From NCBI RefSeq assembly GCF_963921235.1, contig NC_086097.1, positions 38,194,001 through 38,258,000 on the forward strand: a stretch of DNA of 64,000 nt, in the 5' to 3' direction. Below the pieces are notes generated by a model. That model saw only the letters and a program-made list of their open reading frames with translations, did not search any database and was not told the DNA's origin. This DNA is from Mobula hypostoma. Its lineage: Eukaryota. Positions 1 to 64,000 of this stretch are shown piece by piece. The position numbers and the translations under genes were made by a program. The stretch's first letter is position 1. Every line of letters starts with the position of its first letter.

Positions 1-454
1 AACCATAATATTCCATATAGTATGTGGTCAATCAACCAAATTAACTATTCATATTTTACTTTCTCATTGTTCTTCCCAGAGCTACTGACAGGGGCCTAGA
101 AAATCCAACTGGCAACGGAAATGTTAGAAATCAGAAATTACACTCATGACTTTAATTTTTTTCTTTATTTAGTGCAGGAGTTGGGCACAAATGGCAAGAC
201 AAAGCAAATTTTTTTTTCCTTCTGAGACTTGAGGCCATTCATTTCTGTCAATGCACATTTAGATCACCCAAGGTAAAGATGGCAGATTTTGTTTTCTATA
301 GGATATTAGTGAACCAAATGATTTACTTTTACTGTAATTTGGTATTTGGTATTTTCACAGTAGTTTACCAGTACTGATTTTAAGTTTTCATTGTAGTTTT
401 ATTTAATTAATTCAAATTCCCCGGCTGTCAATGTAGGATTCAAACTGAAATCTG

Positions 455-930
455 TGAGCCATTCATCAAGGAGGGAAGTACAGACAAAATCAGGTGAGAG
501 GGAAGATGGGTGGCGGAGGGGAAATGAGGTGAGAAGGTGGAAACTGCTAGGTGGAAGAGGTAAAGAAGAAGGAATCTGATAGGAGAGGAGAGTGGAGCAA
601 TGAAGAAGGGAAGGAGGAGAGACACCAGAAGGAGGAGAGGGGCAGGTGAGGTGGAGAGAAAAGGCCAGAATAGGGAATTGAAAGAGAAAGGGGAGAGAAA
701 AGAACTACAGTAAATCAATGTTCATGCTGTCAGATTGGAGGATGCTGAGATGGAGTATGAGGTGCTGCTCCTCCAACCTGACAGTGGCCTTATCATGGCA
801 GTAGAGGTGGTCATAGACTGACATGTCAGAATTGGAATTGTAAGTAGAATTAAAAAGGGTGGCCACCACAAAACCTCATCTTTTGTGATGGATGGATGGA
901 GCAAAGGTGCTCAATGAAGCAGTCCTTTGT
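455..930 (-). mobile_element. Penelope-like element 3' fragment (GIY-YIG endonuclease C-terminus plus pyrimidine-rich UTR)
   Basis: Minus strand ~870-712 translates VVATLFNSTYNSNSDMSVYDHLYCHDKATVRLEEQHLILHLSILQSDSMNID. Confidence 0.75.
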
Positions 931-3847
931 CAAGCACCTTAACTAAGGGAAAATTTCCAGAAAATTGCAGGGAGTATTATATAGTCACAAATTAGGCAGT
1001 TAATATCAATTTCAGCCACTTACAGTAACATGGACATGACTATAGCCACTAATGACACCATCCCAAAATGACACCAGTAATAACAGAATACACTATATAC
1101 TGGTCCAGGAAATCTCTCAAGCAGCAGGAAGAAGCATCATTAATCCATCTCCAATCACTTATCAGAAGAACTACGTTTTGAGCAAGCAACTCTTTGACTT
1201 TTCCCATGCCTTCACAAGTAGATGCAACTTGAAACTCGGTCATAGAACACTACAGCACAGACACCAGTCTATCTCGTCCATGCCTAGTCCCATCGACCTA
1301 CACCGAGACCATAGCCCTCCACACCCCTCTCATCTATATATCTATCCAAATTTCTCTTGTGTTGAAATCAAACCCAAATCCACCACTTCCACTGACAGTT
1401 CATTCCATACCCTCACCACCTGAGTGAAGAAGTTTCCCCGTGAGTTCCCCTTAAATATTTCACATTTCACTGGTAAGATGGTGGCGCGGTCAGACGTAGC
1501 AGCCTTTCTGGGTCCAGTCAAAAGTGTATTTGTTCGTCTTGTACATCCTTTTTTTTTAATGATTGAAAATCACCGCTGGATATGAAGAATATCAAGTACT
1601 GCAAGACCCGTCAGCAAGTTATTGATAGCGCTAGAGCTGGACTTATTGCATACTGTTCTTGAGTGCTGTTGGACACTGCATGGTCCAAAAAAAGGTGCCA
1701 GTGATTACCCTGAATGTTTTTATTCTGATCGCAAGACCCTGTTGGACATTGGTAACGTAGAACAGTGCAAATCCAGTTCACAGTTGAGACTGGGAGCGGG
1801 GAAGCTGTGTTGCCTCAGTCGTGGTGAGAACTCAGTCTCGGCTGTTCCCATCAGTCCTACCATCTAAGAAATCAGTCTGTTGTATCATCTTGTGCTCCTC
1901 CTTTGCTCAGGTAGGAACTAAATTGCACACACAACTCCAGATACGTTCACGTAAGATCCTGTGTGATTGAAGTAAGACATCCTTGCTCTCGTACTCAAAG
2001 CCTCTTATAACAAAGGTCAATGTACCATTTGCCTAACTCCTTGCCATATTTGCCAATTTGCTTTCAGTGACCAATACAAGGACAGCCAAATCCTTTTAAA
2101 AATCGAACTTTTCCAAATCTCTGCTTATTTGAATAATACTCTGCCATTGTTTTACCTGGCTGAATGGCCTTCTCATCAGACTTGTGTTGTTTCATTGTCA
2201 GGGAACAGATTTGTTGTACCATTACAATTCTACTTTCATACATGAATACACTGTGTTACATGGGCTATTAATCTTTGAACCTTCTCTGTCTGAAGTTCAA
2301 AATAATTACATGCATAAAAGAACAGCTTCAAGAAATTTCAGAAACTAATATACGATCAGAGTTTCTGATTGAATGAGTCAACAATTTTTAAAATTTCAAA
2401 AATAAATATTTTGGCTTCACCTAAATAAATGATGAATGGATGCAGAATCAACTGTAGCTTTGATAGGCACTTGACCTTACCGCATAGATAGTGGATATAT
2501 TCTTGTTTCCTTTTTCCAGTTTGTTTTATAAATCTCTTTTATAATCTATTTAAAAGTCACTCATCATAGGCAGGCGAGCCAGTGATCCCAGAAGACTTCA
2601 CCATCAAGCAGCAGCTGGTGGAGGGCCGGGCAACTACATGTCTTTTGTTACTCTTGAATGCAAGTCTCCCTGTGCACAATCCAATTACAGTAGTCTGGAT
2701 AAACAAAATGCAATCAGGCACACAGCCAGCACCAGCTGGTGATCAATGAAAAGACAAAACAGACTGCCAAATATTATTCCATAAAAAATTGCATATTTTA
2801 AGGTCAAAATACCTAGTGAGATTGAGATTTTTCACAATTTTTTCCTCCAGATAAAGATCACAGTAAATTTTGATACTTAACATGTTTATATTTACTATGA
2901 TCTGTTGTGAGCAAATAGTTTTGATATACATGTGTAAGTTTGCAATGTTGTAAGTGTGGTGGTGTGGGGGTAAGCTAAAGGTACTATAGAAAGACATGAA
3001 TTGTAAATAGTATTGGTCATTTGCAGAAGTGAGGCTTGGGGTTGGTGGGGTGTTTGAGGCAGAATATAATATTTGAAAATGCAGTCAGTTTCTGAACCTT
3101 CAAATGGGATCAGTGTGTAGGACTACATGCTGCCATTACCCACTATTGGTAACTGCTCCCTCTATCTTTGGAGGCTGTGTCTGGATTTTTTTTATTTACC
3201 AGCCAAGTCTCCAATGTCATCTTCAAGAAAAAAATAGGGTGGCCCTTCCCATATCATTCAGTTTCTTCTCTGCAGAGATACTACCTGGAAGACAATCAGT
3301 ACTGGTTTCTACTACATATGTTCAAGAAAGGACAACCAGCTTAAGCAGTGCAGACTAACTTTAACTGAAACTAGCCACACAGTATTTGTTTCCCGTTGCC
3401 CAGTACCACAGGGTAAAGATTGGCAAGAAATTAGCAGAGAAGCAAAAAAAAAGATGGCATTCTGCCAATATGCACTTAAATTAAAGTGCATATCAATCCC
3501 CGTCTGTCTTTTGTGCCTATATTTGACCAAGTGAGTTAAAGCTTTGACTAAAACAAAAGCTTCTCAAATATGCAGTCCAACACAACAGAAAGAAATAAAA
3601 ATAGAAAATGCTAGTGATTCTATTGGCTGACCTGAATACAATTTAAAATAATAATAAATGGTAGAGATAAATTCTAATCAAACTTAAAATTGGGCACAAG
3701 TTGTGGGCTAGACAGTAAAATATGGTTAACAGTTGACAAATACAATTTTTTATGTAATCATACGAACATCAAACTACAGTAAATACAAATATTGATGATA
3801 ACACAGTAAAAGTAATGGATACAAGTAGATCTCATCTTGGTAATTAT

Positions 3848-3853
3848 TTTATT
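3848..3853 (-). terminator. Candidate TTC8 polyadenylation signal AATAAA
   Basis: First canonical AATAAA I found downstream of the stop (~1 kb). The region is AT-rich, so it may be chance. Confidence 0.35.
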
Positions 3854-4853
3854 TTTTCTACAAATTAGGTTCAAATATTACAGATTTTTTTACATTTTAA
3901 CAATAAATAATTCATGAAATATAATTTAAATATAAAAGCTAAGTACTTCTTCTAAAATAATATACAATTGTATTCAATTCTAAACTTGCTATTTATCATA
4001 GTGTTTCAAGAGTTCTTACTCAGGCTCTTAATTTTCTTCACCTTCCCTAACTGCATCACCTGCCTGTTGTCTTACACCCTTTCACAGTCCACCAATCACC
4101 TCCAAATCCTTTCTTGCCACTTCCCTTCTCCACTCGATGCTGGTCATCTTGCCTCTTCATTCAGTTCTGATGCAGAGTTTTGACTCCAAACATTGATAAG
4201 TTCCTTTCTTCCAGCTGGTGCTGCTTGACCTGCTGAGTTCCACCAGCACCGTATATTGGTCCTAATTTTTTTTAAAATCTATTTTCAGTCAACTCTCATG
4301 TCAGCTGGCCTCATTACCAATGTCTACAAGCTACTTTTCAAGGCAGTTGGGTTATGAGGATCAAGTGTATTAATCTTTTCTTCCCCATTGTACCTGACAG
4401 AGGGACAACATTTGAAAATTTCTACAGTACAACCCACTGAAATTACAGGAGACAGAAGAGACTGCAAGTGCTGGAAGCTGGAATATAAAACAAACTGCTG
4501 GAAGAACCCAGCAGGTCAGGTAGCATTTGTAGAGGGAAATGGAAAAATCAGCATTTTGAGACTATCCATTTCCTGCTATAAATGTTACCAGATCCATTGA
4601 GGTCCTCATTTTGCTCCAATGAAATTATAAATGCTTGTATAAAACATCACACACATACGCAATGAACTAGTTTGTTCTTCATTAATCTAGCCTTATTTTT
4701 TTCATTAATATGCACAGGATGATACAAGGTCACAGTAGACCCAAGGTAAAGAATATTTATAAAACACATTTACTGCAAGCAAATACAAAATTATGTAGCT
4801 TTCTTCTTAACAACATACAGATATCTCTAAAGGTCATTAGGAATTGATTACAG

Positions 4854-4970
4854 TTACAGCATAGCAAAGTGTTGCTGCAATTGTTTGATTAATTGTTGAG
4901 TGTCAACATGTTCTGGAAAAGCAGTTGCTGATTTCTGTGCAGCTACATAACTGCTCTGCAGGTCTCCAAC
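4854..4970 (-). CDS. TTC8: TTC8 last coding exon 14 (VGDLQSSYVAAQKSATAFPEHVDTQQLIKQLQQHFAML*)
   Basis: 117 nt, ttttccag| acceptor, TAA at 4856-4854. The 14 exons sum to 1518 nt = 505 aa. Confidence 0.97.
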   Translation of the reverse strand, partial: VGDLQSSYVAAQKSATAFPEHVDTQQLIKQLQQHFAML

Positions 4971-5334
4971 CTGGAAAAAAATAAACACACATTGATGTTT
5001 TGTAGTTCATCAATCAAATGGAACCAAACAGTTGTAGAGAACAACTTCAGACTGGCTGAATGTTTTGTTAAGCATCTCAACCCACTTAAAAGTACTTTTA
5101 GATCATATATTGATCATGCCTTTCCTAAGCATGTCTGCAATGGATGCAACTATTGCTTCTTAGCTTGTCATTTTGCCTTGCACCATCATTCTTGTCTTGT
5201 CAGTTAACATTTTTGTCTTGAACTTTCTACTCTATCAATGGACTGTATTTTTTTTACATTCTCCACCACTTGTTCGCTCAAGTGGAATGCGCCAATTCTT
5301 GCTTGGATATCATTAATAACTTTCTACTGGTAAT

Positions 5335-5648
5335 CATGTGGATAGTCAGAGGCTTCTTCCCAGAGCTGAAATGGCTAACATGAGAGGGCACAGTTTTAAG
5401 GTGCTTGGAAGTAGGTACAGAGGAAATGTCAGGGGTAAGTGTATGGAATGGACTGCCGGCGACGGTGGTGGAGGTGGATACGATAGGGTCTCTTAAGAGA
5501 CTCCTGGATAGGTACATGGAGCTTAGAAAAATAGAGGGCTACGTGTAACCCTAGATAATTTCTCAGTTAAGTACATGTTCGGTACAGCATTGTGGGCCGA
5601 AGGGCCTGTATTGTGCTGTAGGTTTTCTATGTTTCAATGTTTCTATGT
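5335..5648 (+). mobile_element. CR1 3' end
   Basis: Paralogous to 52660-52972; (TTTCTATG)n tail. Confidence 0.75.
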
Positions 5649-5774
5649 ATTTGCCCAAAGTGCTGTTCAGAAACAGAGTGACAGAAGATATAAAAAGCCA
5701 AATTGAACATTGTGGGTAAACCTAATATAAACCTCAAAAAGTCTCCATCAGTGCTTCAGCTAGTAAGAATATCT

Positions 5775-5979
5775 ACCCACAAACACAAAATAATCTGCAG
5801 ATGCTGGGGTCAAAGCAACACTCACAACATGCTGGAGGAACTCAGCAGGTCGGGCAGCATCCATGGAAAAGATCGGTCGACGTTTTGGGCCGGAACCCTT
5901 CATCAGGACTGAAATATTGACTGATCTTTTCCACGGATGCTGCCCGACCTGCTGAGTTCCTCCAGCGTGTTGTGAGTGG
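5775..5979. mobile_element. Fold-back PLE-derived element with 9-bp TSD
   Basis: Inverted arms ~5818-5884 and ~5912-5977. AGAATATCT at 5766-5774 and 5980-5988. Confidence 0.75.
5874..5911 (-). ncRNA. Hammerhead ribozyme motif with G12A core mutation
   Basis: CAGTC-CTGATGA-AGGGTTCCGGCCC-AAAAC-GTC-GACCG. Confidence 0.65.
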
Positions 5980-6247
5980 AGAATATCTGGCCATCTGCAA
6001 AGGCCCATTGACCAAGAATAAAACAAATATATAAGCAACTTAATTTAGAATGGAGCTACATAACTAATTTCAGATTACCAGAATTTCTGCTAATCAGTTC
6101 TATATTTATGATAATTCAATTTCAATTGTTGTCAGAAAATCTGAAATATCTATAATACCTACCAAAATGTATAAATATCTTGATGGTCACAAAATACCGT
6201 ACATATAGCTATTAAATATCTACAGAGTACTTTTTTATATTCATTAC

Positions 6248-6331
6248 CTTATCTGAAAGTGCAGCAAAATTATAATGCGGTTCATACATGTGAGGAGCCA
6301 ATGCTGCAGCTGTCTGCAGAAATCCCCGAGC
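6248..6331 (-). CDS. TTC8: TTC8 exon 13 (ARGFLQTAAALAPHMYEPHYNFAALSDK)
   Basis: 84 nt, ctgaag| and |gtaatg junctions. Confidence 0.95.
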
Positions 6332-6451
6332 CTTCAGATACAAGTAAAAAATTACAAACGTTTGTAGATACTTAGAAATAAATATACAGCTTATTTTCCA
6401 AGATAAAACAATATTTTTCCAATACATTACATGACAATACAAGCTGCTCAC

Positions 6452-6574
6452 CTGTTCATGGTGCCCTTTGCGCATTTCCAAGACTGCTAAATTGTTATAG
6501 GCTTCAGCATGATTATTGTTGTTGGCCAGTGCCAGTTTAAAACACTGATGGGCCAAATTCATATCTCCTATTCC
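6452..6574 (-). CDS. TTC8: TTC8 exon 12 (GIGDMNLAHQCFKLALANNNNHAEAYNNLAVLEMRKGHHEQ)
   Basis: 123 nt, ttttag| and |gtgagc junctions, TPR. Confidence 0.97.
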
Positions 6575-8029
6575 CTAAAATACAACAATGTTAACTTACT
6601 AATAACATACATAAAGTGAGGTTATAGTGCTTTAAATGAAAACATGATCAGAAATGCATACTTACCTTTTATCATGTAGACATTTTTAGAACTGCACTTT
6701 ACGCCAGTCATAATATGATTTTATTCTTGATTAGCAAGGGCATCAAAGGGTATGGAGTGAAGGCAGGAGAGTGGGAATGACTGGAAGAATTGGAGCAGAC
6801 TCAATGGGCCAAATGGCCTACTTCTGCTCCTATATCTTATGGTCTTATGCTCTTAAAAGAGTGCATTTTTGTGAGGAAAATGAATATTTGGTGGCAAATT
6901 CCATTCTGGTGTTTAACTCAGGTTTCAGATGGAAAACATAGGACATGGTCAATTTGTTTGACATAACCTCCAACAATCTCTGCCTTCGAGAGGTGTCGGC
7001 AGTGAAAGCATAAAGTGACCACCATATGCAAGTGCCCCTACAAATCATACATCTTTTTAACTTGGAATAGTTTTACTGCTCCATCATCAGAATTTGGTCA
7101 GAATTCTGGAACTCCCACCCAGCTGGACTACAGTGATTTACCACTTCACAAAAGCAATTAGATGAGCAATGTATGCTAGTTTTGTCAATAATAAAATCAA
7201 GTATTTTCATTGAGGTTGTTGAACCTATTGCTACACCGAACCTCAGTCCGGCTATAGTTACTACCTTTTGAACCCGCTCTGTATAAACGTACATACCAGG
7301 TCACATTTCCACAGATGGTGTAAGGAACAATAGCTCCCATTTGCCCATTTTATCTTTACCACAACCTCCAGAGGTCACCTGGAAGTTTGAACACCACTTT
7401 GCAATCCATTTCATGGAGGCCCCACTTTATAGCAGTATAGCAGAAACAATTTGTACATTGAAAATATAATATCACTTTTTTGTTTGTTTCAACAGGCCTT
7501 GGATGCCACAAACATGGGATGACAGTTTGAGGTGATCAGGAAGGCAATTAACAAACAGTATGTTGAAATCTAAGAGTTAAAATTGTCAGTTATAACTTCA
7601 GCAAAGCTAAAGAGCTAATATCTCACCTACCTCCACTCTTAGACCACCTGGCCAATGCTGATTCAGTTTTAATATCAGAGAAATTATTAGTGTTTAATTT
7701 TATGGTACTTGAAAGATGACTTCATAAAAAAGAGTTACAGTTCAATATTATCTCAAGAGCAGTTTAGGTTTATAGAAAATTTGCAATTCAGGTCTTCAAT
7801 GACATATGTACATCATGATTTAATGAATCATCAGTAATGATTCAAGTTTTAAGTAAATAAATTAATAAACATTTCACAGATGTGATTAGTATTAACTTGT
7901 TAAAGAATGGTTCCTTAATATTCATCATTTCAAAATTTCCTTACTTACAGTTCTTAAATTTTGCAGCAAAAGCCTTATCACTATCATTTTATTTTATTTC
8001 GAGATACAACGTGGAAAAGACCCCTCTGC

Positions 8030-8225
8030 CCAACAACCCACCAATTTACTTTAGGACAATTTACAATGACCAATTAGCCTACAAACTGGTATGTCTTTTT
8101 GGGCTGTGGGAAGAAAGCAGAGCACCCGGAGGAAATCCACATGCACACAGGAAGAATGTACAAACTTTCTTACAGAGGATGCCAGAAATGAACTCCGAGC
8201 TGTAACAGCATTGTGCTAAACACAA
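8030..8225 (-). mobile_element. V-SINE/HE1-like SINE
   Basis: Reverse complement of the V-domain (gagcacccggaggaaatccacatgcacacaggaagaatgtacaaact). Confidence 0.65.
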
Positions 8226-8329
8226 TGTTACATTTCTGATATCAATCCAGTTTATTTTTCTTTTATTTTACATGGAACTCCATCTAACAAGAACAAAAAC
8301 AAAAACTGATGTAATGTAGCTATACATAC

Positions 8330-8504
8330 CACTGCTACGTGGCCAAGGTTATACCATACATCTGCAACTTCTTCATCATTCACAGCCAGGGACAATGCTC
8401 TTTCAAATGAGCTCAGAGTCATGTCATACTGTTGTGCATAGAAACAGCAGAGTCCTAGATTGTTGAAAAGCTGACAATTATAAACACCCATTTGGAGAAG
8501 TCGC
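8330..8504 (-). CDS. TTC8: TTC8 exon 11 (RLLQMGVYNCQLFNNLGLCCFYAQQYDMTLSSFERALSLAVNDEEVADVWYNLGHVAV)
   Basis: 175 nt, within ORF 8252..8536, ctgcag| and |gtatgt junctions, TPR. Confidence 0.97.
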
Positions 8505-9062
8505 CTGCAGAGAGTAATTTTTTTTATTAATTTCAAAATAACACGATCATTTCTATAATTGAAAATATCTCCATTGAGTTAAATAAAAATTGCGACAACT
8601 CCAAGATTTTTTGTTTTGATATTTCATTTAGTGGATCACTGTATTTCAATAATAAGGGTGTGCTGCCATGTTTTTTATTTGGATTTGTAAGAACTACTAA
8701 TAGGTTACATATTCAAATATTCTGTTTTTTATTTCAATGCAATTCTATTTTATTATCCCAATGACAACCACCATTTTGCTTGGCCTAACTAATGTTGCTC
8801 ATTGATAAAGAAATGTGGGAAAAAAAGTTTTAAGGTAATTTCCTTTTTCCTTGTGTGGGTAAATATCATCAGTATCTTGAACTACTAGATCTAACCTGTG
8901 ATATGGGTGGGTAGCAGTAGCTGCTTTCATACCAAACCAAAATCAGGAATCAGGTACCAGGACAAGACAGCACAAAAGTAAATAGACCTAAGAGAAATCA
9001 GGTTCATCAAAGTGGATTGCTCACCAAGAGTTGAAGATCAAGTCTAACAATTAAATTCTAAC

Positions 9063-10443
9063 AGTTTAGTTGGAAAGATATTGGAGTCAATCCTCAAGGA
9101 CGAGGTTATGAAATACCTCGAGGTGCATGACAAGATAGGCTGAAGCCAGCATGGTTTCATGAAGGGAAGATCCCGCCTCACCAACCTATTGGAATTTTTT
9201 GAGGTAATCTCGAATAAGATTGACAAGGGAGAGGCTGTGGATGTTGTGTATTTGGATTTTCAAAAGGCCTTCGATAAGGTGCCACATATGAGGCTGCTTA
9301 ATAAGATGAGAACCCATGGAATTATAGGAAAGATGTTGGAATGGGTGGAGCATTGGCTGACAGGCAGAAAGCAAAGGGTGGGAATAAAGGGATTCTATTC
9401 TGATTGGTTGCCGGTTACTAGTGGTGTTCCGCAGGGGTTGGTGTTGGGGCCGCTTCTTTTTACGATGTATATCGATGATTTGGATTATGGATTAAATGGT
9501 TTTGTGGCTAAGTTTGCGGATGACACCAAAATAAGTGGAGGAGCAGGAAATGTTGAAGAAACGGAAAGGTTGCAGAGAGACTTAGTTAGTTTAGGAGAGT
9601 GGGCAAAGAAATGGCAGATGAGATACAACGTTGACAAATGTACGGTTGTACATTTCAGAAGAAGAAATAATCGGGCAGATTATTATTTAGATGGGGAGAA
9701 AATTCAAAAATCGGAAGTGCAAAGGGACTTGGGGGTCCTCGTGCAGGATACCCTAAAGGTTAACCACCAAGCTGGATTGGCGGTAAGGAAAGCGAATGCT
9801 ATGTTGGCATTCATTTCAAGAGGAATAGTGTATAAGAGTAAAGAGGTGTTGATGAGGCTCTATGGGGCATTAGTGAGACTTCATTTGGAATACTGTGGGC
9901 AGTTTTGGGCCTCCTATCTTAGAAAGGATGTACTGATGTTGGAGAGAATTCAGAGAAGATTTACAAGGATGATTCCTGGAATGCAGGGGCTAACATACGA
10001 GGAGCGTTTGTCGGCTCTTGGATTGTATTCGTTAGACTATTGAAGAATGAGAGGGGATCTCATAGAAATGTTTCGAATGTTGAAAGGGTTGGACAGAGTA
10101 GATGTGGAAAGGTTGTTTCCCTTGGTGGGTGAGTCCAGGACAAGAGGCCATAGTCTTAGAATTAGAGGGTACCCAGTTAAAACAGAGATGAGGAGAAATT
10201 TTTTTAGCCAGGGGTCGTGGATTTGTGGAATTTGTTGCCACATACAGCTGTGGAGGCCCGATCATTGAGGGTGTTTAAGGAGGAGATTGACAGGTATCTA
10301 ATTCGTCAGGGTATCAAGGAATATGGGGAAAAAGCCGGAAATTGGAACTAGATGGGTGAATAGTTTAGCTCATGGAGGAGCTGCGGAGCAGACTCGATGG
10401 GCCGAATGGCCTACTTCTGCTCCTTTGTCTTGTGATCTTGTGA
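9063..10443 (+). mobile_element. 5'-truncated CR1-type LINE (RT C-terminal half plus 3'UTR)
   Basis: ORF 9159..10043 with YLDFQKAFDKVPH, GVPQG, KFADD; (TCTTGTGA)2 tail. Confidence 0.92.
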
Positions 10444-11085
10444 ATATCATCCAGGTTTTTCTTTCCAGATCACTAGAATGCTCACTTTGATATGCTCTAG
10501 CATCCTACATGTATTGGAAATCAGATATGCCTTTCTTTGGTGCTCTGGCTAAAGACCTAATGGCCATTATTTGTCCCTGAATAGCAAATTATGGGTTATT
10601 AAATTGTTGGTACTATCCAAGCCAAGTTTATGTACATATCAGCCATCAACCAGCACCTAGCCAGAAATCACAAAGGTGTTAGAAATCTGATTCAATTTCT
10701 CCATTCTAACTATACTTGACTATTAAAGACATATAGTGACAACACTATGGCCAGTTTTTCCCCATCAATGGCACTTGGCAACAAGACTAAGTGAGTGAGA
10801 TTCATTTTATGCACAGAATTTGTGCCTATCCCCAACTTGGTACATTTTTTCTGGAGAAATTACCCTATTTATATTGAATGTTGATGTAATTAGCATTTCT
10901 TCTATTTTTCCAATAGATTAACCAAGTTCAATGACTTTATTTGCTATCATTTTTGCTGTGAGACTTTAACATCAACTCATTTAATGACCACACTGCATCA
11001 GCCAACTGTCCACTTCTTAAAACTGAAAAATTAAACATCACACACTGTTATCAATTTTAGTTATTATCACAAATTATGATCTCAC

Positions 11086-11225
11086 CTATAGAATCGTAGT
11101 GCAATTTCTGGTTGGTCAGAATAAAAATGAATACTCCCTATGCAGGCAATGGCTTCTACATTAGTATTATCTTGTTTTAAGACTTCCTTATAATATTCAG
11201 TGGCAGATGCTATGTTGTTCATTTC
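11086..11225 (-). CDS. TTC8: TTC8 exon 10 (EMNNIASATEYYKEVLKQDNTNVEAIACIGSIHFYSDQPEIALRFYR)
   Basis: 140 nt, caacag| and |gtgaga junctions. Confidence 0.96.
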
Positions 11226-11347
11226 CTGTTGAATTCAAGAACATCTGTTATGAAGTGGCAAAAATCATGAAAAAGTACAAGCTGGTTCATATAGAATAGT
11301 TTTTCTCAATTCATAAGTACTGTAGATAATTTATCTGCATTACTTAC

Positions 11348-11458
11348 ATCATGTATGCGAGCTATTCCTGTAAGCAGTGTAACTTCTCCTGGGAAATGGT
11401 CCAGCCCTTGCTTGAAAAGGCCTAAAGCTGTCAATGGTTGGTCTAAACGAATGTAGAC
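11348..11458 (-). CDS. TTC8: TTC8 exon 9 (VYIRLDQPLTALGLFKQGLDHFPGEVTLLTGIARIHD)
   Basis: 111 nt, gaatag| and |gtaagt junctions. Confidence 0.96.
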
Positions 11459-11727
11459 CTATTCAAATAAATCAAAAATATTTAAGCAGGTACAAAAATA
11501 CATTCACAATTTCTTCTATTCAATCCTTCCTAACTGGTTGAACAAATGATAACAATTATCAATACAATATAGACTATGAATCTGCAGTGTATATAGTAAA
11601 ATAACCAACAGTCATTACTGTTCTTTATGTGCAAAGGGTATAGTTACATACTAATACCCAATAGTTGCTGTCTAATTTTCACTGTTCCACTGTTAAGTTC
11701 AGGAAGCTAATACATCATTATTCACTC

Positions 11728-12088
11728 ATCATAGGGTGGCAGGATGGAGATATGCCTCTACCAAAGGAGGCGCAAGGTGCTCCTTCCCTCCACTACAGAT
11801 CACCCTTGGGCAAGGTGTAGCACCCCCCCCCCCACAATCAGAGTCATATGAACGCATGGAGGTGGATGGTCATATGAGCAGCTGGTGCATATCTCAAGTC
11901 CTAGTTATGCGACCACTGATTCCAGGCAGAAAATCTCTACAGAGTATTGATAATGGCTGGGGTCACCAGCCTTGTAAAGAAACTGCCCAGAAGAAGGTAA
12001 TGGCAACTCACTTCTTAGAAAAATTTGCCAAGAATAATCATGGTCAAGACCATGATCGCCCATGTCATACGACATGGCACATAATAAA
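11728..12088 (+). mobile_element. SINE-like repeat with RTE-like tail
   Basis: GC-richer 360-bp block with tail aaggtaatggcaactcacttc...aaaatttgccaaga. Family assignment is tentative. Confidence 0.45.
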
Positions 12089-12544
12089 TGAAAAAAACTC
12101 ATCACAGGTAAATTTGGAATTCCATTATACTGCTGTATTTGTATGATGAATACAAACTTAATGCGTCACAGTTATTTAGGGCTTGTAATTAGTAGTGGAA
12201 GTGAATTTGGTTAATATATGCCAATCAATGTCTCAGCCAATAATTAGTAGTTAAAAATGTAGGATTTCATTGGTTTAGATTATGAAATTTTCCAGGAGTT
12301 GAAAAGGTGAAAAATGTAATTTTCCTACCTTTCCTTTATTTCTCTCACCCCCCAGTCTTTCTTTTCCTACACCCATTTATCTTTGTAATAACGGTTTGAC
12401 TTTAATTCTGCTCTTTCTCAGGCCTTTTTTGTGGTTGTTTCCTAATCCTCAAAGGAGATTCCTCAATGGTGAACTTGTTCTCTCAAGTCCTAGACACACA
12501 CATACACTTCCTTCATCGCTCACACTTTCACCAATTCTATAACC

Positions 12545-12612
12545 GTGTGTGTGTGTGTATATATATACATACACACACACACACACACACACAGATACAT
12601 ACACACACACAT
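12545..12612. repeat. Compound (GT)/(AT)/(AC) microsatellite in TTC8 intron 8
   Basis: Direct read. Confidence 0.9.
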
Positions 12613-12675
12613 CATACCGTACAGTGGTGGCTACATATTAAAAGATGGTAATTCACATGTACGTTAGCTGCTTAC

Positions 12676-12763
12676 CTTTGCCAGATAAAGTACTGTATCG
12701 ACCATTTCCTGTTGTCTTAATGCAGATTTAAATTGTTTCTCTGCCTCACGATACAAACCTAAT
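12676..12763 (-). CDS. TTC8: TTC8 exon 8 (LGLYREAEKQFKSALRQQEMVDTVLYLAK)
   Basis: 88 nt, gctaaag| and |gtaagc junctions, TPR sequence. Confidence 0.96.
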
Positions 12764-13350
12764 CTTTAGCAAAAAAAAGGAAAATAGTTTGTAAAATGTA
12801 GAAAATGTTAAAAATATGCATTTTTAAGTCATTCACCTGGGGCATTGGCTCAAATTTTGAACACAGTGGCAAAATAATGGTGCTCACCATTGACCTACAA
12901 GCTTAAATGACTCTGCAGATAGGTACCCTCTGTCCTGAAGTTTGTTTCAAATCAGTGCCTTAGTCGTGGATTGAATGCTGCTTACAATGCAGTAAGCAGG
13001 TTGACCAATGCAAATTAAGAATTCTCAAATACAGTGAAGGAATAAAAATAAATTGTAATTAAATCTTTATATTAAAATTAAAATAAACATTGTTCTTTTA
13101 ACTCCTTGTGCCTGTCTCAACAGAACACAAACCTTATTAAAATGTGTAAATTTTAAAATAGCTTATTATGCTGGGAAATACCAGCTGGCCCACACACAAC
13201 TGCAGACATTTGCTCCTGCAAGTATAAGAATTTTTACAGGCAGGGAGGTACTGAACTTGTTGGCACTGCTCCATACAAAATTTTCTGTCTGAATTCTGGT
13301 AAACTAAAAGTAAAATATAAATTTGGTGAATTCTCCAGCAATTAAATTGA

Positions 13351-13546
13351 GGAATAAACAGAAGAGATTCTGCAGACGCTGTTAATCCAGGGCAATCCAC
13401 ACAAAATACTGGAAGAACTCAGCAGGTCAGGCAGCATCTATCGATGGGTTCTGAAGAATAGTCTCGGCCCAAATCATCAACTGTTTATACTCCTCCACAG
13501 ATGCTGCCTGACCTGTTGAGTTCCTCCAGCATTTTGAGTGTGTTGT
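13351..13546. mobile_element. Fold-back PLE-derived element with imperfect 10-bp TSD
   Basis: Inverted arms ~13398-13440 and ~13498-13543. ATTAAATTGA/ATTAGATTGA flanks. Degenerate hammerhead at 13446-13483. Confidence 0.7.
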
Positions 13547-14413
13547 ATTAGATTGACTGATTAACCTGAATCAAGTTAGGCATGAGAAATAGCTGCAATG
13601 AACAGCTAAGATATTATTTAGATTTCACTTTTAAATTACCTAGAGTTTTCTTTAAATGTATTAATTGTTTTGTTTAAATATTTTTGTTTAAACTAAATAT
13701 TTTTGAAACTGTTTATATTTTAAAAAGTTTTTTCATAACTATGGGCAGAGATTGTTCTAGCCCATCTGTCTTCCATTGTGCAAGATTATTCCATTTATGA
13801 TCGGGACATTATGAACCAGCAAGCCAGTAGCAAGGAATGCATCAAACACACAGCCACATTTTCCTCCCATAGGCAAGTGGCTCGGTAACAGCAGCAAGTT
13901 CAATCCTTCTGAGCAAACAAAATTCCACAAACTGCACAGTCTCAGAGTTTGCTGGGCAGTATTAATGAAAACCAGATAGTACAATGGTTAACAGTAACAC
14001 AGTTCTCGTCGGAGAAAATAATTCATATATAACTGGCATTCATATTAATTAGTGATTTTCAAATTATTCCATCCACAAGGACAACAAGAATCGTAGCAGC
14101 ACTGTCAACAACTTCTAGATTAATCACAGAACCCATTTTTTTTACTTTTAGTGGCAAATTGAATTGTTTTGTCAATGCCCACAAGTGACTGGCCATAACA
14201 AGAATCTCCAACCATAACTGGGCAACGTCAGCGGTTGCTCTGTGTTTTGCATTGCAATAGTGATGTGCGTTCACCTTCATGGTTTGTACTACTGGGCTAA
14301 TATTTTCTGCATTATTAATCTGAAAGTATTGAACGTAACAACGAAATGTTACAATAAATCTGTGGTCAATAACAAAAATCTTTAATAAAATCAACGCAAA
14401 TCTAGCTCCTTAC

Positions 14414-14499
14414 CTGTAATAACATTTGCCAATTTGGACCTTCCACCACCAATCCTTAAACTGAGACTGCTCAGTTGCGAGTGCTGCCAAATCTAAAGC
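14414..14499 (-). CDS. TTC8: TTC8 exon 7 (ALDLAALATEQSQFKDWWWKVQIGKCYYR)
   Basis: 86 nt, diagnostic DWWWK motif, tgacag| and |gtaagg junctions. Confidence 0.97.
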
Positions 14500-14649
14500 C
14501 TGTCAGAAATAAAAAAGATTCAACTTTTATTGAAAACTGTGCTGATTTTTGTGATATTCTTTCTTAAAATAGGTAATTTCAAGTGGCATTTGACAAAAGA
14601 AGTTATGACAAAGTAGTCTAGGGTAAAATGGCAGAGAGTAATTGAACCA

Positions 14650-15430
14650 GTAGATGAAAGTGGTGTCACAGGTAGACATGGTGGTGAAAAAAGCATTTAG
14701 CACACTGGTGTTCGTCAATCAGGACACTGAATATGGTATTTGGGACATTATATTGCAGTTGTACAAGTCGTTAGAGACGTATTTAAACTGGTAAGACTGC
14801 AGAAATTATTTACGAGGATGTTACCAAGACTAGAGGGTCTGAGTTATAGGGAGAGGTTGGTAAGGTTAGGTAGTTATTTCTTAGAACATGGGAGAATTAA
14901 AAAAGTCTTCTTCACTCAGTAGAGGAGTCCAAAACTAGGGGAACAGGTTTAGGGTGAGAAGGGAAAGATTTAAAAAGGGCCTGGCAAGCAAGATTTTCTT
15001 TCTTTTTCTTTATTAATCTTTTTATTGAATTAAAAGGAACATAAATACAAACAAGAGGAGAATTATCTCAGATATACATATCAATAACAATACCAACCGA
15101 GATTGATATAGACATTATCTACAAACACCGTATGTAGTGTTCAGCTGGTATATAATATGTAAAAACAGCAATTCTCCTCTTGTCAGTTCATAAGCAAGAT
15201 TTTCACAAAGAGAGTGGTGAGTAAATGGAATGAGCTGCCAAAAAAAGTGTTTGAATTTAAAAAGTGACTGTACATTTAAGATACTCTTGAATAGGTACAT
15301 AAAGGAAAGGGGCTTAGAAGAGTATGGGCTGAATACAGGAAATGGGACTAGCTGGGTGGAAACTGTGGTCAGCATGCACTTGTTTGGCTGAAGAACCTGT
15401 ATCCATGCTATATTGCTTTATGGACTCTAA
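14650..15430 (+). mobile_element. CR1 3' fragment with an AT-rich insert (~14995-15190)
   Basis: FTRMLPRLEGLSYRERL; typical 3'UTR. Confidence 0.7.
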
Positions 15431-16709
15431 AAAGTAATTTTTGAAGTCACATTTTTGTCAAATTATTTATTAACTATTGATTTTATAAATGTTGTACCTA
15501 ACGACATTTGTGCTTAGCTTTTTATACAAATGGATAATGGTATAAGTATAAAATAGACAATTTAATACTGCAGTTCCCATTCTAAGTATCGACTTAGGAT
15601 TTTAAGTATACAAATGCCTGGTTTCCAATTACAATTTAGTACCTTTACTGAAAGGCCGCAGAGATAAGCCATGTAATTACAGGTCAATGAGACTGGCATC
15701 AATGGTACAGAATTTGCTAGAAAGAACTCTGAAGAGTAGAATTAACCTCTACTTGGAAAGGCAGGGATTAATCAAAATAGCAAGCTGGCACTGTTAGACA
15801 GTAATTTGAATGATATTTTTGATGAGGTACCAATCTGAGCAGTGCAGTTGTAATCTACTTGGACCTGTAAGGCCTTGGATTTATTTCTACACAAGAGATC
15901 GGCTCAGGAGTTGGTGGAGAGTCGTTTCTGTGACTAGAAGCTTTAAACCATAGTGCTGTAACCATTGTTGTATGCTATACATACACTAATGATATTGATT
16001 TTATAACATAATTAGCAAGTTAGCAATGAGATTGGTAGATATGCAGATTAGCTGATAGAATAGATAGAGTAATGGCATATGAACTGTACTCACGTGTGAG
16101 TTCTACTAAGAGTATGATATATAAGCACTTGGAGAGTTCTATTGTAGATATTGGTCAGTTGCCTATGAATCTCAAATATGCTAGCACTTATGAATAAATA
16201 TTGGCACTTTCATGTAGAATTCCCCCCAGATGGTGCAATTCTACCACCTAGTAAAATAGGGTTTTTTTATTTTTATTACAAACAAAATCCTGTTTTTATT
16301 AAAATCATACCAAGCAATTTTTATAATCCTCCCTCTATAAAATACTAAAATATAGTTTTAATCAATTGATGCCTAAGGTTGACAGGCAAGGTCAATAAAT
16401 ACTGTTACATGCCTGGAAATTTAATTATGTTGAACAATTACAAATTGTTAGCGTTCGTTATCCCAAGTCCAAAGACACCAAACCATATAAATTGCATTAC
16501 TATTGTTTTCATGTAATGCTTGCAAACCAATCACAAACATAACAATAAGATCCTTTTTTGATTTTGTAAAAAATTTTCATTTTATAAAGAAAGTTCTTTA
16601 ATCAGCTTCATCTGACGTTAACTCTATATTTTGATGCAGGTAAATTATTATGGGTAGATTTTTCAAATTAACACCAGTAAGTACACTTGCTCCATGCTCT
16701 ATTTCTGAA

Positions 16710-17000
16710 ATGTAAGATATAAAATATAGGAGAAGAATTAGGCCATTTGGCCAATCGAATCTGCTCTGCCATTTCATCACAGCCGATCCAATTTTCTTCT
16801 CAGCCCCACTCTCCTGCCTTCTCCCCATATCCCTTCATGCCCTGAACAATCAAGAATCTATCAACCTCTGCCTTAAATATGCATAAAGATTTGGCCTCCA
16901 CAGCTGCCTGTGGCAAAGAATTCCACAGATTCACCACTCTCTGGCTAAAGAAATTTCTCCTCATCTCCAGTCTAAAAGGATGCCCCTCTATTCTGTGGCT
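16710..17000 (-). mobile_element. CR1 3' end
   Basis: Reverse complement matches 10160-10440. Confidence 0.75.
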
Positions 17001-17309
17001 TATGATTCAAGGTCAATGCTAAAAGGCACAGTAAAAAATCTATTTGTTATGTTTGTGGTACTGGGAAGCCAGGTGGCCATGAATAACATGCAAGAGAGAT
17101 GGAGAGGTGAGGAAAAATCATGCAGTTGTTTATTTTGTTTGTAAGTCATCTAACCAGAATGCCCTCTCACATTACGTTCAGTATGTAACACACAGGGAAG
17201 CGTGACAACAGCCCATAGGGTCAAAATATACAACAATACATAACACAATCTATTTTTCATAATATTGTACATATTATATGTACATGTAGTATATATACAC
17301 ACACACATA

Positions 17310-17707
17310 CAGTTTTGTGCAAAAGTCTTAGGCACATGTAAAAAAATTCTGTAAAGCAAAGATGCTTACAAATATAATGAAATGAGAAGTTTCTAGATAT
17401 CAAAAAAATTACTATAAAGAGTAGTAAACAATAAATCAAATCAATATTTGCTGTGACTACCCTTCGCTTTTAAAACGGTATCAATTCTCTTTGGTACACT
17501 GTTGTGCAGTTTTATAAAAAAATCAGCTGGTCGGTTGTTCCAAGCATCTTGGAGATCTTGCCACAGTTCATCTGCAGAATTTGGCTGTCTCGCTTGCTTC
17601 TGTCTCTCTAGGTAATCCCAGAGAGCCTTGATGATATTGAGATCAGGGCTCTGTGGATCTGAAACTATATAAAAGTCTGGGGTGCCTAAGACTTTTGCAC
17701 AGTATAT
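17310..17707 (-). mobile_element. Internally deleted Tc1-like element (~400 bp)
   Basis: TIRs GTGCAAAAGTCTTAGGCAC / GTGCCTAAGACTTTTGCAC; transposase C-terminus QSPDLNIIKALWDYL..RIDTVLKAKG. Confidence 0.88.
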
Positions 17708-17768
17708 ATACAGTATAAACAAGCATGCCCATGGTCGAAACAATATTGAGGATTTATTGATGACTTAC

Positions 17769-17813
17769 AGTTTTTACATCATTTTCATGATGAAAAATAT
17801 ATTCAAAAAGTGC
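17769..17813 (-). CDS. TTC8: TTC8 exon 6 (ALFEYIFHHENDVKT)
   Basis: 45 nt, ttttcag| and |gtaagt junctions. Confidence 0.96.
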
Positions 17814-18957
17814 CTGAAAAAAATAAAATATACAAACAAATTCACCTTAGTTAACTTCCCAAACTCAGGATTGATAACTCTAATTTAAAAAAATTAACAC
17901 ACCCAACAATGCCCTTTTGTATTAAAAAATGTTTATTTTGAACAATTGGAGGAAAAATCCAAGAGGGAGATTTTGCTGCCACTGTTTTTTTCCCAAAAGC
18001 AAATTCTACTACCAGTTTTCATTTGTGGACTACTGCAGATGGTAAATGTAATGTTTTGTTTATACTTTCAGAGTAATATTAAATTGTGTGCTCAGTTTGC
18101 TCAAGTTACAAGGCAATTAAAGGAATGCCCTTGTGGGATCTAGATCTGGATTAATCACCTCCAGAAAAGAGCTAAATTCCAACTTGTAAGCTGCATTCTG
18201 GAACTGCATCAAAGTAACCAACTAAGATATGGCCCAGATGCAAACATGGTTAAAGAAGCCAAAAAGACTTCCCTATGGCTTATAAAGAAATGTTTACCAA
18301 AAAAAAATTGCTGGACCAAATTTGATCCTTTATTGTTTGTTGACATATTCCACAGATGGCTCTAAGGCGATTTAGACTTGCACAACCTAGTTAAAGTTAT
18401 ATTAGTGTTTGACTTGCACCTAAGAACCTGTCTTTGGCAAGTATGTCTGGCATCTTCTAAAACCTCAACATTTATTGGTGCTGGGTCAAAGTCCCAGCTC
18501 TGCCCAAGCAATTGCTGAAGTAGAAATAACATTTAAAACAATATCAAAATAGAGGTTTTGAATCTCAACTTCAAAAGTACCATTAATAAAATATTCATTA
18601 AGCAATTACTCTAATGAGACTTCTTAAAAATAAGCTTACAACAAATACAATGAAGATTATGGCTCAGAGTTTCTGTCATGGGTGCAGTCAGAAATCCAAA
18701 TTATGTTAGAAATTACACAAGTTTTGCAAATAGAAATGACAACAGAATGTAATTCCTTAAAACAAAACTTATTAAAAATGTAATGAGTAACCTGGCATAG
18801 TTTTGTCAAGAAAGCAGAAAATAGGATTAAGAGTATAAGCTTAATATGAATATCCACTTTTCCTAGAAGTTGATTCAGAAGAAATGAAAAATTTTAATAC
18901 TCAAATCTCAAAGCCAGCAAAAACTTTGGGCCTATGCATTTAAAGTTTGGTACAAAC

Positions 18958-19047
18958 CTTAGCTAAATTTGGCTTTCCAGCATATTTAGCTAGATTCAGT
19001 CTGGATAAATTAATAAAAGGTCCATCAGGGTTAGTAAGCATGGACGC
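18958..19047 (-). CDS. TTC8: TTC8 exon 5 (ASMLTNPDGPFINLSRLNLAKYAGKPNLAK)
   Basis: 90 nt, tctgtag| and |gtttgt junctions. Confidence 0.96.
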
Positions 19048-19157
19048 CTACAGAAAGATGAAAAAAATACTTTTAGTTGTGGTTCCAATATAATTCATAA
19101 ATGAAAATGAAAATACCTTAGATTTGAAAGAAAATATTCTTCTAGAAAAAAAATTAC

Positions 19158-19317
19158 CGTTCCTAGCCTAACATATCTACCAGAAGCACTTGTCACTGGT
19201 TGGGCTGTGTAGGCAGTTCTTGGAGTCTTGATAGCTTGCTCCATAGTGCCAGGTCTGCCAGACTGGGTGCCTGGTCTTACAAATCCAGTAATGGGTCTTC
19301 CAGATTGAGACATGGGT
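19158..19317 (-). CDS. TTC8: TTC8 exon 4 (PMSQSGRPITGFVRPGTQSGRPGTMEQAIKTPRTAYTAQPVTSASGRYVRLGT)
   Basis: 160 nt, lies within ORF 19095..19466, ctcacag| and |gtaatt junctions. Confidence 0.97.
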
Positions 19318-20083
19318 CTGTGAGAAGAGATAAACAGTCTGATTAGAAATACAGGGGGAAAAAACAAATTCCACGGGAGGAGGTGAGGGGAGGTGAGATT
19401 CTTACAATTCACTTTTGCAGAATCCTGCAGTCTAATGCTCTGTAGCATAAGTGGTTGGATGTGCAAGTATACTCCTTACTTATAGTATTGTTTTAAAAAG
19501 GCTTTTTTTTAAAAAAGGCTTTGGCACTTAAGGTGTCTAGTCAGTGTTATGTTATTGCCAGATGATAAAATAAAAGTCTTGGACTTGGGTAAAAACAGCA
19601 CATTATAATGGCAACAGATTATGCATTCTATTTTTGGGGAAAAAGAAATTTTACAGTTTGGATAGCTTTGAATTCTGAGATATCCTGATAAGCCCTTGTA
19701 TAAATCAGACACCAAGCTGACCAAACTAAACAAGGACTAAGCATAATTTTATTCAAATATTATTATCTTATACTACTGCAGTAACTGCACTTCAAGTTCT
19801 TTTTAAAACTATAGCTCTTTGGTAAAAGTATATATAGTTAATGGTCCTATATAAATAAATTATTCTTTCCTTCCTTCTAGCAGGATGCAAAGCCCTAGGT
19901 AAGTTTTCCACTTTTATAAACTAAAGGATTTTAGAAGCTATCTGAAATTTCACTCTAACTGAGCTTAGCCATTGCATTGCACAGCGCACACAAATTCAAA
20001 ACAGAACTTTTCCTGCTTTGTGTAATTTGTTATCACAATATGTAACCAAGTTATCAAGGGAGTCCATAGTTCAACCAGAATAC

Positions 20084-20147
20084 CTGACAGCCAGGCTAGG
20101 ACCTCCACCTTGATTGACTCCAGGGAGTTTTAAAGAGGTTCCAGGTC
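20084..20147 (-). CDS. TTC8: TTC8 exon 3 (RPGTSLKLPGVNQGGGPSLAVR)
   Basis: 64 nt, tttcag| acceptor, |gtattc donor, RPGTSLK motif. Confidence 0.96.
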
Positions 20148-21542
20148 CTGAAAGTAAAACAAATATTCTTCAGAGATATCTGTAAAAATCAGTTCAAAAA
20201 TCCCAATACTGTTTCATCAGCTGTTGTAGGTAAATTGCATCTTTATACATAGTGACAAAATTAAAAAAGGTGACTTTTGTACACAGACTCAATAGATTCT
20301 GCAGATGCTCAAAGTCTTGATGAAGGGTCTCAGCCCAAAACATCAACTCTTCATTTCCCTTCAGAGATGGTGTCTGGCTTGCTGAGGTTCTCATTTTAGT
20401 ACATTACTGATTACAAATACATCAAACCAATGCAAATATGTTAAAGGCAGTAAAGTATGAACAATGAATATTCTTAACCTGTAAAAGAAAGAGGTATCAT
20501 ATCCCATTTGAGAAACTTGACTACCTAAGTTGGGACATCTGTGTATGATGCCCTCCAGGTAAAGTGGTCAAGCAATAGATTGCAAATGTTTTTTTAAAAT
20601 ATATAATGCTAAACAATCCATTTCCCACCCATGTCTGCTTCACAACTTTGCCAGATCAATTCAATATCAATTCTTTTATCATACTTACTCCACGGCTTCG
20701 TGATAAATATTTACATTTTTTCCCATATAAATCCCTCTGTTGAGGGATCGTCAACAAGGTCCACACAGGTTTCCTTATTTATTCTTCTAGCTCCTCTATT
20801 AAATTGTCATTGAGTTTACTGTCATGTGCTACAGTAGGATGAGGGACATGTACTGTGAAAAACTTGCAGCACTTTCATAAGCTGAATTGCATTGGTCTAC
20901 ATCAAACACTACCTATGGTAAATTACTTCATGTCCAGCAATTTTATCCAATGAATTTTCTCATTGTTTTTCCCATTTTCAGTAACAATTTTAAATTGGTA
21001 AGTCCTCACAATAACGTTTAAACAAAAAAAAATCCCTTATTTACATGTTTTTAAAAAATTGCTTCAGTAGAAGCTTCAATCTTCTTTCAAAATAGTGGTA
21101 GCTTACCTCTAATCAGACTTAGGGATCAGTACTTTGGTGTTTTAAGTTGTTTTTACAATATAATAGTAATTCAAAATTGAGCACAGCATTACATTTCTGT
21201 ATGACAATCAGTGTCAAGGAAAGCCCAGAATGATTTTCAAATAGATTTGTTCATCATTCAAAGAAATCTACAGATGGGTTCTGTTCCTCCATTATCTTTC
21301 TTTTCAATTCCCCCATTGTGTGTACTCTCCCACTCCTTTCATTTCACCTCAAAAGAATCATCTTATACTTCATTTAAATTGATTACATATTTTGCTAATC
21401 TGTTGTTTTTCTTCTAAATGAGTTTAAGTCTGATTCACTGCTTGCCAAATATCCTATATATTGCCATCTGTAAGTTTCAGTCCTAAGATCTGATTGAACG
21501 TTTTAAAAAGTTATCAGCTAAGCTGGTTACTGAAGTACTTAC

Positions 21543-21663
21543 GGGCAATTTGTGCAATAGCATTATCATCCAGCATTACTTCAGCTATTCCTTCTTGATC
21601 TACGTCTACCTCATCCACATACACCATCTCTGTTAAGGCTCGTGTTTTCAAGCTCCATGCCGC
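21543..21663 (-). CDS. TTC8: TTC8 exon 2 (AAWSLKTRALTEMVYVDEVDVDQEGIAEVMLDDNAIAQIA)
   Basis: 121 nt, tctgtag| acceptor, |gtaagt donor, frame continuous with exons 1 and 3. Confidence 0.97.
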
Positions 21664-22639
21664 CTACAGAATAAATAAATATCCATTTCAGGATTATGAT
21701 TACAACTTGACATCAAATTGGAATTAGAGAAACAAAGCTTGTATAGGACAGAGGAGCAGATAAGGGACCAGAGACTTCCTAATCAGCAGCAAAAGAATGA
21801 CCTACCTCTGACATAGAACCAATCATGTCCCTTCTGCAAGGACCAGTGTCATGAAACCACTGGAATGTAACTAAATTGTCCAAATAATCAATCAGACAGA
21901 TGGCAGACCAGAAAGTAAACATGTTTTCATTTTTAGAACATTTTATAGCCAGTATGTCAAGTATGTTGATTAAGATAATCAGAAATCTTGTAAAGAATCT
22001 TCCAGAATATTTCCAAAGCCATATCTTCTAAGATTTTTAAGGGAATGAGATTCCACAAAACATTCACTGCTATAAATGTTAGAATCATGGCTTAGTATGC
22101 AAATAAAATTTCAGTTATGTTTTATTCAGTAAATCAGAACACCGTCAGTGTTTTACAGCAAGAATAGTGGGCAAATATAGTAGTTCTAGTCATTCACTGA
22201 TTCAAAGATAACAATAATCCACAGTCTGTGAAGGAAAAATGAATTTTGATCTTTTCACATATATTCAAAAACTGCTGCCAGATATCCTCCAATATCAGTA
22301 TACACAGCCAGCCTCACTATTTTTCTCACAGCAAACCCCTGATTATTGAGGGAATAGGTGAAGCTTCTGCATAATGCTTCTACATAACAGAAACAATGAG
22401 GCTCTGATTGCTATACTTTGTAGTCCAGAAACAAAGCTTTTTTGCTGGTGGGGAAGGGGCGTCGTTGCTTTATTGCTGCTTATGTGTGGGAGCGGGGAGC
22501 TGGGAGGGTCTTTGGGGTTCTAACATTGAACATTTCTTTATGTGTCTGATTTCATAAATAAGATAACACCTCACTTTTTTGGATATTATGTTGATAATAA
22601 AAGCAGGTGTTACTGAAGAATGAAGAACTGCTGTACAAG

Positions 22640-23100
22640 TTGTTTGAGGATGAGCCAGTAGAATAGATAAGTGAAAAGCAATGGAAGTGCTATATTTGAA
22701 TCTTGAGAAGGCTTTTATGGACCCAATATAGTTAGAAACACACAGAATTAGGGATTTTGTTCTGAAATTAATTGCAAATTGATTATTGGAGAGAAAACAA
22801 GCCAGCAATGAACAAATCTTATTCAGGTTGGCAGACTGTAATTAGTGGAGAACTGGAGGAGTTGATGCTTAGGGCCCAGCTATTCACAGTCTGCATCAAC
22901 AATTTGACTGAGGAGCAGGTCGTTATATTTTCCAATTTTGCTCTTGATAAGAAAAAACTCAATGGGATTAAGAGTAGAAAGGAGGCTGTAAAGAGGTTTC
23001 AAGGCAAATACACAAGCCGCTTGAATGAACATCTTGAGAGCGGGAAGAAAATTTGGAAAAATATGGAGTTAAATGTATTGGTGGACAAAATAGAAACCAG
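22640..23100 (+). mobile_element. Old CR1 RT fragment
   Basis: Degenerate SGWQTVISG..LFTVCINNL..NFALD. Confidence 0.6.
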
Positions 23101-25289
23101 AATATTTGGGCAAGTCAGGGTTCTCATGAACGTTAGAGAATATCTGGTCAACAAAGGTATTTAGAGAAAGAAAGACTGGGAGAAAATTGAAATAAAAACT
23201 AGAAGATGAGGGTTGTTAGAGAGTTGAATGCTGTTTTAATTTACAAGCCCACTCTAATCTATCTCTCTATAGCTCCCTCAGTGTTAAAACGAGACCCAAA
23301 ATAATTAAGCTAAAGCACTTCATTTACTGTTTGGGCATGTTGTAGCCTTCCAAACTCAAAACCCAATCTATTTTTTACTTCTGAAATGTAGAAAAGATCA
23401 CTTGGTGAACATTGTGTATACCACAGTAAATTGGAACAAGTCTTTATCAATAGCTGTCTCATTTGAAATAACTGCTTGGGACCCTGGATAGAGGCAAGTG
23501 AAGAGGTGAAAGTACAGGTATGGTATTTCTTGCTGTTGCATAGGAGAGTGCAATAAGTCCTTCCTCCACTGGACCATTTGAAAGCCTTCTTCTCAATGCA
23601 TTTACTAAATAAAACTAGCAATAATACTTATTAAATCTTCAATACTTATTTCCCATGGCATCAATACAACAGCTGACTGAAGTAAATTTTGGTTAAGGAA
23701 AAAAGGTTCAAAGGTTTATTTTATTGGCAAAGTATGCATTTACAATACAACTCTGATATCCGTCTTCTCCAGATAGCCATGAAATACAGAAAAACCATGG
23801 GAATTGTTGAAAAGAAAAGCCATCACCTCCCCCAACACAAAAAAGAAAAAGAAACAAAATTTGCAAACCCTAATACCACTGCCCCCCTCCTTCGCACAAA
23901 AAAACTAAGGAATCGCCCAGACCCACAAAACCCAAAGACCCAACCCCCTCCCTAAGTGACGATAACATCAAAACCCAGCCCGCTCCCTCACCGAAATAAA
24001 AGCGGCAATAGCATCAAATTCTCAGCCCCGTCCTCACTGAAAAGAACAGCAACGATAGCATCAAAACCCCCAGCCCCCATCTCACAAACAGGAACAGATT
24101 CGCCCACATAGAAAAACACCAACAGGATAATCAGACCCCAAATCCCCAACTTATCCCTCGCATAAAAAGTAACATATCACACACCGCCAATCAGCAACAA
24201 GAAAGAAAAGCACCGAAAACTTAAGGAAATCACTAATCACACAAATCTCAGAATATCGAAAACATCTTTCTGTCAGCTTTCAAGGAGTGTGGCTGCACCA
24301 ACTCAGTCCTTCCATGAAGAGCGACTGCCACGCCAGGTCCGAACGCAAATGCTGCCGACCCAGCCACTGAGCCCGTGGTCTCTGTTCAGATCAACTGCTG
24401 ACCTCCTCCGCATTCACCTCAATGCTTCAATCTTCCTCGCCACTTCGAGATGTCGTCATTCATGACCCCACGTCCTGTCTCTGGTCTTTTCCATGAGTTA
24501 GCTCGTGGCCTCAATACTTTTCAGGTCCCCGTCTCTGGTCTTCTCCACGAGGCAGCTCTCCAGCCACAGCAGAGCACTAGATCATTCGATCGAATTTCAA
24601 ACTGCACATCACAGGTACATGGCATTAACACAATCCAGTCAAAAAAAAAACAAGCAGAAGACATACAGAAAGTGGAAGAATCGAAGAGGTTGGCTATCCA
24701 GAAGATGTTGTCCGAAGAATTGTCGTTCACTGGTGCCATCTTGACCGGAGGTCAAGCACATTAAAGAATGGTGCAAAACGGGGTCAGAAATGGCCAGGAA
24801 ATAAGTTGGATGCAGTGCAAAACATTTTCAAAACAAAACCAAAAATCTTTTACTTCAAAGAAAACCTTCCTCAATGAGCAATGCTTGAGCTTGTCCACTA
24901 TTATTCATCAAGTGTATACTTAACTGACTTTCAGAATCACTTATTATTTCCAAACCAAAAGATTTTTATTTTGCAAGGATTTCATAGCTACAGGACGAAG
25001 GAAAAATGTGGGAAAGGATGTTGGGGAATCTAGTTTTGTGAGATTTATTTTTACCTCAGTTAGAATGGTTTTAATTTCACTTTCCTTGGCAAGCATGAAA
25101 AAGAAATTCAACAAATATCACTTTAAATATTACGTAGAACTGTTATAATACAGCACAATCAATTATCATACGAGATGAAAATTCAATATCTTTTCCTCAT
25201 AGAATATTGAAAACCACTAATTAGTATTTTTTGCCTTGCCCGCAAGTTATTGCGCCTAGTAGCAGGTTATGATTGTTATAAGATACTCA

Positions 25290-26030
25290 TGGGATCTTAC
25301 CCATACAAGAGGGTAGTGGTGAGAGGTTTTTTATTCTGGATAGAGGTTTGCAGAGTTGGTGAGTAAATCTGTAGATAACACAACATTGTAGCATTGTGAG
25401 TTACATGGATGATTGCCAAAGAATACAGTGACAGATGTATCAGCTGCAAATATCGGCAGATAAGTGGCAGATGTACTTTAATGGTTACACCACATTTAGA
25501 GTACTGTGTTCAATTCTGGTTACCTCATTATAGGAAGGATATGACTTTGGAGAGGGTGGCAGAAGTGGTTGAGCAGGATGTTGTGTGGTTTGCTGGGCAC
25601 ATGCTATGAGCAGAGATTGGACATGCTGGGCCTATTTCTCTAGAGCAGCAGAGGTCAAAAGGAGATTTGATAGTAGCTTATAGGGGCATAGATAAACTGC
25701 CAGTATCTTTTTCCTAGGACAGGAATGTCTGATATTAGAGGACATACATTTGTAAGGGCGGGGGGGGGGGGGAAGTACAAAGGAGATGTGATGTTTTTAA
25801 AACACAGAGAAGTGGGGACCTGGAATGCACTGCCAGGAGTGGTGATATGAGAGGCAGACAGAAATATTTAAGAAACTCTTGATAGACACGTGAACATGCA
25901 GAGAAGGGAAGGATATGGTCAATGTACAGGTAAGAGGGATTAGATTAATGCGAAGTCATTGGTTGAATTACTTTGGCACACCATCATGAGCCATAGGGCC
26001 TGTCCTGTACTGTATTATTCCATATTGAAT
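25290..26030 (+). mobile_element. Decayed CR1 3' fragment
   Basis: PHLEYCVQFWLPHYRKD. Confidence 0.75.
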
Positions 26031-26399
26031 TATGATCATGTGAAGAGGCTCAAAAGACCAACTGACAATTTCATGCTTGTTATTTGTTCATATTGCAACA
26101 ATCATCTATTGAAGTAAATAGATGGGGAGGCATTATGAATATACTTGCCATTGTTCTAAATAGCTTAATAATGACAAGGACGCAGAATGCTACCTTAAGG
26201 CTGTCAACGAATTTCCCAAAACTACATTTTTATAACACAATAAAGCTGAATACATGAGCAAAAGGACCTAAGGGTGACATTGATTAACGTAAAAATCTCT
26301 CTAAGATACATAAGGACCACATGGCCAAAGTCTCACATTATCACCAACCAACGGCTGGAGTATATTCTAGTTTCGAGCAAGGAGTTGCAAATGTATATA

Positions 26400-26865
26400 C
26401 CGAGACTCTTCTTCAGGACTGAGAAGGAGAAAGATGCTAGAATAAAAAGTGGGGGGAGGGGAAGAATAGTTGGAAGATGATAGGTGAAGCCAGTTGGGTG
26501 GGAAAGGTCAAGGTCTAGAGAAGAAGGAATCTGATAGGAGAGCAGAGTGGACCATAGGAGAAAGGGAAGGAGGAGAGGACCCACCCAGGGGAAAGTGATA
26601 GGCAGGTGAGAAGAGGTACAAGGTCAGAATGCGGAATAGAGGAAGGGGGTGGAATTTTTTTTAACTAGAGGGAGAAATCAATATTCATGCCATCAGGTTG
26701 GAGCCTACTCAGACAGAATATAAGGTGTTGCTCCACCGCCCTGAAGGAGGCCTCATCTTGTCACAAGAGGAGTCCATGGGGCGACATGTTGCAATTGGAA
26801 TTAACATGTTTGGCCACCAGGAAGTTCCACTTATGGCAGATGGAACAGGTATGCTCGACAAAACA
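26400..26865 (-). mobile_element. Penelope-like element 3' fragment with 5' half of a hammerhead
   Basis: FVEHTCSICHKWNFLVAKHVNSNCNMSPHGLLL*QDEASFRAVEQHLIFCLSRLQPDGMNIDF, then UTR, then CAGTC-CTGAAGA-AGAGTCTCGG. Confidence 0.8.
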
Positions 26866-28704
26866 TTTCAGAATTATTGAAAATCCCAAAAATGACATTT
26901 ATCAACTTGAAGATACTTAGTAGAATGCTTGACAGCAAATGGCATCAGTGCATATGATTTCACAGAGACAAGGCTAACCTCAGACACCCTGGATATGATT
27001 ATCATACCAGAGGGCTTTTCAATTTACTGGACAGAGCAGACTGCTGAATCGGAGAAGGCAAAAGCTGGGGTCTGTATTTCTTTATAAACTCTTTGTGATG
27101 CTCAGACACAGCAGTCTGTCACACTCTTGTTCCCCTGACATGGAACATCTAAAGATTAAATGCCAACCATTCTACTTATCAAGAGAGTTTTCCTCCGTGA
27201 TCCTGACCACAGTTTACTTATCACTAAAGGCCAATGTTAAACAAGCACTCAATGTATTGAGTATGGCGATCAGCAAACAAAAACGACCTGCTCCAATGCC
27301 ATTTAAATCAATGCTGAGGACTTCAATCAGGCTTGTTTGAAGAAACCTCCACCCAGTTATCATCAAAGTGTCACCTGTAACACAACCTGAACCACTCAAG
27401 GACTGTAATGCTACAATTACAAATGCCTACCATTCAATTCCTAGACTGCATTTCAGAAAATCTGATCACCTGGTTGTCCTCCTCCTACCTGCATACAGGC
27501 AGAAGCTAAAAAAGCAAGACTCCAGAGGTAAGGACAACAAAGGGGTGGTTGCAGTAGGCAGAAGAACAACTATGGGATTGCTTTGAATTGGTGGACTGGG
27601 CTTTGTTCAAGGACTCAGAGAATCTGTACGAATATGCCACAGCTCTCACAGACTTTATAAAAACAGTCGTAGATGAGTGTGATCCCACAAAATCATTCAG
27701 TCTTCCTCAACCATGATGAACTATGAGATCCACAATCTGCTGAGGACCAGATTAGTGGCATTCAGATCTGGCGACCAAATAAACACAGGAAGTCCAGGTA
27801 TGACCTCTGGAAAGCCATTTTATATGGAAAGTGGCAATCCAAACCAAACTTCACTCACTAAAGGATGTTCGGATGATCGTCTCTCCACAAAATCATTCAG
27901 TGTGTTCCTTAGAGGACCATGACTCCTGATGAACAATGAGATCCATAATCTGCTGGCGGCCAGGTCAATGGTGTTCTGGTCTGGTGACCAAGTAAGATAC
28001 AAGTGGTCCAGGTACAATCTCCAGAAAGCCATCTCATATATGAAGTGACAATTTGAGCACTGAATGATGCACGACAGCTGTGGCAGGGCTTGAATGCTAT
28101 CACCTCCTACAAAGTGAAACCAAGCAACACAGGTGATGACAAGGTTTTGTTCCCAGATGAGTTCAATCCATTTAATGCTCGCTTTGACCATCAAAACACA
28201 GAGGCACCTTCATGAACCCCCACATCCCCTGATGACCATATCATTTCAGTTTCTGAGGCCAAGGTATGAGTTTCCTTCAGGAGGGTGAACAAATAAGGGT
28301 GAGCTTCGAACAGAGCTCAATCAGAAAGATCTGAAGCCTGAGAAGACAATTGAGTAGAAAAGGCAGCAATTCACAGCATTAACCAATGGAGCTTTGAGCA
28401 ATGTTTGGGATTGATTGGCAAGAACAGATTAAAGAAAGACAGGGCAAGTGGAGCGGCCATTGTTGGAGTGGTCAGAGCTAGAGTGCGGATTTTGAGGCTT
28501 CAGCTCTTCAGGTTTCAGTAGGAGAATGCAAAAAAAGCTGTAGGTATAAGGTTCAACCTCCTCCCTTCCCCACAATTTATTGTTCTTCTTTCTTTATACT
28601 TGCTCAGTTAGAACAATAGAGGGACCAGGCAGGATAGTGGAATGCTGCTCTTGTGTGAAATGGGAAGGCAGGGAAACCTCCAGTGTCCCTGTTGACACTG
28701 CTGC

Positions 28705-29549
28705 ATGTCTCAAGTTTCTAAAAAACCACCTGGATGTTCTACAATGCTTCTGGGACAATGTTCTATGGACAGATGAGACAAATATATATTGTTATGTTTG
28801 GAAGAAAAAGGGCACCGCACACTAACACCAAAACCTCATCCCAACTGTGAAGCATGGTGGAAGGAGCATCATGGTTTGGGGCTGCTTTGCTTCCTCAGGG
28901 CCTGAACAGCTTGCAATTGTCCAGGGAACAATGAATTCAAAATTGTATCAAGTCATTTTACTGGAGAATGTCAGGGTAGTAGTCTGTCAGCTGAAGCTTA
29001 ATAGGAGTTGGCTAATGCAACAAGACAATGATCTGAAAGACAAGAGTATATCAATAGAATGGATAAAAAAGAAGAAAATTCATGTCTTGGAACGGCTACA
29101 TCAAGGTCCTGACCTTAGCCCTATAGGAATGTTGTGGAAGGACCTGAAGCAAGCAGTTCATGCAAGGGAGCCCACTGACATCCCACAGTTGAAGCAGTTT
29201 TGTAAGGAGGAATGGCCTAAAATTCCTCCAAGCCGACGTGCAGGACTGATCAACAGTTAAGGAAAACATTTGGACATTTAGTTAGTTATTGCTGTACTGT
29301 GGGGGGGGGGCAGGGGGGGGCGGTGTCACACCAGTTACTGAAAGCAAAGGTCCACATACTTTTTCCAAAAAATACATGTAATATTTCTCAATGAAAAAAT
29401 GCACAAGTATTATGTTTTTGTGTTATTTATTTAATTGGATTCTCTTCATCTAGTTTTAGGACTTATATGAAGATCTGATCACATTTTAGGTCATTTCTAT
29501 GGAAAAATAGAGAAAATTCGACAGGGTTCAAAAACTTCCTAGCACCACT
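28705..29549 (+). mobile_element. Tc1-like transposon, right half
   Basis: WTDET, KHGGRSIMVWGCF, QQDND, PDLSPI in ORFs 28580..28825 and 28847..29260; TIR-like end ...tagcaccact. Confidence 0.85.
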
Positions 29550-31058
29550 CGGCCCGAAACATTGACTGAACATTTCTCCATAGATGCTGCCTGGCCTGCT
29601 GAGATCCTCCAGCATTTTGTGTGTGTTGCTTGGATTTCCAACATCGGCAGATTTTCTCATTTGCCACTGGATAGAGAGGTAGCTACACCCAAGCTGCAGG
29701 ATACAGGAAGCTGGGTGACAGTCAGCAAGGGGAAAGGGATTAAGGAGCCAGTGCAGAATACCCCTGTGGCTATCCCCTCAACAACAGGTATATCACTTTG
29801 GATGCTGTTGTGACGGAGGGGAGGTGGGTGGGAGATGGCAGGACGACCCAGCAGAGGAAAATCACAGCAGTCAAGTCTCTGGCACCTGAGTCTGACATTA
29901 CGATTCAGAAGAGAAGGTGGGAGAAGAGTCGAGCTGTGGTGATGCAGGATTCGTTAGTTAGGGGAACAGAAAGGCAGGTCTGTAGACAAGAACAAGATTC
30001 CCGGATGGTATGTTGTCTCCCGGGCGCCAGGGTCCAGGACATCTCAGATTGAGTCCTCAGTATTCATAAGTGAGAGGGTGAACAGAGTCATAGTCCACGT
30101 AGGTGCCAATGACATGGGTAGGATGAGTGACGAGGTTCTGCGAGGGGAGTTCAGGGAGTTAGGTGCTAAGTCAAAGGGCAGGACCTCCAGAGTTGTGACC
30201 TCAGAATTGCCAATTGTGTCACTTGCTAGTGAGCCAGAAATAGGAAGATTATACAACTTAACACATGGCTAAGGAATTGGTGTAAGAGGTAGGGCGTAAG
30301 ATTTTTGGACCATTGGATCCTCTTCCAGTGAAGGTGGGTCTTGTTAAAACTAGAGTTGCAAGGGGAATGGGAGGTTGAGAGGTTGTGGACAGATGTTGTT
30401 AAGACCACAGACAGGAACCAAAAAGTTGATCAAGGTGTAACTAATGTCCTGACGTGAATATATTTCAATGCAAGAAGTATCACAGAAAAGGCAGATGAGC
30501 TCAGGCATAGATCAACACCTGGAATTATGAGATTGTAGCCATTAGTAAGACCTTGGTTGCAGGAGGGGGAGGACCAGCAGCTCAATATTCCGGGGTTCAG
30601 ATGCAACAGAGTGGGAGGGACTAAAGGAGGAAGGGTGGCATTAATAGTCAGGGAAAATGTCACAGCAGTGCTCAGTCAGGACAGACTGGAGAACTCGTCT
30701 ATTGAGGTGTTATGGGTGGAACTGAGAAATAAGAAAGGTATGACCATGTTAACGGGGCTATATTACAGACCACCCAACAGTCCGAGGGATTTAGAGGAAC
30801 AAATTTGCAGAGAGATCACAGACAGCTGCAAGAAGCATAAGGTTGTTATGGTAGGTGATTTTAACTTTCCACATATTGACTGGGACTCTCAAACTGTAAA
30901 AGGACTAGATAGTATAGAATTTGTCAAATATATTCGGGAAAGTTTCCTTAATCAGTATATAGAAGTCCCAACATGAGACTGTGCGATACTTGATCTACTA
31001 TTAGGGAATGAGACAGAGCAAGTGACAGAGGTTTGCGTAGGGGAACACTTTGCATCTC

Positions 31059-31785
31059 AGAATCAGAATCAGCTTTATTATCATGGCATGTGACATGAAA
31101 TTTGTTAACTTAGCAGCAGCAGTTCAATGCAATACATAATCTAGCAGAGAGAAAAAAATAAAATAAAAAATAATAATAAACAAACAAGTAAATCAATTAC
31201 ATATGTTGAATAGAATAAAAAATGTGCAAAAACAGTAATACGGTATATAAAAAAAAAGTGAGGTAGTGTTCAAAACTTCAATGTCCATTTAGCAATCAGA
31301 TGGCAGGGGGGAAGAAGCTGTTCCTGAATCGCTGAGTGTGTGCCTTCAGGCTTTCGTACCTGCTTCCTGATGGTAACTGTGAGAAAAGGGAATGCTCTGG
31401 GTGCTGGAGGTCCTTAATAATGGACACTGTCTTTCTGAAAAACCGCTCCCTGAAGACGTCCTGGGTTCTTTGTCGGCTAGTGCTCAAGATGGAGCTGACT
31501 AGATTTACAACCTTCCGCAGCTTCTTTCGGTCCTGTACTGTAGCCCCTCCACACCAGACAGTGATGCAGCCTGTCAAAATGCTCTCCACAGTACAACTAT
31601 AAAAGTTTTTGAGTGTATTTGTTGACATGCTTAATCTCTTCAAACTCCTAATAAAGTATAGCTGCTGTCTTGCCTTCTTTATAACTACATCAATATGTTG
31701 GGACCAGATTAGATCCTCAGAGATCTTGACACCCAGGAACTTGAAGCTGCTCACTCTCTCCACTTCTGATCCCTCTATGAGGATC
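31059..31785 (-). mobile_element. Rex1/Babar LINE 3' fragment nested in CR1
   Basis: VSSFKFLGVKISEDLIWSQHIDVVIKKARQQLYF...RFRNSFFP; (CTGATT)n tail at 31059-31072. Confidence 0.85.
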
Positions 31786-34700
31786 CCTCTCATGATCACA
31801 ATGCCATTAATCAAAGGAGGTATGCAAAAAGATAGGTCTGGTCCATGGGTTGAGATTCTAAATTGGAGAAAGGCCAATTTTGAGGGCATCAGAAAGGATC
31901 TGGCAAGTGTGGATTCTGAGTGGCTCTTTTCTGGCAAAAGTGTACTTGGAAAGTGGGAGGCCTTCAAAAGTGAAATTTTGAGAATACAAAGCTAATAAAT
32001 GCCTGTCAGAATAAAAAGTAAAGAAAACAGGTGTAGGGAACCTTCATTTTCAAGCGGTATTGAGGTCCTGGTTAAGAAAACAAAGGAGGTGCACAGAAAC
32101 TATAGGAACAAATGGGGTGCTTATAGAGTATAAGAAATGCAAGAGAACATTGGGAGGTCTAAAAGAAGGCATGAGGTTGCCCTAGCAGACAAGGTGAAGG
32201 AGTATCCTAAGGGATTCTACAGATATTAAGAGCAAGAGGATTGCAAGAGACAAAATTGATCCTCTGGAAGATCAGAAAGATAATCTATGTGCAGAGCCAA
32301 AAGAGATGGGGGAGATTTTAAATAAATTTTTTGCATCTTTATTTATTTAAGAGATGGACACAGTCTATAGACGTGAGGCATCATCTTCATGGACCCTATA
32401 CGGATTACAGAGGTGGTGGTGTTTGCTGTTCTGAAGCAAATAAGGGTGGATAAATCCCCAGGGACTGACAAGGTGTTCCCTCGGACCCTGCGGGAGACAA
32501 ATTGCCAGGGCCCTAGCAGAGATACTTAATTTCTCCATAGCGACAGGTGAGGTACCAGAGGATTGGAGGATAGCCAATGTTGTTCTCAAGAAATTATCTG
32601 CTGGTGAGCCTGACATCAGTAGTGGGAAAGTTATTGGAAGGTATTCTGAGAGACCGGATATATAAGTATTTGGATAGACATGGACTGATTAAGGATAGTC
32701 AGCATGGCTTCGTGCCTGGTAGGTCATGTCTAACTAATCCTGTCCAGTATTCGAGTAAGTTATCAGGAAAGTTGATGAAGGCAAGGCAGTGGATGTTATC
32801 TACATAGCCTTTAGTAAGGCACTTGACAAGGTCCCACATGGGAGGTTGGTCAAGAAGGTTCAGTCACTCAGTATTCAAGATGAGTTAATAAATTGGTCTA
32901 GAAATTCGCTTTGTGGGAGAGGCCAGAAAGTAGTAGTAGATGGTTGCCTCTCCAACTGGAGGCCTGTAACCAGTGGCGTGCCGCAGAAATCGGTGTTGGG
33001 TCTGTTGTTGTTTGTCATCTATATCGATGATCTGGATGATAATGTGGTTAACTGGATCAGCAAATTTGCAGATGATACTGAGATGGGGGTGTAGTGGATG
33101 GTGAGGAATGCTATCATAGATTGCAGCAGGATCTAGTCCAGCTGGAAAAATGGCAGATGGAATTTAATGCAGACAAGTGTGAGGTGATGCACTTTGGTAG
33201 GACCAACCAGGATAGGTCTTACAGAGTGAACGGTAGGTCACTGAGGAGTGTGGTAGAACAAAGGGATCTGGTCCATAACTTATTGAAAGTGGCATCACTG
33301 GTAAATGGAGTCGCAAAGAAAGCATTTGGTACATTGGCCTTCATAAATCACTTTATAGGAGATGGAATGTTATGCTGAAGTTGTACAAAACACTGGTGAG
33401 TCCTAATTTGGAGTATTGTGTGCAGTTCTGGCCTCCTACCTCCAGGAAAGATGTAAATAAGGTTGAAGGAGTACAGAGAAAATTTACAAAGATGTTGCTA
33501 GGTCTGGAGTTATAAGGAAAGATTGAATAGGTTAGGTCTTTATTCCTTGAACCGTAGAAGATTGAGAGGACATTTGATAGAGGTATACAAAATTATGAGG
33601 GGTATAGATAGGGTAAATGCAAGCAGGCTTTTTCTACTGAAGTTGGGTGGGACTCCAACCAGAGGCCATGAGTTAAGGGTGAAAGAAAAAATGTTTAAGG
33701 GAAACACGAAGGGAAACTTCTTTACTCAGAGGGTTGTGAGAGTATGGAACGAGCTGCTAGCACAAGCGGTGCATGCAAGCTCGACTTCAACATTAAACAG
33801 AAGTTTAGATAGTAGGGAATGGAGGGCTACGGTCCCTGTGCTGGTTGATGGGAGTGGGCAAAATGGTTCAGAATGGACTAGATGGGCCAAAGGGCCTGGT
33901 TCTGCACTGTACTTTCCTATAATTCTATGGAAAGTATCCTGCCCAGATTTGGTACCTGGCTGAGTCCTAAAGACCTGTACTAATCAACTGGCGGGAGTGT
34001 TTACTGTTATCTTTAACCTTTCACTTTGGCCGCCTGGGATACCCATCTGCTTCAAGCAAGTTTCAATTATAAGGGTGCCTAAAAAGAATGTGGTAACCTG
34101 TCTCAATGACTGTCATTCAGTAGCACTTGCATCCATTGTGATTAAGTGCTTTGAGAGGATAATGATGAAACACATTAACTTCTGCCTGTGAAACAACTTG
34201 GATCTGTTTCAATTTGCTGACTGTCACAACAGGTCAACTGCAGATGCCATTTCATTGGCTCTTTACTCAAACCTAGAACATCTGGAGAGTGAAGATGCAT
34301 ACATCAGTGTGCTCCTCATTAACTGCAGCTCAGTATTCAATACCATCATTTCTCCAAAACGAATATATAAGCTCCAAGACCAAGGCCTCAACACCTTCTT
34401 GTGCAACTGGATCCTTGACCAGTTGGTTCAGGTTAGCAACAAAACTTCCTCCGCAATTACCATCAGCGCAGGTGCACCATAAGGCTGTGTGCTTAGCCCC
34501 TGTTCTCCTCAGTTTATACTTATGACTTTGAAGCTAAGCACAGCTCCAATGCCATATTTAAGTTTGCTGACAACACCGCTTTCGTTGGCCGAATCAAAGG
34601 TGGTGATAGATCGGCAAGACCAAGGATCTGATTATTGACTACAGGAGGAGGAAACCAGAGGTCTATGAGCCAGTCATCATTGGAGGATCAGAAACTTCAA

Positions 34701-34812
34701 ATTCCTCAGTTTTTGAGGATCTGTCCTGCAACCAGCACCTAAGTGTCATTACAAGGAAAGCATGGCAGCACCTCTGCTTTCTTAGAAGTTTGCTAAGATT
34801 TGATATGTCATT

Positions 34813-35010
34813 TGGCACGGTGGCATTATGGTAGCACACCGCTTTACTGTACCAGTGACCCAGGTTCAACTCCAGCCACTGCCTGTAAGGAATTTTTGTA
34901 CATTCTCCCTGTGACCGCAAGGGTTTCCTCAGGGTGCTCCAGTTTTCTCTCATAATCCAAAGACCTAGCGGTTGGTAGGTTAATTTGTAAATTGTCCCAT
35001 GATTAGGTTA
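34813..35010 (+). mobile_element. V-SINE/HE1-like SINE nested in Rex1
   Basis: Same head and V-domain (gggtttcctcagggtgctccagtttt..tccaaagac). Confidence 0.7.
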
Positions 35011-35618
35011 GGACCTCATTAAAAAAGTAAAAACTTCAACAAAATTATATAATGTGTGGTGAGAAGCATATTGACTGGTTGTATCACAGCCTGGTTTGGA
35101 TACACGAATGCCCCTAAATAGAAATACAGACAAATAATAGTGGATATTACCCAGTCCATCATGGATAAAGCCCTCCCCACCATTGAGCACCTCTACATGG
35201 AGCACAATTGCAGGAAAGCAACATCTGTCTTCAAGAAGTCCCACCTTCCAGGCCTTATTGCTGCTGTCACCAAGAAGGGGGTACAGAAGCCTCAAGACCC
35301 ACAGTTTCAGGTTCAGTAACAGTTATTACCTGTCAACCATCAGGCTCTTGAAACAGTGGGCAAGATTTCACTGACCTTCATGCACCCCGTCACTGAACTG
35401 TTCCCACAATCTTTGGATTCACTTTCAATGACTCGTCAATATTCTCAATATTTATTGCTCTCTTTGTATTTACAGTTTGTAATCTTTTGCACATTGGTGT
35501 TTGTCCGTCTTGTTGGGTGCAGTCTTTCATTGATTCTATAGTGTTTCTTTGTATTGATTCTGAATGCCTGCAAGAAAATGAATCTCAGGGTTGTATATGA
35601 TGACATATACTGTCTGTA

Positions 35619-35800
35619 TAGTGCCTTTCAAAAGTATTTCACCCCCCCCCCGGTAATTTTCATGGATTTAATTTGACTTTTTTAACACTGATCAACAGAA
35701 AAAGATTTCTGTGTCAAAGTGAAAACAGATCTCTATAAAGTGACCTAAATGAATTACATATACAAAACAAAGTAATCAATTGCGTAAGTATTCATCCCCA
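35619..35800 (+). mobile_element. Solo left TIR of the same Tc1 family
   Basis: Aligns by eye to 36039-36255 with an internal deletion. Confidence 0.8.
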
Positions 35801-36038
35801 TAATAATTTTCATAAATTATTTTCAGATATTTCAACAAACAGTATTAATTGCTATGTCATGAGAATAAAGATATATCTGTTTTGTAACATTTATCAATAA
35901 TTTTGGGATTAGTTTAAAATTTTAGTTTTCTTGCAGTATTCTCTCTATAAATGCTAGAGTTGTAGAGTTAAGACCTTTTGGTCCACCATGTCTGTGCATA
36001 CCTCTTTTAAAGTTCAAAGCAAATTTATTATCAAATTA

Positions 36039-37643
36039 CAGTTCCTATAAAAAGTATTCACCCCCCCCGCCGGTAGTTTTCATGTTTTATTGTTGTACAT
36101 AATTGAATCACCACTGATTTAATTTTTTTTTAAAACACTGATCAGCGGAAAAAGACACTATCGCGTCAACGTGAAAACAGATCCCGACAAAGTGACTTAA
36201 GTTAATTACAAATATAAAGCACAAAATAATTGATCGCATAAGTATTCATCCCCTTTAATATGACACCCCAAATCATCACCGGTGCAGCCAAATGGTTTTA
36301 GAAGTCACATAATTAGTTAAATGGAGATCTGTTTTTGGAGACCTGTGTGCAGTCAAGGTGTTTCAATTGAATGTAGTAAAACCACACCTGTATCTGGAGG
36401 GTCCAACTGCTGGTGAGTCAGTATCCTGGCAAAAACTACACCATGAAGACAAAAGAACATTCCAAGCAAATCTGTGAAAAGGTTATTGAAAAGCACAATC
36501 AAAGGATACAAGAAAATATCCAAGTTACTGAATATCCCTTGGAGTACAGTTAAGTCAATCATCAAGAAATGGAAAGAATATGGCACAGCTGTAAGTTTGC
36601 CTAGAGCAGGCCACCCTCAAAAACTGAGTGACTGTGCAAGAGGAGGACTAGTGAGGGAGGCCACCAAGATTCAGTGGCTGAAATGGGAAGGACTGTGCAT
36701 GCAACAGTTGCCTGGGTGCTTCACCAATCACAGCTTTATAGGAGAGTGGCAAAGAGAAAGGTACTGTAGAAAAAAACAACTCACATGAAATCTCAGCTAG
36801 AGTTTGCCAGAAGGCATGTGGGAGACTTTGAAGTCAGCTGGAAGAAGGTTCTATGCTCTGATGAAACCAAAATTGAGCTTTTTGGCCATCAGAGTAAATG
36901 CTATGTTTGGCATAAGCCAAACATTGCACACCATTTAAAAAAAAACATACCTACCATAAAGCAAAGTGGTGGCTCAATCATGCTATGGGGATGCTTCACT
37001 GCAGCAGGCCCTGGAAGACTTGTGAAGGTAGAGGGTAAAATGAATACAGCAAAATACAGAGAGATCCTGGAGGAAACCCTGATACAGTCTGCAAGAGAAC
37101 TGCAACTTGGGAGAAGATTTGTTTATCAGCCAAACAACGACGCCAAGCATAAAGCCAAACCTACACCAGAATAGCTTAAAAACAAATTTAATGTCCTGGA
37201 ATGTCCAAGTCAGAGCCCAGATCTCAATCCAATTGAGAATTTGTGGCTGGACTTGAAAAGGGCTGTTCACTCACGATCCCCATGCAATCTGACAGAGCTC
37301 GAGCAGATTCATAAAGAGGAATGGGGAAAATTTGCAGTGTCCAGATATGCAAAGCTGATAGAGACCTATCCACACAGACTCAAGGCTGTAATTGCTGCCA
37401 AAGGTGCATCTACTAAATACTGACTTGAAGGGGGCAAGTAATTATGCTATCAATCATTTTGTGTTTAATAATTGTCATAAATTTATACCAATTTGTAGAA
37501 ATTTGTTTTCCCTTTGACACCAAAGATAATTTTCTGTTGATCAGTGTCAAAAAAAGCCAAATTAAATCCACTGTGATTCAATGTTGTAAAACAATAAAGC
37601 ATGAAAACTTCCAAGGAAGGTGAATACTTTTTTATAGGCACTA
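36039..37643 (+). mobile_element. Full-length decayed Tc1-like transposon with long IR/DR-type inverted repeats
   Basis: TA|CAGTTCCTATAAAAAGTATTCACC ... GGTGAATACTTTTTTATAGGCACT, ~215-bp TIRs. Frameshifted transposase 36443-37423 (MKTKEHS, DETKIELFG, SPDLNPIE). Confidence 0.93.
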
Positions 37644-38774
37644 TGAGTCAAACTTCCTAACATCAGCCCTAAACCTTTCATTATATAGAAACTTTACTAT
37701 TGTTGTATTGCTGATACCTACATCCATGTAATATTCTAGATTTTCTTTTACTACCTAACATTTCTCAAAGGTAACTCCCAAATGGTTCTTTGTGAGGTTG
37801 AAGCCCAGACTTCCTTCCAGTAATTTCTTAAAGCTCATTTTCCACTCAACAATCACTTTATTTGTTTCATTAACCCCTTATTAAACATAACTCCACTATT
37901 CCCCTGCATCTCTTCCAATTTCCACACTGTTACTTCATGCTCATTGGGGAATTACCTGTAATCCTACTCCCATTTCTTATCTTCATGCAACACTTCAAAA
38001 GAAGTGGCTATGTCTTCTGCTGCCAAGCCACCAAGCTCAAGAATCCCATCTTTTAATTTCTTAATTTCTTTTCCTTCCTCTATTTCACTCATTTAGAAAC
38101 CACCACAGCCCAACACTCCGAACAAGCTTTCAGCTTCCTGAGAGATGTGGCCTGATACCTTTCTGTACAAATTGGTGCTAAATTTGTTCCCTAACAATTC
38201 AAAAATCAGTCAAAAGTCAAAGTAAAATTTATTATCAGAGTACATACATGTCACCACGTACAACCCTGAGATTATTTTTCCTTGAACCCCTTTTGGGTAT
38301 CCTGCTACAAAAGATGCCACAAATTTTCTCTTCCCTTTTAAAAAAAACACTGTTGAAAGATGTCAATGGTCTACAATGGTGAGTGTTTAAAATCTAATTT
38401 CTCTAATCTCCTTTAGCTAAATTATTCCTCATACCTCTGAAATCTGAAATTAGTTTAGAACTCCAATTTCCAACTTCAGCGTGTTACCCTAAAGCTCACT
38501 GTACCATTCTATTAAACCACCAATTACTTCTCCATCATTCCCATTCCAAAGGATCACTGACTATGAGATTATGAATTAACCCTGTCTCAATACATTGAAA
38601 TAATCCAATATTCCCATTTTCTTATGAGATATTATCAGGAAATTCTCCTGAACACAATATACCAAATGATTTTCCAGAATTCTTATGCCAACTTTATCAA
38701 GGTATCTAAAACATCATGGTGCTCTAGAAGAACATTTCCCACCAATTCTATAGAGAAAATGCCAGGAACACTAC

Positions 38775-39260
38775 GAATCCAACAACACACAAAACGCTGG
38801 AGGAACTCAGGAGGCCAGGCAGCATCTATGGAAAAAAAAAGTAAGTCAATGTTTTGGGCCGAGACCTTTCGGCAGGAATGGAGAAAAAGAAGGTGAGTAG
38901 ATTGAAAAGGTTGGGGGAGTGGGGGGGGGGAAGAAGAGAAACAAAAGGTGATAGGCGAAACTGGGGGGGAGGAGGGATAAAGATAAGAGCTGGGAAGGTG
39001 ATTGGTGAAAGAGATACAGGGCTGGAGAAGGGAGTGTCCGATAGGAGACAATAGAAGGCCATGGAAGAAAGGAAAGGGAGAAGGAGCACCAGAGGGAGGC
39101 GATGGGTGGGCAAGGAGATAAAGTGAGAGAGGGAAAAGGAGATGGGGAATGGTGAAGGGGGGAGGGTCTTTACCATAAGTTCTAAAAATTGATGTTCATG
39201 CCATCCGGTTGGAGGATACCCAGATGGAATACAAGGTTTGTTCCTCCAACCTGAGTGATA
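38775..39260 (-). mobile_element. Penelope-like element 3' end (EN tail, UTR, degenerate hammerhead, terminal repeat)
   Basis: LRLEEQ/LVFHLGILQPDGMNINF, hammerhead remnant at 38843-38880, shared terminal sequence gctggaggaactcag. Confidence 0.8.
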
Positions 39261-40450
39261 TTTCAATGCTTCAAGTCAATAACCTTAATCATAACATTGT
39301 TCTTTTCTGGTGAGTGTTGTAGAATTTTTCTCCTTTTTGCTCAATCTTCCAGGATCTGAAGTTTATTTTTAGTAAAAAAAATGCTTTGATTAGATACCAA
39401 TTACTGTTCTTCAACAATGTTATATGAAATTAGCCAACTATATCTACTTTAACAAATCAATTTATTGTAGATTTAGTCTGACTTTTAAAAACATTGCCCT
39501 GTCTATAAACTGAAAATAACACAGCCTTAACCTAAAAACTATACTTCCAAAGTTCATAGTCAATATAGTTAACTGCCTGTAAAAAGGCATGGCAAATCAC
39601 CCAGTTCAGGGCAATTAGAAATAAGCATTTTCTCTTTGTTTTGTCCTTTTCAAGAAATGCCAACAGCCTGTGAATAAATAAATTAAAACATATTTTCATC
39701 TTTTCAAGATTGCCTCTTTATTCAGAAATTAGGCATTGAATTGACAATACTCAACAATTCCATGACTTTCAAGTTCAGCAGAGGAATAAAATTCAAGTCA
39801 TTCCATTCATTACCCTAACCAATTGCCATGTAATGACTGTATACTTACATTAAGTGATTTATTAAGAAAAACATTTTAATAACTTATGAAATACAACATA
39901 GTACAAGTGAGAATTAAACATACAAAGGAATAAATTGGAGAAATAATTGATTTCTAAAAGTTATAAAATTTGAGTAACTGACCTTTAACAAAATAATTAC
40001 TTGCACAAAGTATAATGTTTAAATTAGTAACTAACCCAGTTTAAATTAGATAATTTTTGATTTGAGGATGTTATCGTTACTTCGCAAAGGAACAGCAGCA
40101 CCGTGTAAGCATAACATGACCGCTTCATAAGTGACAATTGATACGTGTTACTTAACAGAACAACGGTAGTGTGTATACTACTTAGAAGGCGAATGAAGGA
40201 TAGAAATTTATAGTCTGATCGTCCATTTGTAAGGAGACGTCTGTAAAAAGTTCTGAGATTCTTGTATAAAACGACATATCGTTGTATTTCAAATAATTAC
40301 TACGCAGGAAACACTTGACATTCCTGAATGTTAATCGATCAGCTGTACTTGCGCGCAATTTTCGAAATATCGATTACAGAAACAGAAAATATTCTTTGCT
40401 GTGAATTATAAAGCAATCCTGAATCACAACAAACGGTGGTCTCTCTCTAC

Positions 40451-40564
40451 CTGGTCATACGCGTTTTCCTCCAGGAGCTGCGTACAGATATCAGCGCACA
40501 ACTGGAACTTCCGCCTCCTGAAATAACTCCAGGCCAAGAACATGGGATCCATATCCAAACCCAT
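40451..40564 (-). CDS. TTC8: TTC8/BBS8 coding exon 1 (MGLDMDPMFLAWSYFRRRKFQLCADICTQLLEENAYDQ)
   Basis: Manual translation matches the BBS8 N-terminus (AWSYFRRRKFQLCAD). ATG at 40564-40562, 114 nt, donor CAG|GTAGAG. Confidence 0.97.
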
Positions 40565-40627
40565 CTTAATCCGACAGAATCGCTACCTCAGACAGCGGGA
40601 CCGAATGGCGGCCGGTGCGTTCCTGCC

Positions 40628-40642
40628 GTCACTCCCAGCAAC
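40628..40642. promoter_or_regulatory. RFX X-box-like motif GTCACT-CCC-AGCAAC upstream of TTC8
   Basis: Fits GTNRCN-N(0-3)-RGYAAC, 64 bp from the ATG. BBS genes are established RFX targets. Confidence 0.6.
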
Positions 40643-40791
40643 GCATCCTTGGGTCTTCACAGCTGCCATGGTGTCCCCGCAACCGCCTGACAAACAAGCA
40701 AAGAGTAAGTGCAGTGCCATTCGTGAGAAAATATGGTCATCGTGATAAATCACGCGATAACTTACCCCTTTTGCTTCATAATTATATCTCA

Positions 40792-40803
40792 GTCGTTGGC
40801 AAC
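40792..40803. promoter_or_regulatory. Second X-box-like motif GTCGTT-GGCAAC
   Basis: Perfect GGCAAC half-site plus a degenerate left half. Confidence 0.45.
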
Positions 40804-41243
40804 AAAAGAAACATAGCCATGCTTACGACCTTCAACTGCTTTTGTTTGCTGCCAATCATCCTGTCAAGAAACAATGATCATTCATTAACCTAAGCTGTAC
40901 ACATTTGCACGATGTATTTTAAAATAAATATCAACAAAAATGTAATATTATCGATTAGTAGCACAATTGTTCAAGTAATATTACTTTCAAGCATCAATGT
41001 TAAGATACGTTTTATAAATAGCCATGGTTATATAACGACCGGAGGAACTATCTTTCAGCATCACCGTGTTCTTTTCCAATATACAGTATTTTGTGGTAAT
41101 TTAGGGTTAATATGATGTTTTAGCAACGAAAGAAAATAAATCATGTATGTTATAAGTTTTGCATATGCTGGAAGTCCACACACACACACACACACCTCTG
41201 AAGGAACTCAGCAGATTAGGTAACATCTTTGGAAATGAATAAA

Positions 41244-41281
41244 CAGTTGACGTTTCAAGCCGCGACCCTTCTTCAGGACTG
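41244..41281 (-). ncRNA. Minimal type-I hammerhead ribozyme motif, catalytic core intact, within PLE terminal fragment 41160-41282
   Basis: CAGTC-CTGAAGA-AGGGTCGCGGCTT-GAAAC-GTC-AACTG: CUGANGA, GAAA, GUC cleavage triplet, palindromic ACGT stem III. Stems I and II are weakened. Confidence 0.65.
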
Positions 41282-41469
41282 GATGTAGAAATATTACTTC
41301 TGGGTTCAAATGCACGAATGCAAATTGTAAGCTTTTAAAATGTTAAACAGATTCTTCAACAGCTAATGACAACAAAAGGCAAAAATAGCAAAGTCAAACT
41401 AGAAATCTGAAATGGGAACGGTGAAAACATTAAAGAAATTGACTCCAGAGGAAACGGCATTAACACCCT

Positions 41470-41581
41470 GAACACGAGAAAGTCTGCAGGTGCTGGAAAT
41501 CCAATGCAACACACATACAAAATGCTGTAGGAACTCAGCAAGTCAGGCAGCATCTATGGAAATGAATCGAGAGTCGACGTT
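41470..41581 (-). mobile_element. PLE terminal-repeat fragment, truncated inside the hammerhead
   Basis: Same terminal sequence as the 5790-5880 copy, ending at gtcgacgtt. Confidence 0.7.
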
Positions 41582-41912
41582 CCCTTAGCCTGAACTAGGC
41601 TATAAATATCAAAAGTCGACCTTTTCTCCGAAATATTATAGTCCAACAGGCTACTTTCGATTTTCGGAATTTTCTCACTTAGCTTCAGATTTCAAGATCC
41701 ATAATGATTGCCATATCATAAGTTAAACGCTGTGCTAATAGTCAAATCCTATTTCCTACAACCTCCCGCCTTACTTTACGAATGGCAAGCGACACACGCA
41801 GCCGAATGCATGATGTCAAGGATGATTGACACAACGGTTCAAGTCCCCATTGGTCAAGAGCGACGTCCGTCTGACGGGCGCTGAGCCTCCGTGTGGGCCG
41901 GCCCAGGCGGGC

Positions 41913-41922
41913 GCGCAGGCGC
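41913..41922. promoter_or_regulatory. NRF1-like motif GCGCAGGCGC in EML5 promoter
   Basis: Motif match inside the GC-rich block. Confidence 0.45.
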
Positions 41923-42045
41923 GGAGGGTGGAGGTGTTAAAGCGGTTCGCTCACCTGTGGACGCCGGGGGTTTGTAGTTGTGTTGGACGGAGGGCTGGCG
42001 GCACGCGGCTCTCGGTGTTTGCGGGCGTGGGGAAGAAATGCATGA

Positions 42046-42456
<411 letters not shown>

Positions 42457-44334
42457 TGATAATGCGCGCTGGTTGCTCCCGGTTCCCGTTATTTGGTTGT
42501 ATGTATTGGTAGGTGAAATGCGCCCTTGAGTCTAAATCTGGCAAGTTACTTTCGGCAAAAAAAATAACGCTTCATACACGCTCAGAATTCAAGTTGACTC
42601 GTATTTGAAACCAAACAGAATGTTAATACTCCGCTTCCTCCTTAATCTTATGAAAGTGATCGGAAAGAAGTCTTTAATAAAGGCACGGTGTAATTTAATG
42701 TCAGCTGAAATATTTTATTTGGATTTCCCCCATTCCGCATAAATACAACTAATTTGAATGAAGTTATACAAATTAAAAGGGCACAGTTTTGCGATTATTC
42801 GCTGCAATTATTGAAACAAAATGAGAACATCGCAATCGATTGAATAGTTTGGTCCATATTGCAAATGAAGATTATCGTAAGGCCTATAAAACATTCAAAC
42901 TTATTGCTGGGTGTTTCAAGTGATTAGAACCTATATTTAAGCTCTAGCGTGTATGTATTTTGTAACATTTTTATGTCTATGGATAGCGAGAGTTTATTTT
43001 AAACATGTGGAATTGAAATCATTAAGTTAAAGAAAACCTTCACTGGAACGGTAACCAATAGTAAAGAAAACCTTTGCTTTAACGCAAGCTGTTAGCTGAA
43101 CATCAGGTGATGCTGTTTTATACATGCGGGTGGTTTGTATTACTGGAGCGTTTCAGAACCCGAACCGCGGAACCCAAACCTTTGTTTAATAAATGAGTGT
43201 ACTGCATTTCCTCCTGAAGCTGTAGTGTGGTTAGACAGAAAATTTACGACATGTATAATTGATCGGATTTTTCTTTTAAATTCTGTGGTGCGTGGATATC
43301 TTTGTGTGAAAGGTTGGTTCGGAATCCCAATTATAAAGGTTGAATCATAAACAACAGATGGACTGCCATTTACTGTGAAGGGTTTATCCGTTCAAATCGT
43401 TTCTGGAAAAAAAATTTTGGATAGATGATGAATAATGTTTGTGATGTTTTGAGTATCATTGAAAATCTATTTCTTATTATAATTGTATAAAAGTATGAAC
43501 TTCCAGGCAAACTATCTAATCAGTATTAGTACATCCTGGCTTAATTTATTAAATTAATTTTGGGCATAAGAAACAGATGGCATGGATATGAACGGGCAGG
43601 CTAAAGACAGGTAAATTACAAGGGTGTAATTTTATCTGAAGGATATAAATGCCATACTGAATTATGTAATTGAAGCTTGAAGAGGATGAAATCACCAAAT
43701 CACCTTGATACCTAGCCTACCTTTTTGAACTTGGTTCTGCCATTAATTTTGAATTTTTTTTGAAAGTTCTACGTCTATTATTGCCCCACCCCTTTGCAAA
43801 TGCCTGTCAAACCAATTGCCACCTTAATACTGGTTAATTATGAGGATTGGATAAGGTAGGCATAGAAAATGTTTCTGCTGTGGGGAATCCAAAAGAATGT
43901 TTTGATCCAAGGTTCTTTTAGAAGTTAGGCAAGAAGCATAAAACTTGCTGCTTCATAATCATTTTATCAAGAGCTGATAGAACCGGAAAGTTGACCGTGC
44001 TGGAGATCCATTAGTGAAGAGAAAGTTAAGATTTAAGGACTTAAAAAGATTAAACTGACAGTGCTTTGTGTTTGGCTGTTTTGTAACAATAGAGATGAGA
44101 ACAATTTCATTCAAATCATAGATGAGAACTAACTAATGAAATAGCACTTATTCAATACTGCAGGATAAAGAAGCTTCCAGAGCTTTGCAGAATTATATTT
44201 TGTATGACCACTTGAGGCATATTAAACTTGTGTACACGTATAAGAATTGCCTAAAATATAAGCAGATAATTGTTAAACTGCAAAGTAAATATTCAATTAA
44301 ATCTAATTCTTATCTAAGAATTAAATGGACAGAT

Positions 44335-45482
44335 CCAACACAACTTTCTGCAGCTTCTTCCAATCCTGTGCAGTTGCCCCTCCATTCCAGGCAGTTAGGA
44401 TGTTCTCCATAGTACACGTGTAAAAAGTTTAGTGTCTCCGGTGATATACCAAGTATCCTCAATCTGCTAATAAAATATAGACACTGCCGTGCCTTCTTTG
44501 TAATTGCATCAGTATGTTGGGCCCAGGATAGATCTTCAGAGATGTTGATACCCAAGAACTTGAAACTGCTCATCCTTGCCACTGCTGATCCCTCAATGAG
44601 AATTGGTGTGTGCTCCCTTACTTCCCCTTCCTGAAGTCCAAAATCAATTCCTTGGTCTTACTGACCTTGAGTGCAAGGTTGTTGTTGCGACACCACTCAG
44701 GCAGATGATCTGTCTTGCTCCTGTACAATTCCTCATCACCATCTGAAATTCTGCCAATAATAGGTCTGTCATCAATAAATATATAGAGGGTTCTGTCATC
44801 AGTAAATATATAGATGGTATTGGAGCTATGCCTAGCCACATAGTCGTGGCTGCAGAGAGAATAGAGTAGTGGGTTAAGTTGGCAACCTTGATATGCACCA
44901 GTGTTGATTGTCAGCAAGGAGGAAATGTTATTTTTGATCCACACTGACTCTAATCTCCTTGTGAGGAAGTCTGGGATCTGGTTGCTGAGAAAGGTATGGA
45001 GGCCCACGTTTTGGAGCTTGTTGATTAGAACTGAGGATATGATTGTGTTGAACCTGAGATGTAATCAATAAACAGCAGCCTGATGTAAGTGTTGTTATTG
45101 TCCAGGTGATCGAAGTCTGAGTGGTGATCCAGTGAGATTGCACCTTTTTTAGACCTATTGAGATGATAATCAAGTTGCATGGGTCCTGGTCCTTGGGCAG
45201 GAGTTGATTCTAGCCATGACCAACCTCTCAAAGCACTTCATAATAGATGTGAGTGCAACTGGGAGATAGTCATTGAGGCATCTCACCCTGCTCTTCTTGG
45301 GCACTGGTATGATTGTTGCCCTTTTGAAGGAGGTTGGAAGCACCAACTGCAGCAGTGAGAGAGGGAGTGACTTTGAACACTCCCACCAACTGGTTGGCAC
45401 AGTTTTTCAGTGCCCTACCAGGTACATCATTAGGACCTGACACCTTACGAGGGTTCACCCTCTTGAAAGATGTTCTGATGTC

Positions 45483-45534
<52 letters not shown>

Positions 45535-46350
45535 ATCGTGATCGATCAATCAATCAATCAATCACCGGGTCATCAGATGCTACGGGGATTCACACAAGTG
45601 TAGTTTTATTTTCTCTTTCAAAGCATGCATAAAAGGTGTTGAACTCATCTGGGAGTAAAGCATCTCTCCCATTCATGATGTTAGGTTTCACTTTGTGAGA
45701 AGTAATGGCCTGCAAACCCTGCTAGAGCTGATGCAACCAATTCTCTCTCTAACTTCAACTAGAATTGATTTTTCACTCTTAAAATAGCCTTTTGTAGGTC
45801 GTACTTGGACTTTTTGTATAGTTCTGGATCACAAGTCTTGAATGCCTTGTTGACATACCAAATCTCTTCAAACTCCAAATGAAGTATAGCTGCTGTCTTG
45901 CCATTTTTATAACTGCATCAATATGTTGGGACCAGGTTACATCCTCAGAGATCTTGACACCCAGGAACTTGAAACTGCTCACTCTCTCCACTTCTGATCC
46001 CTCTGAGGATTGGTATGTGTTCCTTCGTCTTGCCCTTCCTGAAGTCCACAATCAGCTGTTTTGTCTTTCTGACGCTGAGTGCCAGGTTGTTGCTGGGGCA
46101 CCACTCCACTATAAATCTGAAGACTACAAATCTCCTGTTTCATCTGTGTCTTTTGATTTGGGTATATCCAGTATGTTCTTGAAGATACACACTTATCCAC
46201 ACAAGTCTTGATGAAATTGGTGACAACTGTGGCATATTAATTCAGTTTTGAAGATGAATCCCTGAATATTGTCCAGTCCACAGACTCAATGCAGTCCTGT
46301 AAATGCTTCTCCACCTCCCTTGCCACTGTTGCTGCAGTTTTTAGTCTCTG
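44335..46350 (-). mobile_element. Rex1/Babar LINE fragments (second copy nested at ~45845-46110)
   Basis: [41 protein letters not shown]. Confidence 0.85.
45489..45532. repeat. (TG)22 microsatellite followed by (TCAA)n
   Basis: Direct read. Confidence 0.95.
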
Positions 46351-46887
46351 CCTTTACACGCATCCAGTCCCATCTGCCTGCATTTGTAGTTCTCAAGATG
46401 ATGTGTGATTTGGAGGACGTTCTCATGCACCTGGTGCTCTAGTCCTTGGCAGTCGAGTTCACAGGGTTTTTGAGATGCTGTGCACTTAATCTTAATGAGC
46501 AACTTCAAAGTATTTTATAAATTGTATATGTTGCATTTCTGATGTGCCACAGGGGAAAGGAATCAATATAAAGTGAGTTGCTTTGTTTAGGAGAGAGTTT
46601 CTTGAGTACTAGAGTTGGCCTCTCTTAATGAAGTGTGGAGTACTGTCTCAGACTTGTTTTTTTGACAACAATAATTTGGAGAATTGGGAAATTAACGACT
46701 GGATGCAGAACCTTCATTTTCTTATAGCCAAGTATTTATATGGCTGGTCAGCAATGGCCCAGAATCTTAGTGTGATAACCAGTTGATTGTAAATGAATGT
46801 TAAATTAGTTCGGCCTTGCTGCATGCAGGCATTGTTTCATTTTCTAAAGATTCGCAAAGTTAGTCGACTATTGTGCTATAATCATTA

Positions 46888-47880
46888 AGTTCAAAGTAAA
46901 TTTATTATTGAAGTACATGTGTCACCATGTACAACCCTGAGATTTGTTTTCTTGTGGGAATACTCAATAAATTCATAATAGAATAATAACCATAAACAGA
47001 ACCAGTGAAAGACGGCACAAACCTGAGTGTTCAACCAGTGTGCAAAAGGCAACAAATTTTGTAAATACGAAAAGAAAGAAATAATAATAAACAAATAATA
47101 AATATTAAAACCATGAGATGAAGAGTCCTTGAAAGTGAGTCCACAGTTTGTGGGAACATTTAAGTGATGGGGCAAGTGAACTTATCCCCCTTGGTTCAAG
47201 AGCTTGATGGTTGAGGGGTAATACTTGTTCCTGAACCTGGTGATGAGGGTCTTGGGCCTTGTACCCGCTTCCTGATGGCGGCAGCAAGAAAGGAGCTTGA
47301 CCTGGGAGGTGGGGGTCCCTGATAATGGATGCTACCTTTCTGTGACAACACTCCATCTAGATGTGCAATGGTGGGGAGAGCTTTACCCGTGATGGACTGG
47401 GCCACATTCAGTATGTTTTGTAGGATTTTTGGTTCAAGGACATTAGTGTTTCCATACCAGTCTGTGATGCAACTAGTCATTATACTCTCCACTATACGTT
47501 TGCAGAGGTTTGTTGAAGTTTTAGATGTCATGCTGAATCTTTGCAAACTTGTAAGGAAGTAGAGGTACTGTCATGCTTTCTTTGTAATTGTACTTATGTG
47601 CTGTGTCCAGGACAAGTCCTCCAAAATGACAACACCAAAGAATTAAGTTGCTGACACTCTCCACCTCTGTGCCTCTGATGAGGACTGGCTCATGGATCTC
47701 TGGTTTCATCCTGAAGTCAATAATCAGCTCCTTGGTCTCGCTGGCATTGAGTAAGAAAATTGTTATGGTACCACTCAGCCAGATTTTCAATCTCCCCACT
47801 ATATGCTGATATGCCTATGACAGTGGTGTAATCAGCAAACTTGAATATGGCAATGGAGCCGTTCTTAGCCACGCATTCAA
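46888..47880 (-). mobile_element. Rex1/Babar LINE 3' fragment
   Basis: ETKELIIDFR, VESIMTSCITDWYG; 3' tail at 46888-46960. Confidence 0.85.
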
Positions 47881-48169
47881 TATCTCACTTCTGAATATAC
47901 GAAAGGAATGTTATTAATGTAACAATTAAAATAGTTGCATCTATGATGAAGCCCTGAAGAACTTGTGTAGCCACAGACATGACTGGTTTGAGAGTGCAAA
48001 TCTTTATAACCAAGATGTCTGGTTCCAGCTGTTTTGTAATATTTCCTGTAATGAATAAAATTTAACTAAAGACTGGTCTTTGTGATCACAGAAGAGTTGG
48101 GAAGACACTATAGATGCTCACAAGTGCTTCAGTCTTGCCTTTGGCAATTAAGAACTGCCACGGTCTTTG

Positions 48170-49600
48170 AAAAAGGTGACATAATGATAGTCATAAAGGA
48201 TTTCAAGATGCAACTAGATTGGGAAAATCTGATTGGGGCTGGATCTCAGAAGAAGGAATTTGCAGAATGCCTATGAAGTGTTATTTTAAAGAGCAAGTTG
48301 TGGTTGAACTCACTAGGGGAAAGGCAATTCTGGATTGGGTCTTGTGAAATAAACCAGATACAATGAGGAGCTTGAGGTAAAGGAACCCATAGGAGGCAAT
48401 GGTTGCAATATGATAGCATTTACCCTGCAGTTTGAGAGGGAGAAGTTAAAGTTAGATTTATCAGTATTACAATGGAGTAAATGTAATTAGAGTTGTGAAA
48501 AAGGAGCTGGCCAAAGTTGATTGGAAGGGGACACGAGCAGGGATGATGGCAGAACAGCAGTGGCTGGAGTTTCTGGGATCAATTTGGAAGGTGCAAGCTT
48601 GATACATCCCAATGATTAAGTATCCTAAAGGGAGGATGGTGCCACCATAGCTGACAAGGGAAGTCCAAGATAGCAGAAAAGCAAATGAGAAGGCATATAA
48701 TATAACAAAAATTAGTAAGAAGTTTTTAAAAACCAACGGAGGCAGATTTTAAAAAAGCCAAAAGAGGAAAAAATGGAATGTGAAAGTACGTAAGCTAACC
48801 AATAATAGAGCAAAAATGTTTTTCAGATGAGTAAAAGAGTGGAAAATGACGCTGGAGGGGTAGTAATAAGGGCAAAGAAATGGTGGATGAACCTAAAGAG
48901 TATTTTGCATCAGTCTTTACTGTGGAAGACAGTAGCAGTATGCAAGAAATTAGAGAGTCAGTAGGCAGAAGTATAGGGAGTTGCTACTAATAAGGAGAAG
49001 GTGCTTGGGAAACTGAAAGATCTGAAGTTAGATAAGCCACTTGGACCAGATGGTATCGGAAGAGATTGTGAGGGCATTAGTAATTGTCTTCCAAGAATCA
49101 CTTGATTCTGGAGAATTGGAAGATTTCAAATGTCCCTCCCTCCTTTTTTAAAAAGAAGGGAAATTATAGGCCAGGCAGCCTGACTACAGTGCTTGGGAAG
49201 ATGTGGGGGTGTACTATTAAGGATGAGGTTTTGGGGTACTTGGAGGTGTATGATAAAATAGGTCCAAGTCAACATGGGCTCCATAAGGGGAAATCGTACT
49301 TGACAAATCTGTTGGAAGTCCTTGAGCAAATAAGCAAGACAGGCAAAGGCAAATCGATGGATGTGGTGTACGTGGATTTTCAGAAGGCCTTGGCAAGGTG
49401 ACGCACATGAGGCTGCTTAGCAAGATGACAGCCCATGGTATTACAGGGAAGATACTAGCATGGATAGAGCATTGGCTGACTGACAGCAGGCCTTGGGAAG
49501 AAAGGGGGCCTTTTGTGGTTGACTGCTATTGACTAGCGGTGTTCCATAGGGGTCTGTGTTTGGGCTGCTCTCTTTTTATCATTTGTGTCAATGATTTGGA
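48170..49600 (+). mobile_element. Decayed CR1 ORF2 fragment
   Basis: GNYRPGSL, SQHG, VYVDFQKA. Confidence 0.8.
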
Positions 49601-49724
49601 TCAGTGGTAAAAACAAGATACTGAGGCCACAAGATTTTCTGATTTGGCCTTGATGAATTTATTGTTTTAATGAAATATTACTAAAATATATAAATAGAAA
49701 GGAAATGAATATACGTAAATATGG

Positions 49725-49975
49725 GGAGGCACAGTAGCATAGTGGTTAGCACCACCCTTCACAGCACCAGAGACCCAGCTTCAATCCTCACCACTGCCTG
49801 TAAAGAGTTTCTATGTTCTCCCCATTATCGTGTGAGTTTCCCCTCACAGTCCAAAGACTTGCCAGTTGGTAGTTTAATTGGTCATTGTAAATTGTCCTGT
49901 GGTTAGGCTAGGATTAATTGGGGGAATTACTGGGCACTGCGGTTCGAAGGACAGGAAATGCCTATTTCATGGCTA
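49725..49975 (+). mobile_element. tRNA-derived V-SINE/HE1-like SINE
   Basis: A/B-box-like head (tagcatagtgg..gcttcaatcc) and V-domain-like gagtttctatgttctcccc..cacagtccaaagac. Confidence 0.7.
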
Positions 49976-49984
49976 TTTCATGGT

Positions 49985-52972
49985 TCGAGAGGGTTTAAAC
50001 TAATTTGCAAGGGGGATGGGACCCAGAGCGATAGAGCAGTGAAAGAAGTGCATGGAGTAAAGCCAGATCTAACATGTAGAGAGACTTTGAGGAAAGAGAA
50101 GCAGAATAAACAATGTAAAGACAGTAAGGTAGAAGGGCTGAAATGTGTGTACCTCAATGCAAGAAGCATCAGGAGCAAAGGTGATGAACTGAGAGCTTGG
50201 ATACATACATGGAATTATGATGTAGTGGCCATTACAGAGACTTGGCTGGCACCAGGGCAGGAATGGATTCTCAATATTCCTGGATTTCAGTGCTTTAAAA
50301 GGGATAGAGAGGGCGGAAAAAGGGGAGGAGGGGTGGCATTACTGGTCAGGAATACCATTACAGCTACAGAAAGGGTGGGTAATGTAGCAGGATCCTCTTT
50401 TGAGTCAATATGGGTGGAAGTCAGGAACAGGAAGGGAGCAGTTACTCTATTGGGAGTATTCTATAGGCCCCCTGGTAGCAGCAGAGATACAGAGGAGCAG
50501 ATTGGGAGGCAGATTTTGGAAAGGTGCAAAAATAATTGGGTTGTTATCATGGGTGACTTTAACTTCCCTAATATTGATTTGCACCTGATTACTTCCAAGG
50601 GTTTAGATGGGGCAGAGTTTGTTAAGTGTGTCCAGGATGGATTCCCGTCACAGTATGTGGACAGGCCGACTAGGGGGAATGCCATACTAGATCTAGTACT
50701 AAGTAATGAACCAGGTCAGGTCACAGATCTCTCAGTGGGTGAGCATCTGGGGGACAGTGACCACTGCTCCCTGGCCTTTAGCATTATCATGGAAAAGGAT
50801 AGAATCAGAGAGGACAGGAAAACTTTTAATTGGGGAAAGACAAATTATGAGGCTATAAGGCTAGAACTTGTGGGTGTGAATTGGGATGATGTTTTTGCAG
50901 GGAAATGTACTATGGACATGTGGTCGATGTTTAGAGATCTCTTGCAGGATGTTAGGGATCAATTTGTCCCGGTGAGGAAGATAAAGAATGGTAGGGTGAA
51001 GGAACCATGGGTGACAAGTGAGGTGGAGAATCTAGTCAGGTGGAAGAAGGCAGCATACATGAGGTTCAGGAAGCAGGAATTACATGGGTCTATTGAGGAA
51101 TATAGGGTAGCAAGAAAAAAGCTTAAGAAGGGGCTGAGAAGAGCAAGAAGGGGGCATGAGAAGGTCTTGGCGAGTAGGGTAAAGGAAAACCCCAAGGCAT
51201 TCTTCAATTATGTGAAGAAAAAAAGGATGACAGGAGTGAAGGTAGGACCGATTAAAGATAAAGGAGGCTGTGGAAGTGAGCGAGATCCTCAATGAATACT
51301 TCTCTTCAGTATTCACCAATGAGAGGCAACTTGATGATGGTGAGGACAATATGAGGGAGGTTGATGTTCTGGAGCATGTTGATATTAAGGGAGAGGAGGC
51401 GTTGGAGTTGTTAAAATACATTAGGACGGATAAGTCCCCGGGGCCTGACGGAATATTCCCCAGGCTGCTCAACGAGGCGAGGGAAGAGATTGCTGAGCCT
51501 CTGGCTAGGATCTTTATGTCCTCGTCCACAGGAATGGTACCGGAGGATTGGAGGGAGGTGAATATTGTTCCCTTGTTCAAAAAAGGTAGTAGGGATAGTG
51601 CGGGTAATTATAGACCAGTGAGCCTTACGTCTGTGGTGGGAAAGCTGTTGGAAAAGGTTCTTAGAGATACGATCTCTGGGCATTTAGAGAATCATGGTCT
51701 GATCAGGGACAGTCAGCATGGCTTTGTGAAGAGCAGATCGTGTCTAACAAGACTGATAGAGTTCTTTGAGGAGGTGACCAGGCATATAGATGAGGGTAGT
51801 GCAGTGGATGTGATCTATATGGATTTTAATAAGGCATTTGACAAGGTTCCACATGGTAGGCTTATTCAGAAAGTCAGAAGGAATGGGATCCAGGGAAGTT
51901 TGGCCAGGTGGATTCAGAATTGGCTTGCCTGCAGAAGGCAGAGGGTCGTGGTGGAGGGAGTACATTCAGATTGGAGGATTGTGACTTGTGGTGTCCCACA
52001 TGGATCTGTTCTGGGACCTCCACTTTCTGTGATTTTTATTAACGACCTGGATGTGGGGGTAGAAGGGTGGGTTGGCAAGTTTGCAGACGACACAAAGGTT
52101 GGTAGTGTTGTAGATAGTGTAGAGGATTGTCAAAGATTGCAGAGAGACATTGATCGGATGCAGAAGTGGGCTGAGAAGTGGCAGATGGAGTTCAACCTGG
52201 AGAAGTGTGAGGTGGTACACTTTGGAAGGACAAACTCCAAGGCAGAGTACAAAGTAAATGGCAGGATACTTGGTAGTGTGGAGGAGCAGAGGGATCTGGG
52301 GGTACATGTCCACAGATCCCTGAAAGTTGCCTTGCAGGTAGTTAAGAAAACTTATGGGGTGTTAGGTTTCATAAATCGAGGGATAGAGTTTAAGAGTCGC
52401 GATGTAACGATGCAGCTCTATAAAACTCTGGTTAGGCCACACTTGGAATACTGTGTCCAGTTCTTGTCGCCACACTATAGGAAGGATGTGGAAGCATTGG
52501 AAAGGGTACAGAGGAGATTTACCAGGATGCTGCCTAGTTTAGAGAGTGTGCATTATGATCAGAGATTAAGGAAGCTAGGGCTTTACTCTTTGGAGAGGAG
52601 GAGGATGAGAGGAGACATGATAGAGGTGTACAAGATAACAAGAGGAATAGATAGAGTGGATAGCCAGCACCTCTTCCCCAGGGCACCACTGCTCAATACA
52701 AGAGGACATGGCTTTAAGGTAAGGGGTGTGAAGTTCACGGGGGATATTAGAGGAAGGTTTTTTACTCAGAGAGTGGTTGGTGCGTGGAATGCACTGCCTG
52801 AGTCAGTGGTGGAGGCAGATATACTAGTCAAGTTTAAGAGACTACTAGAGGCTACTATAGGTATATGGAGGAATTTAAGGTGGGGGCTTATATGGGAGGC
52901 AGCGTTTGAGGGTTAGCACAACATTGTGGGCCGAAGGGCCTGTACTGTGCTGTACTATTCTATGTTCTATGT
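49985..52972 (+). mobile_element. Young CR1-type LINE with near-complete ORF2 (APE endonuclease plus RT) broken by a frameshift
   Basis: ORFs 49958..51295 (NARS, ITETW, GDFN, SDH) and 51270..52916 (KAFDKVPH, KFADD); (TTCTATG)2 tail. Confidence 0.95.
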
Positions 52973-54111
52973 ATCTCAATTTTTAAAAAATGTAAGTAAC
53001 AAATTGGAACCCTGGATGAAATGAATGGGAAAATATGCTAGATAATGAAAATGAGGCAGCAAAACAGCTTTCTGTGTGCACATGTCAACCATCATCTCTG
53101 CTCCTGCTTGACCATGCTCAAATTGCCATTCACACCCTGTAGGGCATTCCGCTGAGCCCCCCCTCCACGTTCAGCCCCACATCACAAACTGCAGACTGGG
53201 TGAGGCTGTCCGCAGCAAGACCAATTAGCAAGTATGCAGCAGGAGACTGGTTCTGCTTACCCTCCACTGACCTGTGCATGCTGTAATACATAAAAAGCAT
53301 GACACGAGGCTGCAGTTACAGCAGCAACATTAGACATCACGGATTTTCTCTGACAGTCTTAAAATAGAATTGCAAGATGATGATCTGATTGTATATCTTG
53401 ATCATTTGAAACAACTGCGCAATGATGAAATTTCAGTTCAGAGACCTATTGGAGATGCATATTCCAGATTGGGTGGTGGATCCATTTGGGGTGAATGTGA
53501 ATGATGTTGACACCACATTGTAAGAATGTGTTATTGAGTGATTATAACAGCTCAAGCAAAGTTCAAATGCAGCAAGCAAAATTTCTGGATAAATAGTGCT
53601 ACTCGAAATAAGCTCTGGGAGAAGGCAAAGTTGTTTTTATTAGATTTCCCACCTTTTATCAAGTTGAATGTGGTTTTAGTTAAGCTATCAAGCTCATAAC
53701 TGTCTCGACATGAAAAATGAGGACCTTCGATCATCTTTAATCAAGTTATAATCAGATATTCAAAAACTTACCAGTTTTTATCAGTCACAAGGCTCTCACT
53801 AAATACCCAAAGTAACAATATTAAGTGCGTTTTCATTGCTGGTTGGAACAATATTTTACATATTACAAATAAAACATCCTATTCAGAGCTTTGAAATAGT
53901 TTTATTTTTCATATACACATGTAACATTATATTTAACATATAATACCAAGGACCTGTTAAGACACAAATATTGACTGTATATTAAAATAGTACAGTTGTG
54001 CAAAAATAACTGTAGCAACCAACAGACTATGGAGGGTGGGGCCACAGAGGTAAATGAAAGTCGCAAGTGGGTAGTGAAAAGGTTGAAAAACACTGATATG
54101 GGTGATAGTGT

Positions 54112-54975
54112 GATGGCTTTGTGGCCAAGTTTGCAAACGATATGAAGGTGGGTGAAGGGGCAGGTGGTGTATAGGAAGCAGTGAGTCTGCAGAAGAACTT
54201 AGATTAGGAGAATGAGCAAAGAAGTGGCAGATGGAATACAGCATAGGGAAGTGTATGGTCACGCACTTTGCTAGAAGAAATAAAGGCATAGACTATTTTC
54301 TAAATGGGGAGAAAATCCAAAAATCAGAGGTGTAAAGGGACTTAGGAGTCTTTGTGCAGGATTCCTGGAAGGTTAGCGTGCAAGTTGAGTTGGTAAGGAA
54401 AGTGTTTATTTCAAGAGGACTTGAATATAAAAGCAAGGGTGTGATGCTGATGCTTTAAGGCTTTGGTCCAACTGCACATAGTGTTGTGAGCAATTTTGGT
54501 CCCTGTTCTAAGAAAAAAAAGTGCCAGCATTGGAGAGGGTCCAGGGGAGGTTCAAAAAAATGATTCAGGGAATGAAAGGGTTAAAATATGAAGAACATTT
54601 GATGGCTCTGGGTTTGTATTCACTGGCACTTAGAAGAATGAGAGTGGTTGGGATCTCATTGAAACCTATATTTCCTAAAGTGGGAGAATCTAGGACCAGA
54701 TGAACCACAGCCTCAGAATAGAGAGACGTTCATTTAGAACAGATGAGGAGGAATTTCTTTAACAGCGAGAAGTGAATCTGTGGAATTCATTGCCACAAAC
54801 AGCTGTGGAGGCCAAGTCATTGGGTATATCTCAAGTGGAGGTTGGGAGGTTCTTGATTAGTCAAGGTGCCAAACCAGGAGAATGGGGTTGAGAGGAATAA
54901 TAAATCAGTCATGATCGAATGGTGGAGTAGAATGGGCTGAAAGGCCCAATTGTGCTCCTGTGTCTTATGGTTCTT
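54112..54975 (+). mobile_element. Decayed CR1 3' fragment
   Basis: Paralogous to 9500-10440; tail gtcttatggttcttg. Confidence 0.8.
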
Positions 54976-55747
54976 GAAACTATGTTCTTGCTGTATGATT
55001 TTCTCGCACAATTCATTAATGGATGAGGCAAGATGGCAGATGGTTTGATTTTTGGGGCAGCTTAGCTCTGTCTAGCACATGCTGCTTTTGAGTTTAGCTC
55101 TGTGTGTTGCAGCTTCCTAGGTGGCATTTCATTTTAAGTGCACCTGGTAACAACTAAAAGGCAGTAACACATAGCAACTGCTTTGCCTTTCTGAACCAAG
55201 GTTAAACTGCTGGTTCTGCTTGCCAGATCATGAAACTACAAATTATGCAGCCAGACATTCATTAAGTATTGGAACAGGGTTTGCAGGGTTTGAATCTGTG
55301 AATATTTTCCCTGAAGGCTATCTGTGAGAGAGGTGGGTAATTTTTCTGGTTACCATTTCAAACATTTTTAAATTCCAGATTATTTGATGAGTTTTACTGA
55401 AGTTTCTCCAGCATGCTAGGTTGGGAATTGAATTTGTGTTTTCAAGTCTCTGCCTTGATGTGGAAGGACTGATTTGAAAGTGAAATTAAGTTTGGGCTCA
55501 GGAAGTAGTCAGTGTGCAAGTTAGAAATGGCTTTTGCTCTATAATAGAACAATTATGGGAAGATGGTTTGTAAAGACCCCTACCAATTCAAACACTGAGT
55601 AGCAGAATAGCAGTTATAGCTTTGCTTGTCAATGCATATCTCAACCAAGACTTGATTTATGGCATGACTTCGGACAAAGCACAACTTGGTGTCCTTCACA
55701 GACTCACTCAAACCAGTTATTTCTTAACTTCTAAACAGTTAAATCTA

Positions 55748-56294
55748 TGTAACCCTCAAGTTTGGCTCGTCGCTTAATCTAGGGGAAGACGGTCTCCGGC
55801 CCGACCAAACTTGAGAAATCTTGTTTGGGTGGATGCTGAGTGATGTGTTCCCCTGTTACAAATCAGTACCACGAAATAACAAACAATACACAATAGACAA
55901 TCAAACGATTGAGCTTTATAATTCTTAATTTGACTATAGGGTTAATAAAGAAAAAGGGCCCATTCTCATGAGACAGTCTAATGCGCAACATTGGAGCTCA
56001 TGGTTTTCCTGTCTGTTCATTCTCCATCGATTTTCCCCCAGCACTGTCAACTCCCGACCCCATTCCAAGTCCATTCTGTCCTGCAGTCTACGACTTTACC
56101 ATTCTGGCATCTTCTCTCTCCACCTTCTGCCGAATAAAACACTGTGAAGCCTTCTCTCGGGCACATAAGAAAGAAAAACGCACCTCTCATTGGATGGCAT
56201 ACATTCCAAAGCCCCTGTTATCTCTAGTCATAACCCAAACACTAGTGCTACAGAGAAACCATTACAGTAACAGTGAAACCTCTGGAGCCTTACA
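55748..56294. mobile_element. Solo LTR (probably Gypsy/Ty3-type)
   Basis: TGTAA...TTACA termini, 547 bp, flanks TCTA/TTTA (4-bp TSD with one mismatch). Confidence 0.6.
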
Positions 56295-57453
56295 TTTAAA
56301 TCATCCATATTTTATCACAGATTGTTCTTCATCTCTTCCATTAATTCCATAATCCAAGCAGATCTTTGAGATAAAATGTGCTTGATAATTGAACAGAAAG
56401 TGGCAACTTGGATCCGAAATACCTATTGTAGAAAGCAAACAATAATGTCAACATGAATTTTAGAAACTGGAAGGCTTCAGTTAGGATTACTCCAAGGTTC
56501 ACTGCTTAGTCCCATGGTTGTCTTAGTGTTTTTTTTTTGGTACTAAGATTTTTATATGAATGCAAGAGCCATAATTATGAATGCAGATACTAACTAAATT
56601 AGTATTATTAATGAAGAAAACTGTAGGCTGCAAGAAGATGCTCATGGAATGGTCAAATGGAAATGTTCCAAATGGAATTCCACGTAAAAAAGAATAGAAT
56701 ATAGAAGTGTAAGCAGTTCAGTGCAATATTCCCTGAATTAGAAAGACAGATCAATAAGGTAGTCAAAAAGACACACTGAATGCTTGTCCTTCTTGAAATA
56801 AGAGGTCACATTAAAATCTTATAAAAATATAAGATTCCATGTATCTCATGTAATCTGAGTTGATGCAATTTGTTTGCAATTTAAATATGTCACTGCTTGG
56901 ACAAAACTAGAACAATGCCAAGGCATCCTTTTAATGATTAATCGAAGTTCAAACTGTTTTCCAAAATAATATGTAAATAGAGATTAAGTATCCTGAAAGC
57001 CACAGTGTATTAAACCTCAACATCCATTCCTAAAAGCTTGGCAGTAGCTACAACCAATTTTTCATAAATATTCCAATGAACACAGCGTGCCAACAGCCAC
57101 AAGGTCCTTTTAAAATATGCAGTAGTATAGTCTCAATATTTAAAAATTTGAGTTTACACTCTTGTATTACACAGGAGTATAGCTGAGTATATTGAAAATG
57201 AGCTGAAGGTAGAAAATATTAGTGATGGATGTCTTTTCAATTAGTGATGAAGAATTATTGTAGGTTGAATCCATGGAGCAAGAACATTTGAAAGATTGTA
57301 GCGGTTGAAGATATTAATCCAGATAGCATCCATCATTTCTAAAATACATTGGCAGTGCTATGCAAATGCTAGCTAACTATAATAATTGTGCATAGCTTAA
57401 ATATGTTAATAATTTTGCCTTAAAGCTCAAGATCTCTATAAACCTAAGATATA

Positions 57454-58444
57454 TACTCAGTGGCCACTTTATTAGGTACACCTGCTCATTAATGCTTGGT
57501 AACTGCTGATGTCCTGGGATTTTCACACACACAGCAGTCACTATTTATTACAGAGAATAGTGAAAGAATCAACAACAAAAAACATCCTACGATTGACAGC
57601 CTGTGGGCAAAAATGCCTTGTTAATGAGAGGGGTCAGAGGAGAATGACTAGACTGGTTCAAGACCAAAGAACTGATTGTAGACTTCAGAAAGGGTAAGAT
57701 AAAGGAACATACACCAGTCCTCATGGAGGTATCAGAAGTGGAAAGCATAAGCAATTTCAAGTTCCTCGGTGTCAATATCTGAGGATCTAACCTGGACCCA
57801 ACATATCAATGCAGCTACAAGCAGTGGCTATATTTCATTAGGAGTTTGAGGAGATTTGGTACGTCACCAAAGACACTTGCAAATTTCAACAGGTGTACCA
57901 TGGAGAGCATCCTAACTGGCTGCACCACCATCTGGTATGGGTGGAGGTGAGGGAGGGAGATGCAGCTACTGCACAGGATCGAAATCAGCTGCAGAGAGTT
58001 GTAAACTTAGTCAGCCCCATCAAGGATACTAGCCTCTGTAGTTTTTCAGAACATCTTCAAGGACTGATGACTGAAAAAGGCAGCATTCATCATTAAGGAC
58101 TCCCATTACCCAGATCATGCCTTGTTCTCATTGCTACCATCAGGAAAGAAGTACAGAAGCCTGAAGGCACCTACTCAACAATTCGGGAACAGCTTCTTCC
58201 CTTCTGCCGTGGACTGTAATGCACATTTTGTTTTCTGTTCAACACATTTGATGACATATGTCAGTGATATGAAATCTGATTCTGAAGCTGACAGGAGGAA
58301 AGCAACAGTAACTATGCATTACAACAATGATGTACAGAAGAACCTCTCTGAATGCACAACATGTCAAACCTTGAAGTGAATGGGCTACAGCAGCAGAAAA
58401 CCACAACAGGTTCCACTCCTGTAACTAATAATGGCCACTGAGTG
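57454..58444. mobile_element. Non-autonomous Tc1-like element containing a nested Rex1 3' fragment (57663-58284)
   Basis: TIRs ACTCAGTGGCCA / TGGCCACTGAGT with TA flanks. The insert ends in tctgattctg, with AAG on both sides. Confidence 0.8.
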
Positions 58445-59024
58445 TATAATGCTTTAGTGGCGCATCCAGTTCATTCTGTTTATCCATTTAAAAAATCTTG
58501 TCCGAATGTATTGATAGCATTATATTTGTTCTCTGTAAATATCTTATTGTGCGGTAACAAACACTTATAATGAGGATGGGACCCTGGTTGTGAAGGCTGA
58601 TGTAATCATTCTCATGCTAATTAAAATGTCTTCCTCCTCCTTTAAATTGTGTGAACATCTTCCTGTCTAGCTAAGGGTGGCAGAAAGGTATGTGCTACAA
58701 CAATGTTTTAACTATTGTAACCTTCACAAGCAATATATTTACACACTTGTTAAAGGAAGAACTATCCTGGGAAATAACATGAAGCCCTTGGGATCTGAGT
58801 ATTCTAAACATGAATAGTTCACTTCCTAATACAAAGGTTTGTGACTTGCTTAACTTGCATTAAATGCTAAATCTCCTGGTTCAGAGAAACCCCAATTACA
58901 GTAGTTCTGATGTGAACATTGTCTATACTTGTGTTTTATGCAGACTTTCATATCCTTATCCTTTTACTATTTGTGTGATTTCTTGACTCACTAAATTTCA
59001 CCCATCTGGTATCCTAAGAACTTT

Positions 59025-59735
59025 AGAAATAGGAGTAGGGGTAGGCCATCTCATCTGCCAAGCCTGCTCTGCCAATCTGGCCATGGGCTCAGCTCCGCAT
59101 ACAGTACCTGCCCTTAAATATATTTAATGAAGTAGCCTCTGCTGCTTCTTGAAGGAAAATTCTATAGATTCACTGTTCTGGTTAAAGTAGTTCCTCCTCA
59201 TCTCCATCCTAAATCTATTCCCCTGAACCTTGAGGCTACGTCCTCTAGTTCTAGTTTCAGTTACCAGTGGAATCATCTTTTTTGCATAGTCCCAGGTGAC
59301 TTGCTGTCTCCTCATAGGCTAACCCTTTCATTTCCAGAACCAGCCAAGTGAGCGTCCTCTGCAGTGCTACTCAACTCAGCCCATCTTGCCTCAAGTAAGG
59401 AGACCAGAGCTGCTCACAGTAGTCGAGGTGTAGTCTCACCAATACCCTGTTCAGCTGCAGCATAATCTCCCGGCTCTTAAATTCAATCCCTCTAGTGATA
59501 AAGACAAACATCCCTTTTTCCTCCTTGACAACCTGTTGCACCTGTAAACCAAACTTTTGATTCATCTGCAAACACTCCCAAGTCTCTCTGTACAACAGCA
59601 TGCTGCAGTCTTTCACCATCTAAGTAATAATCTGATATATTTTTCCTTCCAAAGTGGATGACCTTGCATGTACCAACATTGTACTCTATCTGCCAGACCC
59701 TTGCTTACTCACTTAACCTATCTCTCTGCAGACTC
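59025..59735 (-). mobile_element. Decayed CR1 3' fragment
   Basis: RGIEFKSREIMLQL..LVRLHLDYC; TRGRSLK. Confidence 0.8.
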
Positions 59736-61189
59736 ATTAGTAAGATTTCTGTTTAAAATTGTACTTAAGTGTTGGTTTATATCATCCCCCTCATACCTAA
59801 CTGCATTTTAGATTTATAATCTAAATATATAGTATAATCAATCTAGCTTTTGTAGCTTTTTGTACATGAACACCAGATATTGATGAATAAGCCTTGAAAG
59901 TGAGGTGATAATACATTTTTTTCTGCAATATGAAACTATAGTCCATTGGTGTGTTGTGTCAGTACTGATAAAGCTTCATCTTTCTTTCCTTTTCGACATT
60001 TCAATTGCCACAAAAGACTCAGTTCTGCAAAAGTAGTTAGGAGGTGAACATTTGGATGGCTCTTGAAGATTCATTTAAAAATTGCTGCATGGAAGTCAAA
60101 ACCTGTGTAGCATTAATCTGACATTAAAAATTCTGTTCATCAGCTGGGACTGGTGCTGATTTTAAGCCTACTGATTTCTTAAAAGAACCAGACAGTCATG
60201 AGGATTTAAATAGTTATTTTCATCAACAGTTGTTTCAACTTCACAGAATTATTCTAAAGTTATTATTAAATTCCAGTGGTGAATATATTAGAACTGCCAA
60301 ATTTAGTAGCTGGATTAAAAACTGGTTTAATACAAATTGATATGTAGAAATGTAGAGTCTGAGAAGGTTGAAAGTTTGATCCTTGTATCAGGTAATGATA
60401 CTGCAGTGTAACTGCATTCTGCATTGCTGAAGGTTTAACTGTCAGGTGACATAATAAACTCTCTGACCTTTCTGACTTAGAAACCTATTAAAGATTCCAT
60501 GGCATTTTTCAAAGACAAAATGCAATCTCTGATATCCTGGGCCTTGGGTGGGTATCATTAATGAAGAATAAATGGTCTTAAATCTCACAAAATTTATTTT
60601 AGAAAAATGTAAAAAAAAAATAGCTGCCCTGCTTGTCTGGGTCTTTGCTATTGGATTCCAAGTGATCTTTGTTTTCTAAAATATTTTTGAAGGGTTTTGA
60701 TGTGAAATTCTGAATAAATGCTAGAATTCAAAACAGAAGTCTTGAGTTGGATTAAAACTGCATGTTTACTGTTCATACGTATGTGAACCGCATAATCTTC
60801 TTAGATGTGAGATTTAATCCTTAAAAGGCCTCTGGAAAATGTGTGTGACAAAATGTAATATTCTTATTAACCTTGTGTTGTCCTCAAATAGACATGTATT
60901 GCAAAGAAGCATTAATTACAATCAGAATTGTAAAGCCACAGTTATCCAGGTCATGTTTAATTGCCTGTAAAGGTTAATGAAAAAGTCAAATCAAATCAAA
61001 GATCCAGTTTCAGAGAGGTGTGCAATGTGTCTAGGAGTTTGGAAGTACAATTATTTGGCATTGTAGTATTGGAAATGGAGCTATGCTCAATAAATGAGAG
61101 ACTTGTTATGTCGAAGCATTTTTAAATGAGTTTTTGGTTTGGTTAGTATGTTGCTAATTAGTGTAAAAAAAAGATGCACTTCACATACT

Positions 61190-63182
61190 GCCAAAGGCTG
61201 ACATTAAGCATGCACTCAATGTATTGAATGCTGCCGTCAGCAAACAAGAAACGGCATACCCCCATGCATTTCAAATTATTGTTGGAGACTTCAGTTAGAT
61301 GTCAATCTGTTTGAAGAAATCTCTGCCCGGTTATCATCAACATATCATGTGCAGCACCCAGGGCCCCAATATACTTGACCACTGCTATACTACAGTTAGA
61401 AGTGCCTACCATTCTACGCCTAGACCACATTTCAGGAAATCTGATCACTTGGCTTCCCCCCTTTACAGGCAGAGGCTAATAAGCAAGGCTCCAGAGATAA
61501 GACAAAAGAGGTGCTCACGGGTGGCAAAGGAGTGGCTATGGTTTTTCATTGAGTCAGTGAACTGGGCCATGTTCAAGGACTCATCAGAGGATCTGAACCA
61601 ATACTGTACACCACAATTGTCACAGACATTGTAAGAACAGTCGTAGATGAGAGTCTCCCCACAAAATCATTGTGTGTTCCTCAGAAGACCAGAACTCCTG
61701 GTTAATAAATGAGATCCATAATCTGCTGGGCACCAGCTCAGTGGTGTTCAGGTCCGGTGACCAAGTAAGATACCAGTGGTCCAGGTACAATCTCTGCAAA
61801 GCCATTTGACATGTGAAGTGGTAATTCTGGACTAAACTTGAATCACTGAAGGATGCTCGACAGCTGTGGCAGGGCTTGAATGCTATCACCTCTTACAAAG
61901 TGATAACAGGCAACATAAGTGACGACAAGTCTTTTCTCCCAGATGAGCTCAATGCCTTTTATGCTTGCTTTTACTATCAAAACATGGAAGCAACTTCATG
62001 AACACCTACTGCCCCCCATGACCCTGTGGTTTCAGTCTCTGAAGCCAATATGAGAGTGAACCCACGGAAAGTATCCAGCCCAGACGGGGTATCTGACTGA
62101 GTACTCAAGACCTGTGCTGATCAACCTGCTGGAGTGTTCACCGATATCTTTAACCTCTCACTTCAGCTGTCACCTGCCCCCCCTGCCTCAAGCAGGCTTC
62201 GATTATTTTGGTGCCTAAGAAGAATGTGGTAACCTGCTTCAGTGATCATCACTCGCATGTAATGGTCATTGAGTAATACACAATGTATTGCTCACATTCA
62301 CCTGGGAAGTGCTTTGAGAGATTGGTGATGAAACATATCAACTCCTGCCTGAGATGGACCCAAGTCACCCCCCACTACAGGCCAACAGCAGATCCCATTT
62401 CATTGGCTCTTCACTCAATCCTGGAACATCTGGACAGCAAAGATGCATGCGTACATTAGGATGCTCTTAATTGACTACAGCCTGGCGTTCAATACTATTA
62501 TCCCCTCAAAAGTGATCAATAAGCTTCAAGACTGTGGCCGTGCAATTGGATCCCCTGCTCTGCTCACTTTATACTTATGACTGTGAGGCTAAGCACAGCT
62601 CCAATGCCATATTTAACTTTGTTGACAATGGCACTGTTTTTAGCTGAATAAAGGATGGTGAGAATAAGCATACGGGAGGAAGGTTGAAAATCTGGCTGAG
62701 TGGTGCCACAACAACCGCTACTCATTCAATGTCAGTAAGACCAAGGAGCTGATGATTGACTTCAGAAGGAGGAAACTGGAGGGCCATGAGCCAGTTTCAT
62801 TGGGGATCAGAGGTGGAGAGGGTCAGCAACTGGAAATTCCTTTGTTAACGTGAATGTGCAATACAGGTTGTTCATGAGCTCTGCAGTACCAGGTTCAGCT
62901 CTTGAACCAGAGGGGATAACTTCGCTCAACTTCACTTGTCCCATCACTGAACAGTTCCCAAACCTATGGACACACCATCAAGGATCCTTCATCATATGTT
63001 CTTGATATTCATCGCTTTTTTTTGTACTTTGGGTGTTGTCATTTACACATTGGTTGTTTGTCCTGTTGGGTGTGGTCTTTCATTGATTCTGTAGTGTTTT
63101 TTTGGATTTACTCAGTATGCTTGCAAGAAAACAAATCTCGGGGTTGTATATGTACTTTGATAATTTACTTTTAACTTGAACT
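61190..63182 (+). mobile_element. Decayed Rex1/Babar LINE
   Basis: LDHCYT, KSDH; paralogous to 27200-28290 and 33930-35610. Confidence 0.85.
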
Positions 63183-64000
63183 TTGAAAAAGATAAATGAG
63201 GGTAGAAATGTGGATGTTATCTATTTGGACATTACCCAGGTCTTTGAGGTCCAACGTAATCAGCTGTTCTGGAAGTTTGGGTCCCATGGAATCCAGGAAG
63301 TGTTGGGTTGGATTCAAAATTGGTTCAGAGATGGGAAGTTAAAGCTGGTGGTTGAATGTTTCATGGAATAGAGGCCAGTGATTTGTTTTTTGCCACAGGA
63401 GTGGTGTTGAGACACTTGTTTGTTAATTATGTAAATGACTTAGATGCAAATTTACAGGTTTTGATCAGTAAGATTGCGGATGGCATGAAATTAGGAAGTG
63501 TTGTTGATGGCGGAGAAGGTTATTGAAGATTATGATCTGTTGGAGAAGTTGAGGTGTGGCAAGTGGATTTCAATACTGATAAGTGTGAGGTGAAGCATTT
63601 TGGAAAGTCAACCCAATGTAGGACTTGTACTGTGAATGATAATGGACTAGGGAGTGTAATGGAACAGAGCAACGGAGGAGTGCAAATGCAGAGTCTAGTG
63701 AAAGCATTTCATAGGTTGACAGTGGTGAAGAGGGTGTTTAGCATGTTTGCCTTCACTCAGGGCGCAGGGTATAGGAGCTAGAACATTATGTGGCAGTTGT
63801 ATGAGTTGTTGGGGAGGCTGTAATTGGAATACTGTTTAGTGTTATAAGAAAGACATAAAATTAGAGAGCGTGCAGAAAAGATGTACCAGGAACTTGCCAA
63901 GACTAGAGGTCCTGAGTTATAGTGAGCGGCTGCCCCAAAGCTAGATCTTTATTCCTTGAAATTTAGGAGAATGAGCAGGGCCGGCGATCTGACAGAAATG
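63183..64000 (+). mobile_element. Decayed CR1 RT fragment, running off the window end
   Basis: VDVIYLD, WQVDFNTDKCEV. Confidence 0.75.

Follow-up and report, generated by a model that had tools for sequence, protein, structure and literature searches.

A high-copy Penelope-like element with a minimal type I hammerhead motif in the genome of Mobula hypostoma

Minimal hammerhead ribozymes (min-HHRs) have been described in the Xena, Poseidon and Neptune elements of fish; they cut weakly in vitro, and their cleavage as dimers is a hypothesis in the literature (PMC4209133). This motif class has been in print since 2014, and so has its association with Penelope-like elements (PLEs), so that the basic finding reported here, from a 64-kb window of the Mobula hypostoma genome (64,000 nucleotides), is not new, and its added value lies in scale and testability: its near-intact young elements, core-variant lineage and sharp junctions by the thousand provide natural variants on which to test what cleavage does and whether two start sites are used. 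The family resembles published min-HHRs in its CUGANGA and GAAA boxes, the extra base between positions 9 and 10.1, the short stem I and the loopless palindromic stem III, as well as in its pLTR location and its mostly solo copies of truncated elements (PMC4209133). It differs in number, with an estimated 84,000 intact motifs (49,000-135,000) compared to about 4,000 and 9,000 for coelacanth and Xenopus tropicalis, respectively (PMC4209133), and in an A6C lineage and a youngest lineage with G10.1-U11.1 for the conserved G-C pair. The one supplement file of PMC4209133 that was searched holds no shark or ray min-HHR, though its other supplements may list some. Among the matches listed for hammerhead ribozymes with chondrichthyan names, no paper contained a ribozyme term, and the partial records retrieved for Penelope or Neptune elements in cartilaginous fishes surfaced only protein-fossil work.

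The endonuclease-bearing (EN+) Neptune PLEs, in the part of Craig et al. (2021, PMC8557442) covered here, likewise have one ORF with RT, a CX2-5CxxC linker and a GIY-YIG domain with two cysteines, together with partial tandems, a pLTR, a 5' copy in inverted orientation and, at one end, a tail of 30-40 bp, whereas the ray copies show clear duplications of ~13 bp and, by eye, no microsatellite targeting in the sampled junctions. The role of the hammerhead in endonuclease-bearing PLEs is treated there as unsettled. PAc, the Poseidon element of Anolis carolinensis, shares with the ray element two internal RT start sites bounding the tail, and both strands are cut and extended; cleavage of its hammerhead required protein, insertion in vitro required neither the hammerhead nor cleavage, and there were no reads at the cut site (portion covered of Frangieh et al., 2024, PMC11167929). 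PAc differs in belonging to another clade, in an ORF whose start lies within the hammerhead (here the likely ATG is 167 nt downstream of C3), and in showing no start-site strand preference in vitro, whereas every inverted pair here uses one site each (PMC11167929). The hammerhead of phage Bcep176 provides a natural A6C that is slower in Mg2+ and favoured by Mn2+ (PMC3088659, PMC7151607, as far as covered); it is a single phage motif, whereas A6C here marks a lineage, many thousands of copies strong, of a retrotransposon in a vertebrate. Non-LTR retrozymes, finally, carry a type I hammerhead related to PLE pLTRs in very high copy number (PMC7229834; bioRxiv 10.64898/2026.07.22.740005, both in part), with 126,247 motifs given for the 28-Gb axolotl genome in the retrozyme literature covered, and the density per base here is several times axolotl's. 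Retrozymes consist of short tandem repeats that are non-coding and have a loop on helix III, whereas the ray motifs are dispersed ends of an ORF-bearing element; in the window no copy has the make-up of a non-LTR retrozyme, the copies there lying scattered or as inverted pairs and being linked to ORF remnants.

We are confident in the overall explanation that a minimal type I hammerhead resides in the pLTR of a PLE, likely of the Neptune clade, that the window copies are truncated, mutated and likely inactive, and that the family inserts by the scheme proposed below.

Copies in the window and the parent element

A sequence-only reading of the window had reported a 38-nt motif at six sites, 4162-4199(+), 5874-5911(-), 13446-13483(+), 20312-20349(+), 38843-38880(-) and 41244-41281(-), and half sites at 26400-26421(-), 29548-29568(+) and ~41570-41580(-), and we recovered all nine at these coordinates and strands. 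The core pattern of that reading, with up to three mismatches, matched twice in the window and never in 100 shuffles. A profile built from related copies detected 12 pLTR-end pieces, namely these nine, the inverted second arms at 5906-5982(+) and 13391-13446(-), and a new piece at 4490-4559(-). The GIY-YIG C-terminus that had been read next to two of the motifs was borne out by tblastn with a natural young ORF, at 26671-26862(-) (E 2e-12) and 39176-39238(-) (E 0.002). At 455-930, where the same C-terminus with a motif trace had been proposed, the ORF matched 714-896(-) (E 4e-15) and the pLTR stops at a trace of the CUGANGA box. The young ORF also revealed a remnant absent from the earlier reading, 23319-23549(-) (E 2e-10). 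The features of the window are:

465-896, minus strand: PLE remnant, GIY-YIG ORF end (714-896) and pLTR, cut off at the CUGANGA-box trace; oldest subfamily sampled
4161-4254, plus strand: strongly decayed hammerhead motif (4162-4199; A9>C, G12>C) and downstream pLTR end
4446-4559, minus strand: pLTR end missed by the earlier reading; it holds the motif's 3' part, the hairpin region downstream of it and a tail; matched by the profile at 4490-4559, tail limit by eye
5775-5979, both strands: head-to-head inverted insertion; minus arm from 5913 to ~5775 with motif 5874-5911 (G12>A) and tail, plus arm 5906-5978 tailless; exact 9-bp target-site duplication 5766-5774 / 5980-5988
13355-13548, both strands: head-to-head inverted insertion; plus arm tailless with decayed motif 13446-13483, minus arm beginning past the motif and bearing the tail; left limit by eye; no target-site duplication recovered
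20312-20392, plus strand: short pLTR end that opens with stem I (C3>U, G12>A); a short piece of tail in inverted orientation lies ahead of it
23319-23549, minus strand: PLE ORF remnant covering the zinc-finger linker and the first part of the GIY-YIG domain, equal to aa 880-954 of the young ORF; no pLTR match
26400-26862, minus strand: ORF end and pLTR, broken within the motif (5' half 26400-26421); subfamily with N7 = A
29548-29660, plus strand: 3' half of the motif (from loop II), pLTR end and tail
38776-39257, minus strand: ORF end and whole tailless pLTR with motif 38843-38880; A6C subfamily, also G12>A
41150-41283, minus strand: short pLTR end with motif 41244-41281, core intact, first stem I pair lost; left limit by eye
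41471-41581, minus strand: pLTR end beginning in motif stem III, with tail

An invariant core base is altered in five of the six window motifs, mostly by G12>A at a CpG, in keeping with the earlier remark that many deviations are CpG transitions. Only the 41244 copy keeps its core, and no window site passes a strict descriptor of intact hammerheads. These copies are 5'-truncated, mutated fossils, likely inactive, and do not stand as working ribozymes. Nor do they follow the single consensus of the earlier reading: the window copies span several subfamilies.

Genome-wide, the proposal of a high-copy ribozyme-bearing PLE family was upheld by 46,512 near-exact motifs (0 for the reversed pattern) and by the location of the motif in the pLTR of the element; we estimate 500,000 relics in the genome, and exact tails of young copies number about 77,000. 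For annotation it matters that one young unit matches at least 4.1% of sampled bases and that the motif is missed by Rfam.

The motif-bearing pLTR belongs to an element with RT and, at the C-terminus, a GIY-YIG domain, as the sequence-only reading had anticipated: at least one motif is present in 19/20 long loci, and a tandem trimer has periods of 3516 and 3514 nt. Young copies encode a single ORF of 1,016 aa with YIDD at 662, GVIY at 919 and YIGET at 933, a CX4CX2C linker at 883 between RT and GIY-YIG, and a CxxC at 923 between GVIY and YIG that supplies the two cysteines of a CCHH motif, whose downstream histidines are visible by eye in the translation. Pfam matches on the ORF (RVT_1 E 5e-5, GIY-YIG E 8e-4) both lie under the gathering cut-off; among aligned homologs, 19/21 match RVT_1 and 17/21 GIY-YIG. 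A PDB sequence search with the ORF gave no match at E<=0.1. The hammerhead lies ~300 nt past the stop codon and 167 nt ahead of the likely ATG of the next unit. RT with a C-terminal GIY-YIG domain, two cysteines between GIY and YIG, tandems forming pLTRs, an inverted 5' copy and a tail at one end (~35 nt here) are features of EN+ PLEs, all of them seen in this element. Based on the linker motif, the element is likely a PLE of the Neptune clade: Neptune and Nematis have a CX2-5CxxC linker and Penelope/Poseidon do not (PMC8557442, portion covered), vertebrate PLEs are classed solely as Neptune or Poseidon in the part covered of a preprint (bioRxiv 10.64898/2026.07.22.740005), and Nematis is set aside by host range.

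Anatomy and variation of the hammerhead

The earlier interpretation as a minimal type I hammerhead agrees with the published min-HHR anatomy (PMC4209133). Allowing for CpG decay, the min-HHR core (C3 U4 G5 A6 N7 G8 A9, G12 A13 A14, A15.1-U16.1 and H17) is the majority in four of five subfamilies, and the extra A between 9 and 10.1 and the ACGU palindrome (15.2-16.2) are shared by the majorities of all five subfamilies, old copies showing CpG decay. The G10.1-C11.1 pair is kept in four subfamilies and in 9/9 metagenome motifs, and is replaced by G-U in the youngest lineage, where 58/61 copies have U11.1; no paper on a hammerhead with G10.1 and U11.1 came up in the literature covered. The lineage with the A6C core change has C6 in 25/28 copies and comprises an estimated 45,000 copies (95% range 20,000-85,000); its window member is the copy at 38843, whose C6 is inherited from its subfamily and not decay. 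Random decay as the origin of A6C is ruled out by the 2,094 genomic matches to this lineage with C6 compared to 456 with T6 and by grouping in a tree, in which 37/39 C6 rows fall inside one group of 41 (support 89/78, bootstrap not settled; 72/222 rows, all A6 and C7, were left out at random). In Mg2+, A6C slows other hammerheads; in one ribozyme, kobs at 0.3 mM went from 0.3 to 3.6e-6 per min (PMC3088659, PMC7151607, as far as covered).

An Rfam scan and a descriptor scan were among the checks proposed with the motif. The Rfam hammerhead model failed to match, either in the window (E<=5) or in an intact young copy (E<=10), whereas the strict descriptor identified 17 intact sites in a 700 kb sample, all of this PLE family, and 0 in reversed sequence. 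Related ORFs were also recovered from metagenomes by an alignment-based scan (a single-protein scan gave nothing). Among 40 such loci with at least 150 nt after the ORF, nine have the same ORF-motif architecture (7 distinct motifs; 0 reversed), and 31 have no motif under the descriptor used. Stems I and II are changed on both strands among the 7 distinct motifs, indicating covariation, and stem III is palindromic in 8/9; the five subfamily majorities of the M. hypostoma genome contain no such two-sided stem change. That the hammerhead is a chance likeness in a repeat end, as the missing Rfam match and monomer folding z-scores near 0 might suggest, we consider next to impossible, since the published min-HHR features are there, the descriptor sites belong to one family and vanish on reversal, and compensatory stem changes occur at the same position in related elements, which we count as already refuting it. 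Conservation is 84% in the motif, 76% in the next 60 nt and 65% in the upstream pLTR; as the 60 nt past the motif are also conserved, part of the conservation at the pLTR end may serve protein binding or priming.

Insertion ends and the role of cleavage

Insertions were sampled from the first 5.5 Mb of one contig (110 loci, of which 31 were chosen for a whole motif, biasing the sample against starts at the cut site; inverted pairs joined past about -154 were missed by the search). The 3' ends of 164 young copies lie at +82 to +101 or at +116 to +127, two fixed ends 35 nt apart, which agrees with the pair of RT start sites and the tail described for PAc (PMC11167929). Head-to-head pairs carry the tail on one arm only in 26/26 cases (chance about 1e-8), and 21/26 have a target-site duplication of 11-17 bp, typically ~13 bp (control maximum 8). 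An origin of these pairs by fold-back of a single cDNA was rejected, as it predicts equal 3' ends and these differ in 26/26. Most copies run across the cut site, and 5' ends cluster at the front edge of the motif, at a rate of 0.017 per nt from 0 to -19 compared to 0.005-0.006 on each side (87 tail-selected copies). We detected no cleavage footprint at +28: only 2/163 young copies have their first base precisely there, at the cut site. Nor is a D. virilis-like 3' splice site (a pyrimidine tract then AG) at the motif front supported, since by eye the copies that end at this point have no upstream exon in common. The literature retrieved in part on PLEs and twin priming comprised only a human-element review.

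In the scheme that we propose, the endonuclease would cut the target with a stagger, and RT would prime internally on the RNA, at one site about +93 and another about +128 relative to core base C3, with each DNA end using one of the two in inverted events. RT would copy uncleaved RNA through the hammerhead, often stopping at the front edge of the motif, either where the RNA begins or where the hairpin ends the run. The motif of the parent element probably cleaves weakly, as a dimer or aided by protein, and full ribozyme activity is probably unneeded for insertion; the family history, as read from the copies, suggests that efficient self-cutting may be unnecessary for spread.

The short copies might instead be a separate non-autonomous family (SINE-like, MITE-like or retrozyme) that replicates by itself, given that most window copies measure 80-200 bp, that two are hairpin-shaped, one with a flanking duplication, and that animal retrozymes are derived from PLE pLTRs according to the portion covered of a preprint (bioRxiv 10.64898/2026.07.22.740005). 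We regard this as very improbable and largely refuted: 5' ends run continuously from +46 to beyond -1,400, relatives of the window copies tested lie in ORF-bearing loci in 29/29, 24/24, 24/24 and 19/24 cases (only 19/24 being independent, as the first three queries contained the ORF end), inverted-pair junctions differ among themselves, and the window has no short tandem motif arrays. A possible but doubtful view is that the ribozyme is essential for processing in vivo, with the two motifs of a tandem transcript, or of a pLTR-ORF-pLTR one, excising the true template, an RNA of unit length or a circle, and the variant cores being active enough with protein, a model also put forward in PMC4209133. 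Allowing for CpG decay, C3, U4, G5, G8, A9, G12, A13, A14, A15.1, U16.1, C17 and ACGU are identical in the five subfamily majorities, stems covary across related elements, tandem units exist, a re-ligated circle would likewise yield copies spanning the cut site, and the Anolis motif cleaves with protein present (PMC11167929, portion covered). Set against this are the 5' ends, which are not heaped at the cut site (2/163), the size of the A6C lineage despite the slowing effect of A6C in Mg2+, and the ribozyme-dead mutants that left insertion of the Anolis element in vitro unaffected in the part covered of PMC11167929.

Tentatively, and as a bolder version of our scheme that we hold to be unlikely in full, RNA would begin at the stem I 5' strand and serve uncut as template, insertion would be two-ended with a different start site for each DNA end, and cleavage would be dispensable in vivo, the A6C and G10.1-U11.1 lineages having reached tens of thousands each. 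If true, the half a million copies in the genome would amount to a natural record of mutation that bears on the role of the PLE hammerhead. The narrower reading of the front edge as an RNA start site is, in our judgment, rather improbable. The initiator consensus is of the YYANWYY type. The stem I 5' strand resembles an initiator and 5' ends heap at its front, but many copies reach far upstream of the site and distant relatives keep the catalytic core. The signal of a cap-derived extra G, which complete copies would be expected to carry, is weak, at 24/47 compared to 20/60 in local copies (Fisher p 0.05); genome-wide, G accounts for 46/100 and 53/100 of the G-or-A matches listed compared to 42% expected (hand counts; p 0.25 and 0.02), and purine-rich inverted arms could account for the excess. 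A start at the front edge would nevertheless agree with the internal promoter carried by the D. virilis element, with the purine that replaces the templated T just ahead of the -4 A in 1,676 exact young motifs, and with the youngest-lineage monomer, which is predicted to fold with its core paired away (-11.0 compared to -7.0 kcal/mol).

Hammerhead motifs in the window and in related elements

The sequence-only reading had described a 38-nt minimal hammerhead motif in the window, and all six full copies (4162(+), 5874(-), 13446(+), 20312(+), 38843(-) and 41244(-)) and three half copies (26400, 29548 and ~41570) lie where it had placed them. Its core pattern, at up to three mismatches, matched the window twice but none of 100 shuffles. 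A nucleotide profile of related copies detected 12 pieces of the pLTR, the motif-carrying terminal repeat of a Penelope-like element (PLE); reversed control tiles totalling 700 kb gave none. Two features had gone unlisted:

4446-4559, minus strand: decayed pLTR end with tail (a ~35-nt extra 3' segment), converging on the 4162 copy, ~190 bp off
23319-23549, minus strand: PLE ORF remnant with zinc-finger linker and GIY-YIG start, without an attached pLTR

Core positions follow conventional hammerhead numbering. Five of the six full motifs have an altered invariant core base: G12 is changed in each (in four of them by G>A), and A9, A15.1, C3 or A6 in addition. Motif 41244, the sole full window motif with its core kept, no longer has its first stem I pair. 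A strict intact descriptor accepts none of the window sites and, judged by sequence, the window copies are fossils, most of their decay being attributable to the depletion of CpG to 0.27 of expectation in the window (39% G+C). An Rfam scan recognised neither the window copies nor an intact young copy as a hammerhead.

The core boxes, the extra base before stem II, the G10.1-C11.1 pair and the 15.2-16.2 palindrome are those described for minimal PLE hammerheads in PMC4209133. Among 80 metagenome loci of related elements, 40 extended at least 150 nt past the ORF, and nine of these carried the same architecture 93-192 nt downstream of the ORF (reversed sequence, 0). All nine kept A6 and G10.1-C11.1, and the seven distinct motifs had changed stems I and II on both sides, covariation that lends independent structural support to the hammerhead reading. 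Within the host genome, the majority sequences of five subfamilies vary at N7, loop II, 2.5, 1.4, 11.1 and 6, and none shows a two-sided stem change; the young lineage (near-intact youngest copies) and the A6C subfamily (core position 6 changed from A to C) are 84% identical in the motif, 76% in the following 60 nt and 65% in the upstream pLTR. This kind of hammerhead is already known, and its catalytic activity here is putative.

Other repeats in the window were as follows:

9198-10442, 14785-15239, 25482-25834, 32592-33566, 51606-52798, 54199-54977, 63551-63975: another large repeat family represented by several related copies, which we take to resemble CR1/L2-type LINE RT and 3' end fragments
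31302-31783, 34497-35608, 44438-47869, 57655-58208, 62552-62795: second dispersed family whose copies, both direct and inverted, are 74-93% identical, probably another non-LTR element
12523-12616: TG/TA/CA microsatellite folding as a hairpin, with sub-threshold Rfam microRNA matches that are likely a simple-repeat artefact

The parent element and its abundance

An RT frame found in the locus retrieved with the 38843 copy was used to query the 3.48-Gb host genome and gave 144 scored matches, mostly at 98-99% identity. Twenty long loci contained open frames, the longest of 1,058 codons, finishing in the C-terminus already noticed in the window, and 19 of the 20 carried at least one motif; the original observation and its assignment to a PLE with RT and GIY-YIG domains stand. 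One locus holds three units in tandem (periods 3516 and 3514 nt), with the motif ~300 nt past the stop codon and 167 nt ahead of the likely ATG. The 1,016-aa ORF has YIDD, a CX4CX2C linker and GVIY-CxxC-YIGET; Pfam returned RVT_1 and GIY-YIG, both below their cut-offs, and these were matched by 19 and 17 of 21 aligned sequences, respectively. Among named homologs, proteins of Chiloscyllium punctatum rank first (73% and 69% identity). Since the RT-EN linker marks the Neptune and Nematis clades (PMC8557442) and a preprint reports vertebrate PLEs of the Neptune and Poseidon clades only (10.64898/2026.07.22.740005), the linker motif and host range make Neptune the likely clade.

The claim of high copy number was borne out. 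Genome-wide, we counted 46,512 matches to a near-exact 34-base pattern, 82,326 to a CpG-tolerant pattern with A6 and 77,266 to the young downstream segment (each reversed control, 0). Across 70 tiles of 10 kb spaced evenly over large contigs, 100 of 145 pLTR pieces spanned the motif, and all 17 intact motifs came from this PLE family, which scales to ~500,000 relics (404,000-604,000) and ~84,000 intact motifs (49,000-135,000) genome-wide, as Poisson ranges that ignore clustering. Published motif counts are ~4,000 in coelacanth and ~9,000 in X. tropicalis (PMC4209133) and 126,247 canonical motifs in the 28-Gb axolotl genome (PMC7229834; preprint 10.64898/2026.07.22.740005), a rough comparison because the descriptors differ.

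Variants of the core

Position 6 is C in 25 of the 28 closest relatives of window copy 38843 (two identical duplicates left out), and outside CpG these A6C relatives diverge by ~8%, compared to 2% for the young lineage. Pattern matches genome-wide numbered 2,094 for C6 versus 456 for T6, nine C6 copies in the tiles scale to ~45,000 in the genome, and in a tree of 150 copies one group of 41 (support 89/78) holds 37 of the 39 C6 rows. ORF sequence was present in all 29 loci of 38843 relatives, the query itself containing the ORF end. A phage hammerhead carries A6C naturally, a change reported to slow cleavage in Mg2+ (PMC3088659, PMC7151607); in the predicted fold of a natural C6 copy, only stems I and II form. 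In the youngest lineage, 58 of 61 copies carry U at 11.1 (the G-U variant, G10.1-U11.1), a change that emerges inside this lineage's ladder of subfamilies in the same tree, and the monomer is predicted to trap its core in a rod (-11.0 vs -7.0 kcal/mol).

Also fairly young is a second subfamily, made up of the relatives of window copy 5874 (loci L287-L310). They share 95-99% identity with that copy; their loop reads UCCG and their fourth stem I pair is an A-C mismatch in 24/24 copies, and most of their ORF pieces match the main young ORF at 74-84% identity.

Insertion junctions and copying

Junctions were mapped in 164 young copies at 110 loci, all within the initial 5.5 Mb of contig C1 of the same genome, with core base C3 as 0 and the expected cut between +27 and +28. 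The 3' ends form two clusters, one at +82 to +101 and the other at +116 to +127, which fits an Anolis element whose tail lies between two internal RT start sites (PMC11167929). All 26 head-to-head pairs recovered combine one arm of each 3'-end kind (chance ~1e-8), 21 of them flanked by duplications of 11-17 bp, and both inverted window insertions (5775-5979 and 13355-13548) obey this rule; a one-sided tail in PLEs has been described qualitatively (PMC8557442). Fold-back of a single cDNA could also yield inverted pairs, but the strict pairing of unlike arms counters it and argues that both DNA ends would be primed during insertion. Together with the A6C lineage, the G-U variant and the motif density, these junction rules make the Mobula hypostoma genome a useful test bed. 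Seemingly solo copies at L169, L134, L111 and window 20295-20311 follow a tiny inverted tail piece (~6-50 nt), and two-arm insertions are therefore probably undercounted.

Only two of 163 young copies start exactly at the cut site (one locus-edge artefact excluded), and in a tail-selected set of 87 copies 5' ends occur at 0 to -19 at ~3 times the rate seen on either side, although some ends at inverted junctions are mapped a few bases off. This pile-up at the motif front could reflect either a transcription start or an RT stop at the hairpin. A cap-derived extra G, expected of a transcription start, occurs in 24 of 47 versus 20 of 60 local copies and, by hand counts genome-wide, in 46/100 and 53/100 of the G-or-A matches listed versus 42% expected; both signals are weak, and purine-rich inverted arms can also generate them. 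In the young pLTR, a branch-point-like motif, pyrimidine tract and AG at -25 to -2 (e.g. L065 5503-5526, minus strand) abut stem I, directly before which the intron end of D. virilis Penelope likewise lies (PMC4209133); no spliced copies were recognised among the sampled junctions.

Two short insertions at separate places (L106 and L162, near 170,474 and 2,960,845 of contig C1) share an identical 5' flank and 5' end (+36), pointing to duplication of a segment or to transport of the insertion inside another mobile element. A TGTT-like motif precedes each of the two 3' end points in the young element, and just past the hammerhead motif (L065 5370-5460, minus strand) both end points lie in a predicted nested hairpin (z -1.2), a candidate RT-binding or priming structure.
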